Assembly (NCBI RefSeq): GCF_052425735.1
Contig: NC_135760.1
Location: 13,392,001 to 13,456,000 of the forward strand
Direction: 5' to 3'
DNA length: 64,000 bases
Source of the DNA: Oculina patagonica
Lineage: Eukaryota
Part shown: positions 1 through 64,000 of the stretch, in pieces
How positions within the stretch are numbered: the first letter of the stretch is position 1
Layout of the letters: every line of letters begins with the position of its first letter
Position numbers and translations under genes: made by a program
The notes under the pieces: model-generated
The model's database searches: none
Told to the model about the DNA's origin: nothing
Seen by the model: the letters and a program-made list of their open reading frames with translations, nothing else

Positions 1-148
1 CTCCAAGGCAGCCATTTTGCATCTGACACGTCGTACGCAAATAGACTGGGCTCTAGTCACCAGTACTTTTCTTCCTCCGAAAACGCCTTGTGAATTTTCT
101 TTATTGACTGAAAACAGAAAAAATATTCATCACATAGCCTTCTTCACC

Positions 149-1404
149 ATGTCTGTGTCGACCCTTGTAAAAGCCCAGTGGCTACGCCAATTGATGCTTC
201 AAAAAACAAAATATCTGCGAGTTTTGGATGCGTCTTGGCACCTCCCAAAGGAAAATCGTGATCCGAAGAAAGAGTTTGAGGCGCACAGGATTCCAGGGGC
301 AAAGTTTTTCGACATTGAAGAGTGCGTGGACAAGTCGTCACCTTACGACCACATGTTGCCAAATACCGAAGATTTCTCAAACTATGTTCGCAGTCTTGGA
401 ATCAAGAACGACAGCCATGTTATTGTGTACGATAACAACAAAGCTGGTTTATTCTCGGCTCCCCGGGTGTGGTGGATGTTTCGTGCATTCGGGCACGATC
501 GGGTATCACTTCTGGATGGCGGGTTTCCAAAGTGGTGTGCAGAGGGTTATCCAGTTAAATCAGGACCAGAGAGTTCAAAACCAATTGAAGGTAACAGCTG
601 GTCTTGTAGATTTAAAATTACTTGTAAAACATGGAGGTCCAGGGTTTTAGCAGGGACAGTCTGCTAAAACCTAAGAAGGGTGGGGTGGATCATGTTGTTG
701 TCACCCATCTTGATTACCGACAGAACCTCATCGAACAGTAGTTACTGCGCTAAGAATGTCAAACGTCACCAAAAATTACCATTCTGCTGCAAAATTGCCT
801 TATCATATAGAGACTGAAATACTTTCTATTTTCACACAAAAATTACTCACCCTACCCCTATCTAGGACTGCAGATTTCATCACATTTTTTGGGGGGGCGG
901 GGGAGTAGTATTCTAACATTCTTCTATTTTGTTATATTTTAATTTATGTTGTTTTTTTAAATTTTCACAGATGGTGGCCCATTCAAAGCAACCTTTAATA
1001 CATCCATGTTCTGTGACTTTGATTTTGTGAAAGCCAATTTAGCACATCCAACCATACAAGTCGCTGATGCACGATCACCTGGCAGATTCTTTGGAACTGA
1101 ACCAGAGCCACGCCCTAACTTCCCGTCTGGTCACATTCCACATGCAAAAAGTTTCCACTACGCTCTGTGTTTAGATCCCGAAACACAGCTGATGAAAGAT
1201 CCCGAGCAGTTGAAGAAAGTTTTTGAGGATGCGGGAATTGATCTTAGAAAACCTCTTATCACATCCTGTGGATCTGGGATCTCAGCATGTATCTTGGCTT
1301 TGGCTGTACACCTTTGTGGGAAAACAACAGACACCATGGTTTATGATGGATCTTGGGTAGAGTGGGCACAACGTGCTACTCCTAATATGATTGAAAAGAA
1401 TTAA
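149..1404 (+). CDS. MPST: Two-domain rhodanese sulfurtransferase, 3-mercaptopyruvate sulfurtransferase-like; exons 149-590 and 971-1404 (~291 aa)
   Basis: Rhodanese motifs LDASW, HRIPGAKFFD, RVWWMFRAFGH, LDGG, GHIP and YDGSWVEW. The active-site loop CGSGIS resembles MPST (CGSGVT) rather than TST (CRKGVT). A GT-AG intron at 591-970 joins the two ORFs in frame. Confidence 0.88.
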
Positions 1405-2540
1405 GAATTTTTAACACTTCCTTATATAAATTTTCTGCAGTGATGTACAAACAAGGAACATTGTAATTTTGACAGAAAATTGCATCTGTTTAAAATATTT
1501 TAATCAAAGGCTCTTTAAAAAACTGTAATGACAGATTTCCATACCCTTTCCTATACCTAAACTTGTGAAATCCCTTCCCTTTTATATACCAAAAGCCTGA
1601 AAAAGGTACCCCTTTCATGCGGAGCCTCCTAAATAGGCCATTATAAGGAGTACCCCCCCCCCTCCCCCGGGTATAAATGTCACATTGAACTGGATGGAGA
1701 ATCAATTGTGGAGGGGTTTAGTAATAAACTTAAAATAAATGTATGCTATGTTCATTAAGTTATTGTCATAAAAAGCTAAGCATCTGATGCAATAATGACA
1801 CACAGAGTTAAGCCTTAAGGTCTCTACATAAAAATTAATACAACAATCTGAAAGTTTTTTCTTTTGATCAATACCCTACAGTGTATTATTTTATTTATCG
1901 AACACTGACCCAGCTGGGTCACATTAACACATTCTATGTATCACATTATAAAAAGCAGTTTTTTAGCTTTTTTAAAACACTTTGATTTGATGTAAAATAC
2001 TTTTATGTTGTACATTACTAAATTTAAATCGTGGAGCACCTGGAAACTAGCGAACAGCTAAGCGTGTACTTGTCCACATTTAATAAAGTATGTCTTATGT
2101 CTATGTCTTATACAAGCCTTGTAAAATAAACACAATATTTGAATAATTCCTTGTTAGATCACCTTATTAAAAAACGAAATTGCCTGTCAATTAACTTAAT
2201 CATCCAAAAGCACTTCCTTTTAAATAAAGAAAACACTTTTCTGTGACCGGTTCTATAATTTTTGTACTGTTAAAGACAAACACTTATTGTCACATCACTG
2301 TTACTCTACACTTTATATTTATCATGTGATCTATATCACACTTGTCAAACTCAGGCATTTTATGTACAAAATTACTTATAAATAACCTTTCTATTATTTA
2401 ACAATTAACAATGCCATGTTTTCTTGGATTATTTTCTTTATAAAATGTAACATAATATCTACGAAATTATAAGGCATTATGTATTGACAACTAATAGCAG
2501 TAGTTCCACAAGCCAAAAATTTAATAATGCCAGTTTTTAA

Positions 2541-2946
2541 AGGGAACCTCTTCTTGAGGCAAGTTGACGTTGAGTTGTTTGAATTAATGCCTAAACTACA
2601 AATTTTACAGGACAGGGGAGAAACAACATTTAATAACAACCGTAAACGGAAAAGATTATGGCTTTTAAATTTCCCGCTCGGCGCCATTTTGGAATTTATG
2701 ACGTCAGTGCGTTGCCCAATTGTTTCACACAAAAGAACCTCAGCTTTCTAATAATAGCGGCAACGCAGTGACGTCATAAAATTCAAAATGGCGGCACGCG
2801 GGAAATTTAAAAGCACAAAAATTGACAAATCAAAGGCCCAGTATTCTAATGAAAAAACGAATCCGCGACTTTAAACAACCAAAACGATTTTAGACTGTGG
2901 TAAACTTATTATTTTGACCAGAACTGTTTTACAGTCGAGGTTCCCT
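2541..2946. mobile_element. Non-autonomous Kolobok-like MITE
   Basis: TTAA at 2537-2540 and 2947-2950 flanks TIRs AGGGAACCTC/GAGGTTCCCT. Internal inverted repeats lie at ~2663-2717 and ~2759-2812. Confidence 0.7.
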
Positions 2947-3262
2947 TTAACATATACCTACGAAGTCATAACTGACTTCAGTTACTGTGTATAAAACAAG
3001 TATATTTCTAGTCTTTTTATGTAGCCAAGTTCTTGCAATGTGATACAACAACTAGGGATTTTCAGGAATCTACACATATTATCTGTAAATACAACTAAAA
3101 AATAGTGGAAGTTGAAAAAACACTTAGTCTGCCTTTTTTCTGTAAAGGATCCGATGTCTAGCATCATAGGCCAGCCTTCAATGTGTGCAGAGCTAGATAA
3201 ATGTTGTTAGTGTTCCAAAGTAAACTAGGTCTGGTGTGTTTTGAAAAGTAGTCTTGCTTGAG

Positions 3263-6200
3263 TCAGTTGTCCACATCCTCAGGGTATTGTTGTTGTAAGC
3301 ATTCATTTGGTATGTACTGGCTTCCAGTAAAACCTTTAAAGTACTTCCCCAGTTCAGGATGTGGGTTCAATGGCTGGTTAGGATCTTCCCTCAAGTTAAC
3401 TGCAAGAAGAAATGAGAGATAAACACTTAAGGTCATTGCCCTATATTGCAATGCGCATCCTTACTGTGCAGAATTTTATGCGCTTTTAGCGCATGCACAT
3501 AAACAAAATGGCGGCTTTTTTCTATGCGACTTAGTCTGCGAAAGTCTCTTTCTCGTAAACAAGTATGGTGACCTATCAATTTTTTCTCATATTTTGGGTG
3601 TAGCGATCAAGTTTTTTCTGTAAAAACGAAAACAGATCAATTTCTATGTTTGAAAAATAAATTATCACTGGAAATGTGTAATTTGCCAGTACTCGAAAGG
3701 GAATTATTAAGGAACTATGTGGTACATACAAGATCTTCCTGCTCCTAAATGAACATGGGGACCCCACTTTTTTATTTCAAAATATAAGTCCCCTATAGGT
3801 AATCAACAAGTAGGCAAAGTTTGGTTGAAAATATACCTATGTTCAGTACTATTTTGGGGCAATGTCCTTAATCATCGCCCTGCAGATTATATAGTGACTG
3901 TGTGTGAAATATTACAATTTGAATTTTACTCCATTGAATAATTGGAAAAACTTGGCTTACTGTGAGCAGCATATCTTTGCGAGCCATCATCGCCAAGCAC
4001 ATTGTAAAATGGCTGATTACGACCACCAGGTGAACGATCAACACCCATTTGCTGAATCCATGACTCATCCATCTTACAAACAGGATCCCAACCATAGATA
4101 ACACAGCCATAATGGTACCTGAAGAACAAGACATGGCCCAGTGACTAAAATATGGGACATGTGCATTGCTGATTAGGTGCCTATTTACTGGGAAGGCTAC
4201 CCGTGACTGGTCAGTGATAGTTTTGTTGCAAGAGTTGTCCCTTTCCTTTGAGTTCTGGGGTCTTGCACTGAGTGATGTAAGTGACTCAGTCTACTCAGTA
4301 GCCTGCTTGTTTTCATCAATCACAGCCAGTCAGCGTGCTACATGCAATGATGCATAATCAGTGGTAATTTTTTTTTTTTTTTTTTTTTCCTTTTTTTTTT
4401 TTTATCCAACCCCATAACCCAATGAAGACGCAGTACTAGAAGTCAAGATATCCGGATGTACATCTCATGGTACAGTATATACCGGTATATGTAGATCTCA
4501 AGTGACTACAACAAGACCAAACAGTGATACTTTATTGTTTTAGTGTTTTATCATGTTGATTCTTTCTTAACTTTGATTTGGCTTGATAGTAGTAGGCTAT
4601 TTGAAGAAATGATGACTGGACAGAAAATCATGTTTAATTGTTATCTGTCATCTAACAAATAATATTAATGGCAATTAACTGATAGCTGTATGACTAACTG
4701 TCACTGTAAGGCACAAGTAAATAACTTAGATGAAGTCTGACAAAGTCAATTTCTATAATCTATACTTACAACTTGTGCCTCATAACCATTCCAACTTTAA
4801 ATCCAACTTGAGAATGGCTTGGATCAGATCTTAGTTTCTGATGTTAAAAACAGATTGAAGGCAAGAGATTAGAGAAGAACACTTTGAAAGGTTAAGGAGA
4901 GAATTTGAATTTGACTTACTATTTGTTGCATCTAATAAGCATAAAAATGTACAGTCTCAGATCAGAAAGTAAATTTAATTCGAACATTGATGGGCATTAT
5001 GTATTCTTGAAATTGACTAACAGATTCAAATTTCAAATAATCAATTCATGAATGTACTCTAGGGTGGCACACTTCACCTGCCGCTGTCTTCTAAATTGCC
5101 AAATTAAACACCCCGAGGGGGGAGATACTCCCTATAATGACCTATAATACAGGAAGAAAAGGGGTACCTTTTCCAGGCTTCAGGTATATAAAAGGGTAGG
5201 GATTTCACAAGTTCAGGTATATGAAAGGGTAGGAAATTCTGTCATTAAGATATTTAAAAGGGCCTTTAAATTAACTTATGGCTGTATCGTCTAAATTTAT
5301 TAAGGGATACATAAAAATGTCAAGAAAACGTCCTGTTTTAAGCATGTCGTGTCGTGTAGGTATATGAAAGGGATACCTTTTTCTATAAAAGGTATACGAA
5401 AGGGGTGCTTTTTCGGTCAAAGTAGTATGGACCTCGGGGTGAAGCCTCCCCATATAAAACCTTTTTTAATGCCCCCCCCCCCCTGGGACTCTAGGGTGGC
5501 ACACTCCATCTGGCATGACTGTAAGTGCTGTCTAAATTGGCCAGTTCAATGCAGATCCAGCACACCTAACCTAGCATAATCACAAATTATTTATTTCAAT
5601 AATACACACAAAGCGTATTACTGTTAATAAAATCTATCTTGTCATACTGGTTGTGGAGGATTATTGAGATTATCTTCCAAATCCTGCTGGACTTTTTTGT
5701 GGTTGGCTCTTTCAAGAAGATTCTCCACAATTCCTCTACGTATTGGGACTGCAGTTGCTAGCAGGGTTTCAAGGCTGTCAATTGCCTATAGAAGATATTT
5801 AAAAAATAATTATTATTTTAGATCTAATTACATGTTATGCAACACTAGGTAGTGGTAGCTGCAACGTTGGTTTATTTTGAATTGTATTAATAAATTTGAA
5901 ACACATAAAAAGATTGTATAGAAATGGATAATTATTTTTATTATATAAAATGCAGTGGTATACCAAGTGGTAGAAAATTTATAAAAATGGTATCACAAAT
6001 GTGGATAAAAATGATATCCACACATGTAAGATATCATTTTTGACCAATCAGCTCGCAGAGTAATTGCCATGTTTTAATGCTCAATGATCAGCCAAAGTTT
6101 ATCAATATTAAGTTGAAACATCTTCAGTTCTTCCTTAAAAATATTCAGAAATTTTCGGAAAAGTTCGGAAATAATTTGTTCAGAAACATTTGTACGACTT

Positions 6201-9200
6201 TCAGACAACATTTTGGATATCCTGGGAAATCTTCGGAAAATCAAAGGGAATCTTTGGAAAATCGTCAAAAACCTTGTTTTCAGTAGGTTTGGAAAATAAA
6301 GAAAATAATACTGGTTGCTTGGAGGTATGAAATTTATCTTTGAGTGTTCAAATCGATATCTTGTTTATTTGCTGTGCCCACTAAAGAGACATCTATTTGA
6401 ACACTCAAAGATAAATTTTATATCCCCGAGCAACCCTCTATATAAATAAGACAATAATTACCCACCAACAATTTATTTATAAATAAGCTACAATTTACTC
6501 TTGTAACCAAATGTACCTCCTCCAAGTCAATTCCCAAGTGAACCTGTATTCTTGCCAGAAGCAGTCTGCTATCTTTATCATCAGGGTCAAGAAACAGTGC
6601 TAGGTCTAGAGAAGAATGCAGACCACTCAACCTGTGGAAAAAGACAACAAACTTGTGATACAATCATCAAAACCTTAAGTGGACAGTGTTTTTACTGTAT
6701 AGTGTGGTGGACTGTCTAATGAAGGGAGAACTCCAGCCTGCCCTTGTGAGATTAGTCTCCCTTAAGCCATGCAACGCTCCTCCACTCAAATGGCTGCTCA
6801 CATTCAAACAAATTCCTTTCCACCATTTCAACCAATCACCATTCGTTTGTGAGGAGGAGCATTGCATGAAAACACTAAAAATGGCTGCAAGGGAGACTAT
6901 TTTGAGATTCATGACAGTGCAAGGCTGGAAGTGCATACTATCAATAACTTCACTATCAATAAACTGATAAAAAGAAACAATAATGGGAGTGAAGGGAACT
7001 GACATCTAGGGTACATTATCTGAGCAAACTTTAGTGACCAAATTCTTGTTGGGATATTTGATCTACCGGTATTGGTTTTAATCTTTTTTAAACCTGCAGA
7101 TTGACAAGTAAGCTGGAATTTTAGTTATTTATTTGATATGTGAGTACCCACCGACTGCCTGGCTGTTCTACTGTCCTGTAGCTATTGACGATATTGGCTA
7201 CCATACGAATAAAAACCTGCAGGTCAACGCAGATATAAAATCAACATGATAACCATACTCACTGGTACATTAGTGATAAGAAAAATGTTACTAATAATTA
7301 AACTTAGTGTTGTGGTTTAGTTTCAAAAGAAGTACAGGTTTCTTGACAAATGCAACATGTATAATTTGCATTTTTTGTTCTGTCTCTTTTCTGAGAGCCA
7401 GAAGATAATTTTGGGTACTGAGATTAAAAACAACCGAAAAAAACAACAGATTATTCCAAGTATAAAGAAACTATAAAAAAAATCTACAGAAGAAACCAAG
7501 GCGTTATTAACAAAATTATATTTCAGCTTTGTGTTGTGCACTTTTCTAAGTCAATTTTGTAGTACCGGTACTCTTCTGATTAACCCCTAAACTGTACTGC
7601 ACTCCATCCCATTTTCCTCGATAATTATTACCGTACTAACAATGTCTTTTTAGTCAATATAATTATTCCAGTCAATTTTTTTACCTGTGCAGGAGTAGCT
7701 TTTACAAAAAGAGCATTTCCACTGGACCCCATGCTTGTCATTGATCCATAAAGCAAATCCAGGCACTGCTCCTCGGTCAGAAATCTTCCTCCACCAAAGC
7801 AGTCTATGTATTTGTATGCAGATGAATCATCTACCCTGCCAAACAAAGGAAAAACTAACTGACTGCATTATCCATAGGACAATGATTGATTCTTTGAACA
7901 CCCGGGCCTAAAATGGTCGAATTGTGATTGGCATTAATTTTGATTAATAAGGAAGAAAGAACTGGTCAGAAACAAAACATTGTCAGTCTGCAAGTCTGTA
8001 GGATTACTAGCTTAGTTATGTATGTAGCTTACTGTGGGTCCAGGCTAGATCTCCATCGCAGCAAAAAATGGCTGGGAAAATTGACCTGTAAAAAAATTAG
8101 AATTACATACAGTCAAAGCTCTCGTATAAGTGAACACCCTCGGGATGTGAAAAAAGTGTCCGTAACTGGAGCTGGCCGCGTACGAGAATGTTTCGTAAGC
8201 GGCCACTAGAGGTGTAGGGGATAGATGGCCGCTTACAGGAGCTTGCCCAGCTAACAATAACCGGACGGACTTGGATGACAACAAAACAAACACAGAAATA
8301 TGGTACTGCAATTACTGTAAATTAAATCATTGTGACGAACGGCAATGTGAAGTCGATTGATAAAAACAAGATACAGAGGTTTTTATAGGATTTTCTTTAG
8401 GGTGTCCGCTTACAGGAGCTTAAAAACAAAGAAAAAGTCCAAGTCGTAATCTGTGAAAGTGTCCGCGGCCGCTTACGGGAATGTCCTCTTACAAGAATGT
8501 AAAAATACAGAGTTTGTATGGGAGTTAAAACAGGGTTTCAAACAAGGCGACCGTAAGTGGAGCTGTCTGCTTACGAGAGTGTCCATTAAGAGAGCTTCGA
8601 CTGTAGTATGTGAAGTATATACTTTTTACAATACTTGTGGAAAATGGAAAGAGTTTGAACTAAAAATTTTGTTGGATTGGTGGCTAAAAAACCCAAATTA
8701 AGGGGATAAGAGCATGTTTGCCAATTTAGTATGCGCTACTTCTTTTTACTGACAGTGAAGTGCTACCAACATGTTGACTGATCAGCACAATAAGTCCAAC
8801 ACAGTGGTATACATTAGCTGAAACTGAGACTTTTTAGATCTCATTTACAGGAAAAGAACTTTCCATACTCACTGGTTCTAAACTAACTCCCAGTCTTCTT
8901 GCCACTGCTGCAAACAAAACTGCTAGAGTGATAGGGTTTCCAGTGCGATTTCTCACCACCTGGAAACAATACAGACTCAGCATAAATAGATTTCAACTAT
9001 TACTGTGTGAAATGAGGCTTTGTAAGCACAATATTTTGATGTCAGATTACTAACAAGTGAATTTAGTTTAGTGAACAATTTCACTGTTCACACTACTGAT
9101 AATAAAAATTAAATATAATAATATTAATAATAACAATAATAATAAAATAATAATCTTTATTTAGACAAGGTACTGTTTAAAGCTAGAAGCTTGTGGGGCT

Positions 9201-12200
9201 GTGTATTCCTGATCAAATTGGAATTTGGAAGTGTTGGTGGAAATTTGTGAAAGGGAGAAAACCTGAAAACCTGGAGAAAAACCCTTTGGAGCAAGGATGA
9301 GAACCAACAACAAACTCAACCCACATATGACGCAGAGTCTGGGAATCGAAACCGGGACACATCGGTAGGAGGTGAGTGCTCTCACACTGCGCAATCCTTG
9401 TTCCCCATTCACAAGAAAGATGCATGACAAGTGTAAAAGGGTTCTTATTGTGATCCAAATGTGCATACTATAATCTTGGCTAGGAAAAGCAGAGACTTCT
9501 TGACACTCAAATCTAACCACCATACGTCAGGTAAAGGGTACACCACCCATAATTTGGGGTGTTGAGTTTGTACGAGACAGCAAGACCGATATCTTTTCTG
9601 CAAGCTGAGACCTTTTTAGCCTTGCAAAAGAAATCAAAACTCCCTAGATGCGCATTTTTCGAAGGACCATTCACCACCCCTATAATTGCATGTTCTGTTA
9701 CCAGGCCTGACCAATCGATGAAACTCGATTATCAGAAATCAATCAATCAATCGATCAATCAATATCAATCGATGATGGTTAGTAAATTGATATCAATTAG
9801 TATCGGCCAATCGATGACCAATCGATAGTCACAAATAAAATTTCCTTTATAATTACATTGATTGTCATCGATTGTTATCGATATCTCGCAGCGTACATGG
9901 GCATCCCCTGGACAATTTTCCAGGATATCCGGAAATAAATTTTCGCAATCCTAAAACAACTGATTGTCAGCTGAGTGCAGGATGTCTGAAGAGCAAGATA
10001 AAGCGAAAGACGTGACACTCGTAATTAAGTGCGTAGTCAAAGACTACCATGCCTGTGACTTCACCGTTGAAGTTGGTGAGGAGTTTGTGGCTAAGAGAAA
10101 ATGGGAAGAGCGTAGAAACGCTTTTAAAGTAACTAATCAGTGTGGACAATTAGGCCATCTACAAGCTGGGCTGGTTTCTCCTCTCTGGCATTTAAATGCA
10201 GAAATCAATGCGTTAGTTAATTTTAAAATCCAGTTTCAAATGATTTTTCTGTATTTAATTCCCAGATTAAGTTTGTATTTTGTAGATTCTCATATTTCTC
10301 TAATTCCGTCGATTGCAGAACTGTAACAGGACCTCCAGCTAACGATACACATAACCAAAAAAAAAACGATTGATGAAAATCGATGATAATCGATGAAAAT
10401 CGATGAAATTAAAAGTCACAAAATTTCCCGTCATCGATTGATCATCTATTCCCAATATCAATCGATTAATTGGCATTGATTGTTATCAATTGATATCGAT
10501 TTGCATCTATTATCAGTTTCATCTATTGGTTAGGCCGCATCTGTTATCATCATGCAAAAAATAACCAACGTACATTGCTGACCTTATGACAGTACTATAC
10601 CTGATGAAGTATTGAGTTATCCTTTTTATAATATTCATTGACATTGCCTTTAAACTGTAACTGTTGATACAGCACATGCTTGAGACAATCCAAGATCCTT
10701 AAACACGCCGTAGGGTGTGTAACTGTTGCAAACTCCTCACTACTTAGTGCCATTCGTTCTTCCAGTGGGGCAGCTGTAGCTGTGCTGTTTGTACTGCTGC
10801 TACTGCTATTACCTCTAAGATTCTCCTGTACAATGCAAGCGATTCTATCAAGTTCCAAGTATGTGTCATTCTCATTGATGTCCTCCTCGTTCAGAATCCA
10901 TCTTCCAATCAACATGGCACCTGTCAAATGTACAATGTCAAAAAAACACCTTAAATTTTGCTAGTATATATAACCAGCTATTAAAAACTTAAAAATTTAA
11001 CAAATGTCAAGTAATGATGATGACGACAATGACAATGATGATGATGATGATGATGATGATATTTATACAGGATAACCCTGTCAGTATAATAGGCGCTGGT
11101 ATCAAAGGGGGTCCTGTTACTAAAATAAATATATAAAAATACTAAAAGTGCTTCATTTCACCTTTTTCTAGATGCTGTTGTTCTTCAGGTAATGCCAGAA
11201 ACTTTTTCCATTCATCTTTAAGCTGGTGAATTTTTAGGTGGGACTGCACCTTTCTGGCATAATGTCTGTGGGTCAAATTAACTTTGCTAAAAGAAGAAAA
11301 GCAAAAAGGTTAATAGATTGTCAGTGTCTCAGGAATGTAAAAGATATGATACATGTAGAAAGAACTTTATAAAGCTCTCAATTGAAACGTAGCAAAAATG
11401 TCGTTTCCAAGTAAACAAACTGAAGTCAATTTCTAAAGAAGAAACATTTTTCAGAAGAAACATGGTGTTCGTAACATCTCTTATCTATTCTCATGTATAC
11501 TAGTTGATTTATGAATCAGATTTGAAATACCGTAGGCCTCCTCTCGTTTTCTTTCAACCCCCCTCCCCCCTGCAAAAAAAAGAAGGGGAAAAAGAGGGAG
11601 GGCGCATAATAGAGCTTTCACATTTGCATTACAATTCAACAAAACTGTGAAACTAAGGGAAAAATACAGTTCAAGCATCTTTTAAGAATGAAGATGTGGA
11701 ACATACAGTAGTCTATTTATCTCTAAGAAGAGGATAAAAAAACTACATGAGTGCATCATTGACAAGAGTAGCTGCTGCCTCTTTAGATATTCGTACGCCT
11801 TACCAGTCATCTCCTTGTAAAAGTTCATGCAGATTATCATTTACGTGGCAACAAAGAGCAGGATTCTCATTTGCTAAATACACAAATCTGTCAAGTTCCT
11901 TCTTGTAGACCTCAGCTTTGGTATAATATTTTTTTGTTATAATTTCTAGAGCATGGTGAATTTTGTGTTCCATCAGTATTCTGTCTCTGTATATTACCAT
12001 CCAGTTTTCTTTTGGCTTGGTTCTCCAAAAATGCCACCTTTAAAAAAAATAACAAACTAAAAAAAATGATATTTTGAACTCAAGAAAATTCTATCTTGTT
12101 GGAACATGTTGCAAGTGTCCCATGCTATCTAACATGCTTATCCAACAAACTAGCATGAAAACGTTTGTTTGTTTGTTTACCTGCAGTTTTAGTCCCCTGT

Positions 12201-12656
12201 CATCATACATGAAAAACTAACAATCAGTTAGGCCATATCCTGAATATGCTAATGAGACCGTGATGTTGTTGTGTATTTTTACTAGCTTAAATCACTTAAA
12301 TGTAAGCTTATTTTCATATCAAACAAGACATAGAGCCTGGAGAGAAACCATAGCGACATTTGCTTTTGATCTTGGAGTTCCATGTGATAATTTACTTAAA
12401 ACACATTTATTTAGCACGACACGACTTATTTTTTGTGTTGTTTTGAATTTTCAGCTGACATTCAAGCTTGATAATAATACCTTGAAAGCGCCTTCTTTTT
12501 CCAAAGTTCATTTCCAGTTGCAATGATATTTAACCTTCTACAAACTTGCGAACAGTGACACAAGTCTTTGTGATCAATTATAGAGTAGGATAACACCATA
12601 TCGATCAGTTCATCAGCCAACAGAAGCAAACTGCAGCTTTCTCCTTCGTCCTCCAT
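3263..12656 (-). CDS. FBXO21: F-box only protein 21, multi-exon. Approximate exons: 12481-12656, 11801-12037, 11161-11288, 10600-10920, 8872-8960, 8033-8084, 7685-7834, 7148-7216, 6517-6631, 5647-5785, 4770-4837, 3961-4119, 3263-3399
   Basis: N-terminal F-box (LLLLADELIDMVL...CSQVCRRL); central SirB1/transglutaminase-like segment (FKGNVNEYYKKDNSILHQV, GNPITLAVL, NFPSHF, YIDCFGGG); C-terminal YccV-like domain (FKVGMVMRHKLYHYGCVIYGWD...QPFYNVLGDDGSQRYAA...HPELGKYF). This architecture is typical of FBXO21. Confidence 0.88.
3431..3867. mobile_element. TTAA-flanked Kolobok-like MITE in an FBXO21 intron
   Basis: TTAA|GGTCATTGCCC ... GGGCAATGTCC|TTAA. Confidence 0.6.
5112..5488. repeat. Interspersed repeat (MITE-like, CCC(G)n ends); a partial inverted copy lies at ~1510-1670
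   Basis: The block GGGGTACCTTTT..CAGGCTT..GGTATATAAAAGGG occurs at ~5160 (+) and ~1580-1615 (-). Confidence 0.55.
8110..8603. mobile_element. Tc1/mariner(pogo)-type MITE
   Basis: TA|CAGTCAAAGCTCTC ... GAGAGCTTCGACTG|TA, with repeated GTCCGCTTAC subterminal motifs. Confidence 0.7.
9200..9405 (-). mobile_element. tRNA-derived SINE
   Basis: The minus strand reads GCGCAGTGTGAGAGCACTC...GGTTTCGATTCCC (A/B-box-like), then a central domain GTGGGTTGAGTTTGTTGTTGGTTCTC...GGTTTTTCTCCAGG. Confidence 0.65.
9701..10539. mobile_element. Non-autonomous DNA transposon with ATCGAT-rich subterminal repeats and a HIRAN-like ORF (9964-10326)
   Basis: Imperfect TIRs GGCCTGACCAATCGATGAAACT / AGTTTCATCTATTGGTTAGGCC, and flanking TCTGTTA at 9694-9700 and 10540-10546. 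Confidence 0.55.
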
Positions 12657-15600
12657 CTTGAATTACTTGAAATTGAAGCCTGGGTCCCAGACTCCTTGCG
12701 GCTGGTGGGGGCGAGGGCCGAGGGATCTTTGAGACTACTAGACTCTTTTTTTTATCCTAGACCTTCCTTGGTCTGCTAAGTGGACAGGATACTATGCCCG
12801 GAAATAAAACTCTCTAAACATAATAATGTCAAGCTCGAAACAAGTCCTACAGTCGTTAAACAAACATAGGCACGCTAAGCGTGCAGGAGTTATTTTTTAA
12901 ATTTATGGGGTGGCTTGGGGTGAAACTGGGTGATTGTCCTGTTGGGATGGTTTATGCCATGGGTTGAGCTATTTGTGTATGGCGCCCCACGGAGTCACTT
13001 TTTTGCACAAAGTTTGCTTGCAAACAAAATAATTTTTACATGCATTTTGATACATCAGAACTGTTTTATTTAATACGGAAATTTTCATCATTTGATTAAA
13101 AAACAAAACTAATTCAATTGTCAAAATGTCACAAAATGGCACGTTCTTATTCTGTTTAAAGCGGTTATTTTGTTGCTAGCTTTGTAGCAACCGTAACAGG
13201 TTGCTTTTGTTTGTTACTTACGGAATACTTTTGGCTTTTTGCCAAACACTGTAACATGATACCGTTATTTTTCTCACTTTTGTAACATGATACCTTTGTT
13301 TTTTTTTAAAACGAACGTAACACGATAACCTTTGTTTTTCTTGAAAAAGCCACGTCTCCATATAGACATTGAACGAAAAGTACTATAATAAACGAAGTAA
13401 TAAACGAATCAACTAAAAAAACCACTCTCTTCGGAAAAGTTCTTTAAAGCGCAGTACACCTGGAGTATTTGTTTCCTGTCAAAACTGTTCAACAAAGATT
13501 TTCGTTCATTTACAACGTAAATTCTATTCAACAAACGAGAACTAATTGAGTTATCAAGTTGTCACGAAATGGCACGCTCTTATTCGGTTTTTGCTATCGA
13601 TCGTAGTTGCTTTTAACAGTTAAGTTACTTGTACCGGTTCATTAAATGTTTGAACGAAATGTTTTACAGTTGATTTCAGTTTACTTTGGCCGCCCGCTTT
13701 GCGAAGTTTGTTGAGAAATTGGAAACTTTGTTATGAAGTTGCCAATTACGGTGCGAGTTTGCGAATCAAATTGCAAACATCGATACAAATTTCCCGACTT
13801 CGGCCCGACTGAACTTTCCAAGTTTGGTAGTTGAGGAGAAACAAGACATGTTGCTCGAAAGTCATGGCAATTTCTGAACTCCAAGATTTTAGAACTTGTC
13901 AAGGAAAGTTGCTTGAAGTGCAAGACAACGTTTCGCATCAGCGATCACGCAAGTGATTGGCCGATAAATAAATTTCATACATGTAGAAATTTGGTCAAAT
14001 TTTAACTTTTTTGTATGAAAACACATATTTAACGATTTCTGTGAGGCATAATCTTCACTGTCTTCAATTTCAAGTCTTCTGCGTTTGAAAACCGGATGAA
14101 ACTGGATGGTTTACTCATATGTAAAATTGATTTTAATCGAAGCCGACGCGACGCGACAGGGAAGACTAATTTGTTCGAGACAACATGTTTACGGCTCGCT
14201 GAACATTTCTTAACGTCGCTGAACGTTTTTTATTTTTATGACATTTGTTTCCAACAGTTTAGCGTAACAAAGCCCTTTTTGATAACATAACTACAGAAGG
14301 ATTTAATAAATTCGGGTCGAAGTTGGGAACTTTGTATCGAAGCTCACAATTTGATTCGCAAACTACGAATACGTTTCAAATCCATGATAATTCACAACTC
14401 ACCAATTAATCTTTCAACGAAAACGAACTGCGACACGCTGCGACACACAATTTCGTCAGATTACTTCGCCTTTATAAACTGCAATTTGATTGGTTCTGAT
14501 AGTACCTGAAATCTGATTGGTGTGACAAACAAACATACTTCACTGATCCACTGACCCACTGACCCACTGACTGAGTCACGGAACATCGCGCTGACTAAAG
14601 AGCTATTTTGAAAAAATAACTCAAAAAGTGGTAGCTAGTGGGGGGTAACAGCCCAATTATTTTTGAAAACATCTTTACCTTACTCAGTTTCAGATTAACA
14701 CTGGTAGCATTCATACGCCATTTTAGACCTGATTGAAAAATTGATACCAAATTTCATTCCTCTAAAACTCAGTTCTGCACTGTACGATTTTTTTCCACCT
14801 GGTGCCCAGTCTTCTTGGTGCACTTTTCGCGGACTGCGTGGTATGACGTCACAGATTCAACAGAGAGCAGAACTTTCTCAGTTTCTTTTCTTCATGTACT
14901 GTTGTTCATGTATTGTTCATGTTTTTGAAAGACCAGAAAGGTGAGAAGGCTAAGAAAGTTTTCAGTTAATAACCCTATTTAATAGTGATAATTTTGCTGT
15001 AGGAATTTCTGGCAGCAGACTTTGGCTTTTGGTCTTTTACACCAGCCAGTCAAAGCAAGAACCGAACGAAAATATAAGCTTAACTCTTACGTATTTGGCA
15101 AAGCGTCGGATTTTTGTAAACGTGATAGTGATAACAAGAGCTAACTCGTTAATCTGAACTTGGATGCTTTAAGATCACAAATTGGGGGAGTTAAAGATAT
15201 CATACAACGAATTTAAAGCGAGTTGGGGGTCATTTTGGGAAAAATTTCCTTTGAAGCCCCTACTTAATAATTAATGCATAAGCTTACAACAATTTCTTTG
15301 TCTGTTTGACACTGTCTTCACACGAGTGGAAGTCATGAGTTTAACAAGACTTAAAAATTCTATGCACGATTGAGTATGTGGTTTCATGTAAACCTTCCCC
15401 TATTATTTAATTATAAGGATTTACAAGCATATCATTTAGCCATGTATCAGTTTGAAACTCTGCCTTTCATAAAATTTCTTATTTCCAAACTTTAAAATAA
15501 CAAATAACTTGTTCTGTTTAAAACACAAATTATTAGAGTCTTGCAAGTCACACAAACAAATTTGTGTGATTTTGTAATTATATATTTTTGCTCTTAGTTT

Positions 15601-15681
15601 CAAATGTGAATAAATTTTGTAACAGAATAATATTTTAGTTGTGTTCAATTTTTTCAATTTTTTTCAACCTCAGACTAGAAA

Positions 15682-18600
15682 ATGTCTAGAGATATGTCAG
15701 CAAAAGTTTATGTCGGAGGTCTTGGGAACAGTGGAGACAAACAAGAGTTGTGGAGAGCGTTTTCCAAGTATGGTACATTGCGTGACGTGTGGGTGGCAAG
15801 GAGTCCCCCAGGATTTGCATTTGTTGAGTTTGCAGATTGCCGTGATGCAGAAGATGCTGTTAGAAATATGGATGGAAGGAGGCTTGGAGATAAGAAATTA
15901 CGAGTAGAAATTTCAAACACAAGAAATCGTGGTGGAAGGGAAGGAGAAAAAAGGGGGGGTCGCGATAGTGGTTACCGTGGCGGCGGCAGTAGATACAACA
16001 GACGCGACGATTTCAGTAGACGTGATGATGACTTTGGTGGTCGTGATCGAGCGTACAATGATCAACGATTCTCACAAGCACGTAGAAGGTATGAGTGTTT
16101 GATAGCCGTGGCCCTGTTAGCTGTTTTCTAATCAAGTGCATGTGAAAATTAACAACCATTTTGGAAATACAAATTAATTTGATTTAATGTCGTGTTACCA
16201 GCAGCATCAGAACTTCTTTTTCAAGTCAGGAATGTGCTTAAGTACTATGTTATCACGTTTGTTGTTCAACCAAAATCATGCGAAAATGAATAAGAATTCA
16301 AACCAAATCAATGTTGAAATGAGTCTACATTGTTTACTTCACATTGCCCCAGTGAGTCCCTGAATCAGTTTATATCAGACATTTTTGAGCACTTTTTCAC
16401 TTTTTTTCATTGATCATGATTGCCATTCCTCTAAAGAAGGAATTAGTACTTACATTTCATTTGCACTTTGAAATATTGACAATATTTTAAAATATTTCTC
16501 ATCACTATGTACATGGAATTATTTTACTTAAATTTATATCACATATTTAAATTGAAAACCCACTAGTATATAAACAACTAACAGGGCCTTGTTATAATAT
16601 ATTCAGTTCTCTTTTATAAAATAAACTGTAAGATAATTTATTTAATGTTTAGCTTTTAGACAGAGCTTTACTAATGAGGTTGCCATTACTATTTTTCTAG
16701 GTGATTAATTCAGGGTTTGTAGTCTTTACAAACCCATTCAACATCTCAACTTACAGGCCGAGAACTTTATGCTCCCAGCAAAAGTTCAAAGTAGCATCTG
16801 GGATATCTTCATCCTTCACTTCCTCCAACATCTCTTAATCAAAAAATTCTACAGCTCATCTTCTAAGTCAACATCAGAGGCATGATTCCTTGAGACGTCT
16901 ACTGTACCCTTCAACATTTATCTCAATTCTTCAAAATCTTACCCGCACCTCCCCAAAATGGGGTTTCTGCATGCATCTGTTTTGGCTTGATGTGTCAGCA
17001 GCAGGAATTCTTGCACTCAAAAATGCTTGCAAGCTATAGTTCAGAGAAGGTTGTGTGTTCAGCGTGAGCAAGGAGGGTTCATGATCCAGTCAGCAGCAAA
17101 TAGTTTAAGAGAGCAGCGGTCCCTACTGCTGTTGTTTACCGACAGACGGAAGCCTGAGTCGCACCCCCCAGGAGAGGTCCCTTTAACACCGACTACCTGT
17201 AATTTAATTCCTGAAGCTGATTGTTGAATTGATGCATCAAAACACCATACTTGTCATATTTATTCGTCATGTAGTGCATCACTTCCTGTAAAGAGATGTA
17301 AGTGTCACAAGGGTAATTTATGTTGAAGACCTTCGCATGTTTATACGTAGACGATAGGAGAAGAAACTTACATGCTTTGCAGAAAATTAGAGAAGTTTGA
17401 GCACAAACCTTAACTTGGAATGCTTTCATCATGTTTAAGAGTGACAGTTCTTAGAGTGGTCATGAGTAACTAGTAAACTGTCGGCCTTATTAAGCTATCA
17501 TTTTCCTCCTTTCCAAAACACTGATGTAATTATTACTGTTCCAAAAATCCTGGGAGTACTTTTCTTATTACACTGAGCAAAGTTCTTTTTTATATTTCTA
17601 TTTGGGAAATGATATTATTATAATGATTTTTTTTCTTTATTATCATTTATTAAGAGTATGATAATGTTTAAAAAGTTATAGTAATGGTTTAACTATTCTG
17701 TTATTTATTTTGTGTTATTTCTGTGATGTTATTTTTCTCAGATCTCCTCCACCAAGATCTCACGAGCATTCTCCACAGTAAGTCATTTATAATATGAAAA
17801 GTTATCTTGTTTCTTTGATCTTCTGAGTCACAATCATTGTGTAGGGATGTAGTTAGGAAAAAACTAAACAGGCTCATCGACGAGCCCAGTTGGCTTTTCT
17901 GGCCTGTAAACTTTCAAAATTACCACAAATCATTGTTTGCTAGTGAAAAGCTCTGTTAGCTAAATGTTAGCTGGCTCTTAGCTACATCCCTGGTAATCAA
18001 TATGCCTGACAAAATCTCAATTAAGCCCCCCTTTAACTACTCCCCATAGATTATCTCTGCCACCTTGTACATGTTGGTCACCCATAGATCTACCTTATTA
18101 TAGGAAATTAACGATACATGTTATTAACACGAATTTCAAAAATTCGCGTTAATTTTATTGATGTAATTAATATAAACATGTTTACTATAATCATTTAACC
18201 AGAACTTTTCTTAAATTTGCGTTAATTTTATTATGCATCAATTTTGTTCGCATTGTTAAAATGCCTCGTTATATTCCTGTAATAAGGTATTTTGATTTGT
18301 GGCACTTGTCTGCCTCTCCCTGCCCCCTCCCCCCCCCCCCCCAAAAAAAAAAGAGAAAAAAAAGTATCTGGGGTTGCTTGTGCTGGTTTAAGAAAGATTC
18401 AGGCTCATGTCTACCATGTGCTAAGTATTTTTTTGACTTCTCTGTATGTTTCACATGTAATTGGGTTGTGTTTTAGTACAAAACTGTCATTCTAACTCGT
18501 GTTTGTTATTGCTTTTGCAGGGGGAGATACAGCCGCAGAAGAAGCAGATCCCGCAGCCCAGTAAGGCGTTAAGATTGCATCCAGCTAATGCAGGAAAACT

Positions 18601-18844
18601 TTCTCTTGTAGGTGTGTTAATTGTAGTGTTAAACTTGGTGTTTTTGTTAGCTTGTATGCTCTGTTGCATTTTAGAAATGAATTTAATTTCCATGTGGTTT
18701 ATCTGGAGAACATGCCATGGCTATTGAGCAATCAAAGCACTTATTTATTGTAATTTTATTGATATTATTGAAATTTGAACTGTTCCGTACATAATTTAAT
18801 AATATATATTTTTGTTTTTATTTCAGAATCGAATAAACAATTGA
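15682..18844 (+). CDS. SRSF3: SR splicing factor SRSF3 (SRp20)-like; coding exons 15682-16088, 17742-17777, 18521-18560 and 18827-18844, with a 5' UTR exon ending at 14940
   Basis: The [11 protein letters not shown]...[33 protein letters not shown] closely matches SRSF3/SRSF7. There is no zinc knuckle. The RS tail RRRSRSRSP is in the small exons, and the GT-AG junctions keep frame. Confidence 0.8.
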
Positions 18845-20645
18845 GTAGCAAGTACCAAAATGTAAATAAGAAGGATCTGGTTCCTTATACGTTATTTCCT
18901 GTATCACCATTATGTTACGTCATTTAGTGGAAAATTGGCAAGCCAAAGCACAAAATAGTAAAATTAAATATTAACTAAGATATAAAATATCTACAGAAGT
19001 ATAACATTGTTACAAAAGCACATTTGATTTTCAAGAGAGTTCAACATCTAAATTCTTCTTACAAATATATCATTACTTTGTCAAGCAGACTGGGAGATAT
19101 TGTCTTGATGAATCACCTAATTCTCACAACTATAATGAAGTACTACTTGACAATCAGTAAGGAGAAGTATTCATTTGATCTTGGGGCTTTAAGACTTCAA
19201 TGTCTTTTTTTGGGGCTTCAATGTCTTTTTTGAACGTGTTTTGTTTTTTAAATAATAATAATAATTATAACCAAGTCTTGGCTAGTTAGCTTTGACGTGA
19301 CAGAAGATTATTATTTAAGAGGAGTCACTACTCAGCTCGTGTTGTTGTACTTTTTTTGTTAGACTAGCTAATTTCAGTAATTTCACCCCCAAGCCTTGCT
19401 TTTAAAGTGCAAACCTGTTTAGTTTCTGATGTATTCAATTCCAAAAGGGGTGAAGGGGTATATGAAATCAAGGGACGGAACCCATTGAGGTTCCTTTTAA
19501 TGGGATCGTTGCAGTTTTTAGGATCAGGAATCATGACAGTTGCCGACAATTTGGAATCAGGGATGAAAAGAAAATCACTAGAAATGGAATCATCAAAGAA
19601 ATGGCGGATGTTGTTACGAACCTAATAAGTGGCTAGGTACTTGAACACTGCATAGCGCTATTCTCACTGGGAGCCCTTAAACACAAACGCCCCTAATTCC
19701 TTAGGGACATCACTTGTTTGCTTCCCTGCTTCTGTATATACTCTTGGGAGTCTACTGTGCATAATTTTTGGCTAAATTAGTATAAATAGGCCTGTTTTAT
19801 TATGTTTTTCCCTCTCTTCGCTTTAACGGACGCAGGACATCAGATCGTCGCCCCACCCTCCTCCCCACAGCGATGGCCTACCTTTGTGCCTTAGCTCCCG
19901 CTCCTCTCCGCCTCCGGGCTCGCCTCTTCCCATATGTCATCCCAACTTGGGGCGTTTGGGAGTGGGGGCCCCCGGTGGGAATTTATTACTATTTTCAATG
20001 TTGCGGTAGTGAGATAGATAACATTCCGTAGCAAGATTTGAGGTAAAAAAAAATCAGAAAAACAGATTTTAGCCTACTCTGTGCACATCCGTAAGAAGAC
20101 GAATGCGCATGCACACAGGCTAATTCAAGCCCTGGACGAGAAGACTGCAAGAGTGAAATGTTTTGCCATTGTTACTCTATCCTAGTCTATTGCATTTTTA
20201 TCACAAAAAAGATAAAAGTAAATACGTGTGATTCTAGAAGCGAGTCTAGTGCTCGATCACAGTTCTCGGCGTTTAATTTGACGAAGCCCTTAATGGAGAA
20301 GTTCTGTCTTGCGAAGAAAGTTGATTACAGAGGATTCTAGTGAAAAACTCCTACTTCTTGTCAAATTAACTTCATGTATACAAAAAACTACAGCCAACTG
20401 TCAGTGAAGTTGTCCAGTGTTGGGTGCCAGTCAGAAACACACGAATGTAAATAGGCAATCAGAGACACAACACTACGCTCTTGGAGATTTCAGTCCCGAA
20501 TTTTGGAGACGAGAACATTAGCTAATAAATGTCTTATCCTCCCCCATTGGATGAAAAGAGTAGCTACATATACCGATTAATAAATAGCTCGATATCAAGC
20601 CCTATTGAGACACACCTACAAAAACCGGGGTGGGAGGCATAAGGT

Positions 20646-21910
20646 CATAGGCGTACGGGCAATTTTTTGCCAGGGGGGGCGGTGAACCATTTGCCCAAAA
20701 AATTCTCGCAAGTTGCCCAAATTTTTGCGAAACAGTCGAGACTGAAACGAGGGTCATACGATGTACTTACATAGGCCTACATATGAAGAGAAAAATATTC
20801 TATATCTATCATATGAGCTCATAAAACACGTTAAAAGAAATAGCTGTCTGCCATTTCGACGGCCGAAGATACTGATCAATGATACGATCCATGTCATTGT
20901 TGACTACACGTTGTTGCCCCATGGTGCTGCGGAGGTAAGATTTCAATCTACGCAAAGCACTGATGATTGTTCTGCAGAACAAGTTGTAGCATGTATTAAT
21001 GTAAGGATATGTACCACATTAGGAAACTTTGGAAACATCAAATAGATCATTCTCGTTCATTGTCTCCAGCATTTCTGAAACAGTCATGTAGCCTAATCGG
21101 CGCAGAAGACGACAACATATACGTATATTTTCTACCCGGCTTTCAAAATCTCGCCGTTGATTTTGTAAAATTTAGCAACGCAGGAGAAGCTTTCTTTATA
21201 TTCAATGTGACAGATATTTCCCAAAGCAAAGAGTATTTCCTGGTCATTTCCACTAAAATATGTATATCAACATATGACCCCCTTCTCGCGACACTTCAAT
21301 TTCGCGATTTGCGCGATTTTAAAATAAAATATCGCAAAAATTAAAGTGTCGTGAACATAGGATGACGCGAAAATTGAGTAACCGTCATTATTAAGGAAGG
21401 ATGAATTTATTTGTTATAAAACGTTAATAAAAGGAAGTTCATAATCATTGCTGGCTTCCACATACAAGCAACACTTCTTTGGTGCATTCATCAAACTGTT
21501 CATTCACTGGTTCTTTAAATTTAACATCCCAGTAGATTCCACGTTCTTTGAGGATGTATCCATTCTCACCGATGATTAAAGTGATTTCGGATAGGACATT
21601 TTCGCAAATCACGAAATATCCAATCTCCGAAATCGCGAAATAAACGTGTTGTGGAAATTTCATGTTTAAGGTAACCAGAAATTAACTCATCACGTGCTAG
21701 GCAACCACTGACTCTTGTAAACAAAGCTGGTTTTACCAAGCCGACTTCAGGTTAAAATAGAAAATATCTATCTCTTCGAGAAAAAAAAAAACATGGAAAC
21801 TTCTTAAAAACTCGCCTGGCCCAAATTTCTCTTGCTGCCCAAAAATTCTGAGCTGCCCAAACTTTGGGGGGGCTGCAGCCCCCCCAGCCCCCCCGGCCCG
21901 TACGCCTATG
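20646..21910. mobile_element. hAT-type non-autonomous element
   Basis: 14-bp TIR CATAGGCGTACGGG/CCCGTACGCCTATG and a perfect 8-bp TSD CATAAGGT at 20638-20645 and 21911-21918. Confidence 0.85.
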
Positions 21911-22671
21911 CATAAGGTGCGGAACTAATGAGGCAAGACGTGGTAAGTCTATGAATCGAGTGATAAGAGAAAGCAGAGGGCGGGACTCCAGGTGGTGGAA
22001 ACCGGGAGAATGGGAAACTTTACTATGCCACTTTTAACATGAGAAAACGTACGAAACAAGAAACACTAAAGAAGGGATGGAGACAGCAGTAAATTGCTAA
22101 AAGGTACGGGAAGCGGGAAGTTTAGTAACTCTCGCTATCCCTCCCCTACAAATTTTAACATTATCCATTGGCCTGATTTTTGTCAGTTTTGGCGCGTAAA
22201 AACGGATGTCTTTGTGGAAGAACTGAGCAGTTTTATTTGTTCTTGTGAAGGGTCACTATCTCTGTCATTTCACTGTTATCTGTTTAAATGCGCAGTTGCA
22301 CAGTCATGAGCTTTAACTTTTCTTAACTGCCACTAGGGTCCACTTCGTCTTTTATGAGGTGCGACCGCGCGAGACTGGGGCGACAACTAGGCAGTCTCCA
22401 GAAATGCACAAACCAAGGGGGGGGGGGGGGGGAAGAAACGAGGTCTGGGACCGAGTAGCGATGCTCTCACAAATCCTCACAACTTGCAAAGCGATCAATT
22501 CACGATGTAGTCAGCGGTTTTTGGACGATGATGCAACAGGCAATCTTTTCCCGCGAAATGGAAGCTGCTATGTCGTGGAATCACTTATTATAAAGGGGTT
22601 CAATTCTCTTAACTAAAAATCTAAAAGCAGCGTGTTTAAATCCGAAAATTTCGTCATCGTCGTGTAGTTTT

Positions 22672-22968
22672 AGTAGTATAGTACTTGGGGGTACGAAATC
22701 ATTTTTTAAAAAATAATTTCATCTCCCCAAGTACATACTACTTTCCAGTGCTGGATTTAAAACTGGATCCAAAACTGGATTCAAAAAATGGAATCAAAAC
22801 TTCTTATACTCTTTTTCAAAATTTTAGATACAGTGCGTTTAAACAAGCCTTGATATCATAACTGAAATATCAATCTGGAAAAACAAGCAAAGCCGAGTTT
22901 TATGATGTTTTTGAAATTTATTTCAAAATCTCTTATACTCTTTTTTAAAAATTCAGTGCGTTTAAAAT
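22672..22968 (+). repeat. Polinton left terminal inverted repeat
   Basis: By eye it is identical to the reverse complement of the right end for ~210 bp (to ~22882), then similar with substitutions and indels to ~22968. Confidence 0.93.
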
Positions 22969-23250
22969 CAACTCTTTTATTCCTGCTTGCCTTTTCATAT
23001 GCAAAAATCAGATTTGGTTCCCACTGTTATCATATTATTAATAATTAAATACTTCTTATCCAAGGTCATAAGAAAATTCAAAAAGCATTTTCTATTTTGG
23101 CAACTATATATAGCAACACAATAATATTTACTTTTTGATTTTTTCAGCCAATCAGAGCTTTCATTTTTTTGTCCAAAATTGTTTCTTAAATGTATAATTT
23201 TTCCGAATTGGTTTCAAAGTTGGTTGGGTTTTAGAAGCAGTTATTTCACC

Positions 23251-23625
23251 ATGGTTTACACACAAGCGCAATTGGAAGAGAAAATAATACATGCAACCGA
23301 GGTGATATCAGAGTCTTATCAGATATGTTTGGAGCTGTATCAGACACCAAAAGTTGATATTAATATGAAGCTTGATGAATTTAAACAGAATTTATCTACA
23401 ATGGATTTGGATACTGTAGAGGAGGGATTTGAGAAGGGTTTGTCGCTTTTCACAGAGATAAAGAAGATGATTTTTGAGGAACGGAAACGTCGCCGTTATG
23501 TACGACAGCTAAAGAATAAAAAGAGACTAAACAATATCAAGATGGATGTTAAATTGGTACGCAAATCCAGAAGACTACAAGAGGCTGAAAGCGTGATTAT
23601 TCACAATGGATTATCAGCAAACTGA
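23251..23625 (+). CDS. Polinton hypothetical protein (helical, basic C-terminus); likely ATG at 23251
   Basis: Open frame MVYTQAQLEEK... with a basic NLS-like stretch (ERKRRR). No recognisable family. Confidence 0.5.
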   Translation: MVYTQAQLEEKIIHATEVISESYQICLELYQTPKVDINMKLDEFKQNLSTMDLDTVEEGFEKGLSLFTEIKKMIFEERKRRRYVRQLKNKKRLNNIKMDVKLVRKSRRLQEAESVIIHNGLSAN

Positions 23626-23631
23626 ACTTGA

Positions 23632-23847
23632 TTAAATTTTATTATGGCCGTAAGCAAAACTGGTTTTACCATTTTCATGTATGTATCTTTTATCATCAAA
23701 GCAAGACAATGACACTTTATTAAGCTTGTAGCTATAAAGTTGATGTTTGTTGCTCCGAATGGTTTTCATCATATGATGCATATGTTTATTATTAAAGAGT
23801 GTCTCTCGGTAGTCTTGAAAATTGATGTCTTTTTTAATGATATTTTT
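23632..23847 (-). pseudogene. Stub of a second, divergent pPolB C-terminus (71 codons plus stop)
   Basis: Translates KNIIKKDINFQDYRETLFNNKHMHHMMKTIRSNKHQLYSYKLNKVSLSCFDDKRYIHENGKTSFAYGHNKI*, which is 47/71 identical without gaps to the end of the adjacent PolB (hand alignment). Confidence 0.9.
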
Positions 23848-23870
23848 TTATATGTTTTTTTATAGTGCGT

Positions 23871-26800
23871 TTAAAATAAACTTTGAATTTTATAATGTCC
23901 ATAAGAGTAACTATTGATCCCATTATCAAGTATGTACCGTTTATCATCAAAACAACTGAGTGATATTTTATTAATCTCATAGCTTCCGAGTTGATGATTT
24001 TGACTCCTGATGGTTTTCATTTTATGGTGCATTTGCTTGTTGTCAAATAATGTTTGCTTATAGTTTTCATGTGTGATATCTTTTTTGATGACGGATTTCT
24101 TGATTCCTTTGGCAGTCTTTCCAACTTGTAAATTGTTTTTAATATAAGAATACATTTTTGATCGCAGACCAATGAATTCTAAAATAGGAATAAAAGAAGC
24201 TTCATCTTTGAATTTACCAATGACTTTCTTGTTTGTTTTATTATAAAATGGAGAGCTTTCAGGGTAGTCACTATTGTCAAATTTTTCCTTATCATTCCAA
24301 AAGTCTTTGTAAACATCATCAGCCTCAATTTCATAGGTTAAGCTATCAGTATCTGTAAATAAAAGCCTAGCTTTATCCCCATATTTTTCTTTGATATAAT
24401 TGTAATGAAAATCATACATAAGTGTTTTGCTAAGATCTAGGATACACATCCCAATATATGCCGGCCTATTGAGAGTGAGTGTTTCTTTGATCTTATGAAC
24501 AGCTACGAGGTCTTCATTAAATATCTTACTGCTGACATAAGTTGGTTTACTTGTAAGCTTTAATAGCTTCTTTGTATTAGTTACCAATCTGACATCTACT
24601 CGCTTTCTTAAATTTTCCATGGTTTTACCGTATACTGAATTATTCATCAATTTAAAAAAGTCTTTTTCAAAAGTGTTTTTAGAATTTTTGCGTTTATCAG
24701 TATTAAAATCAATGTATTGCTTTAACCATGGAGATTGATTAAATTCTAACACTCGATGGACTTTGGTTAATTTTAAACCGAGATCTAAATACAACTGAAG
24801 ATTCTTGTAATGTAACACATATTTTTCCTTATTATTCAATGTAGGCATCAGTTTATGTACTAAACCTGTTGATATATTGTATTTTTCAGCAATGTTTTTG
24901 CAATAATCCGATAGCATATTTTGAGTTACTTTTACTTTTTCTGATCCAAGAGGATAGTCGTTATGGAGATCATGTAACTTTTTGGGGTATTCTAAGTCAA
25001 CTTCTAAAATCAAACCCTTCTTACTGTTTTCTGTATACTTAGATAAGTTTGTATTATTAATCTGCTTTTCTGTCAACCATTTAAAACCACCAGTTGGTAA
25101 AAATTGACTCATAGCCCATCCATAAAGGTTGTTTGCATCAAGATACATAATATACTTTGAGGGCACCTTTTCATTATATTCTTTCATGTATTTATTGTTT
25201 GCTTTACTATATCGATTGGCTATATAACTAATACCTCCTCTCATACCCTTTTCAATGAATTGATACATGTCAATGTCAGTCATCAACTCTAATTTAATGT
25301 CAGTCATCTTTAGCATAGCATCCCAGCTTAAACCTGGGGATGTGAAATAATGACATGGATCAAGCTTATAATACTTAAAACAGGTCTTACGGAAGCTTTC
25401 AAAAACATCTGCTAATAATAAGACATCTGATTTTAAATATAAATCATGATACTCACCCATATTTTTGATCTTAAACGTTTTCCACACATTTTTTGCATGC
25501 TTATAGTCTTTGTCTGATATATGCTCATTATTTAATATACTGTAAAATTCTTCTTTAGTTGGTAGCTCTGTATTAAATTTATCAAAGCTATCCATATAGT
25601 CATAGGGATAAACTCCTTTCCTCGACATAAGATTAAGCTTATCACCCTCAAACATTTTAGAAGTATATATTAATTTTTCTCTCGGCAGATTACTTACTAA
25701 TTTATCAAGACTGGAACTCATAAACTGGAAACTATCAAGGAATGTTAAATGATTACCGAGCATGAATGCCATATACTTTTCTATGTTGTTGGGTATAGCA
25801 TTGATATTCATCTCTTTCATTTCACCTTTTTTATTTTTATATGTATGGTTCTTAACAATACTTCCGATCTCTTGCATTATAAAGTGACTGTCATATCCTC
25901 TTAGATTATGAAAAATGACTGGTATTTTAATTTTATCGGGCTCTATTCTTAATTTAAGATTGCATTCTTGATGAGCTGATCCTCGATATTTACCAGTTAT
26001 ATGGCAATGGTCTCTAACTCGTATATCTTCGTCAGTATATTGTTTGTCACAAATATGGCATCCGTTTGCTTTTTGAAATGCATCTTCATCATCTTGAGTC
26101 ATTTTTAATGGTTTTTTAAAGAATTTTCGCATAGTCGTTTTGCAATATTTAACTTCATCTAGCATAGCTTCCATGAATTTATAAACAGCTTTTTCACCTC
26201 GGTATATCTGAACAGGCTTTGAATATTTATCATCATAGCAACAAACAACCTTATAACCATATCCACAATCTTTGTGTTTTTGATAAGCTTCAGTAAATGA
26301 TTTATCATCATTAGGCTTACAACCAGATATCTTTTCTGTTATTGCTTCAAAATCAGCATATATGGTGAATGGAACTTGCTGTTGCTTATGAAAGTTATTG
26401 AATTTCAGTATACTATTATCCTTATCAGGCATCTTTACTGCTTGAGTCCCATTGACTTGAATGCAATTATCTTTGTGATCGTTTAATACTCTCTCAGAAC
26501 TAAAGCACTGGAGACAATACATGCAAAAGAACTTCTTTTCTTTGTGTTTTGTTTTGTTATACATGAATTTATTGAAATCTTTTATTAGAATATAATGCTT
26601 GTTTTCATTTTCAGTTATCAATAATAAATTCATCTGATTGTCATACTTTTCTTTTGATATAAAAATGGGATATGGTTTCTTGTCTTCGTAACCGAAAACA
26701 TTTATATTGATTTCATTCTGTTTCTCGATTTTGTTGAACTGCTTTATATTCACAGGAAAATTAATTCCATCATAATTTAACTTTTCAACATATGCTTTAT

Positions 26801-27627
26801 CCGATTTTTTGATCCTTTGAGGGTATTTATCTTGGGGATTAAGATGCCTGATATGGCACCAACGGAAGCATTCATTATCCTCATTTTTCATGTTAATCAA
26901 TCCTTTTGCGCTGTTTCTAAGTTCTTGAGGAAGCCGAATATATGAGGAGCCTTTCATTGGTTCATATTTCACTATATTAAGATAGTGACCATCAACAGAT
27001 TGCAATAGCCCAGCCCGAGCCTTCTGATATCCACTGAGCTACGAAATTTAAGATTTGTTGTTTTGATTTTTGTAGCGATTCAGCAATCTCCATACTATTG
27101 ATGATTGTTTGAGGTTTGCTGTTGAAATAGGCTGTTTTATAAATAATGTCATCACCAGACATCTTTGAAAATGTTACCTTCAGCGTTTCAACAAATTTGA
27201 TTCCCTTTATAGCTATAAGGGTTTTTATGATATGATATTCAACAGCTTTCCTTGTGTTTTGTAGTTGTAATAACGGGTCTTTGTTATGTTTTATACCAAT
27301 TTCAAAAGACTTTGTGTAGCCTTTCATAGCTTTAGCAACTTCCTCTATCTTAGTCCTTGGTAATGGAATTGGGTTTTGTTTTATAGTCCTAGGCATTGGT
27401 ATAGGCTTGTAATCATCCCTAAATTCAGGAGGTGGTTGAATGATATTTTCCTCATAATCCTGCACCATCTGTTTTACACTCTTACGAGGAGTTGGGATTG
27501 GTGGCCTAGGTTTGTAAACTCTTGGTTGGTTTGCTTTTAGTGATAATACTAGTTTTATGAGTTCAGTTTTAGATAATTTTTCTAGATCTAATTCATTCAT
27601 ATTAATATATGAGATATTTTTTTCCAT
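23871..27627 (-). CDS. polB: Protein-primed family B DNA polymerase, split into ORFs 26992-27627 and 23871-27005 by a 1-nt insertion at ~27003; ~1251 aa if repaired
   Basis: Exonuclease motifs YADFE, FHNLRGYD and YLKSDV; polymerase motifs YLDANNLYG, KLMNNSVYGK and FTDTDS. An EndoVII-like insert CHIC...VRDHCHITGKYRGSAHQECN and a C2H2 finger CMYC...HKDNC are present. Removing base 27003 gives a continuous EGSGWAIQSVDGHYLN. Confidence 0.95.
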
Positions 27628-27793
27628 TTTTGTGTACTATATAGAATTACCATTTCTTTAAGTCCTTTATAGTAAAAATTATTTTTTAGATTTTTTTGGT
27701 GCGTTTAAAAGATAACCAGAAATAAATATATTTTTGGTCACCTAAGGCAACAGATAACAGCAATTCATATATACTGTGCTATACAATATATAA

Positions 27794-28033
27794 TTATATA
27801 ATATTGCTTTCTATGTTTTCAGCTGGTATTATGTTGTATTGGTCTTCATTAGCCTTGATAACAGTATTTTTAATATGCTTCTTGGTCCTTATGTGAGAGT
27901 GCTTTCCAGCGAGCGTGTAGTCATGTTGACATGCATCACATATCCATGATTTGTTTAGCATATATCTGGTCTTGCTTTCCTTAATAGCGTTTTGTCTGTC
28001 TTCTTCATTATCGTATTTTTTATTTCGTCCCAT
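27794..28033 (-). CDS. Small C2H2-type zinc-finger protein
   Basis: CDACQHDYTLAGKHSHIRTKKH (C-x2-C...H-x5-H); AT-rich leader. Confidence 0.7.
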   Translation of the reverse strand: MGRNKKYDNEEDRQNAIKESKTRYMLNKSWICDACQHDYTLAGKHSHIRTKKHIKNTVIKANEDQYNIIPAENIESNII

Positions 28034-28153
28034 TATATATACTATATATTATTTCCTTAAGTGTTTTTTATAGTGCGTTTAAAACTGGAAATATCAAAAT
28101 TAACGTACTATAAAAAGTGACTTAAAGAATTGTTATATAGTATAATTATATAG

Positions 28154-28468
28154 ATGAACAAACAACTGGTTGAAATGGAAACAATCGAGATGCTGGATGA
28201 TATATGGTTTATCCATAGCTTATATCCAAGTTGGGGTGCTAATGAGTCTGGTGATATTCTTTATATTGCCAAGAGGAAAATTTTGAAACCAAAAATGACT
28301 GATTCAGGAATGGTATTTAACGTTAGCAATGGGCATGGTTTTAGGCTATATCAAGTCGATAAATTCGTTTTTGAGGTTTTTAATGATATTGAATCAGTTG
28401 ATGGTGATATCATTCATATAGACGGTGATATAACCAATAACAGCTTTCTTAATTTGAAGCTTGTATAA
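28154..28468 (+). CDS. NUMOD4/HNH homing-endonuclease-like protein, possibly degenerate
   Basis: N-terminal HSLYPSWGANESGDI..KILK and C-terminal VDKFVFEVF...IIHIDGDITNNSFLNLKLV match the HNH_3 pattern VHRxVxxxF...DHIDGxxxNNxxxNL. Confidence 0.65.
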   Translation: MNKQLVEMETIEMLDDIWFIHSLYPSWGANESGDILYIAKRKILKPKMTDSGMVFNVSNGHGFRLYQVDKFVFEVFNDIESVDGDIIHIDGDITNNSFLNLKLV

Positions 28469-28576
28469 TATTAATAATTTGGTTTGCTTACACAGCTTTT
28501 ATGGTATATAAATATATTCTTTATATTTATGCCTTGTTGTAGTAGCATAAAAATAAATCTTACATATTAGTATATA

Positions 28577-28726
28577 ATGTCTTGTAATTCACAAATTCAC
28601 GATGAATTAAAGAATATTGAAGAGTTTTCATGTCGTTATTGTGATCAACTATTAGTGGAAGGCGATATTGCCTTGAATCATCTTTATATAAATATATTTA
28701 TATATGAGATGTTTTGTGATACATAG
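28577..28726 (+). pseudogene. Truncated paralog of the N-terminus of the downstream VLTF3-like gene
   Basis: MSCNSQIHDELKNIEEFSCRYCDQLLVEGD aligns with MRCFVIHSDLKIMGEGSCIFCNELLYTGD of ORF 28704, then degenerates and stops at 28724-28726. Confidence 0.7.
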
Positions 28727-29342
28727 CGATTTAAAAATAATGGGTGAGGGTTCTTGTATTTTTTGCAATGAGTTATTATATACAGGCGATAAAGTTGTTG
28801 ATCATTGCTGTGATAAACCTGATATTTTGGAAGATGCATATATGAAAGTATGCCAAAATTGTGGGACTCAGAATTATAAATATGTTAGCGAGTATTTTGA
28901 TTTTTACGAGAACAGACACAAGATATGGCGTAAAAGCATCTATCATCGTAAATACCATATTGAGAATGTTTTAAACGATTTATGTATTAAAAATGGAGTT
29001 CAATTGTCTCATAATCATCGCGATAAGATTTACAAAGTGTTTCATGAGATCGATACTATTCTTCCATCTATAAATAAAAGAAGAAAGAGGATGATCTCAA
29101 CGAAATATATTATAAGACAGTTGTTTAAAATGCTCGGTATACCATACAATTTTATCTGTGTTACTGAATCAAAAAAAACGCGAGCTTTTAATGATCGGTA
29201 TTGGGGTAATATTTTAGAATTGAAAAATCGTCCCAGATCGTGCGGCTTATTCAGTAAATTTATTATCATATTTTACCATATACCGATCTATTATTGGGCC
29301 GTTATCGCATATGTAGTCGTCAATGCTTTTCATTGTATTTAG
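28704..29342 (+). CDS. Cys-rich protein resembling poxvirus/NCLDV late transcription factor VLTF3 (A2L); its C-terminal end probably reads through into the neighbouring gene
   Basis: Zn-ribbon CCDKP...VCQNCG; YHRKYHIENVL (cf. YxRxxHFxExL); RKRMISTKYIIRQLFKMLG...ESKKTRAFNDRYWGNI (cf. RKNFLxYxYVLxKL...KSxxKxxxxDxIWxxI). Confidence 0.55.
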   Translation: MRCFVIHSDLKIMGEGSCIFCNELLYTGDKVVDHCCDKPDILEDAYMKVCQNCGTQNYKYVSEYFDFYENRHKIWRKSIYHRKYHIENVLNDLCIKNGVQLSHNHRDKIYKVFHEIDTILPSINKRRKRMISTKYIIRQLFKMLGIPYNFICVTESKKTRAFNDRYWGNILELKNRPRSCGLFSKFIIIFYHIPIYYWAVIAYVVVNAFHCI

Positions 29343-29746
29343 GATGCTAGACGGATTATAATTGCCACCCGTTCTCATAGTAACTTTAATAGAGTGTCAA
29401 AAGGTGTATGCATATAGGTTTGGGATGCATATATGGAGTTATGAATTTTTAGATCGAGATTTTTATGATCATCAAAGCCTTGAATTAATAACGAAATTGT
29501 AGTTATTGTAACCAAAGCAATACCACCTGTAGCTATAGAGGAGGCAAGGAAGCCGCTTGATGCAAAGAGGATAGACAATGAATTCCCTAATAACTTCCAT
29601 TTTTTGAAACGTTTAACAGCCTGCTTATAAGCCCAACATTTTCGATGATATGTTTGATAATAAGCTTTCAATTCTATAATTTGGTCTTCAGTAAGTTCGC
29701 TTGATATATGGTTCCATGTAAATATGCATTTTCGATGTTTAGTCAT
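29247..29746 (-). CDS. Two-TM membrane protein with a frameshift near 29395-29410; the C-terminus SIKVTMRTGG...KYDNKFTE* is in another frame
   Basis: Hydrophobic hairpin LLGNSLSILFASSG...GGIALVTITTISLLIQG. A stop-free continuation in a shifted frame ends with a stop at 29247-29249. Confidence 0.6.
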
Positions 29747-29778
29747 ATATATTAGTTATATATGATTTTTTTGCTTTA

Positions 29779-29895
29779 TTATTTTGTCATTTTAGCATTG
29801 CGCTTGTTCTTTATTGTGTAATACAGCTTCCTTATGTTTTGAATTAATCTCTCAATAGAATCAATAATATTGCTAACCAATTTCACTGTTTTCAT
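29779..29895 (-). CDS. Possible 38-aa basic amphipathic micro-ORF (MKTVKLVSNIIDSIERLIQNIRKLYY...)
   Basis: Fills the gap between two co-oriented genes and has an AT-rich TATATG start context. Confidence 0.35.
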   Translation of the reverse strand: MKTVKLVSNIIDSIERLIQNIRKLYYTIKNKRNAKMTK

Positions 29896-29932
29896 ATAAT
29901 TTAATTAGATAAAATCGTTGGAGTTAGATAAT

Positions 29933-31978
29933 TTATTGGAAGAATACAGCCTTTGTTTTATCTAAAAATTGGATTTTATGATACTCTCTACCATTTATCG
30001 GATATGCAGTTTTACTAAAAGCGATTCTTTGTACATAGTAATCTGAACTGATTTTAATGTTGGATGCATTGATATTAAACCTAGACAATGTTTGATCAAT
30101 ACTCATAGCATTATTGCAAACAGCGATTCTAAATTGATTTCCTATTTTAGTATACCAGAGATTCAAATATTTATCAAAATATGTTCCTCTTATTTGCTCT
30201 GTATATGAATCTAGATCATAATCGATGAATAGCTTATTATGCTCCACTTTAACCCACGGAAAACTAAAACTATCACCCTCGATAAATTCAATTTTAATCC
30301 TTTTATTATCACTGGGCTTATAGTCATATTTAAATGCCATATATATAGTCCAGTCATTGGATTCAGTGATATTTTCATTTAAATTAATTTCGAAACCACT
30401 CATAAAGCCGTTTTTTGGATCAAAATCTTCTAACAATTTTGTGGGATTAAAGACAAGATTGCCATTTAATCCAGACACTACAGCACCGTTACTATCTGAC
30501 ATGATGAATTCAGATGGATCCGTTAGATCATAAAAATACTCGAAAATTTTATGGTAATAGCTGATGTTTCTTTTCTTATCCATTTTTAATTCAAGATCAG
30601 ACTTCAAATTGTCCCGAAAATTTTTTAACTGTTCAAAATTAACAGCTTGGTCATTAGTAGTAGCTGGTTTAATACCATAAATAGCCTTTGTTTTCATATC
30701 AATCGATGCATTGAAAGCTATTCTATCATTTTCAACATAATATAGCTGATCGTATATCCTAGGATCAACGTTACTCTGATAACCTTTTATTCCATAAATC
30801 ACGATATATGTTTGTAATTTTGGGACATATGCGTTCCCTGATTTCATCTTTAAAACGATATCAACATAGAGATAATTATTAGGATGTTGCTGATATTTAT
30901 TAATTTGTGCTATTGTTCGACTATATCCATCATAAACTCGCGTAGTTGATTTGTCGATGTTGTCGATTGATGATACAATATCGATATCTAGACTATCATG
31001 ATCTATTTCAGCTGGAAAAAATAGCTCGAAAACCATTGTGTATCGATTGATTGGTAAACTATATACATTGATACCTAATCTGCTTGAGTAGTATCCTTTA
31101 TTGTTGTCAAGTACCAGCTTACTGTCTACAACTTTCGTATTGATCTTATGGTATGAATTCGGATGATCGATTAAACTGCCTAACTTTATATCATCTTCCT
31201 CGCTTAATTGATTGATACTATCGGCCATTATATGGGCAAACGTGTTTTCTTGGCCAACGGAAGTTATATGACTGCTATCAACATGATCAAGCATATATTT
31301 TTTGTTTACAGCGTCTGTATCATTGGTTGGGATTTTTAGATGGGTTATATTATACCCACCCATATGGAGATTTGCCTGCATCATGTTACTACCGTGAATA
31401 TCAAGCTTGCTTAGAATTTTTTGAGTCAAAACGCGTCCTACGACCTTCTTTAAAAAACTGTTATCAACGTACGATTTGTCTGCTTTGTTTTGAAGGCTTT
31501 GAGCTAAGACACCTCCTGATTTCTTCGTTAAATATGTATTATCAGCGTACGATTTGTCAGCCTTAGTAGCAAGTTTGGTATCAATTTCAGTCCTTACTTT
31601 GTTATCCTCAACACTAACATAGCCTACGTTTGGTACAGATCGATCGTTATATAAAGTTGGATAATACACTTCGGTATTTTGCAATGAAAGGCCGGCACAA
31701 TCAAACACTGTTTCATTTCTGTTCTTTTTAAGGAAGAATTGGTTAAGATATCGTTTATTTACGGCCGTCTCGAGATCCCTTGAATAATTTTCAATTGAAT
31801 CATCGATCGCAACGTCATCAGGCGTTTTTAGCCCTATTACTCTCTTTTTGTTCAAATTGAAATTACCTTCAGGCGTAACATCAAAGCCGACTCCTGGGTC
31901 ACCCTTTTCACCTCGAGGCCCTTTAATTGGCGTAATATTAGTGTTATTTGATTGTAATAAACCGTTTGAGTAACTCAT
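29933..31978 (-). CDS. Putative fiber/spike (receptor-binding) protein
   Basis: Collagen-like GPRGEKGDPG; three neck-like repeats (TAVNKRY, DAVNKKY, QAVNFEQ); a 26-aa tandem KADKSY repeat; beta-rich C-terminal domains. Confidence 0.65.
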   Translation of the reverse strand: MSYSNGLLQSNNTNITPIKGPRGEKGDPGVGFDVTPEGNFNLNKKRVIGLKTPDDVAIDDSIENYSRDLETAVNKRYLNQFFLKKNRNETVFDCAGLSLQNTEVYYPTLYNDRSVPNVGYVSVEDNKVRTEIDTKLATKADKSYADNTYLTKKSGGVLAQSLQNKADKSYVDNSFLKKVVGRVLTQKILSKLDIHGSNMMQANLHMGGYNITHLKIPTNDTDAVNKKYMLDHVDSSHITSVGQENTFAHIMADSINQLSEEDDIKLGSLIDHPNSYHKINTKVVDSKLVLDNNKGYYSSRLGINVYSLPINRYTMVFELFFPAEIDHDSLDIDIVSSIDNIDKSTTRVYDGYSRTIAQINKYQQHPNNYLYVDIVLKMKSGNAYVPKLQTYIVIYGIKGYQSNVDPRIYDQLYYVENDRIAFNASIDMKTKAIYGIKPATTNDQAVNFEQLKNFRDNLKSDLELKMDKKRNISYYHKIFEYFYDLTDPSEFIMSDSNGAVVSGLNGNLVFNPTKLLEDFDPKNGFMSGFEINLNENITESNDWTIYMAFKYDYKPSDNKRIKIEFIEGDSFSFPWVKVEHNKLFIDYDLDSYTEQIRGTYFDKYLNLWYTKIGNQFRIAVCNNAMSIDQTLSRFNINASNIKISSDYYVQRIAFSKTAYPINGREYHKIQFLDKTKAVFFQ

Positions 31979-32002
31979 ATTATATCAATCAGTTATATTA
32001 TA

Positions 32003-32644
32003 TTATATTTTTTCATTGAAATTCTTAGTTACGAATTTTCGTGGCTTATCAATATATAAAAAGCTAAATGGGTCTGCAGTTGCTTTGAGATAGTCGTTTT
32101 TACTGATTCCAAGTTCTCTGCAAATCATTCCTTGTTCATTATTAGATGGGAATTCGAAAATACAGTGATGAGTACAATTTAATCTGATTGTTTTATCGGT
32201 ATTATAATAGCTTTGAGATAAATAAATGCAACTGCAATTTTTATTTCTTGAATTTGTAAAATAGTTGCGTATTTCGCTATCATTTTTTGATCCCGTATTG
32301 AGATAATCGTCAAAGATGACTAGTTTTTGTCCTTCATCTGATATTTTATCAAGCGGTATTATTTTATCATTACTTGCTTCAATAACAGAATAACCAGCCT
32401 CTTGATTAAGGGGTTCAAAGGTATTGAAAAGATGTTGATATTTTGATTGTTGAAGATTTTTCCCATACAAATATATTTTATCATAAAACAATAGCCGATA
32501 TATCATATCAAGTAAAAGGTTTGATTTACCTCCGCCTGATGGTGATGAAATCAGCATCCGGAAACATTGATTTGGCATGAAATCGTATAGTTGTCTAAAG
32601 TTTGAGGCCATATCGTCTTCAGTGTCATAATTCGGTATTCTCAT
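32003..32644 (-). CDS. A32/FtsK-HerA-type genome packaging ATPase
   Basis: Walker A SPSGGGKS, Walker B LVIFDD, and downstream SRNKNCSCIYLSQSY and IRLN. Confidence 0.9.
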   Translation of the reverse strand: MRIPNYDTEDDMASNFRQLYDFMPNQCFRMLISSPSGGGKSNLLLDMIYRLLFYDKIYLYGKNLQQSKYQHLFNTFEPLNQEAGYSVIEASNDKIIPLDKISDEGQKLVIFDDYLNTGSKNDSEIRNYFTNSRNKNCSCIYLSQSYYNTDKTIRLNCTHHCIFEFPSNNEQGMICRELGISKNDYLKATADPFSFLYIDKPRKFVTKNFNEKI

Positions 32645-32780
32645 TATATTATATGGGTATATTATTTTCAGTTCAACAAGGTGTTCAACACGGTGTACAT
32701 CAAGGTGTTAAACGCTATGTTAAATGTTGATTTTTATATTCAATTTTCATTTTTTATGTAACGTAATAATATAAAATAAA

Positions 32781-33791
32781 ATGAGTTTACTTAGATGGAA
32801 AGAGCTTGCAAAGAGTAAATCTGATTTGGGCGATAAAATCAATTATGTTAAAAATGCAATCACACAAAATAATATCGGTCAGCAGACAAGCCAAGAGTCA
32901 TTTTCGAAGGTATTCAAACCAGTGACAAGTAAATTAGATGATGTAATTAAAAGTAATTTGCAGATAGCAAAAGTACCCAAAAAGCGTGTCAAAAAGGGGA
33001 TGAGAGGTGAAATGGAAGCTCCAGATTACTATCCTGAAGTTGATCCTTTTGAGGATATGGACGTAGATAATTTATTTGATGAGCCTGTAATGCCACAAAA
33101 TGAAAAACAGATTGTACCGAAACCACCAACATATGAAGAATCTTTAAAAGATCTTTTAGAAGGAAATAAGGAGATTTTTGTTGATCCCCAATATTTTCCT
33201 GAATATGAAGATGAATTACCTCCTGAATACGATGAGGATGAAATTGATTATGCTTTAGATGCTGATGATGAAGTAAGTGAAATACTAGAAGACGTTGGTA
33301 TCGACGATTATGATGTAGTGCAAATGAAATTAGATCAGCCTGAAATGACACCAAAAAAAACCAAGAACTATCTTAATAAGATTTTAGAGAAAGCCAAATA
33401 TAAACGGAGACAATTGAAAGGTTTCAAGGCGAATGTTACTAAAGAATATAATAGGGGAACTATATCTGAAGCGGAAAGACAGATTAAAAATAAGAGAATA
33501 AGCAATGCAAGAGTTGCATTAAATGACTACATAAATCATTACGAAAGTAAAGCCAAAACGATAAAAGGTTCTGGTATTCGAAAAAATCAGAAAGGTGGAA
33601 ATGTTATATTTTTTAACGATGTAAAACAGCTTCTCAAAAAATTGGAATTGATCATCGGTTCAATAAACGCAGGAAACACATCAGTTAAAATGCGAAATAT
33701 GGGAGTCGCTATATTAGACACACTTTTAAAAAGGTCTACTATAAATAAACAACAATATAAACAGATATATAATCTGTACTTTAAAGTCTAA
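32781..33791 (+). CDS. Conserved Polinton protein of unknown function (acidic centre, two PPxY motifs, C-terminal LIIGSINAGN motif)
   Basis: First gene of the co-oriented morphogenesis cluster. The LxLxxGSxxAGN motif recurs in Polinton proteins. It contains a candidate protease site, IKGS/G. Confidence 0.65.
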   Translation: MSLLRWKELAKSKSDLGDKINYVKNAITQNNIGQQTSQESFSKVFKPVTSKLDDVIKSNLQIAKVPKKRVKKGMRGEMEAPDYYPEVDPFEDMDVDNLFDEPVMPQNEKQIVPKPPTYEESLKDLLEGNKEIFVDPQYFPEYEDELPPEYDEDEIDYALDADDEVSEILEDVGIDDYDVVQMKLDQPEMTPKKTKNYLNKILEKAKYKRRQLKGFKANVTKEYNRGTISEAERQIKNKRISNARVALNDYINHYESKAKTIKGSGIRKNQKGGNVIFFNDVKQLLKKLELIIGSINAGNTSVKMRNMGVAILDTLLKRSTINKQQYKQIYNLYFKV

Positions 33792-33813
33792 TTTATGTAA
33801 CTGTATTATATAT

Positions 33814-34572
33814 ATGGATCGTGAGTTAGTATTATCATCATATAGTGTTAAAAATCAAGGGAATAACACTCCTCAAAATTTTACAACTAAATTCAACAGG
33901 CCTATAACATTGGATAGCAATTACCAATATATGATAGGTCTCAATCGTATTATTAACATGTCATTTACATGGTTTAATGTAAATCCCTCATATGGTAATC
34001 AGCTGATTAAATATAGTTCAGATAATGGGAATAAATTTGAAGACATAACTTTCCCTGCAGGTGTTTGGAATTATTCTGAATTTGATGAATATATTAAAGA
34101 GATTACTAAGACGGGGGATGATGATAACCCTATATATCCCATCTCTATTGATTTTGATTCAACAACATTCCGAGTCACAATCACTTTATCTCAAAATTAT
34201 CAACTTGATTTGACGCATAGCAATTTCAACGACCTTATAGGGTTTGATAAAAAGGTATTAAAGGATGCGGTTAATATTGGTCCAAGAGTCCCAAATCTAA
34301 GCCAAGATACCGATATATTAAATGTACATTGCGATCTAGTCAATACTTCTTTAGTCGATGGCGAAGAGTCGGATATCATTTATACTTTTTCGACCAGCGT
34401 ACTACAGCCGAGTTATTCGTTTACAATCGAGCCTCGTAGGGTCACATATAACCCGGTTAATAAGCAACAGATAAGTAGCATTCGAATATACATCACAGAT
34501 GGGAAGAGACGGTTAATTAACCTGAATGGAGCGGATACGTCTTTTTCATTAATTTTGAAAAGGATAGAATAA
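33814..34572 (+). CDS. Minor capsid protein (penton, single jelly-roll)
   Basis: NTPQNFTTKFNRPITL, LNVHCDLV and ISSIRIYITDGKRRLINLNG motifs; position upstream of the MCP. Confidence 0.85.
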   Translation: MDRELVLSSYSVKNQGNNTPQNFTTKFNRPITLDSNYQYMIGLNRIINMSFTWFNVNPSYGNQLIKYSSDNGNKFEDITFPAGVWNYSEFDEYIKEITKTGDDDNPIYPISIDFDSTTFRVTITLSQNYQLDLTHSNFNDLIGFDKKVLKDAVNIGPRVPNLSQDTDILNVHCDLVNTSLVDGEESDIIYTFSTSVLQPSYSFTIEPRRVTYNPVNKQQISSIRIYITDGKRRLINLNGADTSFSLILKRIE

Positions 34573-34591
34573 TATAACATAATAGTATATA

Positions 34592-34993
34592 ATGAAACCA
34601 TATGAATTCAAGAGGTTTTACCATCCAAAATTTGGTAAATTTGTATATAAGCACAAAGGGTCAGGGATTATCGTTGATAACATTTTCAAACCGATGAAGA
34701 GTGTTATGTCGTCTGTTGTTAAAAAAATTGTCAAGCCCTTAGGTAAGAAGGCAATAAAATCAGGTATTTCTCATGCAGGTGATAAACTGGGTAAAAGGGC
34801 ATCAGAAAAAGCCGGAGACCTTATAATGGAAAGGCTAAGGAATATGAGGAAGGGAAATGCTGGGCAAAAGTCACTATCCCCAATCTTACAGAAAGTAAAT
34901 GCCTCACCTGTCAGACACCAACAGAAAAATGAAAGTACTGATATGATCATTAATAGATTAATATCAGGATCAGGTGTAAAAAGAAGGCGTTGA
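34592..34993 (+). CDS. Basic amphipathic virion protein, adenovirus pVI-like (membrane-lytic candidate)
   Basis: KGS/G followed by the amphipathic helix IIVDNIFKPMKSVMSSVVKKIVKPLGKKAI; C-terminal ISGS/GVKRRR; lies directly upstream of the MCP. Confidence 0.55.
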   Translation: MKPYEFKRFYHPKFGKFVYKHKGSGIIVDNIFKPMKSVMSSVVKKIVKPLGKKAIKSGISHAGDKLGKRASEKAGDLIMERLRNMRKGNAGQKSLSPILQKVNASPVRHQQKNESTDMIINRLISGSGVKRRR

Positions 34994-35058
34994 GTAAAAT
35001 GAATAAAATGATTAAAAAAATTGGTACATAATTGCAAAATTATGTAACATAATAATAT

Positions 35059-36324
35059 ATGTCTTTTAGAACAAGCGAATACTTACAGAGATATGAGTTG
35101 GTTCGATTTCAACTCGATGATGTAATTCGAGTCCCAGCTAACGGTCAGCACCAACTTAAAAACGGCTATAAGTTCACGATTAACGATAGAAGTTCATTCT
35201 ACGATTGGTATAATGCGTATTTCGAGGTGCAATTTCAGGTGCAAATGTTAGCTGATGGAGCAACCACGGGGGCGAATCGTATCACAGTTATTAATGGAGC
35301 ACATTCATTGATTGCCCACATGATGATTAAATCAGCAGGAAAAATCGTTTATGATACCGATAATCTCCATAAAGTTACTTTCGTTAAGAATCTCCTCGAA
35401 TATAGTGACGATTTTAGTCGTTCAGTAGCAAAAAATAGTCTTTGGTATCTAGATACCGACCATAGGATAGCAAATGCTAATCAGAATGCAGGGTTTGAGG
35501 CTAGGCGACTTTTGACGACAGGTCTCAATGATGTCAATGTTGTTATACCTCTAAATCGTTACAGTTTCTTTGAAGAGCTGGAAGGTCGAATGTTACTCCC
35601 AATGCAACTCCAATTCAATATACAGTTACAGAATGACGCCGAATTACTTAAAAAGGCCGATGATGTAGCTGATGGACGAGTGGTCCTTAATAGATTCCTT
35701 CTATGGGTCCCAAAATTGACTCCAAAGGACAGCCTATATGATAAGTTTGTTAGTTCCTTCTTGGTAAAGAACACTTGGACGTATATGCGCGAAATGTATG
35801 AGGTTTCCGCACCAACGAATAGCAGTGGATTCTTCCAGATCTCATCCAGTATTGATAATGTTAAGGCTATCTTTGTATATCTACAACGAGCTAAATCAAA
35901 CAATGCAGATGAAAATCCCTATGAATTTGATACCTTCAATATCAATCTTGACCGTGGGAATGGTAGTTATTTGACAACATGCCGATTGGAATACGGCAAC
36001 GGAGTGTTTTATCCTGAGACCGAATATGATAGTGAGTCCAAAGTTAGGATCTTCAATGATTTGATGTCTTATGGTATGAGAAAGAATGATTACAACAGCG
36101 GTACACAACTCAACTTGGCAAATTACAACTCTCTCTATCCTATTATCTTTTTTGATTTATCATATCAAGCAGAGCGAGTAACTAGAGACCCAAAGCAGTT
36201 GATCTTCAGATATAAACTAAACGCTAATAGTGCGGGAGATAGTCCTTTCAACGTCCATGCCATCGTTCTTTATGATGAGACAATCGTCATTGACAAGGTG
36301 GGGAATGAGCTGGTTATTGTATAA
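35059..36324 (+). CDS. Major capsid protein (double jelly-roll, Polinton PY/hexon-like)
   Basis: 421 aa, beta-rich; motifs VKNLLEYSDDF, IPLNRYSFF, LWVPKL, FYPETEY and YPIIFFDLS; located between penton and protease. Confidence 0.85.
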   Translation: MSFRTSEYLQRYELVRFQLDDVIRVPANGQHQLKNGYKFTINDRSSFYDWYNAYFEVQFQVQMLADGATTGANRITVINGAHSLIAHMMIKSAGKIVYDTDNLHKVTFVKNLLEYSDDFSRSVAKNSLWYLDTDHRIANANQNAGFEARRLLTTGLNDVNVVIPLNRYSFFEELEGRMLLPMQLQFNIQLQNDAELLKKADDVADGRVVLNRFLLWVPKLTPKDSLYDKFVSSFLVKNTWTYMREMYEVSAPTNSSGFFQISSSIDNVKAIFVYLQRAKSNNADENPYEFDTFNINLDRGNGSYLTTCRLEYGNGVFYPETEYDSESKVRIFNDLMSYGMRKNDYNSGTQLNLANYNSLYPIIFFDLSYQAERVTRDPKQLIFRYKLNANSAGDSPFNVHAIVLYDETIVIDKVGNELVIV

Positions 36325-36415
36325 ATCAATCAATTGAATATTATGTATAAACCATTCTATTTTGTATACGTTTTATAAACAAGAAATTATATAACATATA
36401 ATATATATACAAGTA

Positions 36416-36922
36416 ATGACAACTTATCACTCTCATAAAGTGAATCTGTCAGAAGGACAGCGAAGGAAGCTTTTGACTGCTTATAGAAATAAAAGTGAGA
36501 TCACTATTCGCTTAAGCAATTCAGATATGACTGGCAATGACAGTTTAATGCTAACTCAACGACAAATCAATAAATTGAATAAGGCTAAGAAGTTAGGTGT
36601 TGGATCTTATTTAAACATCTCAAAGGCACAAATTCGAAAGGTCATTAGGGTCGGTCATGGGGCACCGCGGATTGGTTTTCCAATGATTGGAATAAGTGCT
36701 ATGAAAACGAAAACAAGATCAAGAAGGTCAACAACTAACAAATCAACAACTGATAACACTTCAAAGAAGGATGGTGGAAATATTAGACTACCAAGTAAGA
36801 AAGATGTATTAGCTTACACACCGCCACCATTCATTGGTTCTTGGGATGAATATGATAAATTTCTTAGAACAGGTGGATTGGTGCTTCCAAAAAAAAAGAT
36901 CTTAAAACCGAAAAGAAAGTAA
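36416..36922 (+). CDS. Basic putative core (DNA-condensing) protein
   Basis: Pattern VNLSEGQRRKL...TIRL...LMLTQRQINKL..A...G...ISKAQI seen in Polinton structural modules; K/R-rich, with GxG motifs. Confidence 0.6.
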   Translation: MTTYHSHKVNLSEGQRRKLLTAYRNKSEITIRLSNSDMTGNDSLMLTQRQINKLNKAKKLGVGSYLNISKAQIRKVIRVGHGAPRIGFPMIGISAMKTKTRSRRSTTNKSTTDNTSKKDGGNIRLPSKKDVLAYTPPPFIGSWDEYDKFLRTGGLVLPKKKILKPKRK

Positions 36923-36951
36923 GAAAGCCAACATTCCATAAGAATATACCA

Positions 36952-37383
36952 ATGAGTAATTTTGATTTAATAAACTGGTGTTTATATTTGAATATACCGA
37001 TAAAAAATGTACTAATGAGAGACGAGACTGTGCCACATAATCACAAATTAGGAATATTCATTTACAATCTCCAACCGTCATATCTGAGTGGTAGTCATTG
37101 GGTTGCAACTTATGTAAAAGATAAGGTAATCAATTATTTTGATAGTTTTGGTATGCCTTCATTTCAAAAAATAGTCGATCACGCAAAAAAGAAGAATTTA
37201 ACATTGCTACATCAAAACAATCAGATACAGAATATAAATACAACCACATGCGGATACTTCTGTTTATACTTTTTGAATGAGATGAACCATGGGAATACGT
37301 ATTCTAATTTGTTGGAAGTGTTTGACATATATGACACAATGAAGAATGAGAAATTCATTCAACATTATTTCAGAAATATATAA
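36952..37383 (+). CDS. Adenain/Ulp1-like cysteine maturation protease; the frame is open from 36868 and may be reached by -1 frameshift
   Basis: Catalytic motifs GSHWVA, YFDSFG and QIQ...TCGYFCLYFL. Confidence 0.92.
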   Translation: MSNFDLINWCLYLNIPIKNVLMRDETVPHNHKLGIFIYNLQPSYLSGSHWVATYVKDKVINYFDSFGMPSFQKIVDHAKKKNLTLLHQNNQIQNINTTTCGYFCLYFLNEMNHGNTYSNLLEVFDIYDTMKNEKFIQHYFRNI

Positions 37384-37397
37384 CTTATATATATATA

Positions 37398-37850
37398 ATG
37401 GTTAAATCGTATTGTGTACGTGAAAAAATAAAAACTAATTCAGTTCCTAATTCTGAAAAATATATGAGAACAAAAAACAATCGTTTAATACTCAAATCGA
37501 AATGCGTTTCTTGTGGTATTACTAAAACCCGTTTTGTTAGTGCCCAAAAAAAGAAAAAAGGGCGTGGAGTAGGTGAAACGATTAACAAAAAGGTCGGCGA
37601 AAAGATTCCAGGGTTTCAACAGGCTCAAGACTTAGCATCGGCTATCATGGCAGTTACCGGAGGTGATAAAGATCTATTTAAAAAATATTGGCGCGGTGAC
37701 TTTGCTAAAGGTATATTTAATAAAAAAAGCGGAATTCAGACATCTAATTTTTGGAAGCCTGCTGGTGCATATACAAATGAAAAATTTAATCCATCATGTA
37801 ATTACACAGAATATAAAAACGGCAAATGGGTTAATCATTATTGTGATTAA
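37398..37850 (+). CDS. Zn-ribbon (DUF5679-like) basic protein with a unique C-terminal region
   Basis: YCVREK...TKNNR...KSKCVSCGITKTRFV followed by KKGRG. Confidence 0.6.
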   Translation: MVKSYCVREKIKTNSVPNSEKYMRTKNNRLILKSKCVSCGITKTRFVSAQKKKKGRGVGETINKKVGEKIPGFQQAQDLASAIMAVTGGDKDLFKKYWRGDFAKGIFNKKSGIQTSNFWKPAGAYTNEKFNPSCNYTEYKNGKWVNHYCD

Positions 37851-37869
37851 TATCTAACATATAATATAT

Positions 37870-38482
37870 ATGTGCCTGTCATACTGCGTTTCATGTAATA
37901 AAAAAACAAATTCAATCAATACTAAAAAAGTAAAAGCAAAGAATGGCCGACTTATGGAAAAATCAATTTGCTCAATCTGTAAAAACAAAAAGAGTAAATT
38001 CATCAAAGGTGGGGCTCTTGCACGTTTAAAGCCCTTCTCTGTTGTTGTTCTTTGTCTCTCCTTTGGGTGGGGGCGGAAAGGAAGGTATCGATATCCATAA
38101 AGCTATTTTAAAAGTAGCACCAAAAAAGGGTTTTGTAATGCCTGGTCATCGTTATACAGGTCCTGGTAATCCTTTAGAGAAACAGGTAAAGTGGGATCAA
38201 AAAACAGGTAAAATACTGGAGATATATGAAAAACCAACAGGAAAAACGGACGCCGTGAGCATGCAACATGACGTGGATTACTCAGTATGTGCAAACAAAC
38301 CATCAAAAAATCAGGTTAAATGCAAAAACGAAGCTGATAAAAAGATGGTAAAAGCCCTTGATGCTATCCCATGGAAAGACAGACAATGGGGTCATGCTAT
38401 TGCAAGGAACACTATTGCTACCAAGGCTAAAGTAGGTATGGGTGTAAAACAAAAGAAGACAAAAAACGGAAAACGGCGTTGA
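37870..38482 (+). CDS. Zn-ribbon plus parvovirus VP1u-type phospholipase A2 virion protein, interrupted by a 76-nt insert/intron at 38009-38084
   Basis: YCVSC...KNGR...CSICKNKKSKF; PLA2 calcium loop PGHRYTGPGN and catalytic QHDVDY...EAD. Removing 38009-38084 gives in-frame FIKGIDIHKA. Confidence 0.8.
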
Positions 38483-38533
38483 GTAAAAATGATTGGTCTC
38501 AACAATTAGCCGATGAGTTACATAAACCAATCA
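38461..38533 (+). promoter_or_regulatory. Predicted -1 programmed ribosomal frameshift signal (A_AAA_AAC plus H-type pseudoknot)
   Basis: In-phase heptamer at 38461-38467. Stem 1 is GTTGAG 38478-83 / CTCAAC 38498-503, extendable by CGGC 38474-77 / GCCG 38509-12. Stem 2 is TGATTGGT 38490-97 / ACCAATCA 38526-33. Confidence 0.7.
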
Positions 38534-39429
38534 GACGAAAATTTAAAACTAGAAGAGTAATATCAAATGGAATTGACGACATATGGTCTGCTGATTTAGT
38601 TTTTATGGATAAACTTTCAAAATGGAATAAAGGTTATAAATATCTATTGACTATAATTGACGTATTCAGTAAATTCGCTTGGGCTATTCAATTGAAAGAT
38701 AAGAAAGGTGCATCAATAACTAACGCTTTCAACAATATTGTCATTAATGACAAGCGTAAACCTGAATATCTCTGGGTCGATAAGGGATCTGAATTTTATA
38801 ACAAAACATTCAAGGAATGGCTAAAGCAAAATGATATTAACATGTATTCTACTTTTAATGAAGGTAAAGCTGTTGTTATTGAGAGATTTAATAGAACTTT
38901 GAAAAATAAAATGTACAAACAGTTTACTATTCAAGGTAATACACAGTATCTTGAAATGCTACCAAAAATAGTAAAAGAATATAATAATACAAAACATAGC
39001 TCTATCAAAATGACACCCATAGAAGCTTCAAATAAAAAGAATGAAGGAACTGTTTACTTTAACCTATACGGTGATATGAAAACATCAAAACAGAAACCGA
39101 AATTCAAAATAGGTGACAAGATCCGAATATCTAAGTATAAACGAATTGTTTTCGATAAGGGTTATACACCGAATTGGAGTGAAGAAATGTTCGTAATTAC
39201 TAAGATCCAACATACTAATCCCATTACATACAAATTGAAAGATCTCAATAATGAAGACATACAAGGAAGCTTTTATGAACCTGAATTATTAAAAGCAAAA
39301 CAGGATGTATTCAGAATTGATAAAGTGATCCGTAGAGATTATAAGAAAAAACAAGCTTTAGTTAAGTGGAAAGGATACAGTGATGACTTCAACAGTTGGA
39401 TTCCAATCAAGGATTTGAAAGATATATAA
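38479..39429 (+). CDS. Retroviral-like (rve) DDE integrase with C-terminal chromodomain; no AUG before the first catalytic Asp
   Basis: ELHKP, WSADL, IDVFSKFAW, VDKGSEF, IERFNRTLK and YNNTKHSSIKMTP; chromodomain LVKWKGYSDDFNSWIP. Confidence 0.95.
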   Translation: MSKNDWSQQLADELHKPIRRKFKTRRVISNGIDDIWSADLVFMDKLSKWNKGYKYLLTIIDVFSKFAWAIQLKDKKGASITNAFNNIVINDKRKPEYLWVDKGSEFYNKTFKEWLKQNDINMYSTFNEGKAVVIERFNRTLKNKMYKQFTIQGNTQYLEMLPKIVKEYNNTKHSSIKMTPIEASNKKNEGTVYFNLYGDMKTSKQKPKFKIGDKIRISKYKRIVFDKGYTPNWSEEMFVITKIQHTNPITYKLKDLNNEDIQGSFYEPELLKAKQDVFRIDKVIRRDYKKKQALVKWKGYSDDFNSWIPIKDLKDI

Positions 39430-39548
39430 TCAATTTTTAAGAGTGCCTTAAAATCAATTATCAAGTATTACACATGCAAATAAAAATATTAAGTATAATA
39501 TTTTTATAAATCAGTATTTGATTACAAAAAATATTTTAGGACATACAT

Positions 39549-39908
39549 TCATTTTAAAAAAACATTGAATTTATCAACAACTAATTTTTCATCTAATTGA
39601 TTTTCATTATAAAAAAAGGTATCAATATTTATAATACTACAGCCGTTATCAAAAAGCATTTCGACAATATCTAAATTAAACAAATTTGATATTACGTAAT
39701 TAGTATCTTTATAATTATCAAAATATGCTTCAATATAATCGGCCCATGGGTTAGCCCCGCCATCCATAACAATTACACTGTTTGGCTGATTAAATACCAT
39801 GTGCTTGAAATTAAATTCATCTTCTAAGATTTTAGCAATTATTTTAATATCATTCGATCTATTATTTTTATCCGAGGTTAAACCGATTATAAATCTTTTA
39901 TTATTCAT
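39549..39908 (-). CDS. Degenerate deoxynucleoside-monophosphate-kinase-like protein
   Basis: IIGLTS...IAKILEDEFNFKHMVFNQP...YVISNLF...GCSIINI parallels IIGLxGxxGSGKDT.A..L...GF....FA.P...VI.DvRF...GG.II.I, but the P-loop GK is missing. Confidence 0.4.
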   Translation of the reverse strand: MNNKRFIIGLTSDKNNRSNDIKIIAKILEDEFNFKHMVFNQPNSVIVMDGGANPWADYIEAYFDNYKDTNYVISNLFNLDIVEMLFDNGCSIINIDTFFYNENQLDEKLVVDKFNVFLK

Positions 39909-40013
39909 ATATATATTACAAAGAGATTTTATTTTTATATGGATTTATGTGTTTTTCCCTTAAACGCACTATAAAAAACACATATAAAAAAAAAAAATGT
40001 GTCATAATATTAT

Positions 40014-40355
40014 ATGAGTAAAGCAGATATAAAAAACAACCAATTATCTAATTTAATCAATGAAATAACATCAAATCATGATACAAACAGTTGCTCAAAA
40101 CATGTAATATCTATACTAAAACTTGTAATAGCACTCAATAAAAGAGCTCAATTAAATGAAAAAATATTATTCCATTTAAAATCCATCTCAAATTTAAATC
40201 CAATAAAAAACATCCATAAGCTACAAGAATTGAGTAATCATTTAGATTCTCAAGTTAAAAAAATTGATATTTTAAAATCACAAATCATCAATTCAAACAT
40301 TAAAAAAATAGAAATCATTATAAAAGATGATAATATAAATTTATCTGAATGTTAA
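40014..40355 (+). CDS. Polinton hypothetical protein (helical/coiled-coil)
   Basis: Open 113-aa frame with a TATTATATG start context; no recognisable motif. Confidence 0.45.
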   Translation: MSKADIKNNQLSNLINEITSNHDTNSCSKHVISILKLVIALNKRAQLNEKILFHLKSISNLNPIKNIHKLQELSNHLDSQVKKIDILKSQIINSNIKKIEIIIKDDNINLSEC

Positions 40356-40409
40356 ATGACCAATCCACTATAAAAGAGATATAAAAAATAATGTATAATA
40401 AATATTATA

Positions 40410-40589
40410 ATGGCATCAAATTACATCAAAGAAAAATTCGTTGAGATGATGAATATCATAGAAAAACATTGCATTAAAGACAATACACTTTTCTTACAAT
40501 TAAGTGAAAAGGAACAATCAAATATATTAGTTAACATTTGTACTGATCTCGGTATAATATCAAATATGATTCTACATAAAAACATGTAA
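40410..40589 (+). CDS. Polinton hypothetical 59-aa protein (MASNYIKEKF...)
   Basis: ATG at 40410 after TATTATA, stop at 40587-40589; below the ORF-track cutoff. Confidence 0.4.
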   Translation: MASNYIKEKFVEMMNIIEKHCIKDNTLFLQLSEKEQSNILVNICTDLGIISNMILHKNM

Positions 40590-40645
40590 AAAAATCTGAT
40601 AAAAATACAAAAATATTATATTGAAAATGTAATATAAGACGTTCA

Positions 40646-40931
40646 TTTTAAACGCACTAAGATGCAAGATTTTTAAAAAAGAGTATAAGAGATTTTGAAA
40701 TAAAACTCGGCTTCGCTTGGTTTTCCAGATTGATATTTCAGTTATGATATCAAGGCTTGTTTAAACGCACTGTATCTAAAATTTTGAAAAAGAGTATAAG
40801 AAGTTTTGATTCCATTTTTTGAATCCAGTTTTGGATCCAGTTTTAAATCCAGCACTGGAAAGTAGTATGTACTTGGGGAGATGAAATTATTTTTTAAAAA
40901 ATGATTTCGTACCCCCAAGTACTATACTACT
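40646..40931 (-). repeat. Polinton right terminal inverted repeat
   Basis: Reverse complement of the left end; ends ACTATACTACT followed by TSD AGTTTT. Confidence 0.93.
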
Positions 40932-43089
40932 AGTTTTAAGAACGCAGAATTTTGTGATGCCGTGCTACTTTTCATTGCTGAAATGCAAATGTTTGACATG
41001 TTTGTACCACGATTTTCAACTGGCCCACATGGGGATTGTAAATGAAGTAAAACAAAGAAAGACCAAGTCAACAAACAACCTCAAACAATAGAGCAAGAAC
41101 AATAGCTCCGACCAGCGCGGGAATATTCGATCGCCACGTTTTCATTACCATTCCCGTGATGGTTTTATTTCATAACAAACACCACATATTGACACCAAGA
41201 ACCTTTTCGGAGAAATTTTCGCTGCTTTAAAGTCAAAACTTAGAAAGTCTTTTTTATTACTACATATATAAAAAAAATCGAACTCTCTCACTGGTCCCAT
41301 ATTTTTGTTTTGGCAAGTTCACAAAGAAAGGAGCTGCTCATGCGCCTAAGAGACATCCGCTGACTACCGCCCCGATGATTGCTTTGCAAGTTGTGAGAGC
41401 ATCGCTCAGATTTCATATAAGAGAATGTATGGGAAGTTGCTTCCCCCCCCCCCCTGGCACAAACAACACTGCTATTTGTTGACCTTTGTCTGTTTTCCTC
41501 ACAACTGCTCCCCACTTACTTAGGAATCATACAAGATTAACAGTTCGTAGAGAAGATAAGTTTTTGTGTTATCAGATAAGATTCAAATTGTGGTAGAGAG
41601 ATTCAGGTAAAAATTTCTTTAATTCATGCAAGTCTCGCTGCGAACCAAAGATAACAGATTCGGCAGGCATAATCTGTGCATATTCATGAGAAGGCCAGAG
41701 CACACAAGCTAATGTAGCTCTTCAAGGCATAGTACAGGACGGTGTTGAGTACACTATAGTGCTTCAACTTCCTTTTTAATAAACCTTTGGTGTCTTAGAA
41801 GCACGCACGTCGCATTCCTGACCAACATATGGAGAAATAATATTGGAAAGGACTCTTAGAAAGTCTAGAAAAATAACAGCAACAGTTTCTGTCCTTTTTT
41901 CTGGCTGAGTTTCAATGCTTTTATCATAGTGTCAGTCAGCCTGAAATTTTTAATTATAACGCGATTGGATATGACAAGCGTCCTGACGGTGCGCACATAA
42001 AGTTTCTGCCTCAATAGAAATAGCTGCTGATAAATTACGTGCTTTACAAGCATATGAACACCTGGCTTGTATATTATCCCTCTCTGATGTCAACTGCCTA
42101 ACTTCTTTGCTGATATGCATGTATGTCTTATCATAATTGTCGGAATGATTTGACCATGTTTTAAGTGTAGTCAGTACTAGTGTAATACACTTGTGACCAG
42201 TTCTTTGGTTTTCGCCGGTAACCTATATACTGATCACAAGAGTAAAGTAACTTGATTTCAGCAGGTTTCTGAAATATAATTCTACCTGTATGGCCATTAT
42301 ACGATGCTTTTGCTGGTTTGTGTTACCGTTTTTCACGCGATGCAGGCCTCTTACAAAAGTGTAACTTTACGACTTATCTTCGGGGACTTGGAGGGCGATA
42401 ACCGGGCTAGGTGAAGTTAAAACGAAGAAAACCCACGGCACCTTACAAAAGTTTCCATATCAGGAGAAAGAGCCCCGCTTTTCAGCAGTTCTTTAATAGA
42501 AACGTTTGTGGTGTCTATTTCGTGTAGTTTTATAGAAACGTTTGTGGTGTCTATTTCGTGAAGTTTTAACTTGCCTTTTGCCGTGTTTAATGGCCCCTGA
42601 CGCGAGGATGTTTTGACTTCTAATGAATTTATAGACACACAAATGAAACTAAAAACGAAGTGGCTTTTAATGTCTTGACATTTCATAGACTAGTATGAGA
42701 GACTGATATAAATTAATAAAGTGCAATTTCAATATCTCCACTGAGTAGCCACTGAAATGGTTTTATAAAATTCTAAATTATGGATCTGTCAAACTGCGCG
42801 TCAGGTTTCAGTTTTTAATAATTTGCAAGACAGTTCATTTGTCGGTCCTGAATAGAAGGTAAAATTAAAACCTTACGACCACTGACAAAACGCCAGTATT
42901 TTCTTGCTTGTCAGTCAATACATTTACATTTGCATTTATCGCATTAAAAACAGGTGAAGACTTTTGTTTTGTTGAGACCGTATTGCATTGGGCGGCAGTT
43001 CGAGGCAGTGCCAGTTCCTCTGAAGAAAAGTCAAGCCTTGACTCAAACAAGGAGCTCCGCTTCTATTCAAAAGGAAAACTCTCGGCATC

Positions 43090-46000
43090 ATGTCGAATTC
43101 TGTGGAAGTTGGATTGGCGAAGTCGACTGGTATGATTGGAATAGCAGCCGGCTTATGCGGTCTTGGCAATTGTATTTGTGGGTTCATATGGCTTGGCTAT
43201 AATGGCTACGGAGGACACGGACTTTGGTCTGGATTTGGTGTGAGTTTCCGGATCTCAATTTTTTGTTCTACTAATGGTTAATATCAAGTTTATTTGTAAC
43301 ATCATAAATATAAGTTAAAAGTCTTGTATAAGAACGCTTGAACATTAATACATGTATTTAGGCAATGTTTATTTTGAACGGAAAGGAAAACACAGACGAG
43401 ACATGATGAAAAACCCGTAAGATATCAATCGCGATTTTCTTCACTTGGTTCTTTAATTTCCTGATCGATGAATTTACTGATGACAGTGTGATTTCACTCT
43501 AACTATTGTCCCTTTCTACATTGTATGAGGACTGATTTCCACTAGTGAACTAAGAATAACGTAAGTATACACGAGAGGCTGATAAGGACGGAATCAACAT
43601 AAGAATATTAATTAAAATCGGGAAAGCCTCCACGATGATGAACGATTTTTAAATCATTTCCTTCTTTGTTAAGTTTTGATCACACTAGCGACATAACATA
43701 AAAGACACGATCACGGAAACGCAATAACACACCCCTGGTGTTATGTTGCCAGTGTGAACAACATATTACGACATAAAGAAAATATTTATCTCCTTATGTA
43801 TTGGTTATGTTGCTAGTAATATGTAGTTAGCGAAAGCCTATAACGAACAGATTAAGGTTTTTTAAGAGTGTGTCCATAAGAGGACCAGGCAACATGTGAT
43901 ACAGCTCATGTCACCAAATTCGCCCAAACTTAGCATAAATGTTGGGTATGGTGAGCTATTTACTGTGGCAAAACATCAACTCAAAATATATTATTCCCTT
44001 CAAGTTATGGCACCTTTTGAAAAAATGGCCATTTTTCACTAATTTATGCATATTTAATTAGCTGACTTTGATTGACCAGTTCCACAAGAAAAAAAGACTT
44101 CTGAAAATAAAATTCACTGCGTTATATTCTGTGGTTATTAGGCTTTAAGTACAATAACTCACTTCAACCGTCTGATTTGATTTCTTCTCTTCAAACGGTC
44201 TTTTGGAAGGTACACATTTCGTACTGTTGGAAATAGCCTTTAACTAGTGCCCAATATCTCCCATGAGCAACAACTTATATACATTATTCTTACATGGGTA
44301 ATGAAATCCATCATTAAACTTCACAAAAATGCCACAAAATGTCTGGGGACTTTAATATTCTATTAGTATTGAGGAACTAAACACACGTGACTTAACGATT
44401 TCTTGCTATTTCATCAAAATTCACCGAAACACAGAAGCCATTTATTTGCCTCAATTTGGCATAAAATCGGTACGAAATAGCTAATCAAGCATAAATCTAT
44501 AGATAACAATCAAAATATTGGCGAAGATTGGCAGTTAGGGCATTTTTCGGAGCGTTTTCAGAGCCATATAATTCGGCAATGTTGTGATAGTAAATGTAAA
44601 AATAGCAGCGAAAGATTTTCTTCAAAAGCTCGCTCAATTCAACATTTAGGCACATCAAAGTTAAGAAACAAGAAAGTAATACTACATACATGCCACTTAT
44701 CGACACACAGATGCTTTCTTTTGAAGAATTTGTTCTTCCTCGCTGCACTTCGATCCTTCGATCGATCTCAATTGACATGTACTGTTGCTTTGAGGCGCGA
44801 TGAACTTAGCCAATACATCGTGGTTCATTCTTCGTGAAAGGTGTAAACAGGTTGTCAATAAAGTCATTCAAAGAGCTGTTCAAAGTTCACGGAAGGACAC
44901 TTGTCTCAGCCAGTTTGCATGAAATAAATTTAACTAGAAAATAAACAGCCGCCATGTTGTATTTCTACCTTTGAGCCTGCCGTTTCAGTCAGCGGTACGG
45001 GCGTTCACTGGGGCAAGTACGTAGTGTAGTCATCATATAGTTGTTTGACTAAATCCTATATAGGGATATTCATAAAAGGGATACATAGCCTAGCCCTACA
45101 CAGCTATACACGCCTATACATAGCCCAACACAGCTATACACAGCTATACACACGCGTGTTCATTTGCTTTTCCTCCGCAAATGTTTGTTTTTGTCGGAAT
45201 AAGTAGCGGATGGCGTTATCTACCCTCTGAACAACCGGGGCTTGATCTTAGCCTTATAAGTAGTGTGCGTTTCTTGTAAAAGTGAGAATTTTTTTCAACT
45301 TCTCCATTGAATTTTTTTGATAAATAGTTGAAGAGAAATACACTGGATGCAGTGTAATGTATGCGATGCAATCGGTTTTGATGCTCTGAAATTGAGCTCT
45401 GAAATGTCGGAAACCATTAAATAATCAGAGCAAGTTTTTCCATCTTATATCAGGTTAAAACTAGTATGTTTATTGTTTTTTTGTTGTTTCTGTCTTTTTT
45501 GGGAGGTGGGGGAGGGGGTGAATATGGACATTCGAAGAAATGGCGGTCAGGTTGTTAGCCTGGCCTGTGTACATCTATTCCTTCTGTTCAAATCGTCTAT
45601 ATTATATTACACTTTGGTAGCTAGGAGACTGAATTTGTACCCACTCTCTTTTTCGGGATCCCACAAAGTTCTCCATCTGTCCATTTACCGATAAATGTCA
45701 TTACTGCAGTTTTGTTTCAGAAAAGGGCTTTTATGGGGACAAATTTTTCCTCTTGAGTGCCCACATTGCAAGTGACGAATTGCGGCTTCAAATGATAATT
45801 TTCTTCATCACCGACTCAATTTAAGTGGCTATGTGAGTTACAAAGACGCGAATGCAGACTTTTGTAGAGTGCTTAAACCCCGCATTAAAACTAAACAAAT
45901 TTATTGCAAGACTAGTACTACGCAAGACGGCCAAACTTATTAGCTAATGTTTCAACCAGCACAGGTAGTCTTCTGTCTTTTTCGAGGTCAACGCGAGGAA

Positions 46001-49000
46001 AACCCGTTTTATTCTTTGTCGTTTTCTCTCTCTACATTCACACCTTTATAGATATATGTATATATTTGCTGCGCCATATAGACTGCGTCGCTAAAGGCAT
46101 GTCGTACGTGAATACTTTGTTCAGTTCAGCACAGACGCTCCCCTAACTAAAGCACTTGCGCAAGAAACGATTACAAAACCTACCTCGCTATCCACCGTAT
46201 AGTGATTTATCCCGTGGTAAACGTTATTCTCCAATTTTGCTGAGTTATTCATTTTTCCCCATTTATGCCCCAGGGGTAGGGGAATTTGGTCAAAAAATGT
46301 AATCGTTATGCGCGGTATTAATCACTATTTCCGCCAGGGGAGGGGAATTTGAACAAGCTATAAAAAAAATACAAATGTCTGAAAAGTAACTGGGAGACGT
46401 TGACATTTTGATTTGTTTAACTGTGTAGCGTCTTTTATGCTAAAAATAATTGTTTATGCTCCAAAATGACGCTAAATGGCGGTATAAAACTGCTCCGACG
46501 TTTCGGCAATACTGCCTTCTTCAGGGTGCCACCCCAAAAAAGGCAGTATTGCCGAGACGTCGGAGCAGTTTTATACCGCCATTTAGCGTCATTTTGGAAC
46601 ATAAACAATTATTTTGATTTGGTTGCCGTGCATGCCGACCGTTGAACAGAAAAATCAAGAACTCTGTTTCGGTGAAAGTCAAATGGAACAGTTTTTTTTC
46701 TGGAAAATCTCTTTGGAAATTGACGGAACGTCAGAAATTTTCTTACCATTTGTAAGGTTTCCCAGTTCCAGTCTCCCATCCTTCAAGTCTCCCACCAACG
46801 GAAAGAAATAACAGGAAACTGAGCTACAAATGGTAAGCGACATCTATTTCGGTTAGTTTGCTAATTTTGGAAAGAAGCCTTTCCATTTTTCAGTGGTCAT
46901 TCCAACCGGTTCTCTCCAACAAATGGTAAGCACCCTAGAGTTCGTTCAGCATCACATTGCGGTAAACCCTTGGAGCTGTAGCGTAGGAAATTGTTTTCCC
47001 TACGACAATTTGAAAATATTTTCATTTTCATCACAAACGCATCCAACGAACACTCGCGGAGGAAAAGCAAATGATCGCGCGTGTGGTCACGCGTGATGGA
47101 CGCGTGATACCCAGTGAACGGCCGTACCGCTGACTGAAACGGCAGGCTCAAAGGTAGAAATTCAACATGGCGGCTGTTTATTTTCCAGTTAAATTTATTT
47201 CATGCAAACTGGCTGAGACAAGTGTCCTTCCGTGAACTTTGAACAGCTCTTTGAATGACTTTATTGACATCCTGTTTACACCTTTCACGAAGGATGAACC
47301 ACGATGGATTGACTAAGTTCAGCGCGCCTCAAAGCAACAGTACATGTCAATTGAGATCGATCGAAGAATCGAAGTGCCGCGAGGAAGAACAAATTCCTCA
47401 AAAGAAAGCATCTGTGTGTCGATAAGTGGCATGTATGTAGTATTACTTTCTTGTTTCTTAACTTTGATGTGCCTAATGTTGAATTGAGCGAGCTTTTGAA
47501 GAAAATCTTTCGCTGCTATTTTTACATTTGCTATCACAACATTGCCGAATTATATGGCTCTGAAAACGCTCCGAAAAATGTCCTAACTGCCTTTTCTTCG
47601 CCAATATTTTGATTGTTATCTATAGATTTATGCTTGATTAGCTATTTCGTACCGATTTTATGCCAAATTAAGGCAAATAAATGGCTTTTGTGTTTCGGTG
47701 AATTTTGATGAAATAGCAAGAAATCGTTAAGTCACGTGTGTTTAGTTCCTCAATACTAATAAAATATTGAAGTCCCCAGACATTTTGTGACATTTTTGTG
47801 AAGTTTAATGATGGATTTCATTACCCATGTAAGAATAATGTATATAAGTTGTTGCTCATGGGAGATATTGGGCACTAGTTAAAGGCTATTTCCAACAGTA
47901 CGAAATGTGTACCTTCCAAAAGACCGTTTGAGGAGAAGAAATCAAATCGGACGGTTGAAGGGAATTATTGTACTTAAAGCCTAATAACCAAAGAATATAG
48001 TGCAGTGAATTTTATTTTCAGAAGTCTTTTTTTCTTGTGGAACTGGTCAATCAAAGTCAGCTAATTAAATATGCATAAATTAGTGAAAAATGGCCATTTT
48101 TTCAAAAGGTGCCATAACTTGAAGGGAATAAAATATTTTGAGTTAATGTTTTGCCACAGTAAATAGCTCACCATACCCAACATTTATGCTAAGTTTGGGC
48201 GAAATCGGTGATATGAGCTGTAGCACTTGTTACCTGGTTCTGCCCTGTTCTCTCACGGGCACACTCTTAAAAAAGCATTCGAACCATTCAGTTTATAAGC
48301 CTTTATTTCAAAAACAAAGGATATCTTTCAGCTCTTACACAAGGTCAGAGGATAAAGCGGTTGACTTAAAAAAAGCTAACACATGACAAAATCAAATATC
48401 GCCGGCCGGTACAACACCCTGTTTACGAGACGTACATGCCTTGTAAACAGGGTCTTGTACGGAGAAACCGCTACTCCGGCAAGAGTATTCTCCTTGTAAA
48501 CATGGCCTAAAAAATACTACTTAAAATAATAATCTTGGGCTTATTTGTGAATGTGTATCTAAACATTTTTAATGCTGATCAAGCTCAAGAAAGTACATGA
48601 ACATCAGTCATCGAAAGTATCAACAGAGATTGAGCTGAAGAACTGAACGAGCTGGTGACAAGCATGCTTGAGGTTTGCCGACGGAAGATAGTCCAATTTC
48701 GTTGATGTAGTTCGGAAAACAGATAAGAAATACCCGACATGAAATTAAACAGAAAGCCTTTATTTACACTAATTTTTATTCATAACATTTATTGTTGAAA
48801 AACAGATTTTTAAGTAAGTGTGTTCAGCAGTAGTTGTCTTGATTCTGCAATTCTGGCCGTGCAAAAGGAAGTTTCGAATTTTTGACGATAAAATGTTAAT
48901 TTTAATTCATATATTTTTTAGATTGGTGTCTATTCTTGCATATCAAAAAACTTGAAAAAATGTCTTTAGCCAAAAGGAATTAAAATGGAATATTTAATTT

Positions 49001-52000
49001 CATTTCAATATATTCAAATTGCCTATGCATGAAAGAAAACAAATATGACATTATTTACACAATACTGAATGGACAAACTATATTACAAAAAGGTTTTCCT
49101 TTACACATCAATAACACTTGTCATAAAATGTACCGCGAATTAATCTTTGCAATGTGCCGGTAGGAAATTTCGTATTTTAGCCTGAAAAATTTCAAGCATT
49201 ATGGCCTTAAATCTCCGGCCTGAAACTGATCGATACCAATAGCTTCAAATATGACACATACCCATTCTGTATTATTCAAATCAAGTGATCTATCCTGCCC
49301 TCCCCACCCCGCAAAAATTTCTCGATCCCCCCGTTAATATACTGATTAGTCTCTTTACCGCAGTGCCAATCTTCCCCCCCCCCCCACCACCCACAAAGAC
49401 GTTTTGGGAGTCAGTGGAGAGAGCGTGGGCCTGATAACGTTTGCATTTTGAGAGCAAAACAAATCTTTTCACCATATGTTCTCAACAATTTTTTTCAGTA
49501 TGCTTAAGTGCTGTGTAGTTATCTCTGATAAATAGTTGCAAAACCAACCTAGAAGGAAACAGATCGGACTGGATACGGCTGCAGTTCGCACTTTTTGGGA
49601 GGATTGATGGAGAGAGACTTAATTAACTGACAACACTGTGGCAAGACACGAAAGAAGGGCCCTGTAAACCCCCCGGTCCAACCCCAGCTTTAACGGACAC
49701 AATATTTTACGTAAAATTTTTATAACATTGTATTTCATTGGCGTAACTACTATGTTGCACTATGTCGCCGAGGTTGGAAAAGGCGGATCAAGTTTGAGGC
49801 AGTCTTAAACAACATTTGTACTGTTGTCCCAGGTGTTGTATAGCTTGCCGGTCTAACATCTGATGAACCGGCTCTTGTTTTATCAGATCATCTGCATCTC
49901 ATCCAGATCATGTTATAATATCACCCAAAACCTAATAGTTTTTGTCATTTAATAATTGCATCCAACCCTTTTTACAAACGTTTTTTTTTTTGCAGTTGAT
50001 CTTTGCAGCCCTCTTGGGAATCTTCGTATGGCGATACAGGAACAAGACGTTGGTAAGTAAATATGGTAAAATCCTCGTCCAGCGGACATGGAGTCTTTTT
50101 AAATAAATAGACACAAGTTTAAAGACCCTCCCTCCCACTAAATGATGAATGCTTAATGCTCCTGTCGTAGATTCTCCAGTTTGTATGAAATTATTACCAA
50201 AATAAATATGTTTAGTCCAATAGCGAAGCGCGCGATTGACGTCACGACTCATACAAGACTCAAACAAACTAGCCAGCGAAGCTTGGCGTTCTAGTCAATC
50301 GGGGAGAGCTACCAGGTGCTTAAATGAACATCATCATCAAGCCCTTCAAGATCATGGGCTTCTGAACAGCCTCGTCTCTTTTTTAATTTCATTAGAACTT
50401 CACACCGCTGGTAAAAATAGTTTTTACTCTAATCTTATGAAGATATCCGAATATTTTAATTTTAGTAATTTTAATCCTGATTTAGTAGACACCGCAAAAG
50501 TGACAATGTTTCTGCAGTCAATGAAACAGAAATATATTTCGTATTGACAGCATACTCTACAGCATTCTCAAAAACTAGAATTTTATAGATCTTTTAAGAA
50601 CGAATATGCTACCTCCATTTATCTAGAGTTAACTAGGAGAGTTTCTGGTAGGAGAACATTAGCTAAATTACGTAATCATAAGTTAATGATCGAACTAGGC
50701 ATATATAACAATACGCCCAGACATAATAGGCTCTGCCCGGTCTGTGATTGTAATAAAACCGAAGATGAAATTCATTTTCTCTTTTATTGTTCCAAATATA
50801 CAACAATAAGAGATAACTTTTACAAGACAATACAGCCTATCATCTTAAATGTCAGCCGACTACCAGTGCCTGACTTGATTTTAGAATTAATGAATTCTTC
50901 CGATCATTTTGTGACCATGCAATTGATTAAATTTATATCATCTTGTTTTGATTTACGTAACAAAATACTGTCAATGTTATTAATTTTATATGAATCATTT
51001 TTGTTTTTACTATATATTATTATTATTTTATTATTTTTATTATTATTATTATTACTAAATAAGTTGACGCTTTTGCAATATTGTAACAAATTTACAGTCA
51101 TGCAAATAAAGCTTGTTGTTGTTGTTGTTGTTGTGGTGTGATGCTCGTGATATCACTGACAATTTGATTTTTGGGGTATGGTGGGAGGTGTAGGAATGGG
51201 TTACATGGGTAAACTGCTGTGATTAAAACCCTTTTCAGCAAATCTTATCCGGACTAACAGCTATTCCTGTATCTCTGTCTATTGTTTCTTCAGATGATAT
51301 TTTTCCTGGTATCTTGCATCATTCTTGTGATTATTGTGGGAGTACAAGCCGCCATAGCTGCTCTCGGTTACATTTTCTGGCGTCTCTTCCGGGTCGCTAC
51401 AGACTGCCAAACTTATGGTGGAACATGCCATTGTCGAAACAGTAAAGGCGAACCTATCCCCATCGATCGTAAGTGCATCCATAAATCGATTCTGCTGAAC
51501 AATGCCTTTTATGGTCGCCCTCAACCTCGTTCCCAGGGTCTCTCTCTCCCCGACCCTAGAGAGAGAGAGAGAGAGACCCTTGGAACAAGGTTAAGTCGTG
51601 CTCGGATCCCACCTGAGCCCGCGGCAACTTATAAGATTGCTAAGCAACATACACGTGGCATCTTTCACAGTTCTCGCAAGAAAGACACGTGAACACTTGC
51701 AAGTTCACGTGCTATATTTGATCGAATGACAAAAAAAAAATGGGCTTGTTCCCAGAAAGTTAGAAATAAGAGTTGTTATGGTAAGACACGTCACTACCAA
51801 GCCAGATACTTTAATGACAAAGTTTCTCATGAACTACTCTTCCAATTTGAAACTTCCTCTTCAGTATATTGCTGATTAAAGGGCCAGAGGCGGGTCTAAG
51901 GGGAGGGTGCAGAGGGTGCGCAATCCTTCCCCCACATATGACTCGCAGCTTTCTAATACAACTTTTATTCTGCCAAAAAAATCAGTTACGCCAAAACTTA

Positions 52001-52879
52001 TGGTTTTAAGTAAGAGATAGGCCCCCTTTTTAACAGATATTGATTGATTTATTTAATTTTTCTTTTTCAAGTGGAGACATGTGATGTGATCTCCTCCATT
52101 GACAGCATGTTCCTGGCTATGACGATATTTTCTGCTTGTGGTACGATTGTTACACTTGCTGGTTCCATTGTGGGATGCATGGGCACGTGCTGCGCTAGAA
52201 ATCAGGTAATAAATGTATTTTTAATCTGGTAAGTAACAAGGGCAAAATTTAACACGTTTTCCTTCACAAGTCTCTTTTTTTATTTGTCAAAAGCTGACAA
52301 TTTTCTTGAGCAACAGAACTGAAGTAAGTACTGCAAGTACTGAAATCATTGCTTGAAATACTGTCAGTACAATCCGAAAGAGTTTCCTTGCATGTATCCG
52401 CTATGTTAACTTCCCAGGTGGACGAGGTACTGTAGTTACGTATCAACAGTCTATAACGAAATCGCTTGTGATTGGCTATCCGAAACCAATTCGCGGGAAA
52501 ATTGTGTCTAAAAATAGCTTTACTTGTTAAAACGCCGTTTTACAGACGCAGTATGGAAGTTGCACGCTCCCTAATGGGCTCCCGAACTTGATAACGTTTG
52601 ATTGGTTCTGTTCATCCTCTCTCGTTGCAGCAACCCGGCGCAGTGGTAGTGGTTCAGCAGCCGTCTGGGACCCAGTCTTCCGTGCTTTACACTACTACCC
52701 AGCACCCCGCAGAAGGTTACCCAGCTCAGTATCCCCAGGCACATTCTGGCCAATATCCTCAACAACAGTATCCCCAGTACCCCGCACCTTCAGTCGGCCA
52801 GTACCCTCCACCCCAGTACCCAGCGGCCTCAGGACAGGGCGAAAATCCTGGAGGCGAAGCAATACCACCAAAAGCATAG
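43090..52879 (+). CDS. Four-TM (MS4A/CD20-like) membrane protein with a P/Q/Y-rich tail; exons 43090-43239, 49996-50052, 51294-51468, 52072-52205 and 52631-52879
   Basis: GT-AG junctions keep frame. It has four hydrophobic segments, a GLWSG motif, a Cys-rich loop (CQTYGGTCHC), a CMGTCC juxtamembrane motif and a YPQ-rich tail. Confidence 0.7.
46443..46613. repeat. ~170-bp near-perfect palindrome, a Penelope-like-element pLTR fragment in inverted arrangement
   Basis: Arms ~46443-46519 and ~46537-46613 are reverse complements with few mismatches. Confidence 0.8.
46492..46529 (-). ncRNA. Minimal type I hammerhead ribozyme motif
   Basis: Minus strand: GCACC-CUGAAGA-A-GGCA GUAU UGCC-GAAA-CG-UC-GGAGC (core boxes, stem II, stem I with one mismatch). 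Confidence 0.6.
50270..51133 (+). mobile_element. 5'-truncated CR1/L2-group LINE 3' end
   Basis: RT-ORF C-terminal CCHC motif RLCPVC...EDEIHFLFYCSKY, internal stops, and AATAAA followed by a (GTT)n tail. Confidence 0.8.
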
Positions 52880-53375
52880 AATGGTTCTGCTTTGGAGCGC
52901 TCTGTTTATGCATTTCGGTAACCATGATGGCGTCCGTGATAGATATGGCCAAAGATCCGTAGGATAGTTCTTTATATTAATAGCAGTATGTCGTCTTGTT
53001 TTTTCGTACAACCATAGTTAACTATGGTATAACAACGTGAACATGTAGCTGTCGCGATCTCAGAAGACAACAACAGTTTTATTGACGAGCAGTTACTAGT
53101 TCTATAGAAACCGGAAAACCGACCATATAACACAAGCATCTAGATTGAGAAAGGGCTAACTTCTTCAGTCATTTCTAACCAAACAGTATCTGTTGTATAG
53201 ACCTATTAAATACGTTAAAACTCCAAATGATTAAAGTATCACATTATTTTGTTCTTCATTCATCTTAATGACAATCAGCGCATTACACCTGTAGTATTGC
53301 GTACAACATAACCAAGATGTAACGTAACACGCTAACCAAACATGTCACGCTCTACCCAAGACGCCAAACGTCACG

Positions 53376-56300
53376 CTATCTAGTAGTTCTCTCGTAGAAA
53401 AGCATATACGCGCAGCTTGATAAGGCTTGATCACGTGACGCCACCTCCACATGTTCATCTGACGTGTAAAGCCATTTGGACGCATGCTCAGTGCCCTGCG
53501 GCGTTTCAAATCTCCTGTAAGTGACGTAATGACCATTGTCAACGGTTCCCAAGTGAACAATGACCGCCATTAGTTGGTACACTGCACGGCTGGTACTGCG
53601 AGACAATAACAAAACTGATCCGTTAAAAAGGCGACAACTGCTTCCTAAAACTTGAAACTACAATTTTTGAGTTGCAAATTTTAGAACGTGGAACCATGTT
53701 GATCAGAAGTGCGTGGTCACATTTCTTCCATCAAATTTCGCAGATTTTTGGTCCAAACTGTTCTGAAATAAGTGTTAGGCAACTTTACCCAGAAAACATT
53801 ATCTTTCCACATTTAACTGAAGATATAACCTTTGTTTGGGGATAGAAATCAAAGTTCGGCTATAAATATCTTTTTTTTTGAAGGCGCGCGGAAACAACTT
53901 GAAAACGTTTTCAAATTGCAATCCATTTCCATTCGAGCCATACGCAGCCAACGCGCTAACAATTGTTAATAAAAATGGACCATTATTTTTAAGTTTTCTT
54001 ACGACACAAATGTCAATTTTGGCTGTTCAGAAATCTGTTAAAATTTGTGACATAGTCCCTTTAACCTTACAATGACCACTACACAGAACCACTTCCAAGC
54101 CTCCCCCCAACCCCCCATTCTCCGGAAATAAACTTGAACAGGCGGAAATCCGTCTATGTTTGCTTGCCTACGTTTCCAAGTGGGGCATAAGACAAAAAAT
54201 ACTCGGATTTTTGTCCCCCCCCCCGGCTTTTTCCCCACTAGGGAGCTACAGTTAAACCCGGTTATTTCGAATTCCCCATTATTTCGAACTAAAACCCAGT
54301 TCCCTTGGATTTGCCTTTAGTCATTTACTATCGGCTATTTTAAACTTCCGGTATTTCGAACTATTTTTTGGTTCCCCCTGATGGTTCGATATAACGGCGT
54401 TCAACTGTACTTTATAAATGTGGCAGTTATTCTAGCACAATGCGTCGTGTTTGCTTCTATACAACATGTAAATTCATTGCCATTACGGTTGAACAGCTAC
54501 GGTTTTAACACATGCCAAGCTCAAAACAATTCACACAAGGAACCAACCAAAACTCATAAAATTTTGCAGATAAGCGCAGAAAAAGAATACCAGTCTCAAA
54601 GAATCAATAAGTAACACTTAACAAACAAATGTTTACCTCTTTGTGTCTGCCTTTACAAATGAAGTGACCAGCTCATCCAGATAACCATTTAGCTCCACGC
54701 CACTGGCTCCTGTAAGTTGAAGACCTCCATTTGTTAATGAAGCAAACTTGCGTGTATTTTCATTAGCACAGTCCTTTTTAAGAGAGTTATTCGGCTCCAA
54801 AGGTTCGTATAAAAACGGCTCCATGTCAAGGAACTCTGGAAATTTAATGAAGGCGTTGTTTTTATACGGGACACCATTAGAATGCCAGTAAGTTCTTTGA
54901 ATATGGATACAAAGACACCGCGGTAACTGAAAACAGACAAGAGGGAAAAAGGCTCAGAATAAATTTATTTTTAAAAGCAAAATCGTTGCAGCAGCATTGA
55001 AAGATTTTTTTGGACTTTATTAACCAATCAAATTTCAAAGAATATGCGAGAATTTGAAAAGTTGTCACGCCGCCAGTACCATGCCATAACGGCTACGTCA
55101 TGTTACCTAAGGGCATAAGGATACGCCATTGGGATACGATGTTACTTAGCAACACATGATAAAAACCACCAGTTAGACAATGTTATTTAATATTTAAACT
55201 AATAAGCGTAGCAACAACAAAATCTTGAACCTGATTGGTTCTTTGTTTAAAATACTAACTGATTCATGTGCAGCTCCATTGTCATCTGTTGTTACTGGAC
55301 AGATTATATTACAGAATTCACTGGGAATCATGCTTTTCATTTCAAATCTGTTTTGCTATGTGGAAAGAGTATCACTTGTGTGATGACTCCAAGGTCTGTT
55401 CATTGTGATAATTTCTTGTCAGTGAGGAGAGAGTTTGGCAGAAATAACTGTGTCACAATTATAATAGCCTGCAAACAGGCTCCTAGTGGGGCATAGGGCG
55501 AAAAGAAATCAATGAGCTCGGGAAGCCTGTTCGTAGGCTACAATTATAATTGAAACTTTGAAAGCTGCTACTGCTGCTGCTGTATAATTTGAATGCAAAA
55601 CTCAGTAATGTTTACTTTTCCAAGTGTGAGTCGTTTGATAAATGTAGTCCTAACAGCGCTGGCTGATTCATCTGTGGTTTGCTGCTGTTGTCGGCAGCCA
55701 TGACACTCCACTGAATCCACTGTCTCTGAACAAACAAACATGCGCAAAAGGTCTTCTAGTGCTAGGCCCATCTGTGGATAGAATCACATGACAAAGTTCA
55801 AAAGATGATTTTTTTTAAACTGATTACTATTATATTCCATTGTCACATTGCCTGTTTGAAATTGTGTTAATTCAATAGGGGTAATAATAATAATAATAAT
55901 AATAATAACAATAATGAAGCATTGTAGGCACAATGTGTGCAGAGAGGGGCTATGTAGCTGTAGCCCTTTGCATGCATTGCAAGCCTTTAGTAAGTACCTG
56001 TTGTATTTAGACATTGATTGCTTGGAATATCAGTTTATATTTGGAAAACTTTTCCAATAATTTTCAAAGTAATTATGTCGTATTTATTTAGTTTTGCTTT
56101 CACAGAACTAGGAAAATTTGTGCAAACAAGCTTAAAGCATCAAAACAAAGATTGTAACCGTAGGGTGGGTGCAAAACACAACTACTAAATCTTAGGTCAT
56201 TGGTTCAAGAGGAACACATCTTCCTAAAACATTGTTGAATACCCATCATCCCCTTGACCCCAGGATAAACTTGAATGTTAAAATACCTGGAAAGTTGTTG

Positions 56301-59255
56301 GTAAGCTGAGTGACAGACTATCATAACTGTCAAACTTCACTGGACACTAAATAACAATCAACAGAAATACAAGAATATCAAAAATTATTTACATACTACA
56401 TCTATACATTATTGCATGTTTAAATCACAGTGCAAAGCTACAATCATTGGCAAAAGTCATTGGCCCACCCACCCCTCCCCCCATTCCCCACGTTTCAGTG
56501 TTGGATAGCGCAATGTGCCCAAACTCCTCGTGCAGTGCGTTTCAGTTTGTAAGCAAAAGTAGGCAGCAATTGAAGGCATTATTTTTTTTGTATGCTACGC
56601 AACATTGCAAAGGGGGAGAGGAGAAATTTCTTAACTTTTTCATGTTTCAAGTAAGAAAAACACCAACTGCTCCAAGGTTTTGTCAATGATTGTAAATATC
56701 TTACATAATTATTAGTGGCAGTGTTATTTCTATGACTTTGTAATTTACCTTTGTTCCACATTGCTTACACACCAACTGGCTTGCCAACAAGCCATGGAAT
56801 GGTAGATGAGGTTTATTACAGTCTTTTGTGAGGGGCACTAAAATGATAAATTCACATTTTAGTAACAAACTTGTACTTACATTACTTTCACTGTAATCTG
56901 ACTTTCATAACTTGGATTCAGTTCAGAACCAAATACATTTCATTAAAATTCACAAGTTGTAGTGTACCTTTGTTTCTGTGTACCATGGATTTGTCGTCAG
57001 TTGAATCATCATGTGTCTGTAAAACAGAGACCAGCACTTACTGTAAACACTCACATAGCTTTTAAAGGTCATTCCTTAGTATTGCATTGTACTTCTCAAA
57101 CTCATTAATAATTCATCAAGTAAAACAAAGAAAATTATAACCGTGACAGTGGTTTGGAAACCCGACCTTAATTAGCATAGATTTTTACGATTTTATTTCT
57201 CCGTTTACTCCGTAGTTTTTGTTTCGATTGAGAAGATATATCACTTGAAACACTCGAGACAGTGTTTCATTGGCTATCCAAACACCTCGAATTTCGTCAA
57301 AAATACTCCGCTGCGCATCGTATATTTTCAACTCTCTTCTCCGTGTTTGGATATCCCAATGAAACACTGCCTCTCATGTTTGATATATTACATCCTGTAC
57401 TGTATAGCTGATATTATAAGGAATTATGGGGCATATTCAAGGTCTTCCTACTCCCAATCTAAAACCGGGACCCCTCTTTTTTATTTAAAAAAGAAGTTCC
57501 CTTGAGATGAACAACCAGTTGGAGAAGTTTGAATGAAAACCTACTGTCAGTTCTATTTTGATGGAATGACCTGAAATCTTGATCTCATATAGTTTTTTTG
57601 CTTTTTAATTAGGCTTTTAATATTTTCTAATTAGGTTTTTTTAAATAAATTTCTGTTTGTGAATGTTTTTATACTTAGCTATTTTTAAGAGGGCAACAAG
57701 TTCCTTAGTGTTACCCTTACTAAATTAACTTTGATTTCATTTGATGACATTTTATCTTTGAAAAGACAGGGAGACCTCATCCAGTAAAACCAAAAAAAAT
57801 ATGTTGTTGACCTAGAGTATTTACAAATTTCATTACCACTCACCTCAACTGTGGCAATATCACTCAGATTCATTACACCTGCTGGCTCATCCTACGAGTT
57901 AAATTAGTACATTACATTTATTATGCACATAATTATATAAAGAGCATGACTATTCCTAAGCAACCACTTTCTTTTTTACTGAAAAATATAAGAGGTTGTT
58001 AGGTGTTTTTTTTTGTTTTTTTTTTTTTTTTTTTTATTCTCCCTTAATTTCAACATGAACATTAAACAAGTTTTTGTTTGATGGACTGTTATGATATTAT
58101 TATAATTATGAGATAATTTAGTAAGAACTGGTAAACACCGTACAATAAAATTATACAGTTATACAGGCAAGATTTCAGAAAATATTGGTAGGAACAAATA
58201 AAAGTCATCCTCACCATTTCATCCTCAAGAGTGGAGGAAAGAACATGAAATAATTCATGGGCATCCTGTGAATAAAACAAATGTTGTCAATTCCACAGCT
58301 GCACAGCAATGTCTTTAATAAAAATACTGGTTTGTCACTGACAGGAGTTGAAAATGAAAATAATTACCTGTATATGACATTATATAGAGCCCCATGCATG
58401 ACAATGTTTACCATGTATTCCTTAAAACAAAAGCAATAGTACATGGATATGGTATCAGTGGCAGATCCAGACCTTCAGATAAAGGGGGGGGGGGGGGGGC
58501 AACATCATGACCCTAGAATAAGGGGGAGGGGGTGCTATCAAAAATAATTTTTCTCAGCCCTTTGGGCCTCAACTTGTTCTAAGCATGGCCTCCCAGACCC
58601 CTCCCCTAGATCTGCCACTGGGTATTTATTCTTCTGTTACCTACTGACCTGCTGTTCTGTAGGTATTACCCAGCCATGCGAAATAAGTGCATTTAACACA
58701 GGGTCAGGACAAATGATGTCTTCTCCATCCAGACAACCACTGTTTAAAGCTGAAAATGATTTAATAAAGTAAGTCAATAAATATTAATATACCTTCAGAA
58801 ATTAGTTCCGGTTAGTTACAGTGCACTCCAGTCTAGTTCCAGAAGTTGGCTGGATAACAGTTCAAACGGAAAAAAAAAAAAACCTTTTTAAAGATGAATT
58901 CCAGTCCGTACTGCGCAATCACGGCTGCAATGTTTATGTGAGCCTCACACGAAGAAATGTTTACAAGCAAAACTAAAAATTCCGTGACAAACTTACCTTT
59001 TTCTTCATTATTAGCACCAGATATCATTGCAGAACAAATAATAACGAGTAGAAGAACCTTGACGCTATTTCAAACCGACGTTTCAGCTCATCGGGAATTC
59101 TTAAACTAAACGAACCGTAATGGCGGACTAAAAAACTTCATGTATGCTGTCACCGAAGTGTAACGTTTCAACGAATTCAAAACAAAAACAAAAACAAACC
59201 CCGAGTCTGCGCAGTACGAACTGGAAATCAGCTTTAAAAACGTCTCGCTGTAAGT

Positions 59256-59292
<37 letters not shown>

Positions 59293-61651
59293 GGTGTTTA
59301 TAGTGGTCATGCACTTAGCTTCATGTCTCTACGAGATAGCTAGTTTACAGGCATGCCACTGAAACAGAGGAAACAAATATTTTTAAATGAATACAACAAG
59401 TTTAAAAATCCCAACTGGCAGGAGGCAGACCAGTTGGCTATATACAAAGCGTGGTCAAGGATTTGAACTCAGGACAACCGAGAAACAAATCTAGCTAGTG
59501 GCCAGGGCAGGTCATGAACCGGAGACCTCTGGATTACAATACCAGCGCCCCAAACCACTCAGCCATGCTTGCCTCCTATAAGTGTTTCCCAGTACACACT
59601 TTTTATAATCACTTGATTTTAATGTACAAACCTTTTACTAGTGTTTTTAACTCCATTGCTAAGCTTGATAAAGGTTTACCATCTTCATCAGCAGAAAAAT
59701 CCTGTAACCAGGCCACAAATGACGGCAAAAATGCAATTCCCTAAAATATGAAGATTAAAACGTAAATATTCCACCTGTACTGGAAATGGTACACATTGGT
59801 TAAATCACATGTACACATCACACATCACTAAACCATACAAACCTGTAATATAGAATTCATAAAACAAGTGTTGCCAAGATTCATGAGACCAGGAGGACGA
59901 TCTGGTGATAAGCAAAGCAACAGTCTCACTAAATTTTCAGGTAAAATTGAAATACTGTAAGTTATGAAATTGACTATGCAATATTTGTAATTGGGGGGGG
60001 GGGGTGGGTTCCATATGCTTCTCCCAGTTTCTGTAGCATTAAGTGGCTAGGGGTAATTGTAATCCCACCTGGATAGTGGAGGGGGACAGGGGGGCGGGAG
60101 ACCGGGAGAAAAGGGGCGGGAATTAGGAGAAGAGAGGGCGGAAAGTAGGATTCCTAAGGTGGCGGGAACCGGGAGAAAACAAGTAAATTTTGCAATGTTC
60201 GTTATATTTTGCAATAGATATGGGACAAAGAGGAGGGAACCAGTACGGAAAGGGGCGGGAAGCAGGAGTAAGAGGTACGGGAGGTGGGAGGTTCATACCC
60301 CCCTGTCCCCACCCACTGGTTAGGATGCTAGTTCTTCACAGGGTTAACTCCTGGCATCTGGGCTCGGTTGTTCAAAGCACGATTAAGCTAATCCAGGATT
60401 AGCGTGAATTTGGTTTCAATTTTCAAGAGAAATTAAAACCTCGATCATCTTTTAATCCTGGGTTAGCGTTAATCGCCTTTCGAACAACCCGGCCCTGATG
60501 TCCAAGTAGACATCTTACTCATTACGAGGGATTGCCACCACCCACCACCCCCTGGCACCATTTTGATGGTACCTATTTATACACCTGGATGTAGAGGGCC
60601 ACTTTGAGAGTTACGTGTCTTGCCCAAGAACACAACATAATGACCCTGGCCAGGGTTTGAACCTGGATGGCTTGATCCAGAGTCCAGCACGCTACCAACA
60701 AAACTTTAGGCAACCATGCCTCCCACAAATAAACTGCATTAAGAACACATAAAAAGGGTCTCTCTATCGTGGTTTGGGTTGGTTCGTGTCAGGCCGCCCT
60801 CCTAAATAAACTTATTTGTCCTATAGCTGTGTGCTTGTTTGTTGTGTAGTGGAGGCAAAATAGGGTCTCTCTAAGAACGTACCATGTGTGAACTGACACA
60901 GGGTGGTGCTGTCTGTAAGGCTCAATGTGCAATTACCTGAATTTTTAATATCTCTATTTATCTCTTAATTGGCTGTGAGCAAACAGCTAATTTTGGATAT
61001 CATGTTAGAGAACCTGCTTTCAGTGTTATGCGCAAAATTAGTGGCTTTCTTTCGACATCCATCTTTCGATGTGCTAAACACACAACATGGATCAAAATGC
61101 ACCATAGCCCTGGATGACCTTTTATTTTTTTTTTTTTTTTTCGGTGTTAGGGTTAGGGTAAGATAGCTATGATCGTAACACTTAAAGCGGGTGTTAAGTA
61201 TAATTTGAGCATGGTCACATATCTCCTGGGATTCCAGTAAGTGTTACCAGCCTAACAGTTAGCTGGACCTTTAAATCATTCTGAATATCACAAAAACACA
61301 CCCAAAAAAATAATATGGGTGATGTTTTACATAATTTTAGATGACTTGCAAGAGTGATGTGATTTGTGTGCTAGACACTTTTTTAAGTTTCAGTATAAGT
61401 GCTAATGCGTTCTTTATCTCCTTTTTCTTAAGTGAGCTGCAGTCAGCTAAGATTTTGAGGATCAACATTCAAATGATTCAGTGACATGTTGTTCTTTGAT
61501 ACATGTTTTTGCCATTGGCTTTCGAAAGAAAGAAGAAATACTAACCTTTCCTAGGTGCCTTCTTCTTCTTTCCATTAGGAGCCAAAAATACATAAAAACT
61601 TGCTCCAATCGCCGCAGCGGCTGCAAACACTGTCACACATCGGCCATCCAT
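53376..61651 (-). CDS. USP30: Ubiquitin carboxyl-terminal hydrolase 30 (mitochondrial outer-membrane USP), multi-exon
   Basis: N-terminal TM (VTVFAAAAAIGASFYVFL); Cys box GLMNLGNTCFMNSILQ (~59845-59900); QQ/DAHELFHVL; PFHGLLASQLVC; LPRCLCIHIQR; His box VHLGTVDNGHYVTYRR...SD...AYMLFYER. Confidence 0.9.
54249..54407. mobile_element. Small Tc1/mariner-type MITE
   Basis: TA|CAGTTAAACCCGGTTATTTCGAA ... TTCGATATAACGGCGTTCAACTG|TA. Confidence 0.65.
58456..58620. mobile_element. MITE with CAGTGGCAGATC TIRs
   Basis: CAGTGGCAGATC ... GATCTGCCACTG, flanked by GGTAT on both sides. Confidence 0.6.
59390..59576 (-). mobile_element. tRNA-derived SINE with a Nin-like domain
   Basis: Minus strand TGGCTGAGTGG...GGTTCATGACC (A/B boxes) and CAACTGGTCTGCCTCCTGCCAGTTGGGATT. 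Confidence 0.6.
60560..60723 (-). mobile_element. CORE-type SINE fragment
   Basis: Minus strand GGTTCAAACCC B-box followed by TTCTTGGGCAAGACACGTAACTCTCA (CORE-like). Confidence 0.55.
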
Positions 61652-61758
61652 GCTTCTTTCTCTTTGCTGTAATCTTCTGGCATTTTTGGATATCATTACA
61701 CGAGGTAGTTTTCTGTTTTGGCGCGAAACGCTGGACACTAGTGGGAGAAAAAACAAAG
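61652..61758. promoter_or_regulatory. Bidirectional promoter/5' UTR region shared by USP30 and PRKRIP1
   Basis: The divergent start codons are only 107 nt apart. Confidence 0.6.
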
Positions 61759-62531
61759 ATGGCGGACGAAAGTGATGCAAAGGATACAAAGAAAAAACCT
61801 TCAGAAAAGCCTACTGTTCCTCGCAGTGCAACAGAAATACAGAAGCTTAAGTTAGAGAAGCTTATGAAGGATCCTGTAAGTTATAATTTGGTAAAAGTTC
61901 TTTGTTAAAGGAGTCGGTAGAACCTTAAAATCGGTACTGTTTTGGTCAATTAACTTTAATAATTAAATGGAAAGCAAATGATGTACTATGTGCTTTGCAG
62001 GATAAACCGGTGTCAATTCCCGCTGGTCCAAAGCAATGGAAACCATCAGAGGCGCCTGAATTTATTCGTTTTGTTATGGGTAGGTTTTGTCGCTGATTTT
62101 AAAGTACTGATTAGCTTTGTATTGTCAGCTCAGTGGCTAGGGTCAGTTGAGAATACCTACCATACAATTCCTACATACACATACATAGCATACCGGTAGT
62201 TCATTTTGCAAAGCAGCTACCGAAGCCTGCTCTTAATGAACCAGTCTGACTGCTGGACAAGTTTTAAAGCAAACAAACAAACAAAGTTTTAAAGAAAAAA
62301 TGATTTGTAAACACAAAAGAAAGTTTATACTGGGGAAAGCTGTGGTATTTTCTTGCACAAAATTGATATCATAAACAGTGTGTTTTTCTACTTTGAAATG
62401 TTGGTAGTTATAAAAGATACTCTGATCCAGAACTGAAGTGAGACACTTCTGAACCCCAGTTTAAATCATTTTGAACCAGTATGTCCCCCCCCCTCCCCCA
62501 GCCCACCCCCACTTAGCTTAGGCTTATGATT

Positions 62532-62577
<46 letters not shown>

Positions 62578-63780
62578 GGGGGGGGGGGGGAGGGATTACA
62601 CCAGTTTTTTTTTCAATAAGACCATAAATTGATTTAACTGATTCCAAGTCATCATAAACTGAGAGCAAGTTTCACTCTTCATTTGTCAGGTTCTAGTGCT
62701 GGAGCTGGTAGTGGAGAGTTCCATGTTTATCGTGCAACAAGGCGGAGAGAGTATAATAGGATGGCATACATTGAAAAGACAGCAGAACAAGTATGAGTTG
62801 GTCAACTGTTATATTTAATAGACTAGCTCTAGCCATTAGCCTCTATTCTCAGTACCTCTTTTATCCAACTTAGGAAAATGTCTCCCCCAAGTGCCATTTA
62901 ACAATTTGACAAAATAATATTGAATGTTTGTCATGATCAAAACAGTCGAGACGTATGATATAATTTTATGACAACTAAAAAGCTGTATTTCATTTAGTGC
63001 CAGAGTTGGAAAATAAAGGTTTCATATTTATGAAGTGTTAAAGGTAGATGTGCTCGAAAGGGAATGTGGTGAATTTTTTGCCTATGGGCCTTTAGTTTTG
63101 AACAAACACATAGGCGTCGGGGCAGGGGGGCTGAAGCCCCAAGCCACAGCCCCCCAAACAAAAATTTAGGGAGGCTTAGCCCCCCCACGTTTTGGTGCCG
63201 AAAATATTGCAAGCGCAGCATAAAATTAGTTTGTCAAGATGTTCCATCATATGAGTGAGTTTAAACATCTTCGAAACTTCCTTGGAAGTCTTCAGGAAGC
63301 TTTGGTTATCTTCGGAAAAGTTCGTGATTAAGGATTAGAAATGTTTGTATGGCCTTCGAACAACAATTGGAAAATCTTCGGAAATCTTCAGCCTAGAAAC
63401 TGCTCAGAAATCAAAAAGTTGCTAGAATGGAAAAAAGTTACTTTAAATATGTAAACCTGCTGAGCATTTTTGGGACAGTCTTAGTCCCCCCACGTTCCCA
63501 AATGCTTCCCCACCTCTGAAACAGGAGGGGGGTGGGGGCAGGGTCTCATTCAAGTTTTAAGTTAACCAGCTTAGGACTATTTTCAACAGTTTCGTAACAT
63601 AACATTTCCTGATTTTTAAGTTTTGAAGTCTGCCATTAGTTCATCTATTATTCCTGCTAGCAATATCTGCTCCTTCCTTTTTTGTGGTTTTCAGCAAGAA
63701 CTTGATGAAAGTTATCGCAAAAAGCTTGAAGAACACAAGAGTCAAGCAGAAGAGAAAACAGCTAAAAAGAGAGCTAAAAG
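61759..63780 (+). CDS. PRKRIP1: PRKR-interacting protein 1 (spliceosome C* factor, DUF1168), partial; exons 61759-61875, 62001-62079, 62690-62790 and 63695-63780, continuing past the window
   Basis: [16 protein letters not shown]...[29 protein letters not shown]...KTAKKRAKR. Confidence 0.92.
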
Positions 63781-64000
63781 GTGAAACATTTTGCACGTCA
63801 ATATAATTTGTTTTTTTATTTTTCACTCGTTGTCTAGGAAAAATGTTTTGACACCACACAGGTCTAATGCACATGCTATTTTCACGTGTTTCAGCATCTC
63901 ACATGGCTTGTGCTTCTTCTTTAGTCTGTAGTCGTAACTTGAGTAAATGCCTGGCATGGCTGTCTCTAACAAATTGCTTGTTAGTGTTTCTATCAATGCA

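Follow-up and report, generated by a model that had tools for sequence, protein, structure and literature searches.

A probable -1 ribosomal frameshift signal for integrase expression in a damaged member of an abundant Polinton family of the coral Oculina patagonica

The 64,000-nucleotide stretch analyzed here (NC_135760.1, positions 13,392,001 to 13,456,000; hereafter the window) of the stony coral Oculina patagonica contains a damaged member of a Polinton (adintovirus) family that is present in many copies. Judging from sequence comparison, programmed -1 ribosomal frameshifting is the probable source of the family's integrase, which would be made as a fusion with the PLA2X protein. Coral Polintons are already known; the less ordinary features of this family are the integrase recoding signal and the pairing of one capsid gene with three replicases, with termini that track the replicase. 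To our knowledge, the life cycle of an animal Polinton has yet to be followed, and with it the way in which Polintons express their integrase and bring it into a cell that they have just entered. A frameshift signal would give a concrete answer, one within reach of a short reporter assay.

In the window, the integrase frame (38431-39429, + strand; an rve domain with a C-terminal chromodomain, as in Polinton/Maverick elements) overlaps the end of the PLA2X gene (37870-38482, + strand; DUF5679 and parvovirus-type PLA2 by Pfam) in the -1 frame. The conserved Asp of the integrase is encoded at 38593 and the first AUG lies at 38605, so that no AUG precedes the Asp; in a structural model this AUG would fall inside strand beta-1, four residues past the Asp. 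A slippery heptamer, A_AAA_AAC, is located at 38461-38467 (+ strand) in phase with the PLA2X frame, and is followed after 6 nt by a predicted stimulator stem (38474-38512, + strand, with 38474-38483 pairing to 38498-38512), which is modest in the window (whole-region z of -1.05). By eye, a second helix between 38490-38497 and 38526-38533 could form a pseudoknot.

A similar arrangement is seen in other copies of this genome. All 35 sampled copies have A_AAA_AAC in phase, 129-132 nt ahead of the Asp, and this position is kept across integrase types that are only ~75% identical in DNA; an in-frame AUG before the Asp is absent in 31 of the 35. The relation between PLA2X and integrase is less uniform (33 copies: -1 in 22/33, +1 in 8/33 and fused in 2), and the +1 and fused copies mostly reflect length changes of an A run just upstream of the heptamer. 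These copies imply that many elements are broken at this point, that the assembly contains homopolymer errors, or that slippage contributes. Transcriptional slippage on the A run could indeed generate the fusion, or integrase could come only from rare in-frame copies, as the varying A runs, the +1 and fused copies and the at least 22 of 120 database homologs that are in-frame PLA2-integrase fusions might suggest. The junction type of the window, however, has no run of more than six A and is -1 in 5/5 other copies, and runs of eight or more A occur at only 1/16 A_AAA_AAC junctions of relatives. RNA polymerase slippage also has no need for a stem at a fixed spacing of 5-7 nt, and we consider this explanation highly improbable.

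Support for ribosomal frameshifting also comes from relatives, for which 82 metagenome and viral loci were collected (the viral-contig scans yielded 1 and 3 loci), 69 of them classable and representing 56 lineages. The Asp used as a landmark is D in 93/93 homologs in which the motif was placed (27/120 were not placed), and the position following the Met carries Q in 62 and D in 26; on the other side, a phmmer comparison with foamy-virus integrase aligned a later Asp instead of the WxxD Asp. In-phase A_AAA_AAC is present in 15/23 AUG-less -1 overlap lineages vs. 1/15 in-frame fusions (Fisher p 5e-4), where the -1 class retains two loci, L155 and L158, whose frame change resembles an internal sequencing shift. 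Out of phase, the same heptamer is found in 3/23 and 1/23 overlap lineages for the two remaining frames (p 2e-6). In 13 of the 15 lineages with the in-phase heptamer, a stem that begins 5-7 nt past it outscores 98% or more of the control positions, and its 3' arm ends 21-78 nt downstream; when a more generous statistic is used, the stem energies of fused loci (-15 to -6 kcal/mol) and of -1 loci (-24 to -5 kcal/mol) overlap. Within a clade of six members, a set picked after the stem had been seen, pairing is kept in 63/63 cells, 3/11 pairs are changed on both sides and the loop length is highly variable. The phase bias of the heptamer and the strong stems in relatives together make programmed -1 ribosomal frameshifting probable. 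Lysine-rich tails are A-rich, a caveat on the occurrence of the heptamer. The signal is also not universal: 8/23 overlap lineages lack A_AAA_AAC and 4/23 lack any standard heptamer, 13/56 lineages have no AUG yet no clean -1 overlap, and in 5/56 the integrase has its own AUG.

Two further routes to an integrase have to be weighed. The protein could be made alone, if ribosomes reinitiate, or initiate leakily, at a codon other than AUG: in the junction type of the window, a UUG in the integrase frame overlaps the stop of PLA2X (TGA), and many database homologs start 4-7 residues before the conserved Trp, where fused relatives have Leu. However, other integrase types of the same genome lack the TTG while keeping the heptamer at the same distance, TTG, CTG or GTG is found in the interval at only 2/16 A_AAA_AAC junctions of relatives, and neither the phase bias nor the stem would be explained, making this route improbable. 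Joining of PLA2X to the integrase by an intron appears extremely unlikely: a public gene model (P0089) does join PLA2 to the integrase and skips the junction region, but it loses the conserved W..LA.ELH.P segment, and at most 7/12 pyrimidines precede any AG of the interval in 16/16 relatives and in the window.

In the frameshifting model, the majority of ribosomes would stop at the end of PLA2X, yielding what is likely a virion protein, and a minority would slip back one base at A_AAA_AAC to yield the PLA2X-integrase fusion. A few fusion molecules would enter each particle, and the adenain of the element may cut them at a conserved GxG motif ahead of the heptamer, which is present in 29/30 overlap loci and 11/15 fusions. 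Genome and integrase would in this way come in together, and insertion would leave a 6-bp duplication. A parallel is gag-pol expression in retroviruses and LTR retrotransposons, where an X_XXY_YYZ heptamer, a 5-9 nt spacer and a downstream stem produce the enzyme as a minor extension of the structural protein, from which the viral protease frees it. The window junction shares the heptamer, a 6-nt spacer and a predicted stem. Unlike gag-pol systems, the element here consists of dsDNA and encodes a PLA2 core protein and an adenain, but neither Gag nor reverse transcriptase. The fuller picture is one in which a widespread Polinton group uses a Gag-Pol-like -1 frameshift, packages the fusion, frees the integrase with adenain and so delivers its own integrase by the particle, and in which the coral version serves a still-mixing pool that combines one capsid-integrase module with three replicases, among them a PolB-helicase, each with its own origin. 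This scenario seems to us evenly poised between right and wrong.

In the literature, consulted as mostly open-access main texts, no report of PLA2X-integrase frameshifting was found, and the portions available of PMC12567637 and PMC5803895 describe none. Buck et al. (2024; PMC11071296) proposed -1 frameshifts in adintoviruses from KnotInFrame predictions, for penton C-termini and hexon-adenain fusions; in its main-text passages these sites exclude the PLA2X-integrase junction and come with no conservation test, although the supplementary annotation may bear on this point. If the frameshift is real, many Polinton integrases would have a misplaced start in their annotation, or would be counted as broken genes while being intact, and this would alter counts of active elements.

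The element carrying this junction is an insertion of 18,260 bp (22672-40931 of the window) with two hallmarks of Polintons, terminal inverted repeats (TIRs) and a 6-bp target-site duplication (TSD). A reading of the sequence alone, which had picked up neither the integrase recoding signal nor the replicase swapping, had reported a 6-bp TSD and ~210 bp of identical outer TIR, and both are borne out: AGTTTT is found at 22666-22671 and 40932-40937, and the two termini share 211 identical bases. The left TIR (22672-22952, + strand) has the Beta-type terminus AGTAGTATAG, and its first 211 nt equal those of the right TIR (40669-40931, - strand), as established by comparison of both ends. The duplication is real, because the element interrupts a host repeat that is otherwise present with a single AGTTTT (130 uninterrupted occurrences in the genome, 0 control matches). 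A joint skipping the element was found in 4/4 sequencing runs, but was rejected as a locus-specific empty site as the flanks are this same high-copy host repeat (130 exact copies). Among the contigs listed for the four runs none bridges the occupied left junction, where contigs show presence and not absence, and the same terminus of the element is joined to other flanks; polymorphism of the window insertion is therefore not shown by the run contigs. No Rfam matches were found within the element.

A Beta-class DNA polymerase of the protein-primed family B type (PF03175, E 8e-17) has its main part of 1028 aa at 23871-26957 (- strand), with an Endonuclease VII insert, exonuclease and polymerase motifs and the catalytic residue motifs present. 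Its 5' part of 211 aa (26992-27627, - strand), likely the terminal-protein region, is out of frame with the main part. A diverged duplicate of the final ~71 PolB codons is located at 23635-23847 (- strand), next to a 124-aa ORF without family (23251-23625, + strand; blastn match in 0/33 MCP-selected copies). They are followed by a conserved small ORF of 79 aa (27794-28033, - strand; cluster in 26 loci), a 104-aa ORF with a weak HNH match (28154-28468, + strand; E 0.022), a VLTF3-like gene (28704-29342, + strand), a 123-aa ORF (29375-29746, - strand), a putative fibre-like protein of 681 aa (29933-31978, - strand) and an A32/FtsK packaging ATPase (32003-32644, - strand; Pox_A32, E 1e-9).

After a conserved 336-aa ORF without family (32781-33791, + strand) comes a likely penton, or minor capsid protein, of 252 aa (33814-34572, + strand), assigned by its position and by Atlas look-alikes (0.97) in unnamed viral clusters. 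A basic ORF of 133 aa (34592-34993, + strand), likely a core protein, precedes the major capsid protein (MCP; 421 aa, 35059-36324, + strand), for which a double jelly roll is predicted (pLDDT 73) with iridovirus, PBCV-1 and mavirus capsids as best PDB matches (E 3e-14 to 7e-12). Further downstream are a basic 168-aa ORF (36416-36922, + strand), an adenain-type protease of 143 aa (36952-37383, + strand; Peptidase_C5, E 0.0013, below cut-off) and a 150-aa DUF5679 ORF (37398-37850, + strand; Pfam), and beyond PLA2X and integrase the variable right arm encodes ORFs of 119 aa (39549-39908, - strand) and 113 aa (40014-40355, + strand). The 168-aa ORF overlaps the protease frame by -1 across a run of nine A, and the two are fused in several copies; a second frameshift at this junction was considered but is not supported, as the protease frame supplies an AUG of its own and lacks a stem after the overlap (z +0.52).

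Pfam matches in the element thus comprise PolB, A32 ATPase, adenain (below cut-off), PLA2, rve and chromo. The full gene set proposed by the sequence-only reading holds for PolB, ATPase, MCP and integrase, and is less firm for adenain and for the penton; the fiber gene is suggested by a 31-aa PHROG match (E 2e-4), and neither Pfam nor PHROG supported the pVI-like gene, the 133-aa ORF. The proposed strand layout, with PolB and ATPase on the - strand and penton, MCP and protease on the + strand, is correct, but its likeness to adenovirus gene order is only loose: the fibre-like gene runs on the other strand, and MCP and protease are set apart by the 168-aa ORF. Adenoviridae lack an integrase and have the fibre on the late strand, whereas this element has an integrase and its fibre-like gene is on the PolB strand.

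The element had also been called complete, which does not apply in the sense of intact. Four genes are frameshifted in the window copy: PolB is split near 27.0 kb (a different frame in 13/13 matching copies), PLA2X is split in its 5' part near 38.0 kb, the 123-aa ORF is shifted near its 3' end (24/24 matching copies differ; 161-163 aa in most copies) and so is the VLTF3-like ORF (20/20 matching copies differ). The PLA2 part of PLA2X has an uninterrupted frame that begins at an internal AUG (38138) and extends across the heptamer. Because PolB is split, the copy could not replicate alone, and any further movement would depend on functions supplied in trans.

The family as a whole appears young, as had been suggested for this insertion. 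At least 99 copies are present in the genome with 98-100% MCP protein identity, a value inflated by the ranking of copies by MCP similarity, and TSD-bounded ends were found within the fetched span in 21/35 sampled copies (23/35 counting 2 of helicase type). The pN/pS ratio is ~0.10 for both MCP and penton, where the same ranking lowers the MCP value and the penton was not used in selection; the ATPase value was left aside, as its set contained out-of-register rows. All seven open-frame tests are passed by 17/33 copies. It is plausible from these sequences that the family may still form virions. Alternatively, it may now be an intracellular transposon only, or already dead, with capsid genes that were passengers of a recent burst and make no virions; the four frameshifted genes of the window copy and the 16/33 copies that fail at least one core test would fit this. 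The MCP is nevertheless full length in 33/33 copies and the penton in 32/33, and the low pN/pS of the penton also argues against such a state, which we consider rather unlikely. This alternative concerns the life cycle and is compatible with frameshifting. One run that was guessed to be RNA has a 2.9-kb contig over penton-MCP, which may be DNA and so is no evidence of expression.

One capsid gene is combined with three replicases in this genome: Alpha PolB, Beta PolB and a PolB-SF1-helicase, where Alpha and Beta were assigned by the description in the accessible text of Starrett et al. (2021; PMC8502044) and not by its reference proteins. In the window, PolB carries Endonuclease VII and scores weakly against PF03175, vs. 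6e-42 for the other class, and its element also has PLA2, so that it may be a Beta-PolB/Alpha-virion chimera. The MCP gene of the window is identical over 1263 nt to that of three Alpha copies and one Beta copy, a 99% identical MCP gene is paired with the PolB-SF1-helicase, and the MCP tree shows no clustering by replicase class. The terminal sequence does track the replicase, in 13/13 Alpha, 7/7 Beta and 10/10 helicase-type copies with placed ends. Elements may thus recombine between modules, with each replicase needing its own origin in the TIR. Such a three-replicase pool with replicase-tracking termini would be a natural experiment on origin recognition, and it blurs the replicase-based line between Polintons and polinton-like viruses.

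Several of these features have precedents. The adintoviruses of Starrett et al. share with the window element PolB, the rve integrase with chromodomain, packaging ATPase, adenain, hexon, a likely penton and TIRs; the text available treats PLA2X as a mark of virion modules of the Alpha class and describes swaps of modules between Alpha and Beta, with no mention of integrase recoding. The stony-coral polintoviruses of Stephens et al. (2024; PMC11131425) resemble the Oculina family in their large paralogous expansions and in the helicases of some elements, and their hallmark genes are expressed in Stylophora; "Oculina" is absent from that main text, and the parts available contain no analysis of integrase translation or of replicase-tracking termini. 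For nematode Polintons, the accessible text of Jeong et al. (10.1101/2023.08.22.554363) describes pPolB1/pPolB2 swapping, in which highly divergent polymerases sit in near-identical elements; compared with this, the coral has three replicase classes including a PolB-helicase fusion, replicase-specific termini, and capsid genes that are 100% DNA-identical across Alpha and Beta.

The PolB-helicase itself is found in 1371-aa open frames in 9/14 matches, and 10/12 examined copies are TSD-bounded. Motifs A, B and C (NTDG type) lie ahead of the SF1 helicase, and GIY-YIG is present in many homologs. Full-length S1H replicases are, according to the sections available of PMC8502044, absent from animal data save for degraded coral and jellyfish contigs, unlike the open, TSD-bounded PolB-helicase copies of the coral genome studied here. 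Tlr1-like pPolB-S1H fusions are described, in the accessible parts of PMC5499653, PMC11071308 and PMC12721341, from PLVs, Tlr1 and transpovirons, and from protist and algal elements. The coral protein resembles them by motif layout and not by a tree (PolB ahead of an SF1 helicase, GIY-YIG), but unlike these fusions it is found in an animal, in young elements that combine an rve integrase with a capsid module of adintovirus type.

Judged from its sequence, the integrase of the Polinton has no usable AUG. From 38431 onward the integrase frame is open; the WxxD motif has its conserved Asp at 38593, four codons ahead of the first AUG, which lies within strand beta-1 of the predicted model. This Asp is D in all 93 homologues (of 120) in which the motif could be placed. 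One alignment favours a later Asp, but this is unlikely to be the conserved residue, as the position following the first Met is mostly Q in the homologues. The integrase frame overlaps the end of PLA2X (the upstream gene with DUF5679 and a parvovirus-type PLA2) in the -1 relation, with A_AAA_AAC in phase at 38461-38467, followed by six bases and then a predicted stem. The position of the heptamer is unchanged in 35 of 35 copies, and an upstream AUG is absent in 31. Among 33 copies sampled as every third of 97 matches to the major capsid protein (MCP), excluding the window's own match and one at a contig end, the shift from PLA2X to the integrase is -1 in 22, +1 in eight, fused in two and unresolved in one. 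This variation stems mostly from an upstream A run, which the junction type of the window lacks.

Similar features are observed in distant relatives. After exclusion of 11 loci without N-terminus and two too close to a contig end, 69 of 82 relative loci (about 41-79% identical) were classed as AUG-less -1 overlaps (30), long in-frame ORFs (15), other AUG-less loci (17) or loci with their own AUG (7). The relatives were collapsed at 85% identity into 56 lineages, whose shared ancestry means that p-values overstate their independence. A_AAA_AAC is in phase in 15/23 overlap lineages vs 1/15 fusions, and occurs in the wrong phases of the overlap lineages in 3/23 and 1/23; any standard heptamer is found in 19/23 overlap lineages vs 2/15 fusions. 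For 13 of the 15 heptamer lineages the stem begins 5-7 nt past the heptamer and exceeds at least 98% of same-gene control positions, with the partner strand at differing distances. One clade keeps 63/63 stem pairs, with three two-sided changes and very different loop lengths; its stem score was reached by 8/500 shuffles, for a clade set picked once the stem had been inspected. The junctions of the relatives rarely carry a non-AUG start, a long A run or a splice acceptor.

The anatomy of the junction and its conservation are direct observations, and from this sequence pattern the integrase is probably made through -1 ribosomal frameshifting. Natural in-frame fusions exist, so a joined PLA2X-integrase protein is evidently tolerated. 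The available text of PMC8502044 proposes that PLA2X belongs to the virion, so the fusion might further be packaged there. It might also be cut at a GxG motif ahead of the junction, which is present in 29/30 overlap loci and 11/15 fusions. In a viral contig (L083, 2740-4251) protease and integrase form a single 503-aa ORF, which makes a third kind of link between the integrase and a virion protein. In the accessible part of Buck et al. (PMC11071296) slippery sites are suggested for penton and hexon-adenain only, in contrast to the PLA2X-integrase junction described here. In the mainly open-access main texts searched, we found no report of integrase frameshifting. Coral polintoviruses are already described (PMC11131425, as far as its available text goes), and the element itself is a further one; it is the integrase frameshift signal for which no report was found.

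The element measures 18,260 bp (22672-40931), with a GC content of 31% vs 37-38% in the flanks. The sequence-only reading of a complete, young provirus was correct for the ends: the proposed 6-bp target-site duplication (TSD) AGTTTT is present on either side, and the proposed ~210 bp of identical outer terminal inverted repeat (TIR) corresponds to 211 terminal bases that are the same at both ends. The duplication is real, because the uninterrupted host repeat, found 130 times in the genome, carries a single AGTTTT. The high-copy, non-coding host repeat broken by the Polinton covers ~22400-22671 and 40932-~41400. A palindrome inside the outer TIR (22681-22734 and 40869-40922; 32-nt arms, 88%) may serve as a terminal hairpin or as part of an origin.

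The full gene set that had been claimed stands in part. Pfam matches are found for PolB, A32 ATPase, a VLTF3-like protein, DUF5679, PLA2, rve and chromo, and below the cut-off for adenain, in agreement with the polymerase, ATPase, integrase and protease. The MCP is supported by fold, as the 421-aa ORF has a predicted double jelly roll resembling iridovirus, PBCV-1 and mavirus capsids; the penton and fibre labels are weaker, and pVI is unsupported. The protein database lists an identical MCP under Oculina patagonica, and sequencing runs with a coral-metagenome label contain the stretch, making this stony coral the most likely host. A 168-aa ORF overlaps the protease at 36868-36952 in a -1 relation across an A9 run; here the protease has its own AUG, a downstream stem is absent, and six copies have both joined as an ORF of 321-327 aa.

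The provirus is not intact, however, as PolB, PLA2X and the 123-aa and VLTF3-like genes are frameshifted in the window copy. PolB is split near 27.0 kb (other frame kept in 13/13 matching copies), the 123-aa and VLTF3-like genes each change frame close to the 3' end (24/24 and 20/20 matching copies differ, respectively), and PLA2X is broken near 38.0 kb, as it also is in 4/9 matching copies. The indels, nearly all away from long homopolymers, reflect either mutation or assembly error. Directly downstream of PolB lies a diverged duplicate of its 3' end (23635-23847), possibly the scar of an earlier module swap.

The Polinton family is large and young, consistent with the youth initially ascribed to it. 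At least 99 MCP matches (99 scored of 366 candidates) share 98-100% identity and are spread over all 14 large contigs, and the integrase motif occurs in 190 genomic places vs 1 in the control. Of the 33 sampled copies 17 pass all seven open-frame tests, and pN/pS is 0.105 for MCP and 0.103 for penton, in a sample whose ranking on MCP similarity biases the MCP figures. With two further copies chosen for the closest TIR and ten of the helicase type, the total came to 45, and TSD-bounded ends were placed in 31.

The 33 copies carry different replicases: 18 Alpha (strong PF03175 match), 10 Beta (the window type, with Endonuclease VII) and two with an SF1-helicase protein, while three lack any ORF of 800 aa. 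Across 1263 nt, three Alpha copies and a single Beta copy have an MCP gene identical to that of the window; replicase class is unclustered on the MCP tree (9 changes vs a shuffled mean of 10.3). Polymerase swapping between Polintons is already known, according to the available parts of PMC8502044 and Jeong et al. The helicase protein has PolB motifs A/B/C in 76/82/76 of 88 homologues, like the pPolB-S1H fusions of Tlr1 and PLVs in the accessible text of PMC5499653 and PMC11071308. It has 14 genome matches, 9 of them in open frames of 1371 aa. Five of the 14 sit 9-11 kb from a window-type MCP match, but blastn finds no match to the window MCP in 9/10 extra helicase-type copies, which suggests that capsid modules also move between replicases. 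The terminus is AGTAGTAATG in 13 Alpha copies, AGTAGTATAG in seven Beta copies and ACTACATG in 10 helicase-type copies, in each case all those with placed ends, so that class and terminal sequence correspond without exception. We infer from these sequences that each replicase may recognise its own origin in the termini.

The TIRs closest to those of the window belong to two copies (loci L079-L082) that share its PolB type and integrase; neither has a blastn match to the window MCP or penton, and both likely carry a different capsid module. Accessory ORFs of the variable left arm differ by copy (loci L045, L051 and L082); examples are three clusters, with ORFs of 282-370, 191 and 193 aa, each in 3-4 loci only.

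Other repeats are present in the window. A 4.4-kb fold-back structure (43858-48274), with arms of about 1.1 kb and 97% complementarity, has no ORF above 118 aa and a palindrome with 86-nt arms near its centre (46443-46615); it resembles a non-autonomous DNA transposon that carries a nested MITE. Inverted repeats in the left flank, at 1499-1615 with 5158-5274 (117 nt, 85%) and at 13756-14364 (53 nt, 87%), point to older DNA transposons or MITEs.

Follow-up and report, generated by a model that had tools for sequence, protein, structure and literature searches.

Polinton copies in the genome of the coral Oculina patagonica are fine-grained patchworks of one another, with truncated gene ends, or stubs, as leftovers. 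They probably arose through many independent crossovers while the genomes were still free and replicating, prior to integration. These crossovers would often have fallen on, or close to, a 9-bp motif (TAAACGCAC) that points outward and is a predicted component of an early promoter. The finding bears on an open question, the route by which Polintons and other small DNA viruses related to them exchange their replication and capsid modules. A genome holding hundreds of young copies, with junctions readable at base level, constitutes a recombination record of a virus-like element usually called a transposon, and the motif offers a concrete candidate joint. Single-gene trees of such mosaic elements will mislead.

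The analysed stretch of 64,000 nucleotides (the window) contains a Polinton of 18,260 bp (22672-40931) with an intact 6-bp target duplication, AGTTTT, present at 22666-22671 (plus strand) and again at 40932-40937. The left terminal inverted repeat (22672-22980, plus strand) begins with AGTAGT, shows 99% complementarity with the right end across 233 nt and includes motif copies at 22833-22841 and 22956-22964. The right repeat together with the right target duplication spans 40631-40937 (plus strand), with motif copies at 40649-40657 and 40762-40770. The element displays the marks of Polintons/Mavericks, i.e., AGTAGT repeats, 6-bp duplication, PolB, integrase, ATPase, and protease, and agrees with the end motif and the 6-bp duplication described in the available text of PMC8097293. 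Contigs of samples X2, X5, and X15 pass from the left flank straight into the right flank; the insertion is missing from these other samples and therefore likely young.

Rightward of the polymerase region, the element carries a VLTF3-like gene (28704-29342, plus strand; PF04947, E 5.8e-7), the 3' end of which leaves the other copies in frame after about codon 175, a packaging ATPase (32003-32644, minus strand; PF04665, E 1e-9, above the cut-off), an adenovirus-type protease (36952-37383, plus strand; PF00770, E 0.0013, just below the cut-off), a retroviral-type integrase with a chromodomain (38605-39429, plus strand; PF00665, E 8.2e-11; PF00385, E 1.6e-8), and a motif copy with a 113-aa terminal cargo gene (39961-40355, plus strand) that sits at the PolB end in other copies. 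A 421-aa ORF without Pfam match (35059-36324, plus strand) is the likely major capsid protein, judged from its size, place, and conservation, and no relative of it was found in the viral contig scans. This gene served as the backbone marker for the copies, among which three capsid types occur, 99-100%, 44-48%, and 30-31% identical to that of the window.

Two stubs had been recognized in the first-pass annotation, and both are real. Right after the PolB stop lies a diverged PolB C-terminus of 71 codons plus stop (23632-23847, minus strand; stop at 23632-23634), stop-free over 23635-23847 and identical to the C-terminus of the full PolB at 47 of 71 residues without gaps (tblastn E 1e-20), stub and tail forming a 209-nt direct repeat that is 71% identical. 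Only its first two codons have to be discounted, as they sit in an A-tract beyond the junction at 23840/23841. On the other side, just before the full VLTF3-like gene, the interval 28532-28665 (plus strand) holds the upstream region and 5' stub of a second VLTF3 allele. From an ATG at 28577, about 30 codons are homologous to the VLTF3 N-terminus (13/29 identical, E 0.003), and four other copies have longer VLTF3 genes whose first 88 nt agree with the stub at 80-82 positions, identity of the interval to longer VLTF3 starts of other copies being 85-93%. Assembly chimerism is ruled out, as the PolB stub and the terminal gene beside it recur at two loci and the VLTF3 junction at another. Contigs from two sequencing runs, X5 and X15, also read through the junction at 23840, the shorter overhang being 33 letters. 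The 28531/28532 junction, restricted to the window among the copies compared, is spanned by one X1 contig with 30 letters on each side, one letter under the acceptance bar; X1 may be the source sample and was not counted as independent. Both stubs are thus remnants of diverged alleles left by recombination, as first proposed, and represent neither a separate gene family nor an assembly error.

The PolB stub travels with the 124-aa terminal cargo gene that is convergent with PolB (23251-23625, plus strand). The two occur together, 99-100% identical, at two other loci (E1 and E2), where the gene is whole at 98-99% and the stub junction lies 12 nt further in than 23840 of the window. In a tree of 31 PolB tails, the stub joins remnants R1 and R2 against 26 others (support 98/98), and these remnants are linked to the 124-aa gene. 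Diverged copies of this gene (68-74%) are found at three remnant loci, five copies have it shortened to 75 or about 63-67 codons, and the terminal cassette is cut at no fewer than four places across copies (23840, 23828, 23475, and 23432). Its product has no Pfam match or family assignment and gave no usable Atlas lead, and no relative of the gene appeared in the viral contig scans. The PolB tail was likely carried along with the incoming 124-aa gene because the crossover bringing this gene fell about 210 nt inside the PolB of another lineage. A full-length parent of the stub was not found, the best candidates reaching 82-83% at the DNA level in the genome (40 of 47 scored) and 80% at the protein level among the best 120 of 1023 matches.

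That selection maintains the stub, whether for a short peptide or because it serves the convergent 124-aa gene as 3' untranslated region, is quite improbable. All near-identical whole copies of the 124-aa gene (window, E1, and E2) do retain the stub, stop-free and unchanged, and an ATTAAA word lies within 10 nt after the stop of the gene, but these three copies are too young for constraint to show. Moreover, the frame has no start at its border, its first ATG being codon 23, and the motif is missing in front of it in E1 and E2. The dN/dS of the stub against other tails (0.09-0.28) fits a former PolB end. At conserved columns, the stub shows 7 departures, the full PolB of the window 6, and R2 1.

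Between the stubs, the protein-primed PolB with its internal endonuclease VII-type domain (23871-27627, minus strand; PF03175, E 7.8e-17, above the cut-off; PF02945, E 3.7e-5) is present but, contrary to the first-pass annotation, not intact; its frame breaks near 27,000, between ORFs of 211 and 1028 aa, where other copies read through. The gene is itself a patchwork of alleles, the best match shifting among E3, E41/36/35/31, E39/E6, and others. E3 is identical over 23840-24200 and then enters the 113-aa cassette found at the other end of the window's element. Polymerase exchange within the Polinton family, one of the original claims, does take place, as two PolB classes that are 22% identical over 204 aa occur on the same capsid types, split as 8 and 6 copies on type B and as 4 and 2 on type C.

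The two stubs had been read as the borders of one block of about 4.8 kb, swapped in from a diverged Polinton by staggered recombination and driven by an HNH endonuclease. This scenario is contradicted by tree and painting and is extremely improbable, even though both stubs flank PolB, the zinc-finger gene, and the HNH gene, the two PolB classes reassort with capsid types B and C, and PolB swaps have been published for nematode Polintons (10.1101/2023.08.22.554363, text available in part). The stubs stem from separate events, each common to different copies devoid of the window's HNH gene. Thus, E4 matches 28532-28665 at 99% with the same junction at 28665/28666, whereas it has the other polymerase class and no HNH gene. 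When the block between the stubs was painted in 200-bp windows at a match threshold of 95%, the best of 43 other copies and three remnants matched 8 of 24 windows, which speaks for a patchwork and against a single diverged donor. The tree is the reverse of that predicted: the full PolB goes with copies sharing the window's capsid module, and the stub with the 124-aa-linked remnants. In a sample partly chosen by the PolB of the window, this PolB class accompanies the window's type of capsid in all seven scored copies. Three separate cassettes with differing partners are distinguished, namely the left end (repeat, 124-aa gene, and PolB tail), the HNH gene, and the VLTF3 stub.

The zinc-finger-like and HNH-like genes do lie between the stubs, whereas the HNH assignment falls below the Pfam cut-off (14.8 vs 24.8 bits). 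The former (27794-28033, minus strand) encodes 79 aa with a CxxC...H...H pattern read from the sequence, with no Pfam match at cut-off. Paralogues of this gene are often located downstream of the motif in other copies. The HNH cassette (28085-28531, plus strand) contains a 104-aa gene (28154-28468), has a motif copy at its left edge (28073-28081, minus strand) and is 99-100% identical in five other copies. Among its carriers, sharing extends to one side only, where it takes in the zinc-finger gene and the 5' end of PolB; in the other direction, identity ends abruptly at 28531. An allele with the cassette (filled, E22) and one lacking it (empty, E31) differ by 463 bp between two motif copies. 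The gene is found in 3 of 24 other copies of the window's PolB class and in 2 of 12 of the other class.

Via longer family relatives, the 104-aa protein aligns to the N-terminal half of I-HmuI, a free-standing HNH endonuclease with catalytic residues D74, H75, and N96 (PMC12724721, available in part; PDB 1U3E). It differs from I-HmuI in having Ile at the Asp74 position and in ending before Asn96, so that two of the three catalytic positions are missing and only the His is kept. The C-terminal DNA-binding half is missing as well, whereas a 212-aa relative aligns to 1U3E residues 13-166. All six homologues of 97-109 aa retrieved within a search range of 57-182 aa likewise end before N96, while longer relatives of 212-253 aa in other copies retain the catalytic positions. 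The protein is therefore predicted to be nuclease-dead. A role in homing is unlikely because two of the three catalytic positions are missing and the gene stands beside both PolB classes, and the homing-like module exchange initially suggested for it is not upheld. HNH-driven module exchange is already in print as a hypothesis (10.64898/2026.10.13.758929, partial text).

The feature that recurs at the joints is the 9-bp motif. All eight matches in the window lie inside the Polinton, against 0.35 expected in the whole window; they include one overlapping the PolB stop codon (23865-23873, minus strand) and one upstream of PolB (27699-27707, minus strand). Across copies, the motif points outward in 136 of 138 scored cases (27 of 165 motifs were not scorable). 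It has an invariant core of 7 bp and a strong preference over about 12 bp, with diverse flanks and variable edges. A TATAA-like word follows it in 145 of 165 cases, a count uncorrected for AT content. Within 120 nt of the motif, an ORF begins on the downstream side in 69 of 165 cases and in the opposite direction in 47. Position, orientation, and the TATAA-like word fit with a predicted role as part of an early promoter.

A hard breakpoint lies within 20 nt of 117 of the 165 motifs. Breakpoints near the motif number 185 of 2180, versus 23.6 expected, the other 1995 lying away from it; these are counted per locus and share ancestry, and are thus not independent events. Their density per kb is 28.4 at the motif, 6.65 in the remaining non-coding sequence, and 2.58 in coding sequence, so homology between copies breaks roughly fourfold more often at the motif than elsewhere outside genes. 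Nine of 82 stretches, which contained little element or were rearranged, were excluded before counting, and the copies, chosen by similarity to the window, represent part of the family, for which there were 249 candidates. In a ranking of 889 common 9-mers by reassorted flanks, words overlapping the motif fill six of the top seven places and 843 words score zero, the motif's own score dropping from 6 to 3 with stricter clustering. Of the two stub junctions, that of PolB is 24 nt past a motif and that of VLTF3 has none nearby. Selection acting on random crossovers could by itself produce the enrichment at a promoter.

That the motif is a recognized recombination site, nicked or joined by an element protein such as the integrase or the endonuclease domain of PolB in a cassette system that cuts out and inserts small genes, is distinctly unlikely. 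The exact filled and empty alleles between two motif copies, the up to nine right flanks joined to one left flank, the breakpoint peaks at both motif edges, the copies within the terminal repeats, and the endonuclease VII-type domain of PolB would all suit such a site. Against it, no tyrosine or serine recombinase was found in the 20 ORFs scanned, the motif is short and non-palindromic with variable edges, several junctions miss it by distances ranging from a few to 24 nt, and most breakpoints are elsewhere.

The crossovers themselves are better placed in replicating genomes than in the chromosome. Target duplications match in all 18 copies with both ends, and intact duplications on patchwork copies argue for recombination between genomes outside the chromosome. 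Gene conversion among integrated copies in the host germ line would also leave them intact, and hundreds of similar copies, one of them nested in another, could provide templates. This origin is nevertheless very improbable, because a copy's two repeats usually match each other and not those of other copies (at least 98% alike in 14 of 18 copies, the median between copies being 79%), as expected if ends are homogenized in a replicating linear genome. Furthermore, the same new arrangement stands at four unlinked loci (E12-E15) and therefore spread after forming, many joints are non-homologous, and the window's insertion, absent from other samples, is likely young. For the crossovers between free genomes favoured here, joints may arise while protein-primed strand-displacement replication is under way, either through a switch of template or through joining at short homologies, and selection would retain those lying between genes. 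Crossovers between motifs of opposite arms would shift cargo genes from end to end because the motifs on the two arms face opposite ways; such moves are seen for the 113-aa and 124-aa genes.

A bolder reading holds that coral Polintons possess a built-in cassette system, the outward promoter motif, also present in the terminal repeats, being a targeted joint at which cargo genes and entire polymerase bodies are excised, inserted, and swapped, from one end to the other as well as among co-replicating genomes, as an animal DNA virus counterpart of phage PeSL shuffling; this is possible but rather unlikely. In T4-type phages, whose regulatory cassettes are known as PeSLs (Arbiol et al. 2010, PMC2839356, available in part), a repeated intergenic early-promoter element borders small cargo genes, with two copies in filled alleles and one in empty alleles, and intergenic sites allow harmless shuffling. 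The window's motif is likewise a repeated intergenic border element with filled and empty alleles. However, PeSL elements are conserved over about 100 bp with a terminator stem-loop, whereas the motif has a core of 9-10 bp and diverse flanks, resides in an animal DNA virus and also within terminal repeats, and is a promoter by prediction.

Nematode Polintons, in which pPolB1 and pPolB2 are swapped (Jeong et al., 10.1101/2023.08.22.554363), similarly display, in the text available, a pair of strongly diverged PolB classes carried by otherwise similar elements of a single genome; an internal HNH-type domain is present in one of these classes, as in the window's PolB. There, the other genes diverge gradually, whereas every region of the window's family reassorts, including PolB-internal alleles and three capsid types. 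In addition, the stubs of the window do not delimit a class swap. A survey of multi-level mosaicism in Polisuviricotina (Barth, Ha and Aylward, 10.64898/2026.10.13.758929) also describes the reassortment of replication and morphogenesis modules, and proposes tandem elements and homing endonuclease genes as routes, called speculative; it deals with gene content across lineages and, in the part available, names no repeated promoter-like joint.

Stony coral Polintons/Mavericks were described by Stephens et al. (10.1101/2023.10.06.561300) as integrated elements likewise with PolB, integrase, ATPase, protease, and a VLTF3 homologue; the words 'recombination', 'motif', 'HNH', and 'truncated' are absent from its main text, supplements aside. 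No report of such a motif in Polintons was found in the literature searched, supplements excluded, nor a matching report in the available text of PMC8547959, PMC11296320, PMC8097293, and PMC4642659. In viral contigs, ten motif matches without Polinton genes are taken as chance, and one PolB relative (43%) has no motif. Related Polintons of other metagenomes carry the exact motif 13 times, spread over 12 of 80 loci and always on the same strand as the integrase, compared with 0-6 in 20 shuffles.

The two gene stubs on which the first-pass annotation rested are both contained in a Polinton of 18,260 bp (22672-40931), whose inverted repeats begin AGTAGT, are 99% complementary over 233 nt and are flanked by a matching 6-bp target duplication. 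Pfam matches within this element include PolB, VLTF3, an A32 ATPase and an integrase with a chromodomain, and an adenovirus protease match falls below the Pfam cut-off. The insertion site is empty in other samples, as contigs of three public runs read the left flank directly into the right flank. The family is large in this genome (249 candidates for one 521-bp query), and the 80 stretches of 10 kb used for comparison, holding 43 other copies and 3 remnants, were picked by likeness to the window and form a biased, partial sample of it. Each terminus (22672-22743 and 40860-40931) is a 72-nt imperfect palindrome (86%). A phospholipase A2-like domain gene (38138-38482; PF08398, E 5e-8) adjoins the integrase, and an ORF at 29375-29746 encodes 123 aa instead of the 157-162 aa of other copies, which points to a further frame change in the window's copy. 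The host ORF at 15682-16131 presumably resembles an exon of an RRM-bearing SR splicing factor.

The PolB stub (23632-23847, minus strand) is an open frame of 71 codons plus stop, identical to the PolB C-terminus at 47 of 71 positions without gaps. It is part of a terminal cassette together with a 124-aa gene. Gene and stub recur at 99-100% identity in two other copies, E1 and E2, whose own PolBs are unlike that of the window and in which the stub junction lies 12 nt further in. Contigs of the public runs X5 and X15 cross the window's junction at 23840, and their match ends at 23873, the edge of the motif described below. Five further copies have the cassette cut within the 124-aa gene, four of these at the integrase end, and in the remnants R1 and R2 a diverged form of the gene follows a PolB tail. 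When 31 PolB tails are placed in a tree, the stub joins R1 and R2 with support 98/98 (the R1 row being long and half-homologous), and the full PolB of the window lies within the 26 rows to which copies carrying the window's capsid gene at 99-100% also belong. This is the reverse of the expected grouping of stub with backbone lineage and full PolB with donor. With a dN/dS of 0.09-0.28, the stub is consistent with the end of a once functional PolB; no full-length parent was found among the 40 of 47 DNA candidates scored in this genome or among the 120 listed of 1023 protein hits. Retention of the stub as an untranslated region, a reading compatible with the others, seems improbable. The 124-aa gene also occurs in tandem, as four copies with a 1.1-kb period (L053:1000-4770) and as one whole and two partial copies (L052:7620-8640). 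Copies E28 (L094:6350-6523) and E29 (L095:3949-4095) have no PolB body and carry only a PolB tail beside the terminal repeat.

The VLTF3 stub (28532-28665 with its upstream region, plus strand) is likewise real, with a start at 28577 and about 30 homologous codons, and its history is separate from that of the PolB stub. The same stub with the same junction (28665/28666) is present in copy E4, where the gene upstream is another one, the HNH gene is missing and PolB belongs to a different class. The stub allele corresponds to the start of longer VLTF3 genes in copies E27-E31 (70-82 of 88 nt), and the window gained this piece via an additional junction at 28531/28532.

The DNA between the stubs has no single donor. 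Of 24 intervals of 200 bp spanning 23872-28671, 8 are matched at 95% identity or more by the best copy and 6 by the second, and the nearest relative shifts along PolB from E3 to E41/E36/E35/E31, then to E39/E6 and then to the carriers of the HNH gene. The remainder of the Polinton is a similar patchwork. A PolB does lie between the stubs, but it is not whole, as near 27,000 its reading frame is interrupted at a place that stays open in other copies. Genuine exchange of PolB classes does occur in the family: the window's class is found in 24 copies and another, 22% identical over 204 aa, in 12, and both accompany capsid types B and C. For the window's capsid type, all seven scored copies carry the window's PolB class. 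In the second class (L037, L043, L091, L097) the N-terminal leader is of the window's type as far as about codon 94 (window 27350), in a proline-rich repeat region, so that exchanges between classes seem to have their crossover within the gene. Three types of capsid gene (window 35059-36324 and copies; 99-100%, 44-48% and 30-31% identical) have integrase and PolB alleles in common, and the third has an inverted ATPase-to-protease block.

A single swap of the block of about 4.8 kb, driven by the HNH endonuclease, was the initial proposal; the stubs behind it stand, and the swap itself now appears highly improbable. The HNH gene scores below the Pfam cut-off, and its 104-aa protein aligns with I-HmuI via longer relatives. 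The catalytic residues of I-HmuI are D74, H75 and N96 (PMC12724721); the window's protein retains the His, Ile stands where I-HmuI has Asp, and the chain terminates ahead of the Asn position, at a point where six homologues of 97-109 aa also stop. Among the other copies, the gene occurs in 3 of the 24 that have the window's PolB class and in 2 of the 12 that have the other class, and it is an unlikely driver of exchange. HNH genes that are longer and retain the catalytic positions are present in other copies; in L043, L108, L120 and L122 they are free-standing I-HmuI-like genes of 212-253 aa upstream of PolB. HNH-like domains also lie inside long PolB frames (1470-1550 aa) of other copies, and an endonuclease VII-type domain is embedded in the window's own PolB. 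If any nuclease acts, these would be better candidates than the 104-aa gene, and the longer HNH genes and HNH-like domains are better candidates for homing too.

Homology breakpoints between copies are enriched at a 9-bp word, TAAACGCAC, a predicted promoter element, which has 8 matches in the window, all within the Polinton (0.35 expected): two per terminal repeat, one over the PolB stop, and single ones upstream of three genes, namely PolB, the zinc-finger gene and the 113-aa gene. Overlap with the stop codon of the integrase is common in other copies, and of 138 motifs scored for direction 136 face outward. Over 73 stretches (624 kb), a hard homology breakpoint lies within 20 nt of 117 of 165 motifs; 185 of 2180 breakpoints fall within that distance against 23.6 expected, most lying elsewhere and the counts sharing ancestry. 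With a TATAATG-type control, the count was 120 where 83.5 were expected. Breakpoint density is 28.4 per kb at the motif versus 6.65 in other non-coding DNA. For reassortment of flanks, motif words occupy 6 of the top 7 ranks among 889 common 9-mers; stricter clustering leaves 57 combinations from 34 left and 28 right flanks, with the score down to 3. The 463-bp HNH cassette is enclosed by two motifs in E22, and E31 has a single motif between identical flanks. Copy E3 equals the window over 361 bp through a motif and then continues into the 113-aa cassette that the window carries at its other end. In related Polintons from other metagenomes, 13 exact motifs are spread over 12 of the 80 loci, every one on the same strand as the integrase. 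A targeted recombination site at the motif, to which this enrichment could also be referred, is considered unlikely.

Separate junctions, shared cassettes and motif enrichment characterize the Polinton family, and they are best explained, with fair probability, by repeated template switching between co-replicating Polintons under selection for intergenic joints. Polinton replication is expected to be protein-primed and strand-displacing, from which template switching is inferred. Co-replicating genomes would switch where they have short sequences in common, most often the motif, selection would keep joints that fall between genes, and a joint missing a gene border would leave a stub behind. 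Further leftovers of cut genes are truncated 124-aa and 113-aa genes and the PolB tails of E28 and E29. Target duplications are intact in 18 of 18 copies and terminal repeats are more alike within a copy than between copies. Gene conversion between integrated copies is very unlikely.

PolB swaps have been published for nematode Polintons (10.1101/2023.08.22.554363), and for the wider group a mosaic of modules has been described, with homing endonucleases as a hypothesis (10.64898/2026.10.13.758929). No report of a repeated recombination joint in Polintons was found in searches of the main texts of openly available papers. The closest working analogy is the shuffling of PeSL promoter cassettes in T4-type phages, but the Polinton motif does not show the 100-bp promoter-terminator unit that defines PeSL (PMC2839356).

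Two further architectures were also encountered. Copy E39 (L114:887-6206, G000:C8) is a mini-element of 5.3 kb that has a terminal repeat at each end and a matching target duplication; it lacks integrase and capsid genes and holds the larger part of PolB together with a paralogue of the zinc-finger gene. In E33/E34 (L104:5114, G000:C2), the terminal repeat of one Polinton starts directly after the 150-aa gene of another, a nested or tandem insertion and a possible route to recombination.

Follow-up and report, generated by a model that had tools for sequence, protein, structure and literature searches.

Polintons are thought to form virions. To our knowledge, there is no account of how they make and package their maturation protease. 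The question is raised by a locus within a stretch of 64,000 nucleotides from Oculina patagonica, referred to here as the window (contig NC_135760.1, positions 13,392,001 to 13,456,000 of the forward strand), in which an adenain-like protease lies in the -1 frame behind a basic, core-like ORF. An earlier note had proposed a -1 frameshift from the one into the other. The junction is a real, conserved feature and, judged from sequence comparison, the protease is likely to be a minor C-terminal extension of the core protein, produced by a one-base slip on a run of adenines, with the polymerase somewhat favoured as the enzyme that slips.

The Polinton element and its genes

The element spans 22672..40931 (no strand assigned) and is bounded by a terminal inverted repeat of 233 nt (99%) with AGTAGT...ACTACT ends, which is flanked by a 6-bp target duplication (AGTTTT). 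Its genes, as identified with Pfam, include pPolB, an A32 ATPase, PLA2, two DUF5679 ORFs, a VLTF3-like ORF (28704-29342, PF04947), and an rve integrase with a chromodomain. The matches to PF03175 (protein-primed PolB), PF00665 (rve integrase), and PF04665 (packaging ATPase) are all above the Pfam cut-off. By its termini, the duplication, the pPolB, integrase and ATPase genes, and the adenain-like protease, the element is a Polinton/Maverick, of the adintovirus type. A 421-aa ORF on the forward strand (35059..36324) probably encodes the major capsid protein. Its stop is located 92 nt before the core ORF, and it does not overlap with the protease. We assume this label from position and size, and the label "minor capsid" from position; neither the 421-aa nor a 252-aa ORF has a Pfam match.

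Several other features were recorded. A TAAC(N)TATATA leader is located directly before most ATGs in 32741-37870 and 27794-32684. The polymerase region (23871-27627) and the DUF5679/PLA2 region (37870-38482) are each split over two ORFs, the second lacking a leader, and both look interrupted in the window copy. The pPolB ORF (23871-26957) carries an Endonuclease VII-like insert (PF02945, residues 285-336). Outside the Polinton, a large palindromic element (43881-48241) consists of two arms of some 1.3 kb (97%), with a perfect-looking hairpin of 172 nt (46443-46615) at its centre.

The junction in the window copy

The core-like ORF encodes a basic protein of 168 aa in the 0 frame of the forward strand (36416..36922). 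Its ATG is preceded by an AT-rich TAAC/TATATA leader (36376..36415), which is likely the promoter for both core and protease. After a TAG at 36865, the protease frame opens at 36868, -1 to the core ORF; the two frames overlap at 36868..36922. The overlap holds CCA AAA AAA AAG at 36887-36898, including A9 at 36889..36897, the candidate slip site, with A_AAA_AAA and A_AAA_AAG in phase. All of these coordinates agree with the earlier note, and the fusion product proposed there is what natural in-frame copies in the same genome read. An in-phase X_XXY_YYZ heptamer inside the -1 overlap is present, as is automatic for any run this long. Just before the run, the R-T-G-G codons (36866..36877) may constitute a Gly-Gly cleavage site, in view of the specificity of adenain and pS273R. 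Of the 17 lineages compared, 15 have a G-G or G-x-G no more than about ten residues ahead of the run.

Between the run and the Met of the protease there are 18 codons of the -1 frame (36898..36951), the last eight of which (PTFHKNIP) are conserved and predicted to be ordered. The ATG at 36952, 29 nt after the core stop, begins the adenain-like (clan CE) cysteine protease domain (36952..37383), assigned by alignment and fold match. As observed before, this ATG is preceded by neither TAAC nor a TATATA-like word, while TAAC is present 14-24 nt upstream in all seven other ATG-started genes of the forward-strand cluster 32781-37870. The ATGs of the integrase, the PLA2 piece, and pPolB likewise have no TAAC or TATATA-like word. 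A weak look-alike of the leader (TAAG AATATA) is present 14 nt upstream of the protease ATG, but its letters track the codons and differ from one relative to another.

Folding of the sequence downstream of A9 revealed no structure (z -0.09 and +0.87), which bears out the earlier impression. In 19 ORFs with 14,568 coding bases, A9 occurs only here, against an expectation of 2.2. A synonymous redraw of P-K-K-K-I yields at least nine A's in 42% of cases, and the window copy alone thus proves little. Taken by itself, its run does not exceed chance; the argument is carried by conservation among other copies and relatives.

The core-like protein and the protease fold

The product of 36416-36922 is a candidate core protein. 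Its N-terminal domain matches the database protein P0268 (E 8e-7), which unites in a single frame a core domain and the protease, along with a pX-like segment and a long Lys run. The Adeno_PX score of P0268 is 24.7 bits, just under the cut-off of 25, and no Adeno_PX segment was detected in the window core ORF or in eight relatives. Searches of Pfam, PDB, and the Atlas gave no assignment for the core protein, all Atlas leads being under 0.9.

In the protease alignment, the His, Asp, Gln, and Cys residues are invariant. A first model from 27 close sequences, with a pLDDT of 60, was replaced by one from 97 sequences with a pLDDT of 91.7. This model matches adenain with a Z of 16.6 and an rmsd of 2.0 over 144 aligned residues (Foldseek E 5e-7), and the Pfam Peptidase_C5 score of the window protease is 18.1 bits, below the cut-off of 21.3. 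Residues 11-20 of the model, of which eight lie ahead of the Met, have a pLDDT of 96, and residues 1-2 of adenain align two residues before the window Met. According to the model, a start at this Met would retain nearly the whole fold, with only the counterparts of adenain residues 1-2 missing, which counts against the need for a fusion in the window's own family. If translation began 6-34 codons further on, the first helix would be truncated or lost, and this counts for such a need in the sister groups that carry Leu at the Met position, described below.

Copies of the same family

Among the 150 matches listed for the window's own protease family, 145 copies were examined and five C-terminal pieces were left out. 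The core and protease frames are in the -1 relation in 121 of the 145 copies, in-frame in 14, and +1 in 10 (120/15/10 by another rule). In-phase A_AAA_AAA is found in 119 of 120 -1 copies, and the run lengths among 119 copies are A9 in 103, A11 in 11, and A12 in 5. Insertions of 3 and 15 nt in some copies leave the frame intact. Other A/T runs of 6-7 in the region, which has no second A9, barely vary among copies. The ten codons between the core stop and the Met change mostly synonymously at F, I, and P (eight haplotypes). The ATG is retained in 144 of 145 copies, and a second route from this AUG is therefore possible in the own family. The fusion and AUG routes could coexist there.

The 24 copies in an off-state correspond to 20 changes on a tree built without the junction, compared with 23.4 after shuffling (P 0.002), and most have a -1 copy as nearest neighbour. 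The off-states thus show slight clustering from near-identical pairs and are mostly recurrent length changes in both directions. The junction is crossed gap-free by contigs from two independent runs (X1 record 8, X8 record 24), so the -1 state does not stem from misassembly.

Sister groups in the same genome

The same genome contains a second protease type, 41-42% identical, behind the same junction. In the four sister groups, 70 copies were examined from the 150 matches listed, and all 70 have Leu at the Met position. Two of these groups have no AUG from codon -15 to +2 (45/45 and 10/10 copies), and their first Met lies 6 or 26 codons in. The 55 AUG-less copies imply that a fusion or a non-AUG start is required in these two groups. 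Their -1/in-frame/+1 states are 25/11/9 and 6/1/3, respectively. In the other two sister groups, an AUG overlaps the core stop in 5/5 and 10/10 copies. The arrangement for termination-reinitiation, with an AUG in or next to the upstream stop, is thus not general, being absent from 55/55 copies and present in 15/15. In the group of ten, A8 directly precedes the stop, except in L293, which has an interrupted run; ten further copies repeat the pattern, and two are length variants. L321, from a different family in the same genome, serves as a control: this stand-alone protease has an ATG of its own that follows a TATATA leader.

Two protease types that are only about 42% alike occur behind one and the same core C-terminus and junction, and different core N-termini share the junction (L146-L149, L233-L277). 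Modules appear to have been swapped by recombination right after the junction.

Relatives in metagenomes, databases, and viral collections

The Met position is variable beyond the genome. In the best 120 of 558 homologs, two of which start later, it is M in 78, L in 32, I in 4, and T in 4 of 118, and KPKFHK[ND]IP is found ahead of it. In the diverse alignment (n = 97) it is L in 63, M in 16, I in 8, and T in 7. The earlier note had asked for Met conservation among homologs: the residue is kept in the own family, and it is replaced by L, I, or T in relatives, including the sister groups.

From the metagenome set, 72 of 80 loci were usable, with an ATG at the Met position in 55 and another codon in 17. 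Sorting by the longest upstream ORF gave 26 -1, 28 in-frame, and 18 +1 loci of the 72; this approach was misled by indels, in which these degraded copies abound, and was replaced by one based on the local core-end motif. The conserved core-end peptide was found in 52 of 72 loci, the other 20 having no recognisable core end. It is -1 to the protease in 48 of the 52 and not -1 in four. At least eight A's lie upstream in 44 of the 48 -1 loci, and in 40 of them the protease frame is open from the run, over about 25-30 dual-coding codons. A synonymous redraw keeps the -1 frame open in only 1-8% of cases in ten metagenome loci that were chosen as intact. Past the run, the 0 frame itself encodes a conserved peptide up to its stop.

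Two IMG/VR contigs of 13-14 kb, L150 and L151, contain proteases of 35-38% identity in the same layout. Their core domains are homologous to that of the window (E 6e-6 and 2e-7, in a small search), and the core homologs of 350-388 aa end with G-G, a Cys motif, and an A run. More precisely, the G-G motif is followed by A10 or A9, one codon, and the stop, and the protease frame is -1. It is only at the run that the -1 frame of L151 becomes open, its first Met being 30 codons in. L315 has the same layout with no Met for 105 codons, and no AUG before the catalytic His. L313-L317 are Polinton protease loci inside two bacterial MAG records, probably as host contamination. The -1 overlap with an A run, whose conservation in homologs the earlier note proposed to check, is thus conserved in the own family, the sister groups, metagenome loci, and viral contigs.

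Wider viral scans yielded 3, 10, 0, 2, and 0 loci. Among the ten, only L303/L304 (identical with L150/L151) show the overlap, and the other eight have their own Met. Many distant homologs also start with their own Met; the layout is therefore common, not universal. Four database proteins (P0121, P0145, P0149, P0268) are in-frame fusions. Furthermore, in L306:2315-3883 a viral protease is fused in frame, after a G-G motif, to a long, basic, His-rich C-terminal region, whose match to the core profile is not significant (E 0.56). Other distant proteases (P0199, P0211, P0249, P0204, P0231, P0257; P0212, P0227, P0241) are in-frame fusions with an unidentified domain on either side, or with a C-terminal domain that is PLA2-like by eye.

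The A run and the integrase junction

Whether the run is under selection was assessed through its codons. Across 20 junctions, two of which were mis-picked and one of which lacks KK, non-final Lys codons are AAA in 37 of 41 cases, compared with 144 of 217 in other KK pairs; the p of 0.0015 overstates independence because the loci are related. In this AT-rich element with its Lys runs, the chance of at least eight A's under synonymous redraw is high, at 0.37-0.93 per locus. The run thus appears modestly enriched, and the open -1 frame and the missing AUG weigh more. The runs range from 8 to 15 in length, and each of the three codon phases occurs as their starting point. Intact junctions nearly always have at least eight A's, the exceptions being L165, L172, L211, and L217, which are frame-disrupted, and L293.

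In pseudoknot-free folding, distinct junctions gave z values of -2.0 to +1.4, none below -2.0. A consensus fold of 23 of 37 distinct relatives contained nothing conserved near the run, only a 4-bp hairpin far downstream. A stimulatory stem-loop 5-9 nt downstream of the protease run was likewise not found by this folding. The frameshift reading of the earlier note is supported as a fusion, by the -1 relation, the A run, and the missing AUG, but the site is not a classic one of heptamer plus structure.

The earlier note had also placed the integrase in a -1 extension, and this agrees with the survey. The PLA2-to-integrase junction carries A_AAA_AAC (38461..38467, forward strand) and is likewise -1. 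Of the 145 own-family copies, 44 had no PLA2 anchor and 7 lay outside the stretch. A_AAA_AAC occurs in every -1 class listed, with 53 copies having only six A's, and the first integrase Met lies 33 codons downstream of the junction in nearly all such copies. At the integrase junction (38440-38605), a stem was noted 6 nt after the site (-10.6 kcal/mol, z only -0.9). Both enzymes may be packaged and made in minor amounts.

With six A's and a C sufficing at the integrase site and at least eight A's at the protease site, the latter looks length-dependent. According to passages of PMC12946587, human A9 and A8 tracts allow rescue by transcriptional slippage of about 15% at the protein level and 11% as in-frame transcripts. 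In the E. coli system described in parts of PMC4363877, ribosome sliding required A11, with little product on A9 or A10. A_AAA_AAC is listed among the most shift-prone eukaryotic heptamers in a section of PMC5009743. Since the protease junction looks like a pure A-homopolymer with no stimulator, polymerase slippage is at least as likely as ribosomal shifting.

Proposed mechanism and alternatives

It is proposed that the short, basic core protein would be the product of most transcripts from the core leader, while a minority would yield core-protease after a one-base slip on the A run. Through its core part, the enzyme would enter the particle at a low, fixed ratio, to be freed by cleavage at Gly-Gly or G-x-G just before the run. 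A fusion made by a slip at one level or the other, polymerase or ribosome, has strong odds in its favour. That RNA polymerase is responsible, by adding one A, is put at slightly under an even chance. Two points weigh against slippage in general: L293, a copy with the stop-overlapping AUG, has no A run, and A runs can lengthen after integration. Tentatively, the ribosome could make the same fusion by shifting -1 on A_AAA_AAA or A_AAA_AAN, aided not by a structured stimulator but by slowing on poly-Lys or a nearby stop. This would fit the in-phase heptamer in 119/120 -1 copies, as any run of at least eight A's holds one, the stop at most one codon from the run in L294, L315, L150, and L151, the A_AAA_AAC retained by the same element at the integrase junction, and the runs of 11-12 in several lineages, which attain the sliding threshold. 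However, six A's would suffice for a heptamer although intact protease junctions nearly always have at least eight, no 3' structure is conserved, and the E. coli work excerpted above saw little sliding on A9-A10.

A separate translation of the protease from an AUG near the core stop, by reinitiation, leaky access, or a short mRNA of its own, would reduce the run to a poly-Lys tail. The ATG kept in 144/145 copies 29 nt past the core stop, the AUG overlapping the stop in 15/15 copies of two groups, the ATG in 55/72 metagenome loci, the start of adenain at almost this position, and the 42% likelihood of the single-copy run are all compatible with it. It is nevertheless judged unlikely, as no AUG is present at this place in 55/55 copies of two groups sharing the junction or in 17/72 metagenome loci, the -1 frame is open over the dual-coding codons in 40/48, and the leader is missing, unlike in the stand-alone control L321. 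Even less credit is given to a constitutive in-frame fusion, with the -1 state due to decay or homopolymer assembly error, or with in-frame variants supplying the protease in trans. In-frame copies do exist (14/145 and 11/45), as do the four in-frame database proteins, and off-states cluster slightly on the tree. Yet -1 is the majority in every group, save in the degraded metagenome set by whole-ORF length, +1 is about as common as in-frame (10 vs 14; 9 vs 11), and the 24 off-state copies need 20 changes, mostly with a -1 nearest neighbour. The contigs of independent runs are gap-free, and the 0-frame tail past the run is a conserved peptide with a stop. Splicing or a non-AUG start (CUG, UUG) into the protease frame is similarly far-fetched: CTG or TTG does encode the Leu at the Met position in some copies, but CTA (30/45), TTA, and CTT are also present, the A-rich region ahead of the protease contains no pyrimidine tract, and no GT..AG joint was seen in four contig sets whose RNA status is only guessed.

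Implications

A core-protease fusion could combine three functions: the dose would be set by the slip rate, delivery would be provided by the core part, and release would follow from self-cleavage. A conserved fusion of this kind would strongly hint at selection for particle assembly. It is predicted that Polinton protease and integrase genes are mis-annotated from internal Met codons, and that some calls of "frameshifted, dead" copies are wrong. A nine-base cassette could separate polymerase slippage from ribosomal shifting in a reporter. The identity of the transcriber of the leader-bearing genes bears on slippage, and the element encodes a VLTF3-like factor.

Comparison with known systems

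In adenoviruses, adenain is a free protein made from its own start codon. The window protease resembles it (Peptidase_C5) in fold and catalytic residues. Alpha-type adintoviruses/Polintons, as described in parts of PMC8502044, share with the window element the terminal repeats, 6-bp duplication, pPolB, A32 ATPase, integrase with chromodomain, adenain-like protease, and PLA2. The searched passages and supplement of that paper mention no programmed shift for protease or integrase. The closest precedent comes from passages of PMC11071296, in which Hexon-Adenain ("Hexain") and Penton -1 fusions were predicted in adintoviruses. As at the window junction, a -1 slip was proposed there to join adenain to an upstream structural gene. 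The excerpts base this on a KnotInFrame prediction in a few sentences, and of 12 Hexain passages, the two shown concern adabscovirus proteins. The partner in Hexain is the major capsid protein. At the present junction it is a core-like protein, no structure accompanies the pure A run, and the arrangement was tested for conservation. Among the open literature searched, as far as its passages go, only PMC11071296 combines Polintons with a slippery frameshift. No core-protease or PLA2-integrase shift was found in the open-access passages and supplementary text covered. The passages of PMC11131425, PMC12567637, PMC11161782, PMC8097293, and PMC5803895 likewise contain none.

Transcriptional slippage on A tracts is described for IS elements, Shigella spa13, and potyviral PIPO (in the section of PMC5009743 used here). 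The window junction is similar to such productive sites in having at least eight A's, in its independence of phase, and in that one added A would open the downstream frame. In the literature searched, no report of transcriptional slippage in Polintons or adenovirus-like viruses was found. Recoding and Polintons are both known, and the core-protease junction and its homopolymer form appear to be undescribed.

In retroviruses, Gag-Pro(-Pol) frameshifting yields the protease as a minor fusion, which is released by cleavage. As in Gag-Pro-Pol, the protease and integrase of the window lie -1 behind structural-type genes, and as they have no start signal of their own, they would be minor fusions freed by cleavage. 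Unlike retroviruses, the window element consists of dsDNA, encodes a clan CE cysteine protease, and has two separate junctions on two different carriers, and unlike at retroviral sites, no stem-loop was found at its protease site by pseudoknot-free folding. It is conceivable, though somewhat doubtful, that a wide group of Polintons and free DNA viruses independently reached the Gag-Pro-Pol plan, with polymerase stuttering for the protease and ribosomal shifting on A_AAA_AAC for the integrase. If true, a eukaryotic dsDNA virus of the adenovirus lineage would be using transcriptional slippage as a programmed step.

Follow-up and report, generated by a model that had tools for sequence, protein, structure and literature searches.

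How a Polinton could express an integrase whose reading frame has no start codon is the question raised by a locus of Oculina patagonica. The window analyzed here is a stretch of 64,000 nucleotides (NCBI RefSeq assembly GCF_052425735.1, contig NC_135760.1, positions 13,392,001 to 13,456,000 of the forward strand), and coordinates without a locus name refer to positions within it. The window contains a Polinton/Maverick (adintovirus-like) element of 18.3 kb at 22672-40931, which as a whole has no strand assigned. It is flanked by 6-bp target-site duplications (AGTTTT, 22666-22671 and 40932-40937) and bounded by terminal inverted repeats (TIRs) of approximately 280 nt, which are 99-100% identical when one arm is compared with the other. 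The left arm (22672-22952, forward strand) is complementary to the right arm (40669-40931, reverse strand) over 233 nt at 99% and a further 36 nt at 100%. The host flanks (1-22600 and 41000-64000) hold short ORFs only.

The gene content of the element was examined with Pfam domains. A protein-primed family B DNA polymerase (PolB) is encoded on the reverse strand at 23871-27627 (PF03175, E = 8e-17); it is a single ORF in the relatives L003, L086 and L091, and one frameshift divides it into two overlapping ORFs in the window copy, where no slippery site was visible in the overlap. The PolB of L001 is also split, at another place. In addition, the element encodes an A32-type packaging ATPase (PF04665, E = 1e-9), a VLTF3-like factor and, at 36952-37383 on the forward strand, an ORF whose match to the adenain-like cysteine proteases is weak and below the cutoff (PF00770, E = 0.0013). 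None of the ORFs of the window element had a Pfam match to a capsid protein, and a DJR-like domain is present in the relative L090. No reverse transcriptase, LTR or Gag was found among the ORFs of the element; its replicase is PolB and its ends are TIRs. Since PolB, an rve integrase, TIRs and a 6-bp target-site duplication are all present, the element belongs to the Polinton/adintovirus-like type.

Nine genes of the element carry a common leader, TAAC followed after 10-16 nt by ATG, in an AT-rich context. The leader-bearing starts are at 32781, 33814, 34592, 35059, 36416, 37398 and 37870 on the forward strand and at 29746 and 31978 on the reverse strand; this motif probably serves the virion module as a late-type promoter or leader. 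Two tandem ORFs (37398-37850 and 37870-38100) each open with a DUF5679 Zn ribbon and a leader motif of their own. No such leader was found upstream of 36952, 38138 or 38479, the integrase and the internal PLA2 ATG being without one. This bears out the remark, made from the sequence alone before any comparison, that the integrase lacks the leader of its neighbors.

The integrase lies directly downstream of a gene for a Zn ribbon (DUF5679) and a parvovirus-type phospholipase A2 (PLA2), and all features of this junction are on the forward strand. The Zn-ribbon/PLA2 gene, taken as the zero frame, extends from 37870 to 38482 (PF08398, E = 5e-9 for PLA2). Its start codon and its TAAC...TATATG leader, of the type common to eight other genes of the element, occupy 37855-37872, and its stop codon is the TGA at 38480-38482. 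The C-terminus of PLA2 consists of a conserved G-x-G motif and a lysine-rich linker. The integrase frame is -1 relative to the PLA2 frame; it opens at 38431, after a TAA at 38428-38430, and its first ATG falls downstream of the first catalytic Asp, just as the sequence-only reading had described. The integrase coding region (38461-39429) is intact and includes an rve core domain at 38578-38844 (PF00665, E = 2e-12, residues 50-138 of the frame opened at 38431) and a C-terminal chromodomain at 39313-39423 (PF00385).

The PLA2 domain is likewise intact in the window copy. One deletion with a frame change has put the Zn-ribbon ORF (37870-38100) out of frame with the PLA2 ORF. For this reason, the Zn-ribbon-PLA2-integrase product of approximately 490 aa that had been predicted is not encoded in the window copy, although the architecture itself is found in intact relatives such as P0060. 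We also observed, at 38386-38430, that the conserved QWGH motif of PLA2 includes an integrase-frame ATG. The frame shuts 14 codons further on in the window, while it stays open in a class of 335-345 aa (P0038, L091), so that gene callers start the integrase there.

Within the overlap of the two frames, the codons ACA AAA AAC form the heptamer A_AAA_AAC (38461-38467) in phase with the PLA2 frame. The element is A-rich and has 39 in-phase heptamers per 4713 codons, three of which are A_AAA_AAC; the chance expectation in the 17-codon overlap is thus 0.14 for any heptamer and 0.011 for A_AAA_AAC. A spacer of 6 nt (38468-38473) separates the heptamer from stem 1, whose 5' arm (38474-38483) contains the PLA2 stop codon and is the positional homolog of a 5' arm conserved in other lineages. 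The 3' arm (38498-38512) contributes 6 bp (38498-38503), a 5-nt bulge and 4 bp (38509-38512), and as a hairpin the stem has an energy of -10.6 kcal/mol. The loop of stem 1 contains the 5' arm of a candidate stem 2 (38490-38497), which is complementary to 38526-38533 over 8 bp with a duplex energy of -9.0 kcal/mol. Heptamer, stem and loop complementarity are thus all present as first described.

To evaluate this geometry, we defined a pseudoknot-compatible pair as a first stem of at least 6 bp starting within 13 nt and a second stem of at least 7 bp from the loop to the downstream sequence. Dinucleotide shuffling produced such a pair once in 5000 trials, and 25 of the element's 3286 natural 73-nt windows had one. 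The nested minimum free energy of the window junction is ordinary (-11.7 kcal/mol, z = -0.87), and an Rfam search gave no match at the junction site. In the lineage of the window copy (8 loci), the local stem has energies of -8.5 to -16.3 kcal/mol and always a spacer of 6 nt; in L092 the partner has been relocated and forms a continuous 9-bp stem. The stems of this lineage were paired in 91% of cells with zero double changes, in a set of 9 sequences whose columns are nearly invariant. Stem 2 is otherwise invariant, and its last pair is broken in five of the eight sequences. The other lineages, which pair with a distal partner, have neither the complementarity of stem 2 nor the local 3' arm of stem 1. 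The H-type pseudoknot proposed by the sequence-only reading therefore stands as a geometry in the window, and as a structure it is possible but unproven, because stem 2 is confined to one lineage, does not vary there and has lost its last pair in most members.

To reveal whether the arrangement is conserved, we compared the junction with those of related elements. Thousands of integrase relatives were found, and the best 120, at 62-89% identity, came from ENA assemblies and Oculina patagonica. The junction sample comprised 32 related junctions that had not been selected for fusion, from at least seven ENA assemblies and several JGI metagenomes; the metagenome loci were picked by integrase similarity alone, and further ENA loci were added. 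The -1 layout, with a canonical X_XXY_YYZ heptamer in phase with the PLA2 frame, was present in 27 of the 32 junctions, two others being near-misses and three having lost the heptamer. The in-frame layout was found in none of the 22 metagenome junctions, short-read assemblies included. In one sublineage (L011, L031 and L039), the heptamer at the same place is G_GGA_AAC, likewise a canonical slippery pattern, without a long homopolymer.

The phase of the heptamer is not independent of the layout, since any copy in the -1 arrangement that spells Lys-Lys-Arg as AAA AAA CGN will have A_AAA_AAC in phase. We therefore discounted phase as independent evidence and placed the weight on whole-codon indels, the G_GGA_AAC lineage, the stem and selection. 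Eight linker lengths occur between the G-x-G motif and the heptamer, namely 1-7 and 10 codons, and each is a whole number of PLA2-frame codons; 3' of the heptamer, length changes are whole codons of the integrase frame. The coding frame therefore switches exactly at the heptamer. Depending on the locus, the PLA2 frame stops 0-16 codons 3' of the heptamer. As a separate observation, a run of 13 A residues in L086 (approximately 2460-2500), giving an in-phase A_AAA_AAA, replaces both the heptamer and stem 1, and this sublineage may rely on a different mode of slippage.

In most lineages (18 loci), RNAalifold returned a single consensus helix, the 5' arm of which begins 7 nt past the heptamer; its partner lies approximately 65 nt downstream. 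In this distal stem 95.9% of cells were paired, compared with 26-52% when the partner was slid. The decayed L031 had a duplex energy of -6.6 kcal/mol, and the other 17 of the 18 loci lay between -13 and -21 kcal/mol; none of 200 shuffles was as stable as the native fold of L017 (z = -4.05). Both arms are coding sequence, and synonymous diversity was 0.12 in the arm codons versus 0.34 elsewhere (p = 0.002), with GC-rich rare codons kept. Covariation in the distal stem is thin: there is one double change, and the remaining changes are mostly transitions that preserve a G-U pair. In the window lineage, the distal partner has been lost and the same 5' arm pairs locally as stem 1. A stem starts 6-7 nt past the heptamer in all of the lineages examined. 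In L011, L031 and L039, C-to-T changes at CpG in Arg codons of the 3' arm have produced a shared stop, as is typical of the decay of endogenous copies at a GC-rich stem.

We next asked whether the integrase is maintained by selection in this arrangement. Among 11 intact integrases, all in the -1 layout, the median dN/dS was 0.10 (0.06-0.17) at dS values of 0.4 up to 2.4, with 27 further pairs being saturated. These values illustrate strong purifying selection and indicate that the integrase has been translated and selected throughout in the -1 layout. No ATG is conserved among the relatives, and 15 of 26 loci lack any ATG between the opening of the integrase frame and the first catalytic Asp. 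As a point against the frameshift reading, 9 of 17 metagenome copies had a stop inside the first 110 integrase codons. Outgroup integrases at 46-48% identity either have their own ATG (L036, L048) or stand in frame behind a protease domain (L089), and the -1 layout is therefore a derived trait, specific to the family. The protease case comes from IMG/VR, on the same contig as L032 (L089, 1946-3457, 47% identity), and is a single ORF of 503 aa; its N-terminal half resembles an adenain-type cysteine protease and its C-terminal half is the integrase, which makes it an in-frame protease-integrase fusion. A scan of viral contigs yielded one distant locus only.

Fusions of PLA2 and integrase in a single ORF do occur, in approximately 25 of the best 120 matches. 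In two lineages, copies with the -1 layout and copies in frame differ by the length of an A-run by one base. Taken by themselves, these fusions had first led us to read the window junction as an indel in a decaying copy, and this reading was dropped after the unselected junctions and the dN/dS values had been considered. The fused ORFs are heterogeneous, and at least six contain out-of-frame stretches or a tail in the PLA2 frame followed by a second shift. From these features it appears that the single-ORF fusions are derived from ancestors with the -1 layout, and some of them may be homopolymer miscalls. The sequence-only reading had named homologs with their own AUG, or with the integrase in frame, as the observation that would speak against it; the relatives were found mostly in the -1 layout and share no conserved AUG.

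Taken together, the junction has the features of a canonical -1 signal: an in-phase heptamer, a spacer of the 5-9-nt type followed by a structure, an overlapping ORF without a start, and a conserved phase. We consider that the site is probably one of conserved programmed -1 ribosomal frameshifting, of which a PLA2-integrase fusion would be the product, and the frameshift at A_AAA_AAC that had been proposed from one copy has thus passed its comparative check. In the scenario that we favor, ribosomes would translate the late-type mRNA of the PLA2 virion-protein gene up to A_AAA_AAC. The majority would read on and terminate four codons later at the TGA, whereas a fraction would pause at the stem 6 nt downstream, slip back by one base and enter the integrase with its rve core and chromodomain. 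By this route the integrase would exist only as the C-terminal part of a PLA2-integrase fusion. The fusion may then carry the integrase into the particle, where the protease of the element might later free it near the conserved G-x-G motif. As for the adenain cleavage at KVGM/G that the sequence-only reading had suggested, the family-wide motif K.K.G[LM]G is a partial match to the adenovirus protease consensus, with Gly at P2 and P1' and with Lys, not Met/Leu/Ile, at P4.

Three other explanations were weighed against ribosomal frameshifting. The first is transcriptional slippage, in which the polymerase would stutter on the A-run and make some mRNAs with PLA2 and integrase in frame, so that the ribosome need not slip. 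In its favor, the site is a run of six A residues, L086 has its run of 13 without stem 1, and genomic copies standing one base apart show the A-runs of the linker to be unstable in length. However, a run of six is short for slippage by a cellular polymerase, the G_GGA_AAC sublineage has no homopolymer of a length suited to stuttering and still fits the rule of tandem slippage, and a conserved stem 6-7 nt downstream is a feature of ribosomal, not of polymerase, slippage. We regard this explanation as quite unlikely.

The second explanation is that the integrase is expressed independently, by initiation at a non-conserved or non-AUG codon, by termination-reinitiation where stop and start overlap, or by splicing to an upstream exon. 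An integrase-frame ATG does exist in some relatives, soon after the heptamer in L088 and at the QWGH motif in the 335-345-aa class, but as described above most loci have none and none is conserved. A TTG overlaps the PLA2 stop in the window lineage; given the variable position of this stop behind the heptamer, such an overlap is not a conserved property of the family. As for splicing, NCBI gene models of Oculina patagonica (P0089, P0090 and P0099) span the junction with introns, yet these are placed inconsistently between models and delete conserved integrase residues, some of them catalytic; they are probably annotation artifacts of the frameshift. An intron would find no space, since coding conservation in the integrase frame sets in at the heptamer, and GT..AG pairs across the window junction were set aside because they are shared by no relative. 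All three routes leave the conservation of the heptamer and the stem unexplained, and we judge it improbable that any of them is the main one. The last explanation, that the true gene is an in-frame fusion and the window copy lost a base in its A-rich linker by ordinary decay or assembly error, could draw on the in-frame matches, on the one-base differences between copies and on the two other breaks in the window copy (in PolB and between Zn ribbon and PLA2), but it is very improbable in view of the layout of the unselected junctions, the short and interrupted A-runs of the window linker 5' of the heptamer, the purifying selection on the integrase, the traces of -1 ancestry in the fused ORFs and the suppressed synonymous change at the stem.

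A wider scenario, to which we give about an even chance, is that a family of coral dsDNA elements of the Polinton/adintovirus-like type follows a Gag-Pol-style strategy. In this family the integrase would be made only as a frameshift extension of PLA2, and its ratio in the particle would be set by the RNA. The stimulator would have been rebuilt in the course of evolution, with the 5' arm fixed 6-7 nt after the heptamer and the partner changing from a distal one to a local hairpin or pseudoknot, and the in-frame variants would parallel single-ORF retrotransposons. If ribosomal frameshifting is correct, the junction would be a conserved -1 frameshift, backed by selection, in a eukaryotic dsDNA virus-like element, tying an integrase to a virion protein. 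It would show how these Polintons express an integrase gene without a start codon, suggest a route of the enzyme into the particle, and extend the parallel between Polintons and retroelements from a shared integrase fold to function. The site would also illustrate, in a natural setting, how a frameshift stimulator can exchange one pairing partner for another. As to annotation, gene callers split the gene or invent introns over the PLA2-integrase junction.

The known gene set of adintoviruses and Polintons comprises the virion accessory protein PLA2X, an rve integrase, PolB, a packaging ATPase and an adenain-like protease, and the integrase has been described as a gene of its own (Starrett et al. 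2021, PMC8502044). In contrast, the window integrase has neither start nor leader, and a conserved slippery site lies where its -1 frame overlaps PLA2. In a preprint, -1 frameshifts predicted with KnotInFrame are given for the Penton and Hexon-Adenain ORFs of adintoviruses (Buck et al. 2024, PMC11071296). This is the same kind of hypothesis, applied to other genes on the basis of software prediction; none of the passages found in that preprint on frameshifts or slippery sites concerns the integrase, and a term search of it did not return PLA2. A term search of a survey of 4,862 stony-coral elements (PMC11131425) returned neither PLA2 nor a frameshift at the junction, and full-text literature searches found no report of a PLA2-integrase frameshift. 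The protease-integrase ORF of L089 is comparable in that a larger maturation or virion-associated protein likewise ends in the integrase, and it differs in being a plain in-frame fusion without a frameshift.

RNA viruses and retroelements, as well as phages and bacterial insertion sequences, have programmed -1 frameshifting as a hallmark. In insertion sequences of the IS3 and IS1 families, the DDE-type transposase is made solely as a trans-frame fusion, with an A-rich heptamer and a downstream structure; these systems differ from the present one in being prokaryotic, in having a DNA-binding domain in place of a virion protein as the upstream ORF, and in involving no capsid. In tailed dsDNA phages, a conserved -1 frameshift sets the ratio of the short and extended forms of a morphogenetic protein, the tail-assembly chaperone G/GT, and these are bacterial systems with unrelated proteins and no integrase. 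The closest likeness is to the Gag-Pro and Gag-Pol junctions of retroviruses and LTR retrotransposons, which share with the PLA2-integrase junction an X_XXY_YYZ heptamer, a short spacer and a downstream RNA structure. In both, the ORF of a structural protein is extended at low frequency into an enzyme ORF without a start, which for the present element is proposed from its sequence. Chromoviruses, moreover, have an rve-type integrase with a chromodomain, as the window element does. Unlike retroelements, the window element is TIR-bounded dsDNA; it has a protein-primed PolB and lacks reverse transcriptase, LTRs and Gag. Its upstream ORF codes for a virion protein of the PLA2 type, and the downstream ORF provides only the integrase. 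The site would work like Gag-Pol, and the element is not a member of the retrovirus/LTR-retrotransposon family.
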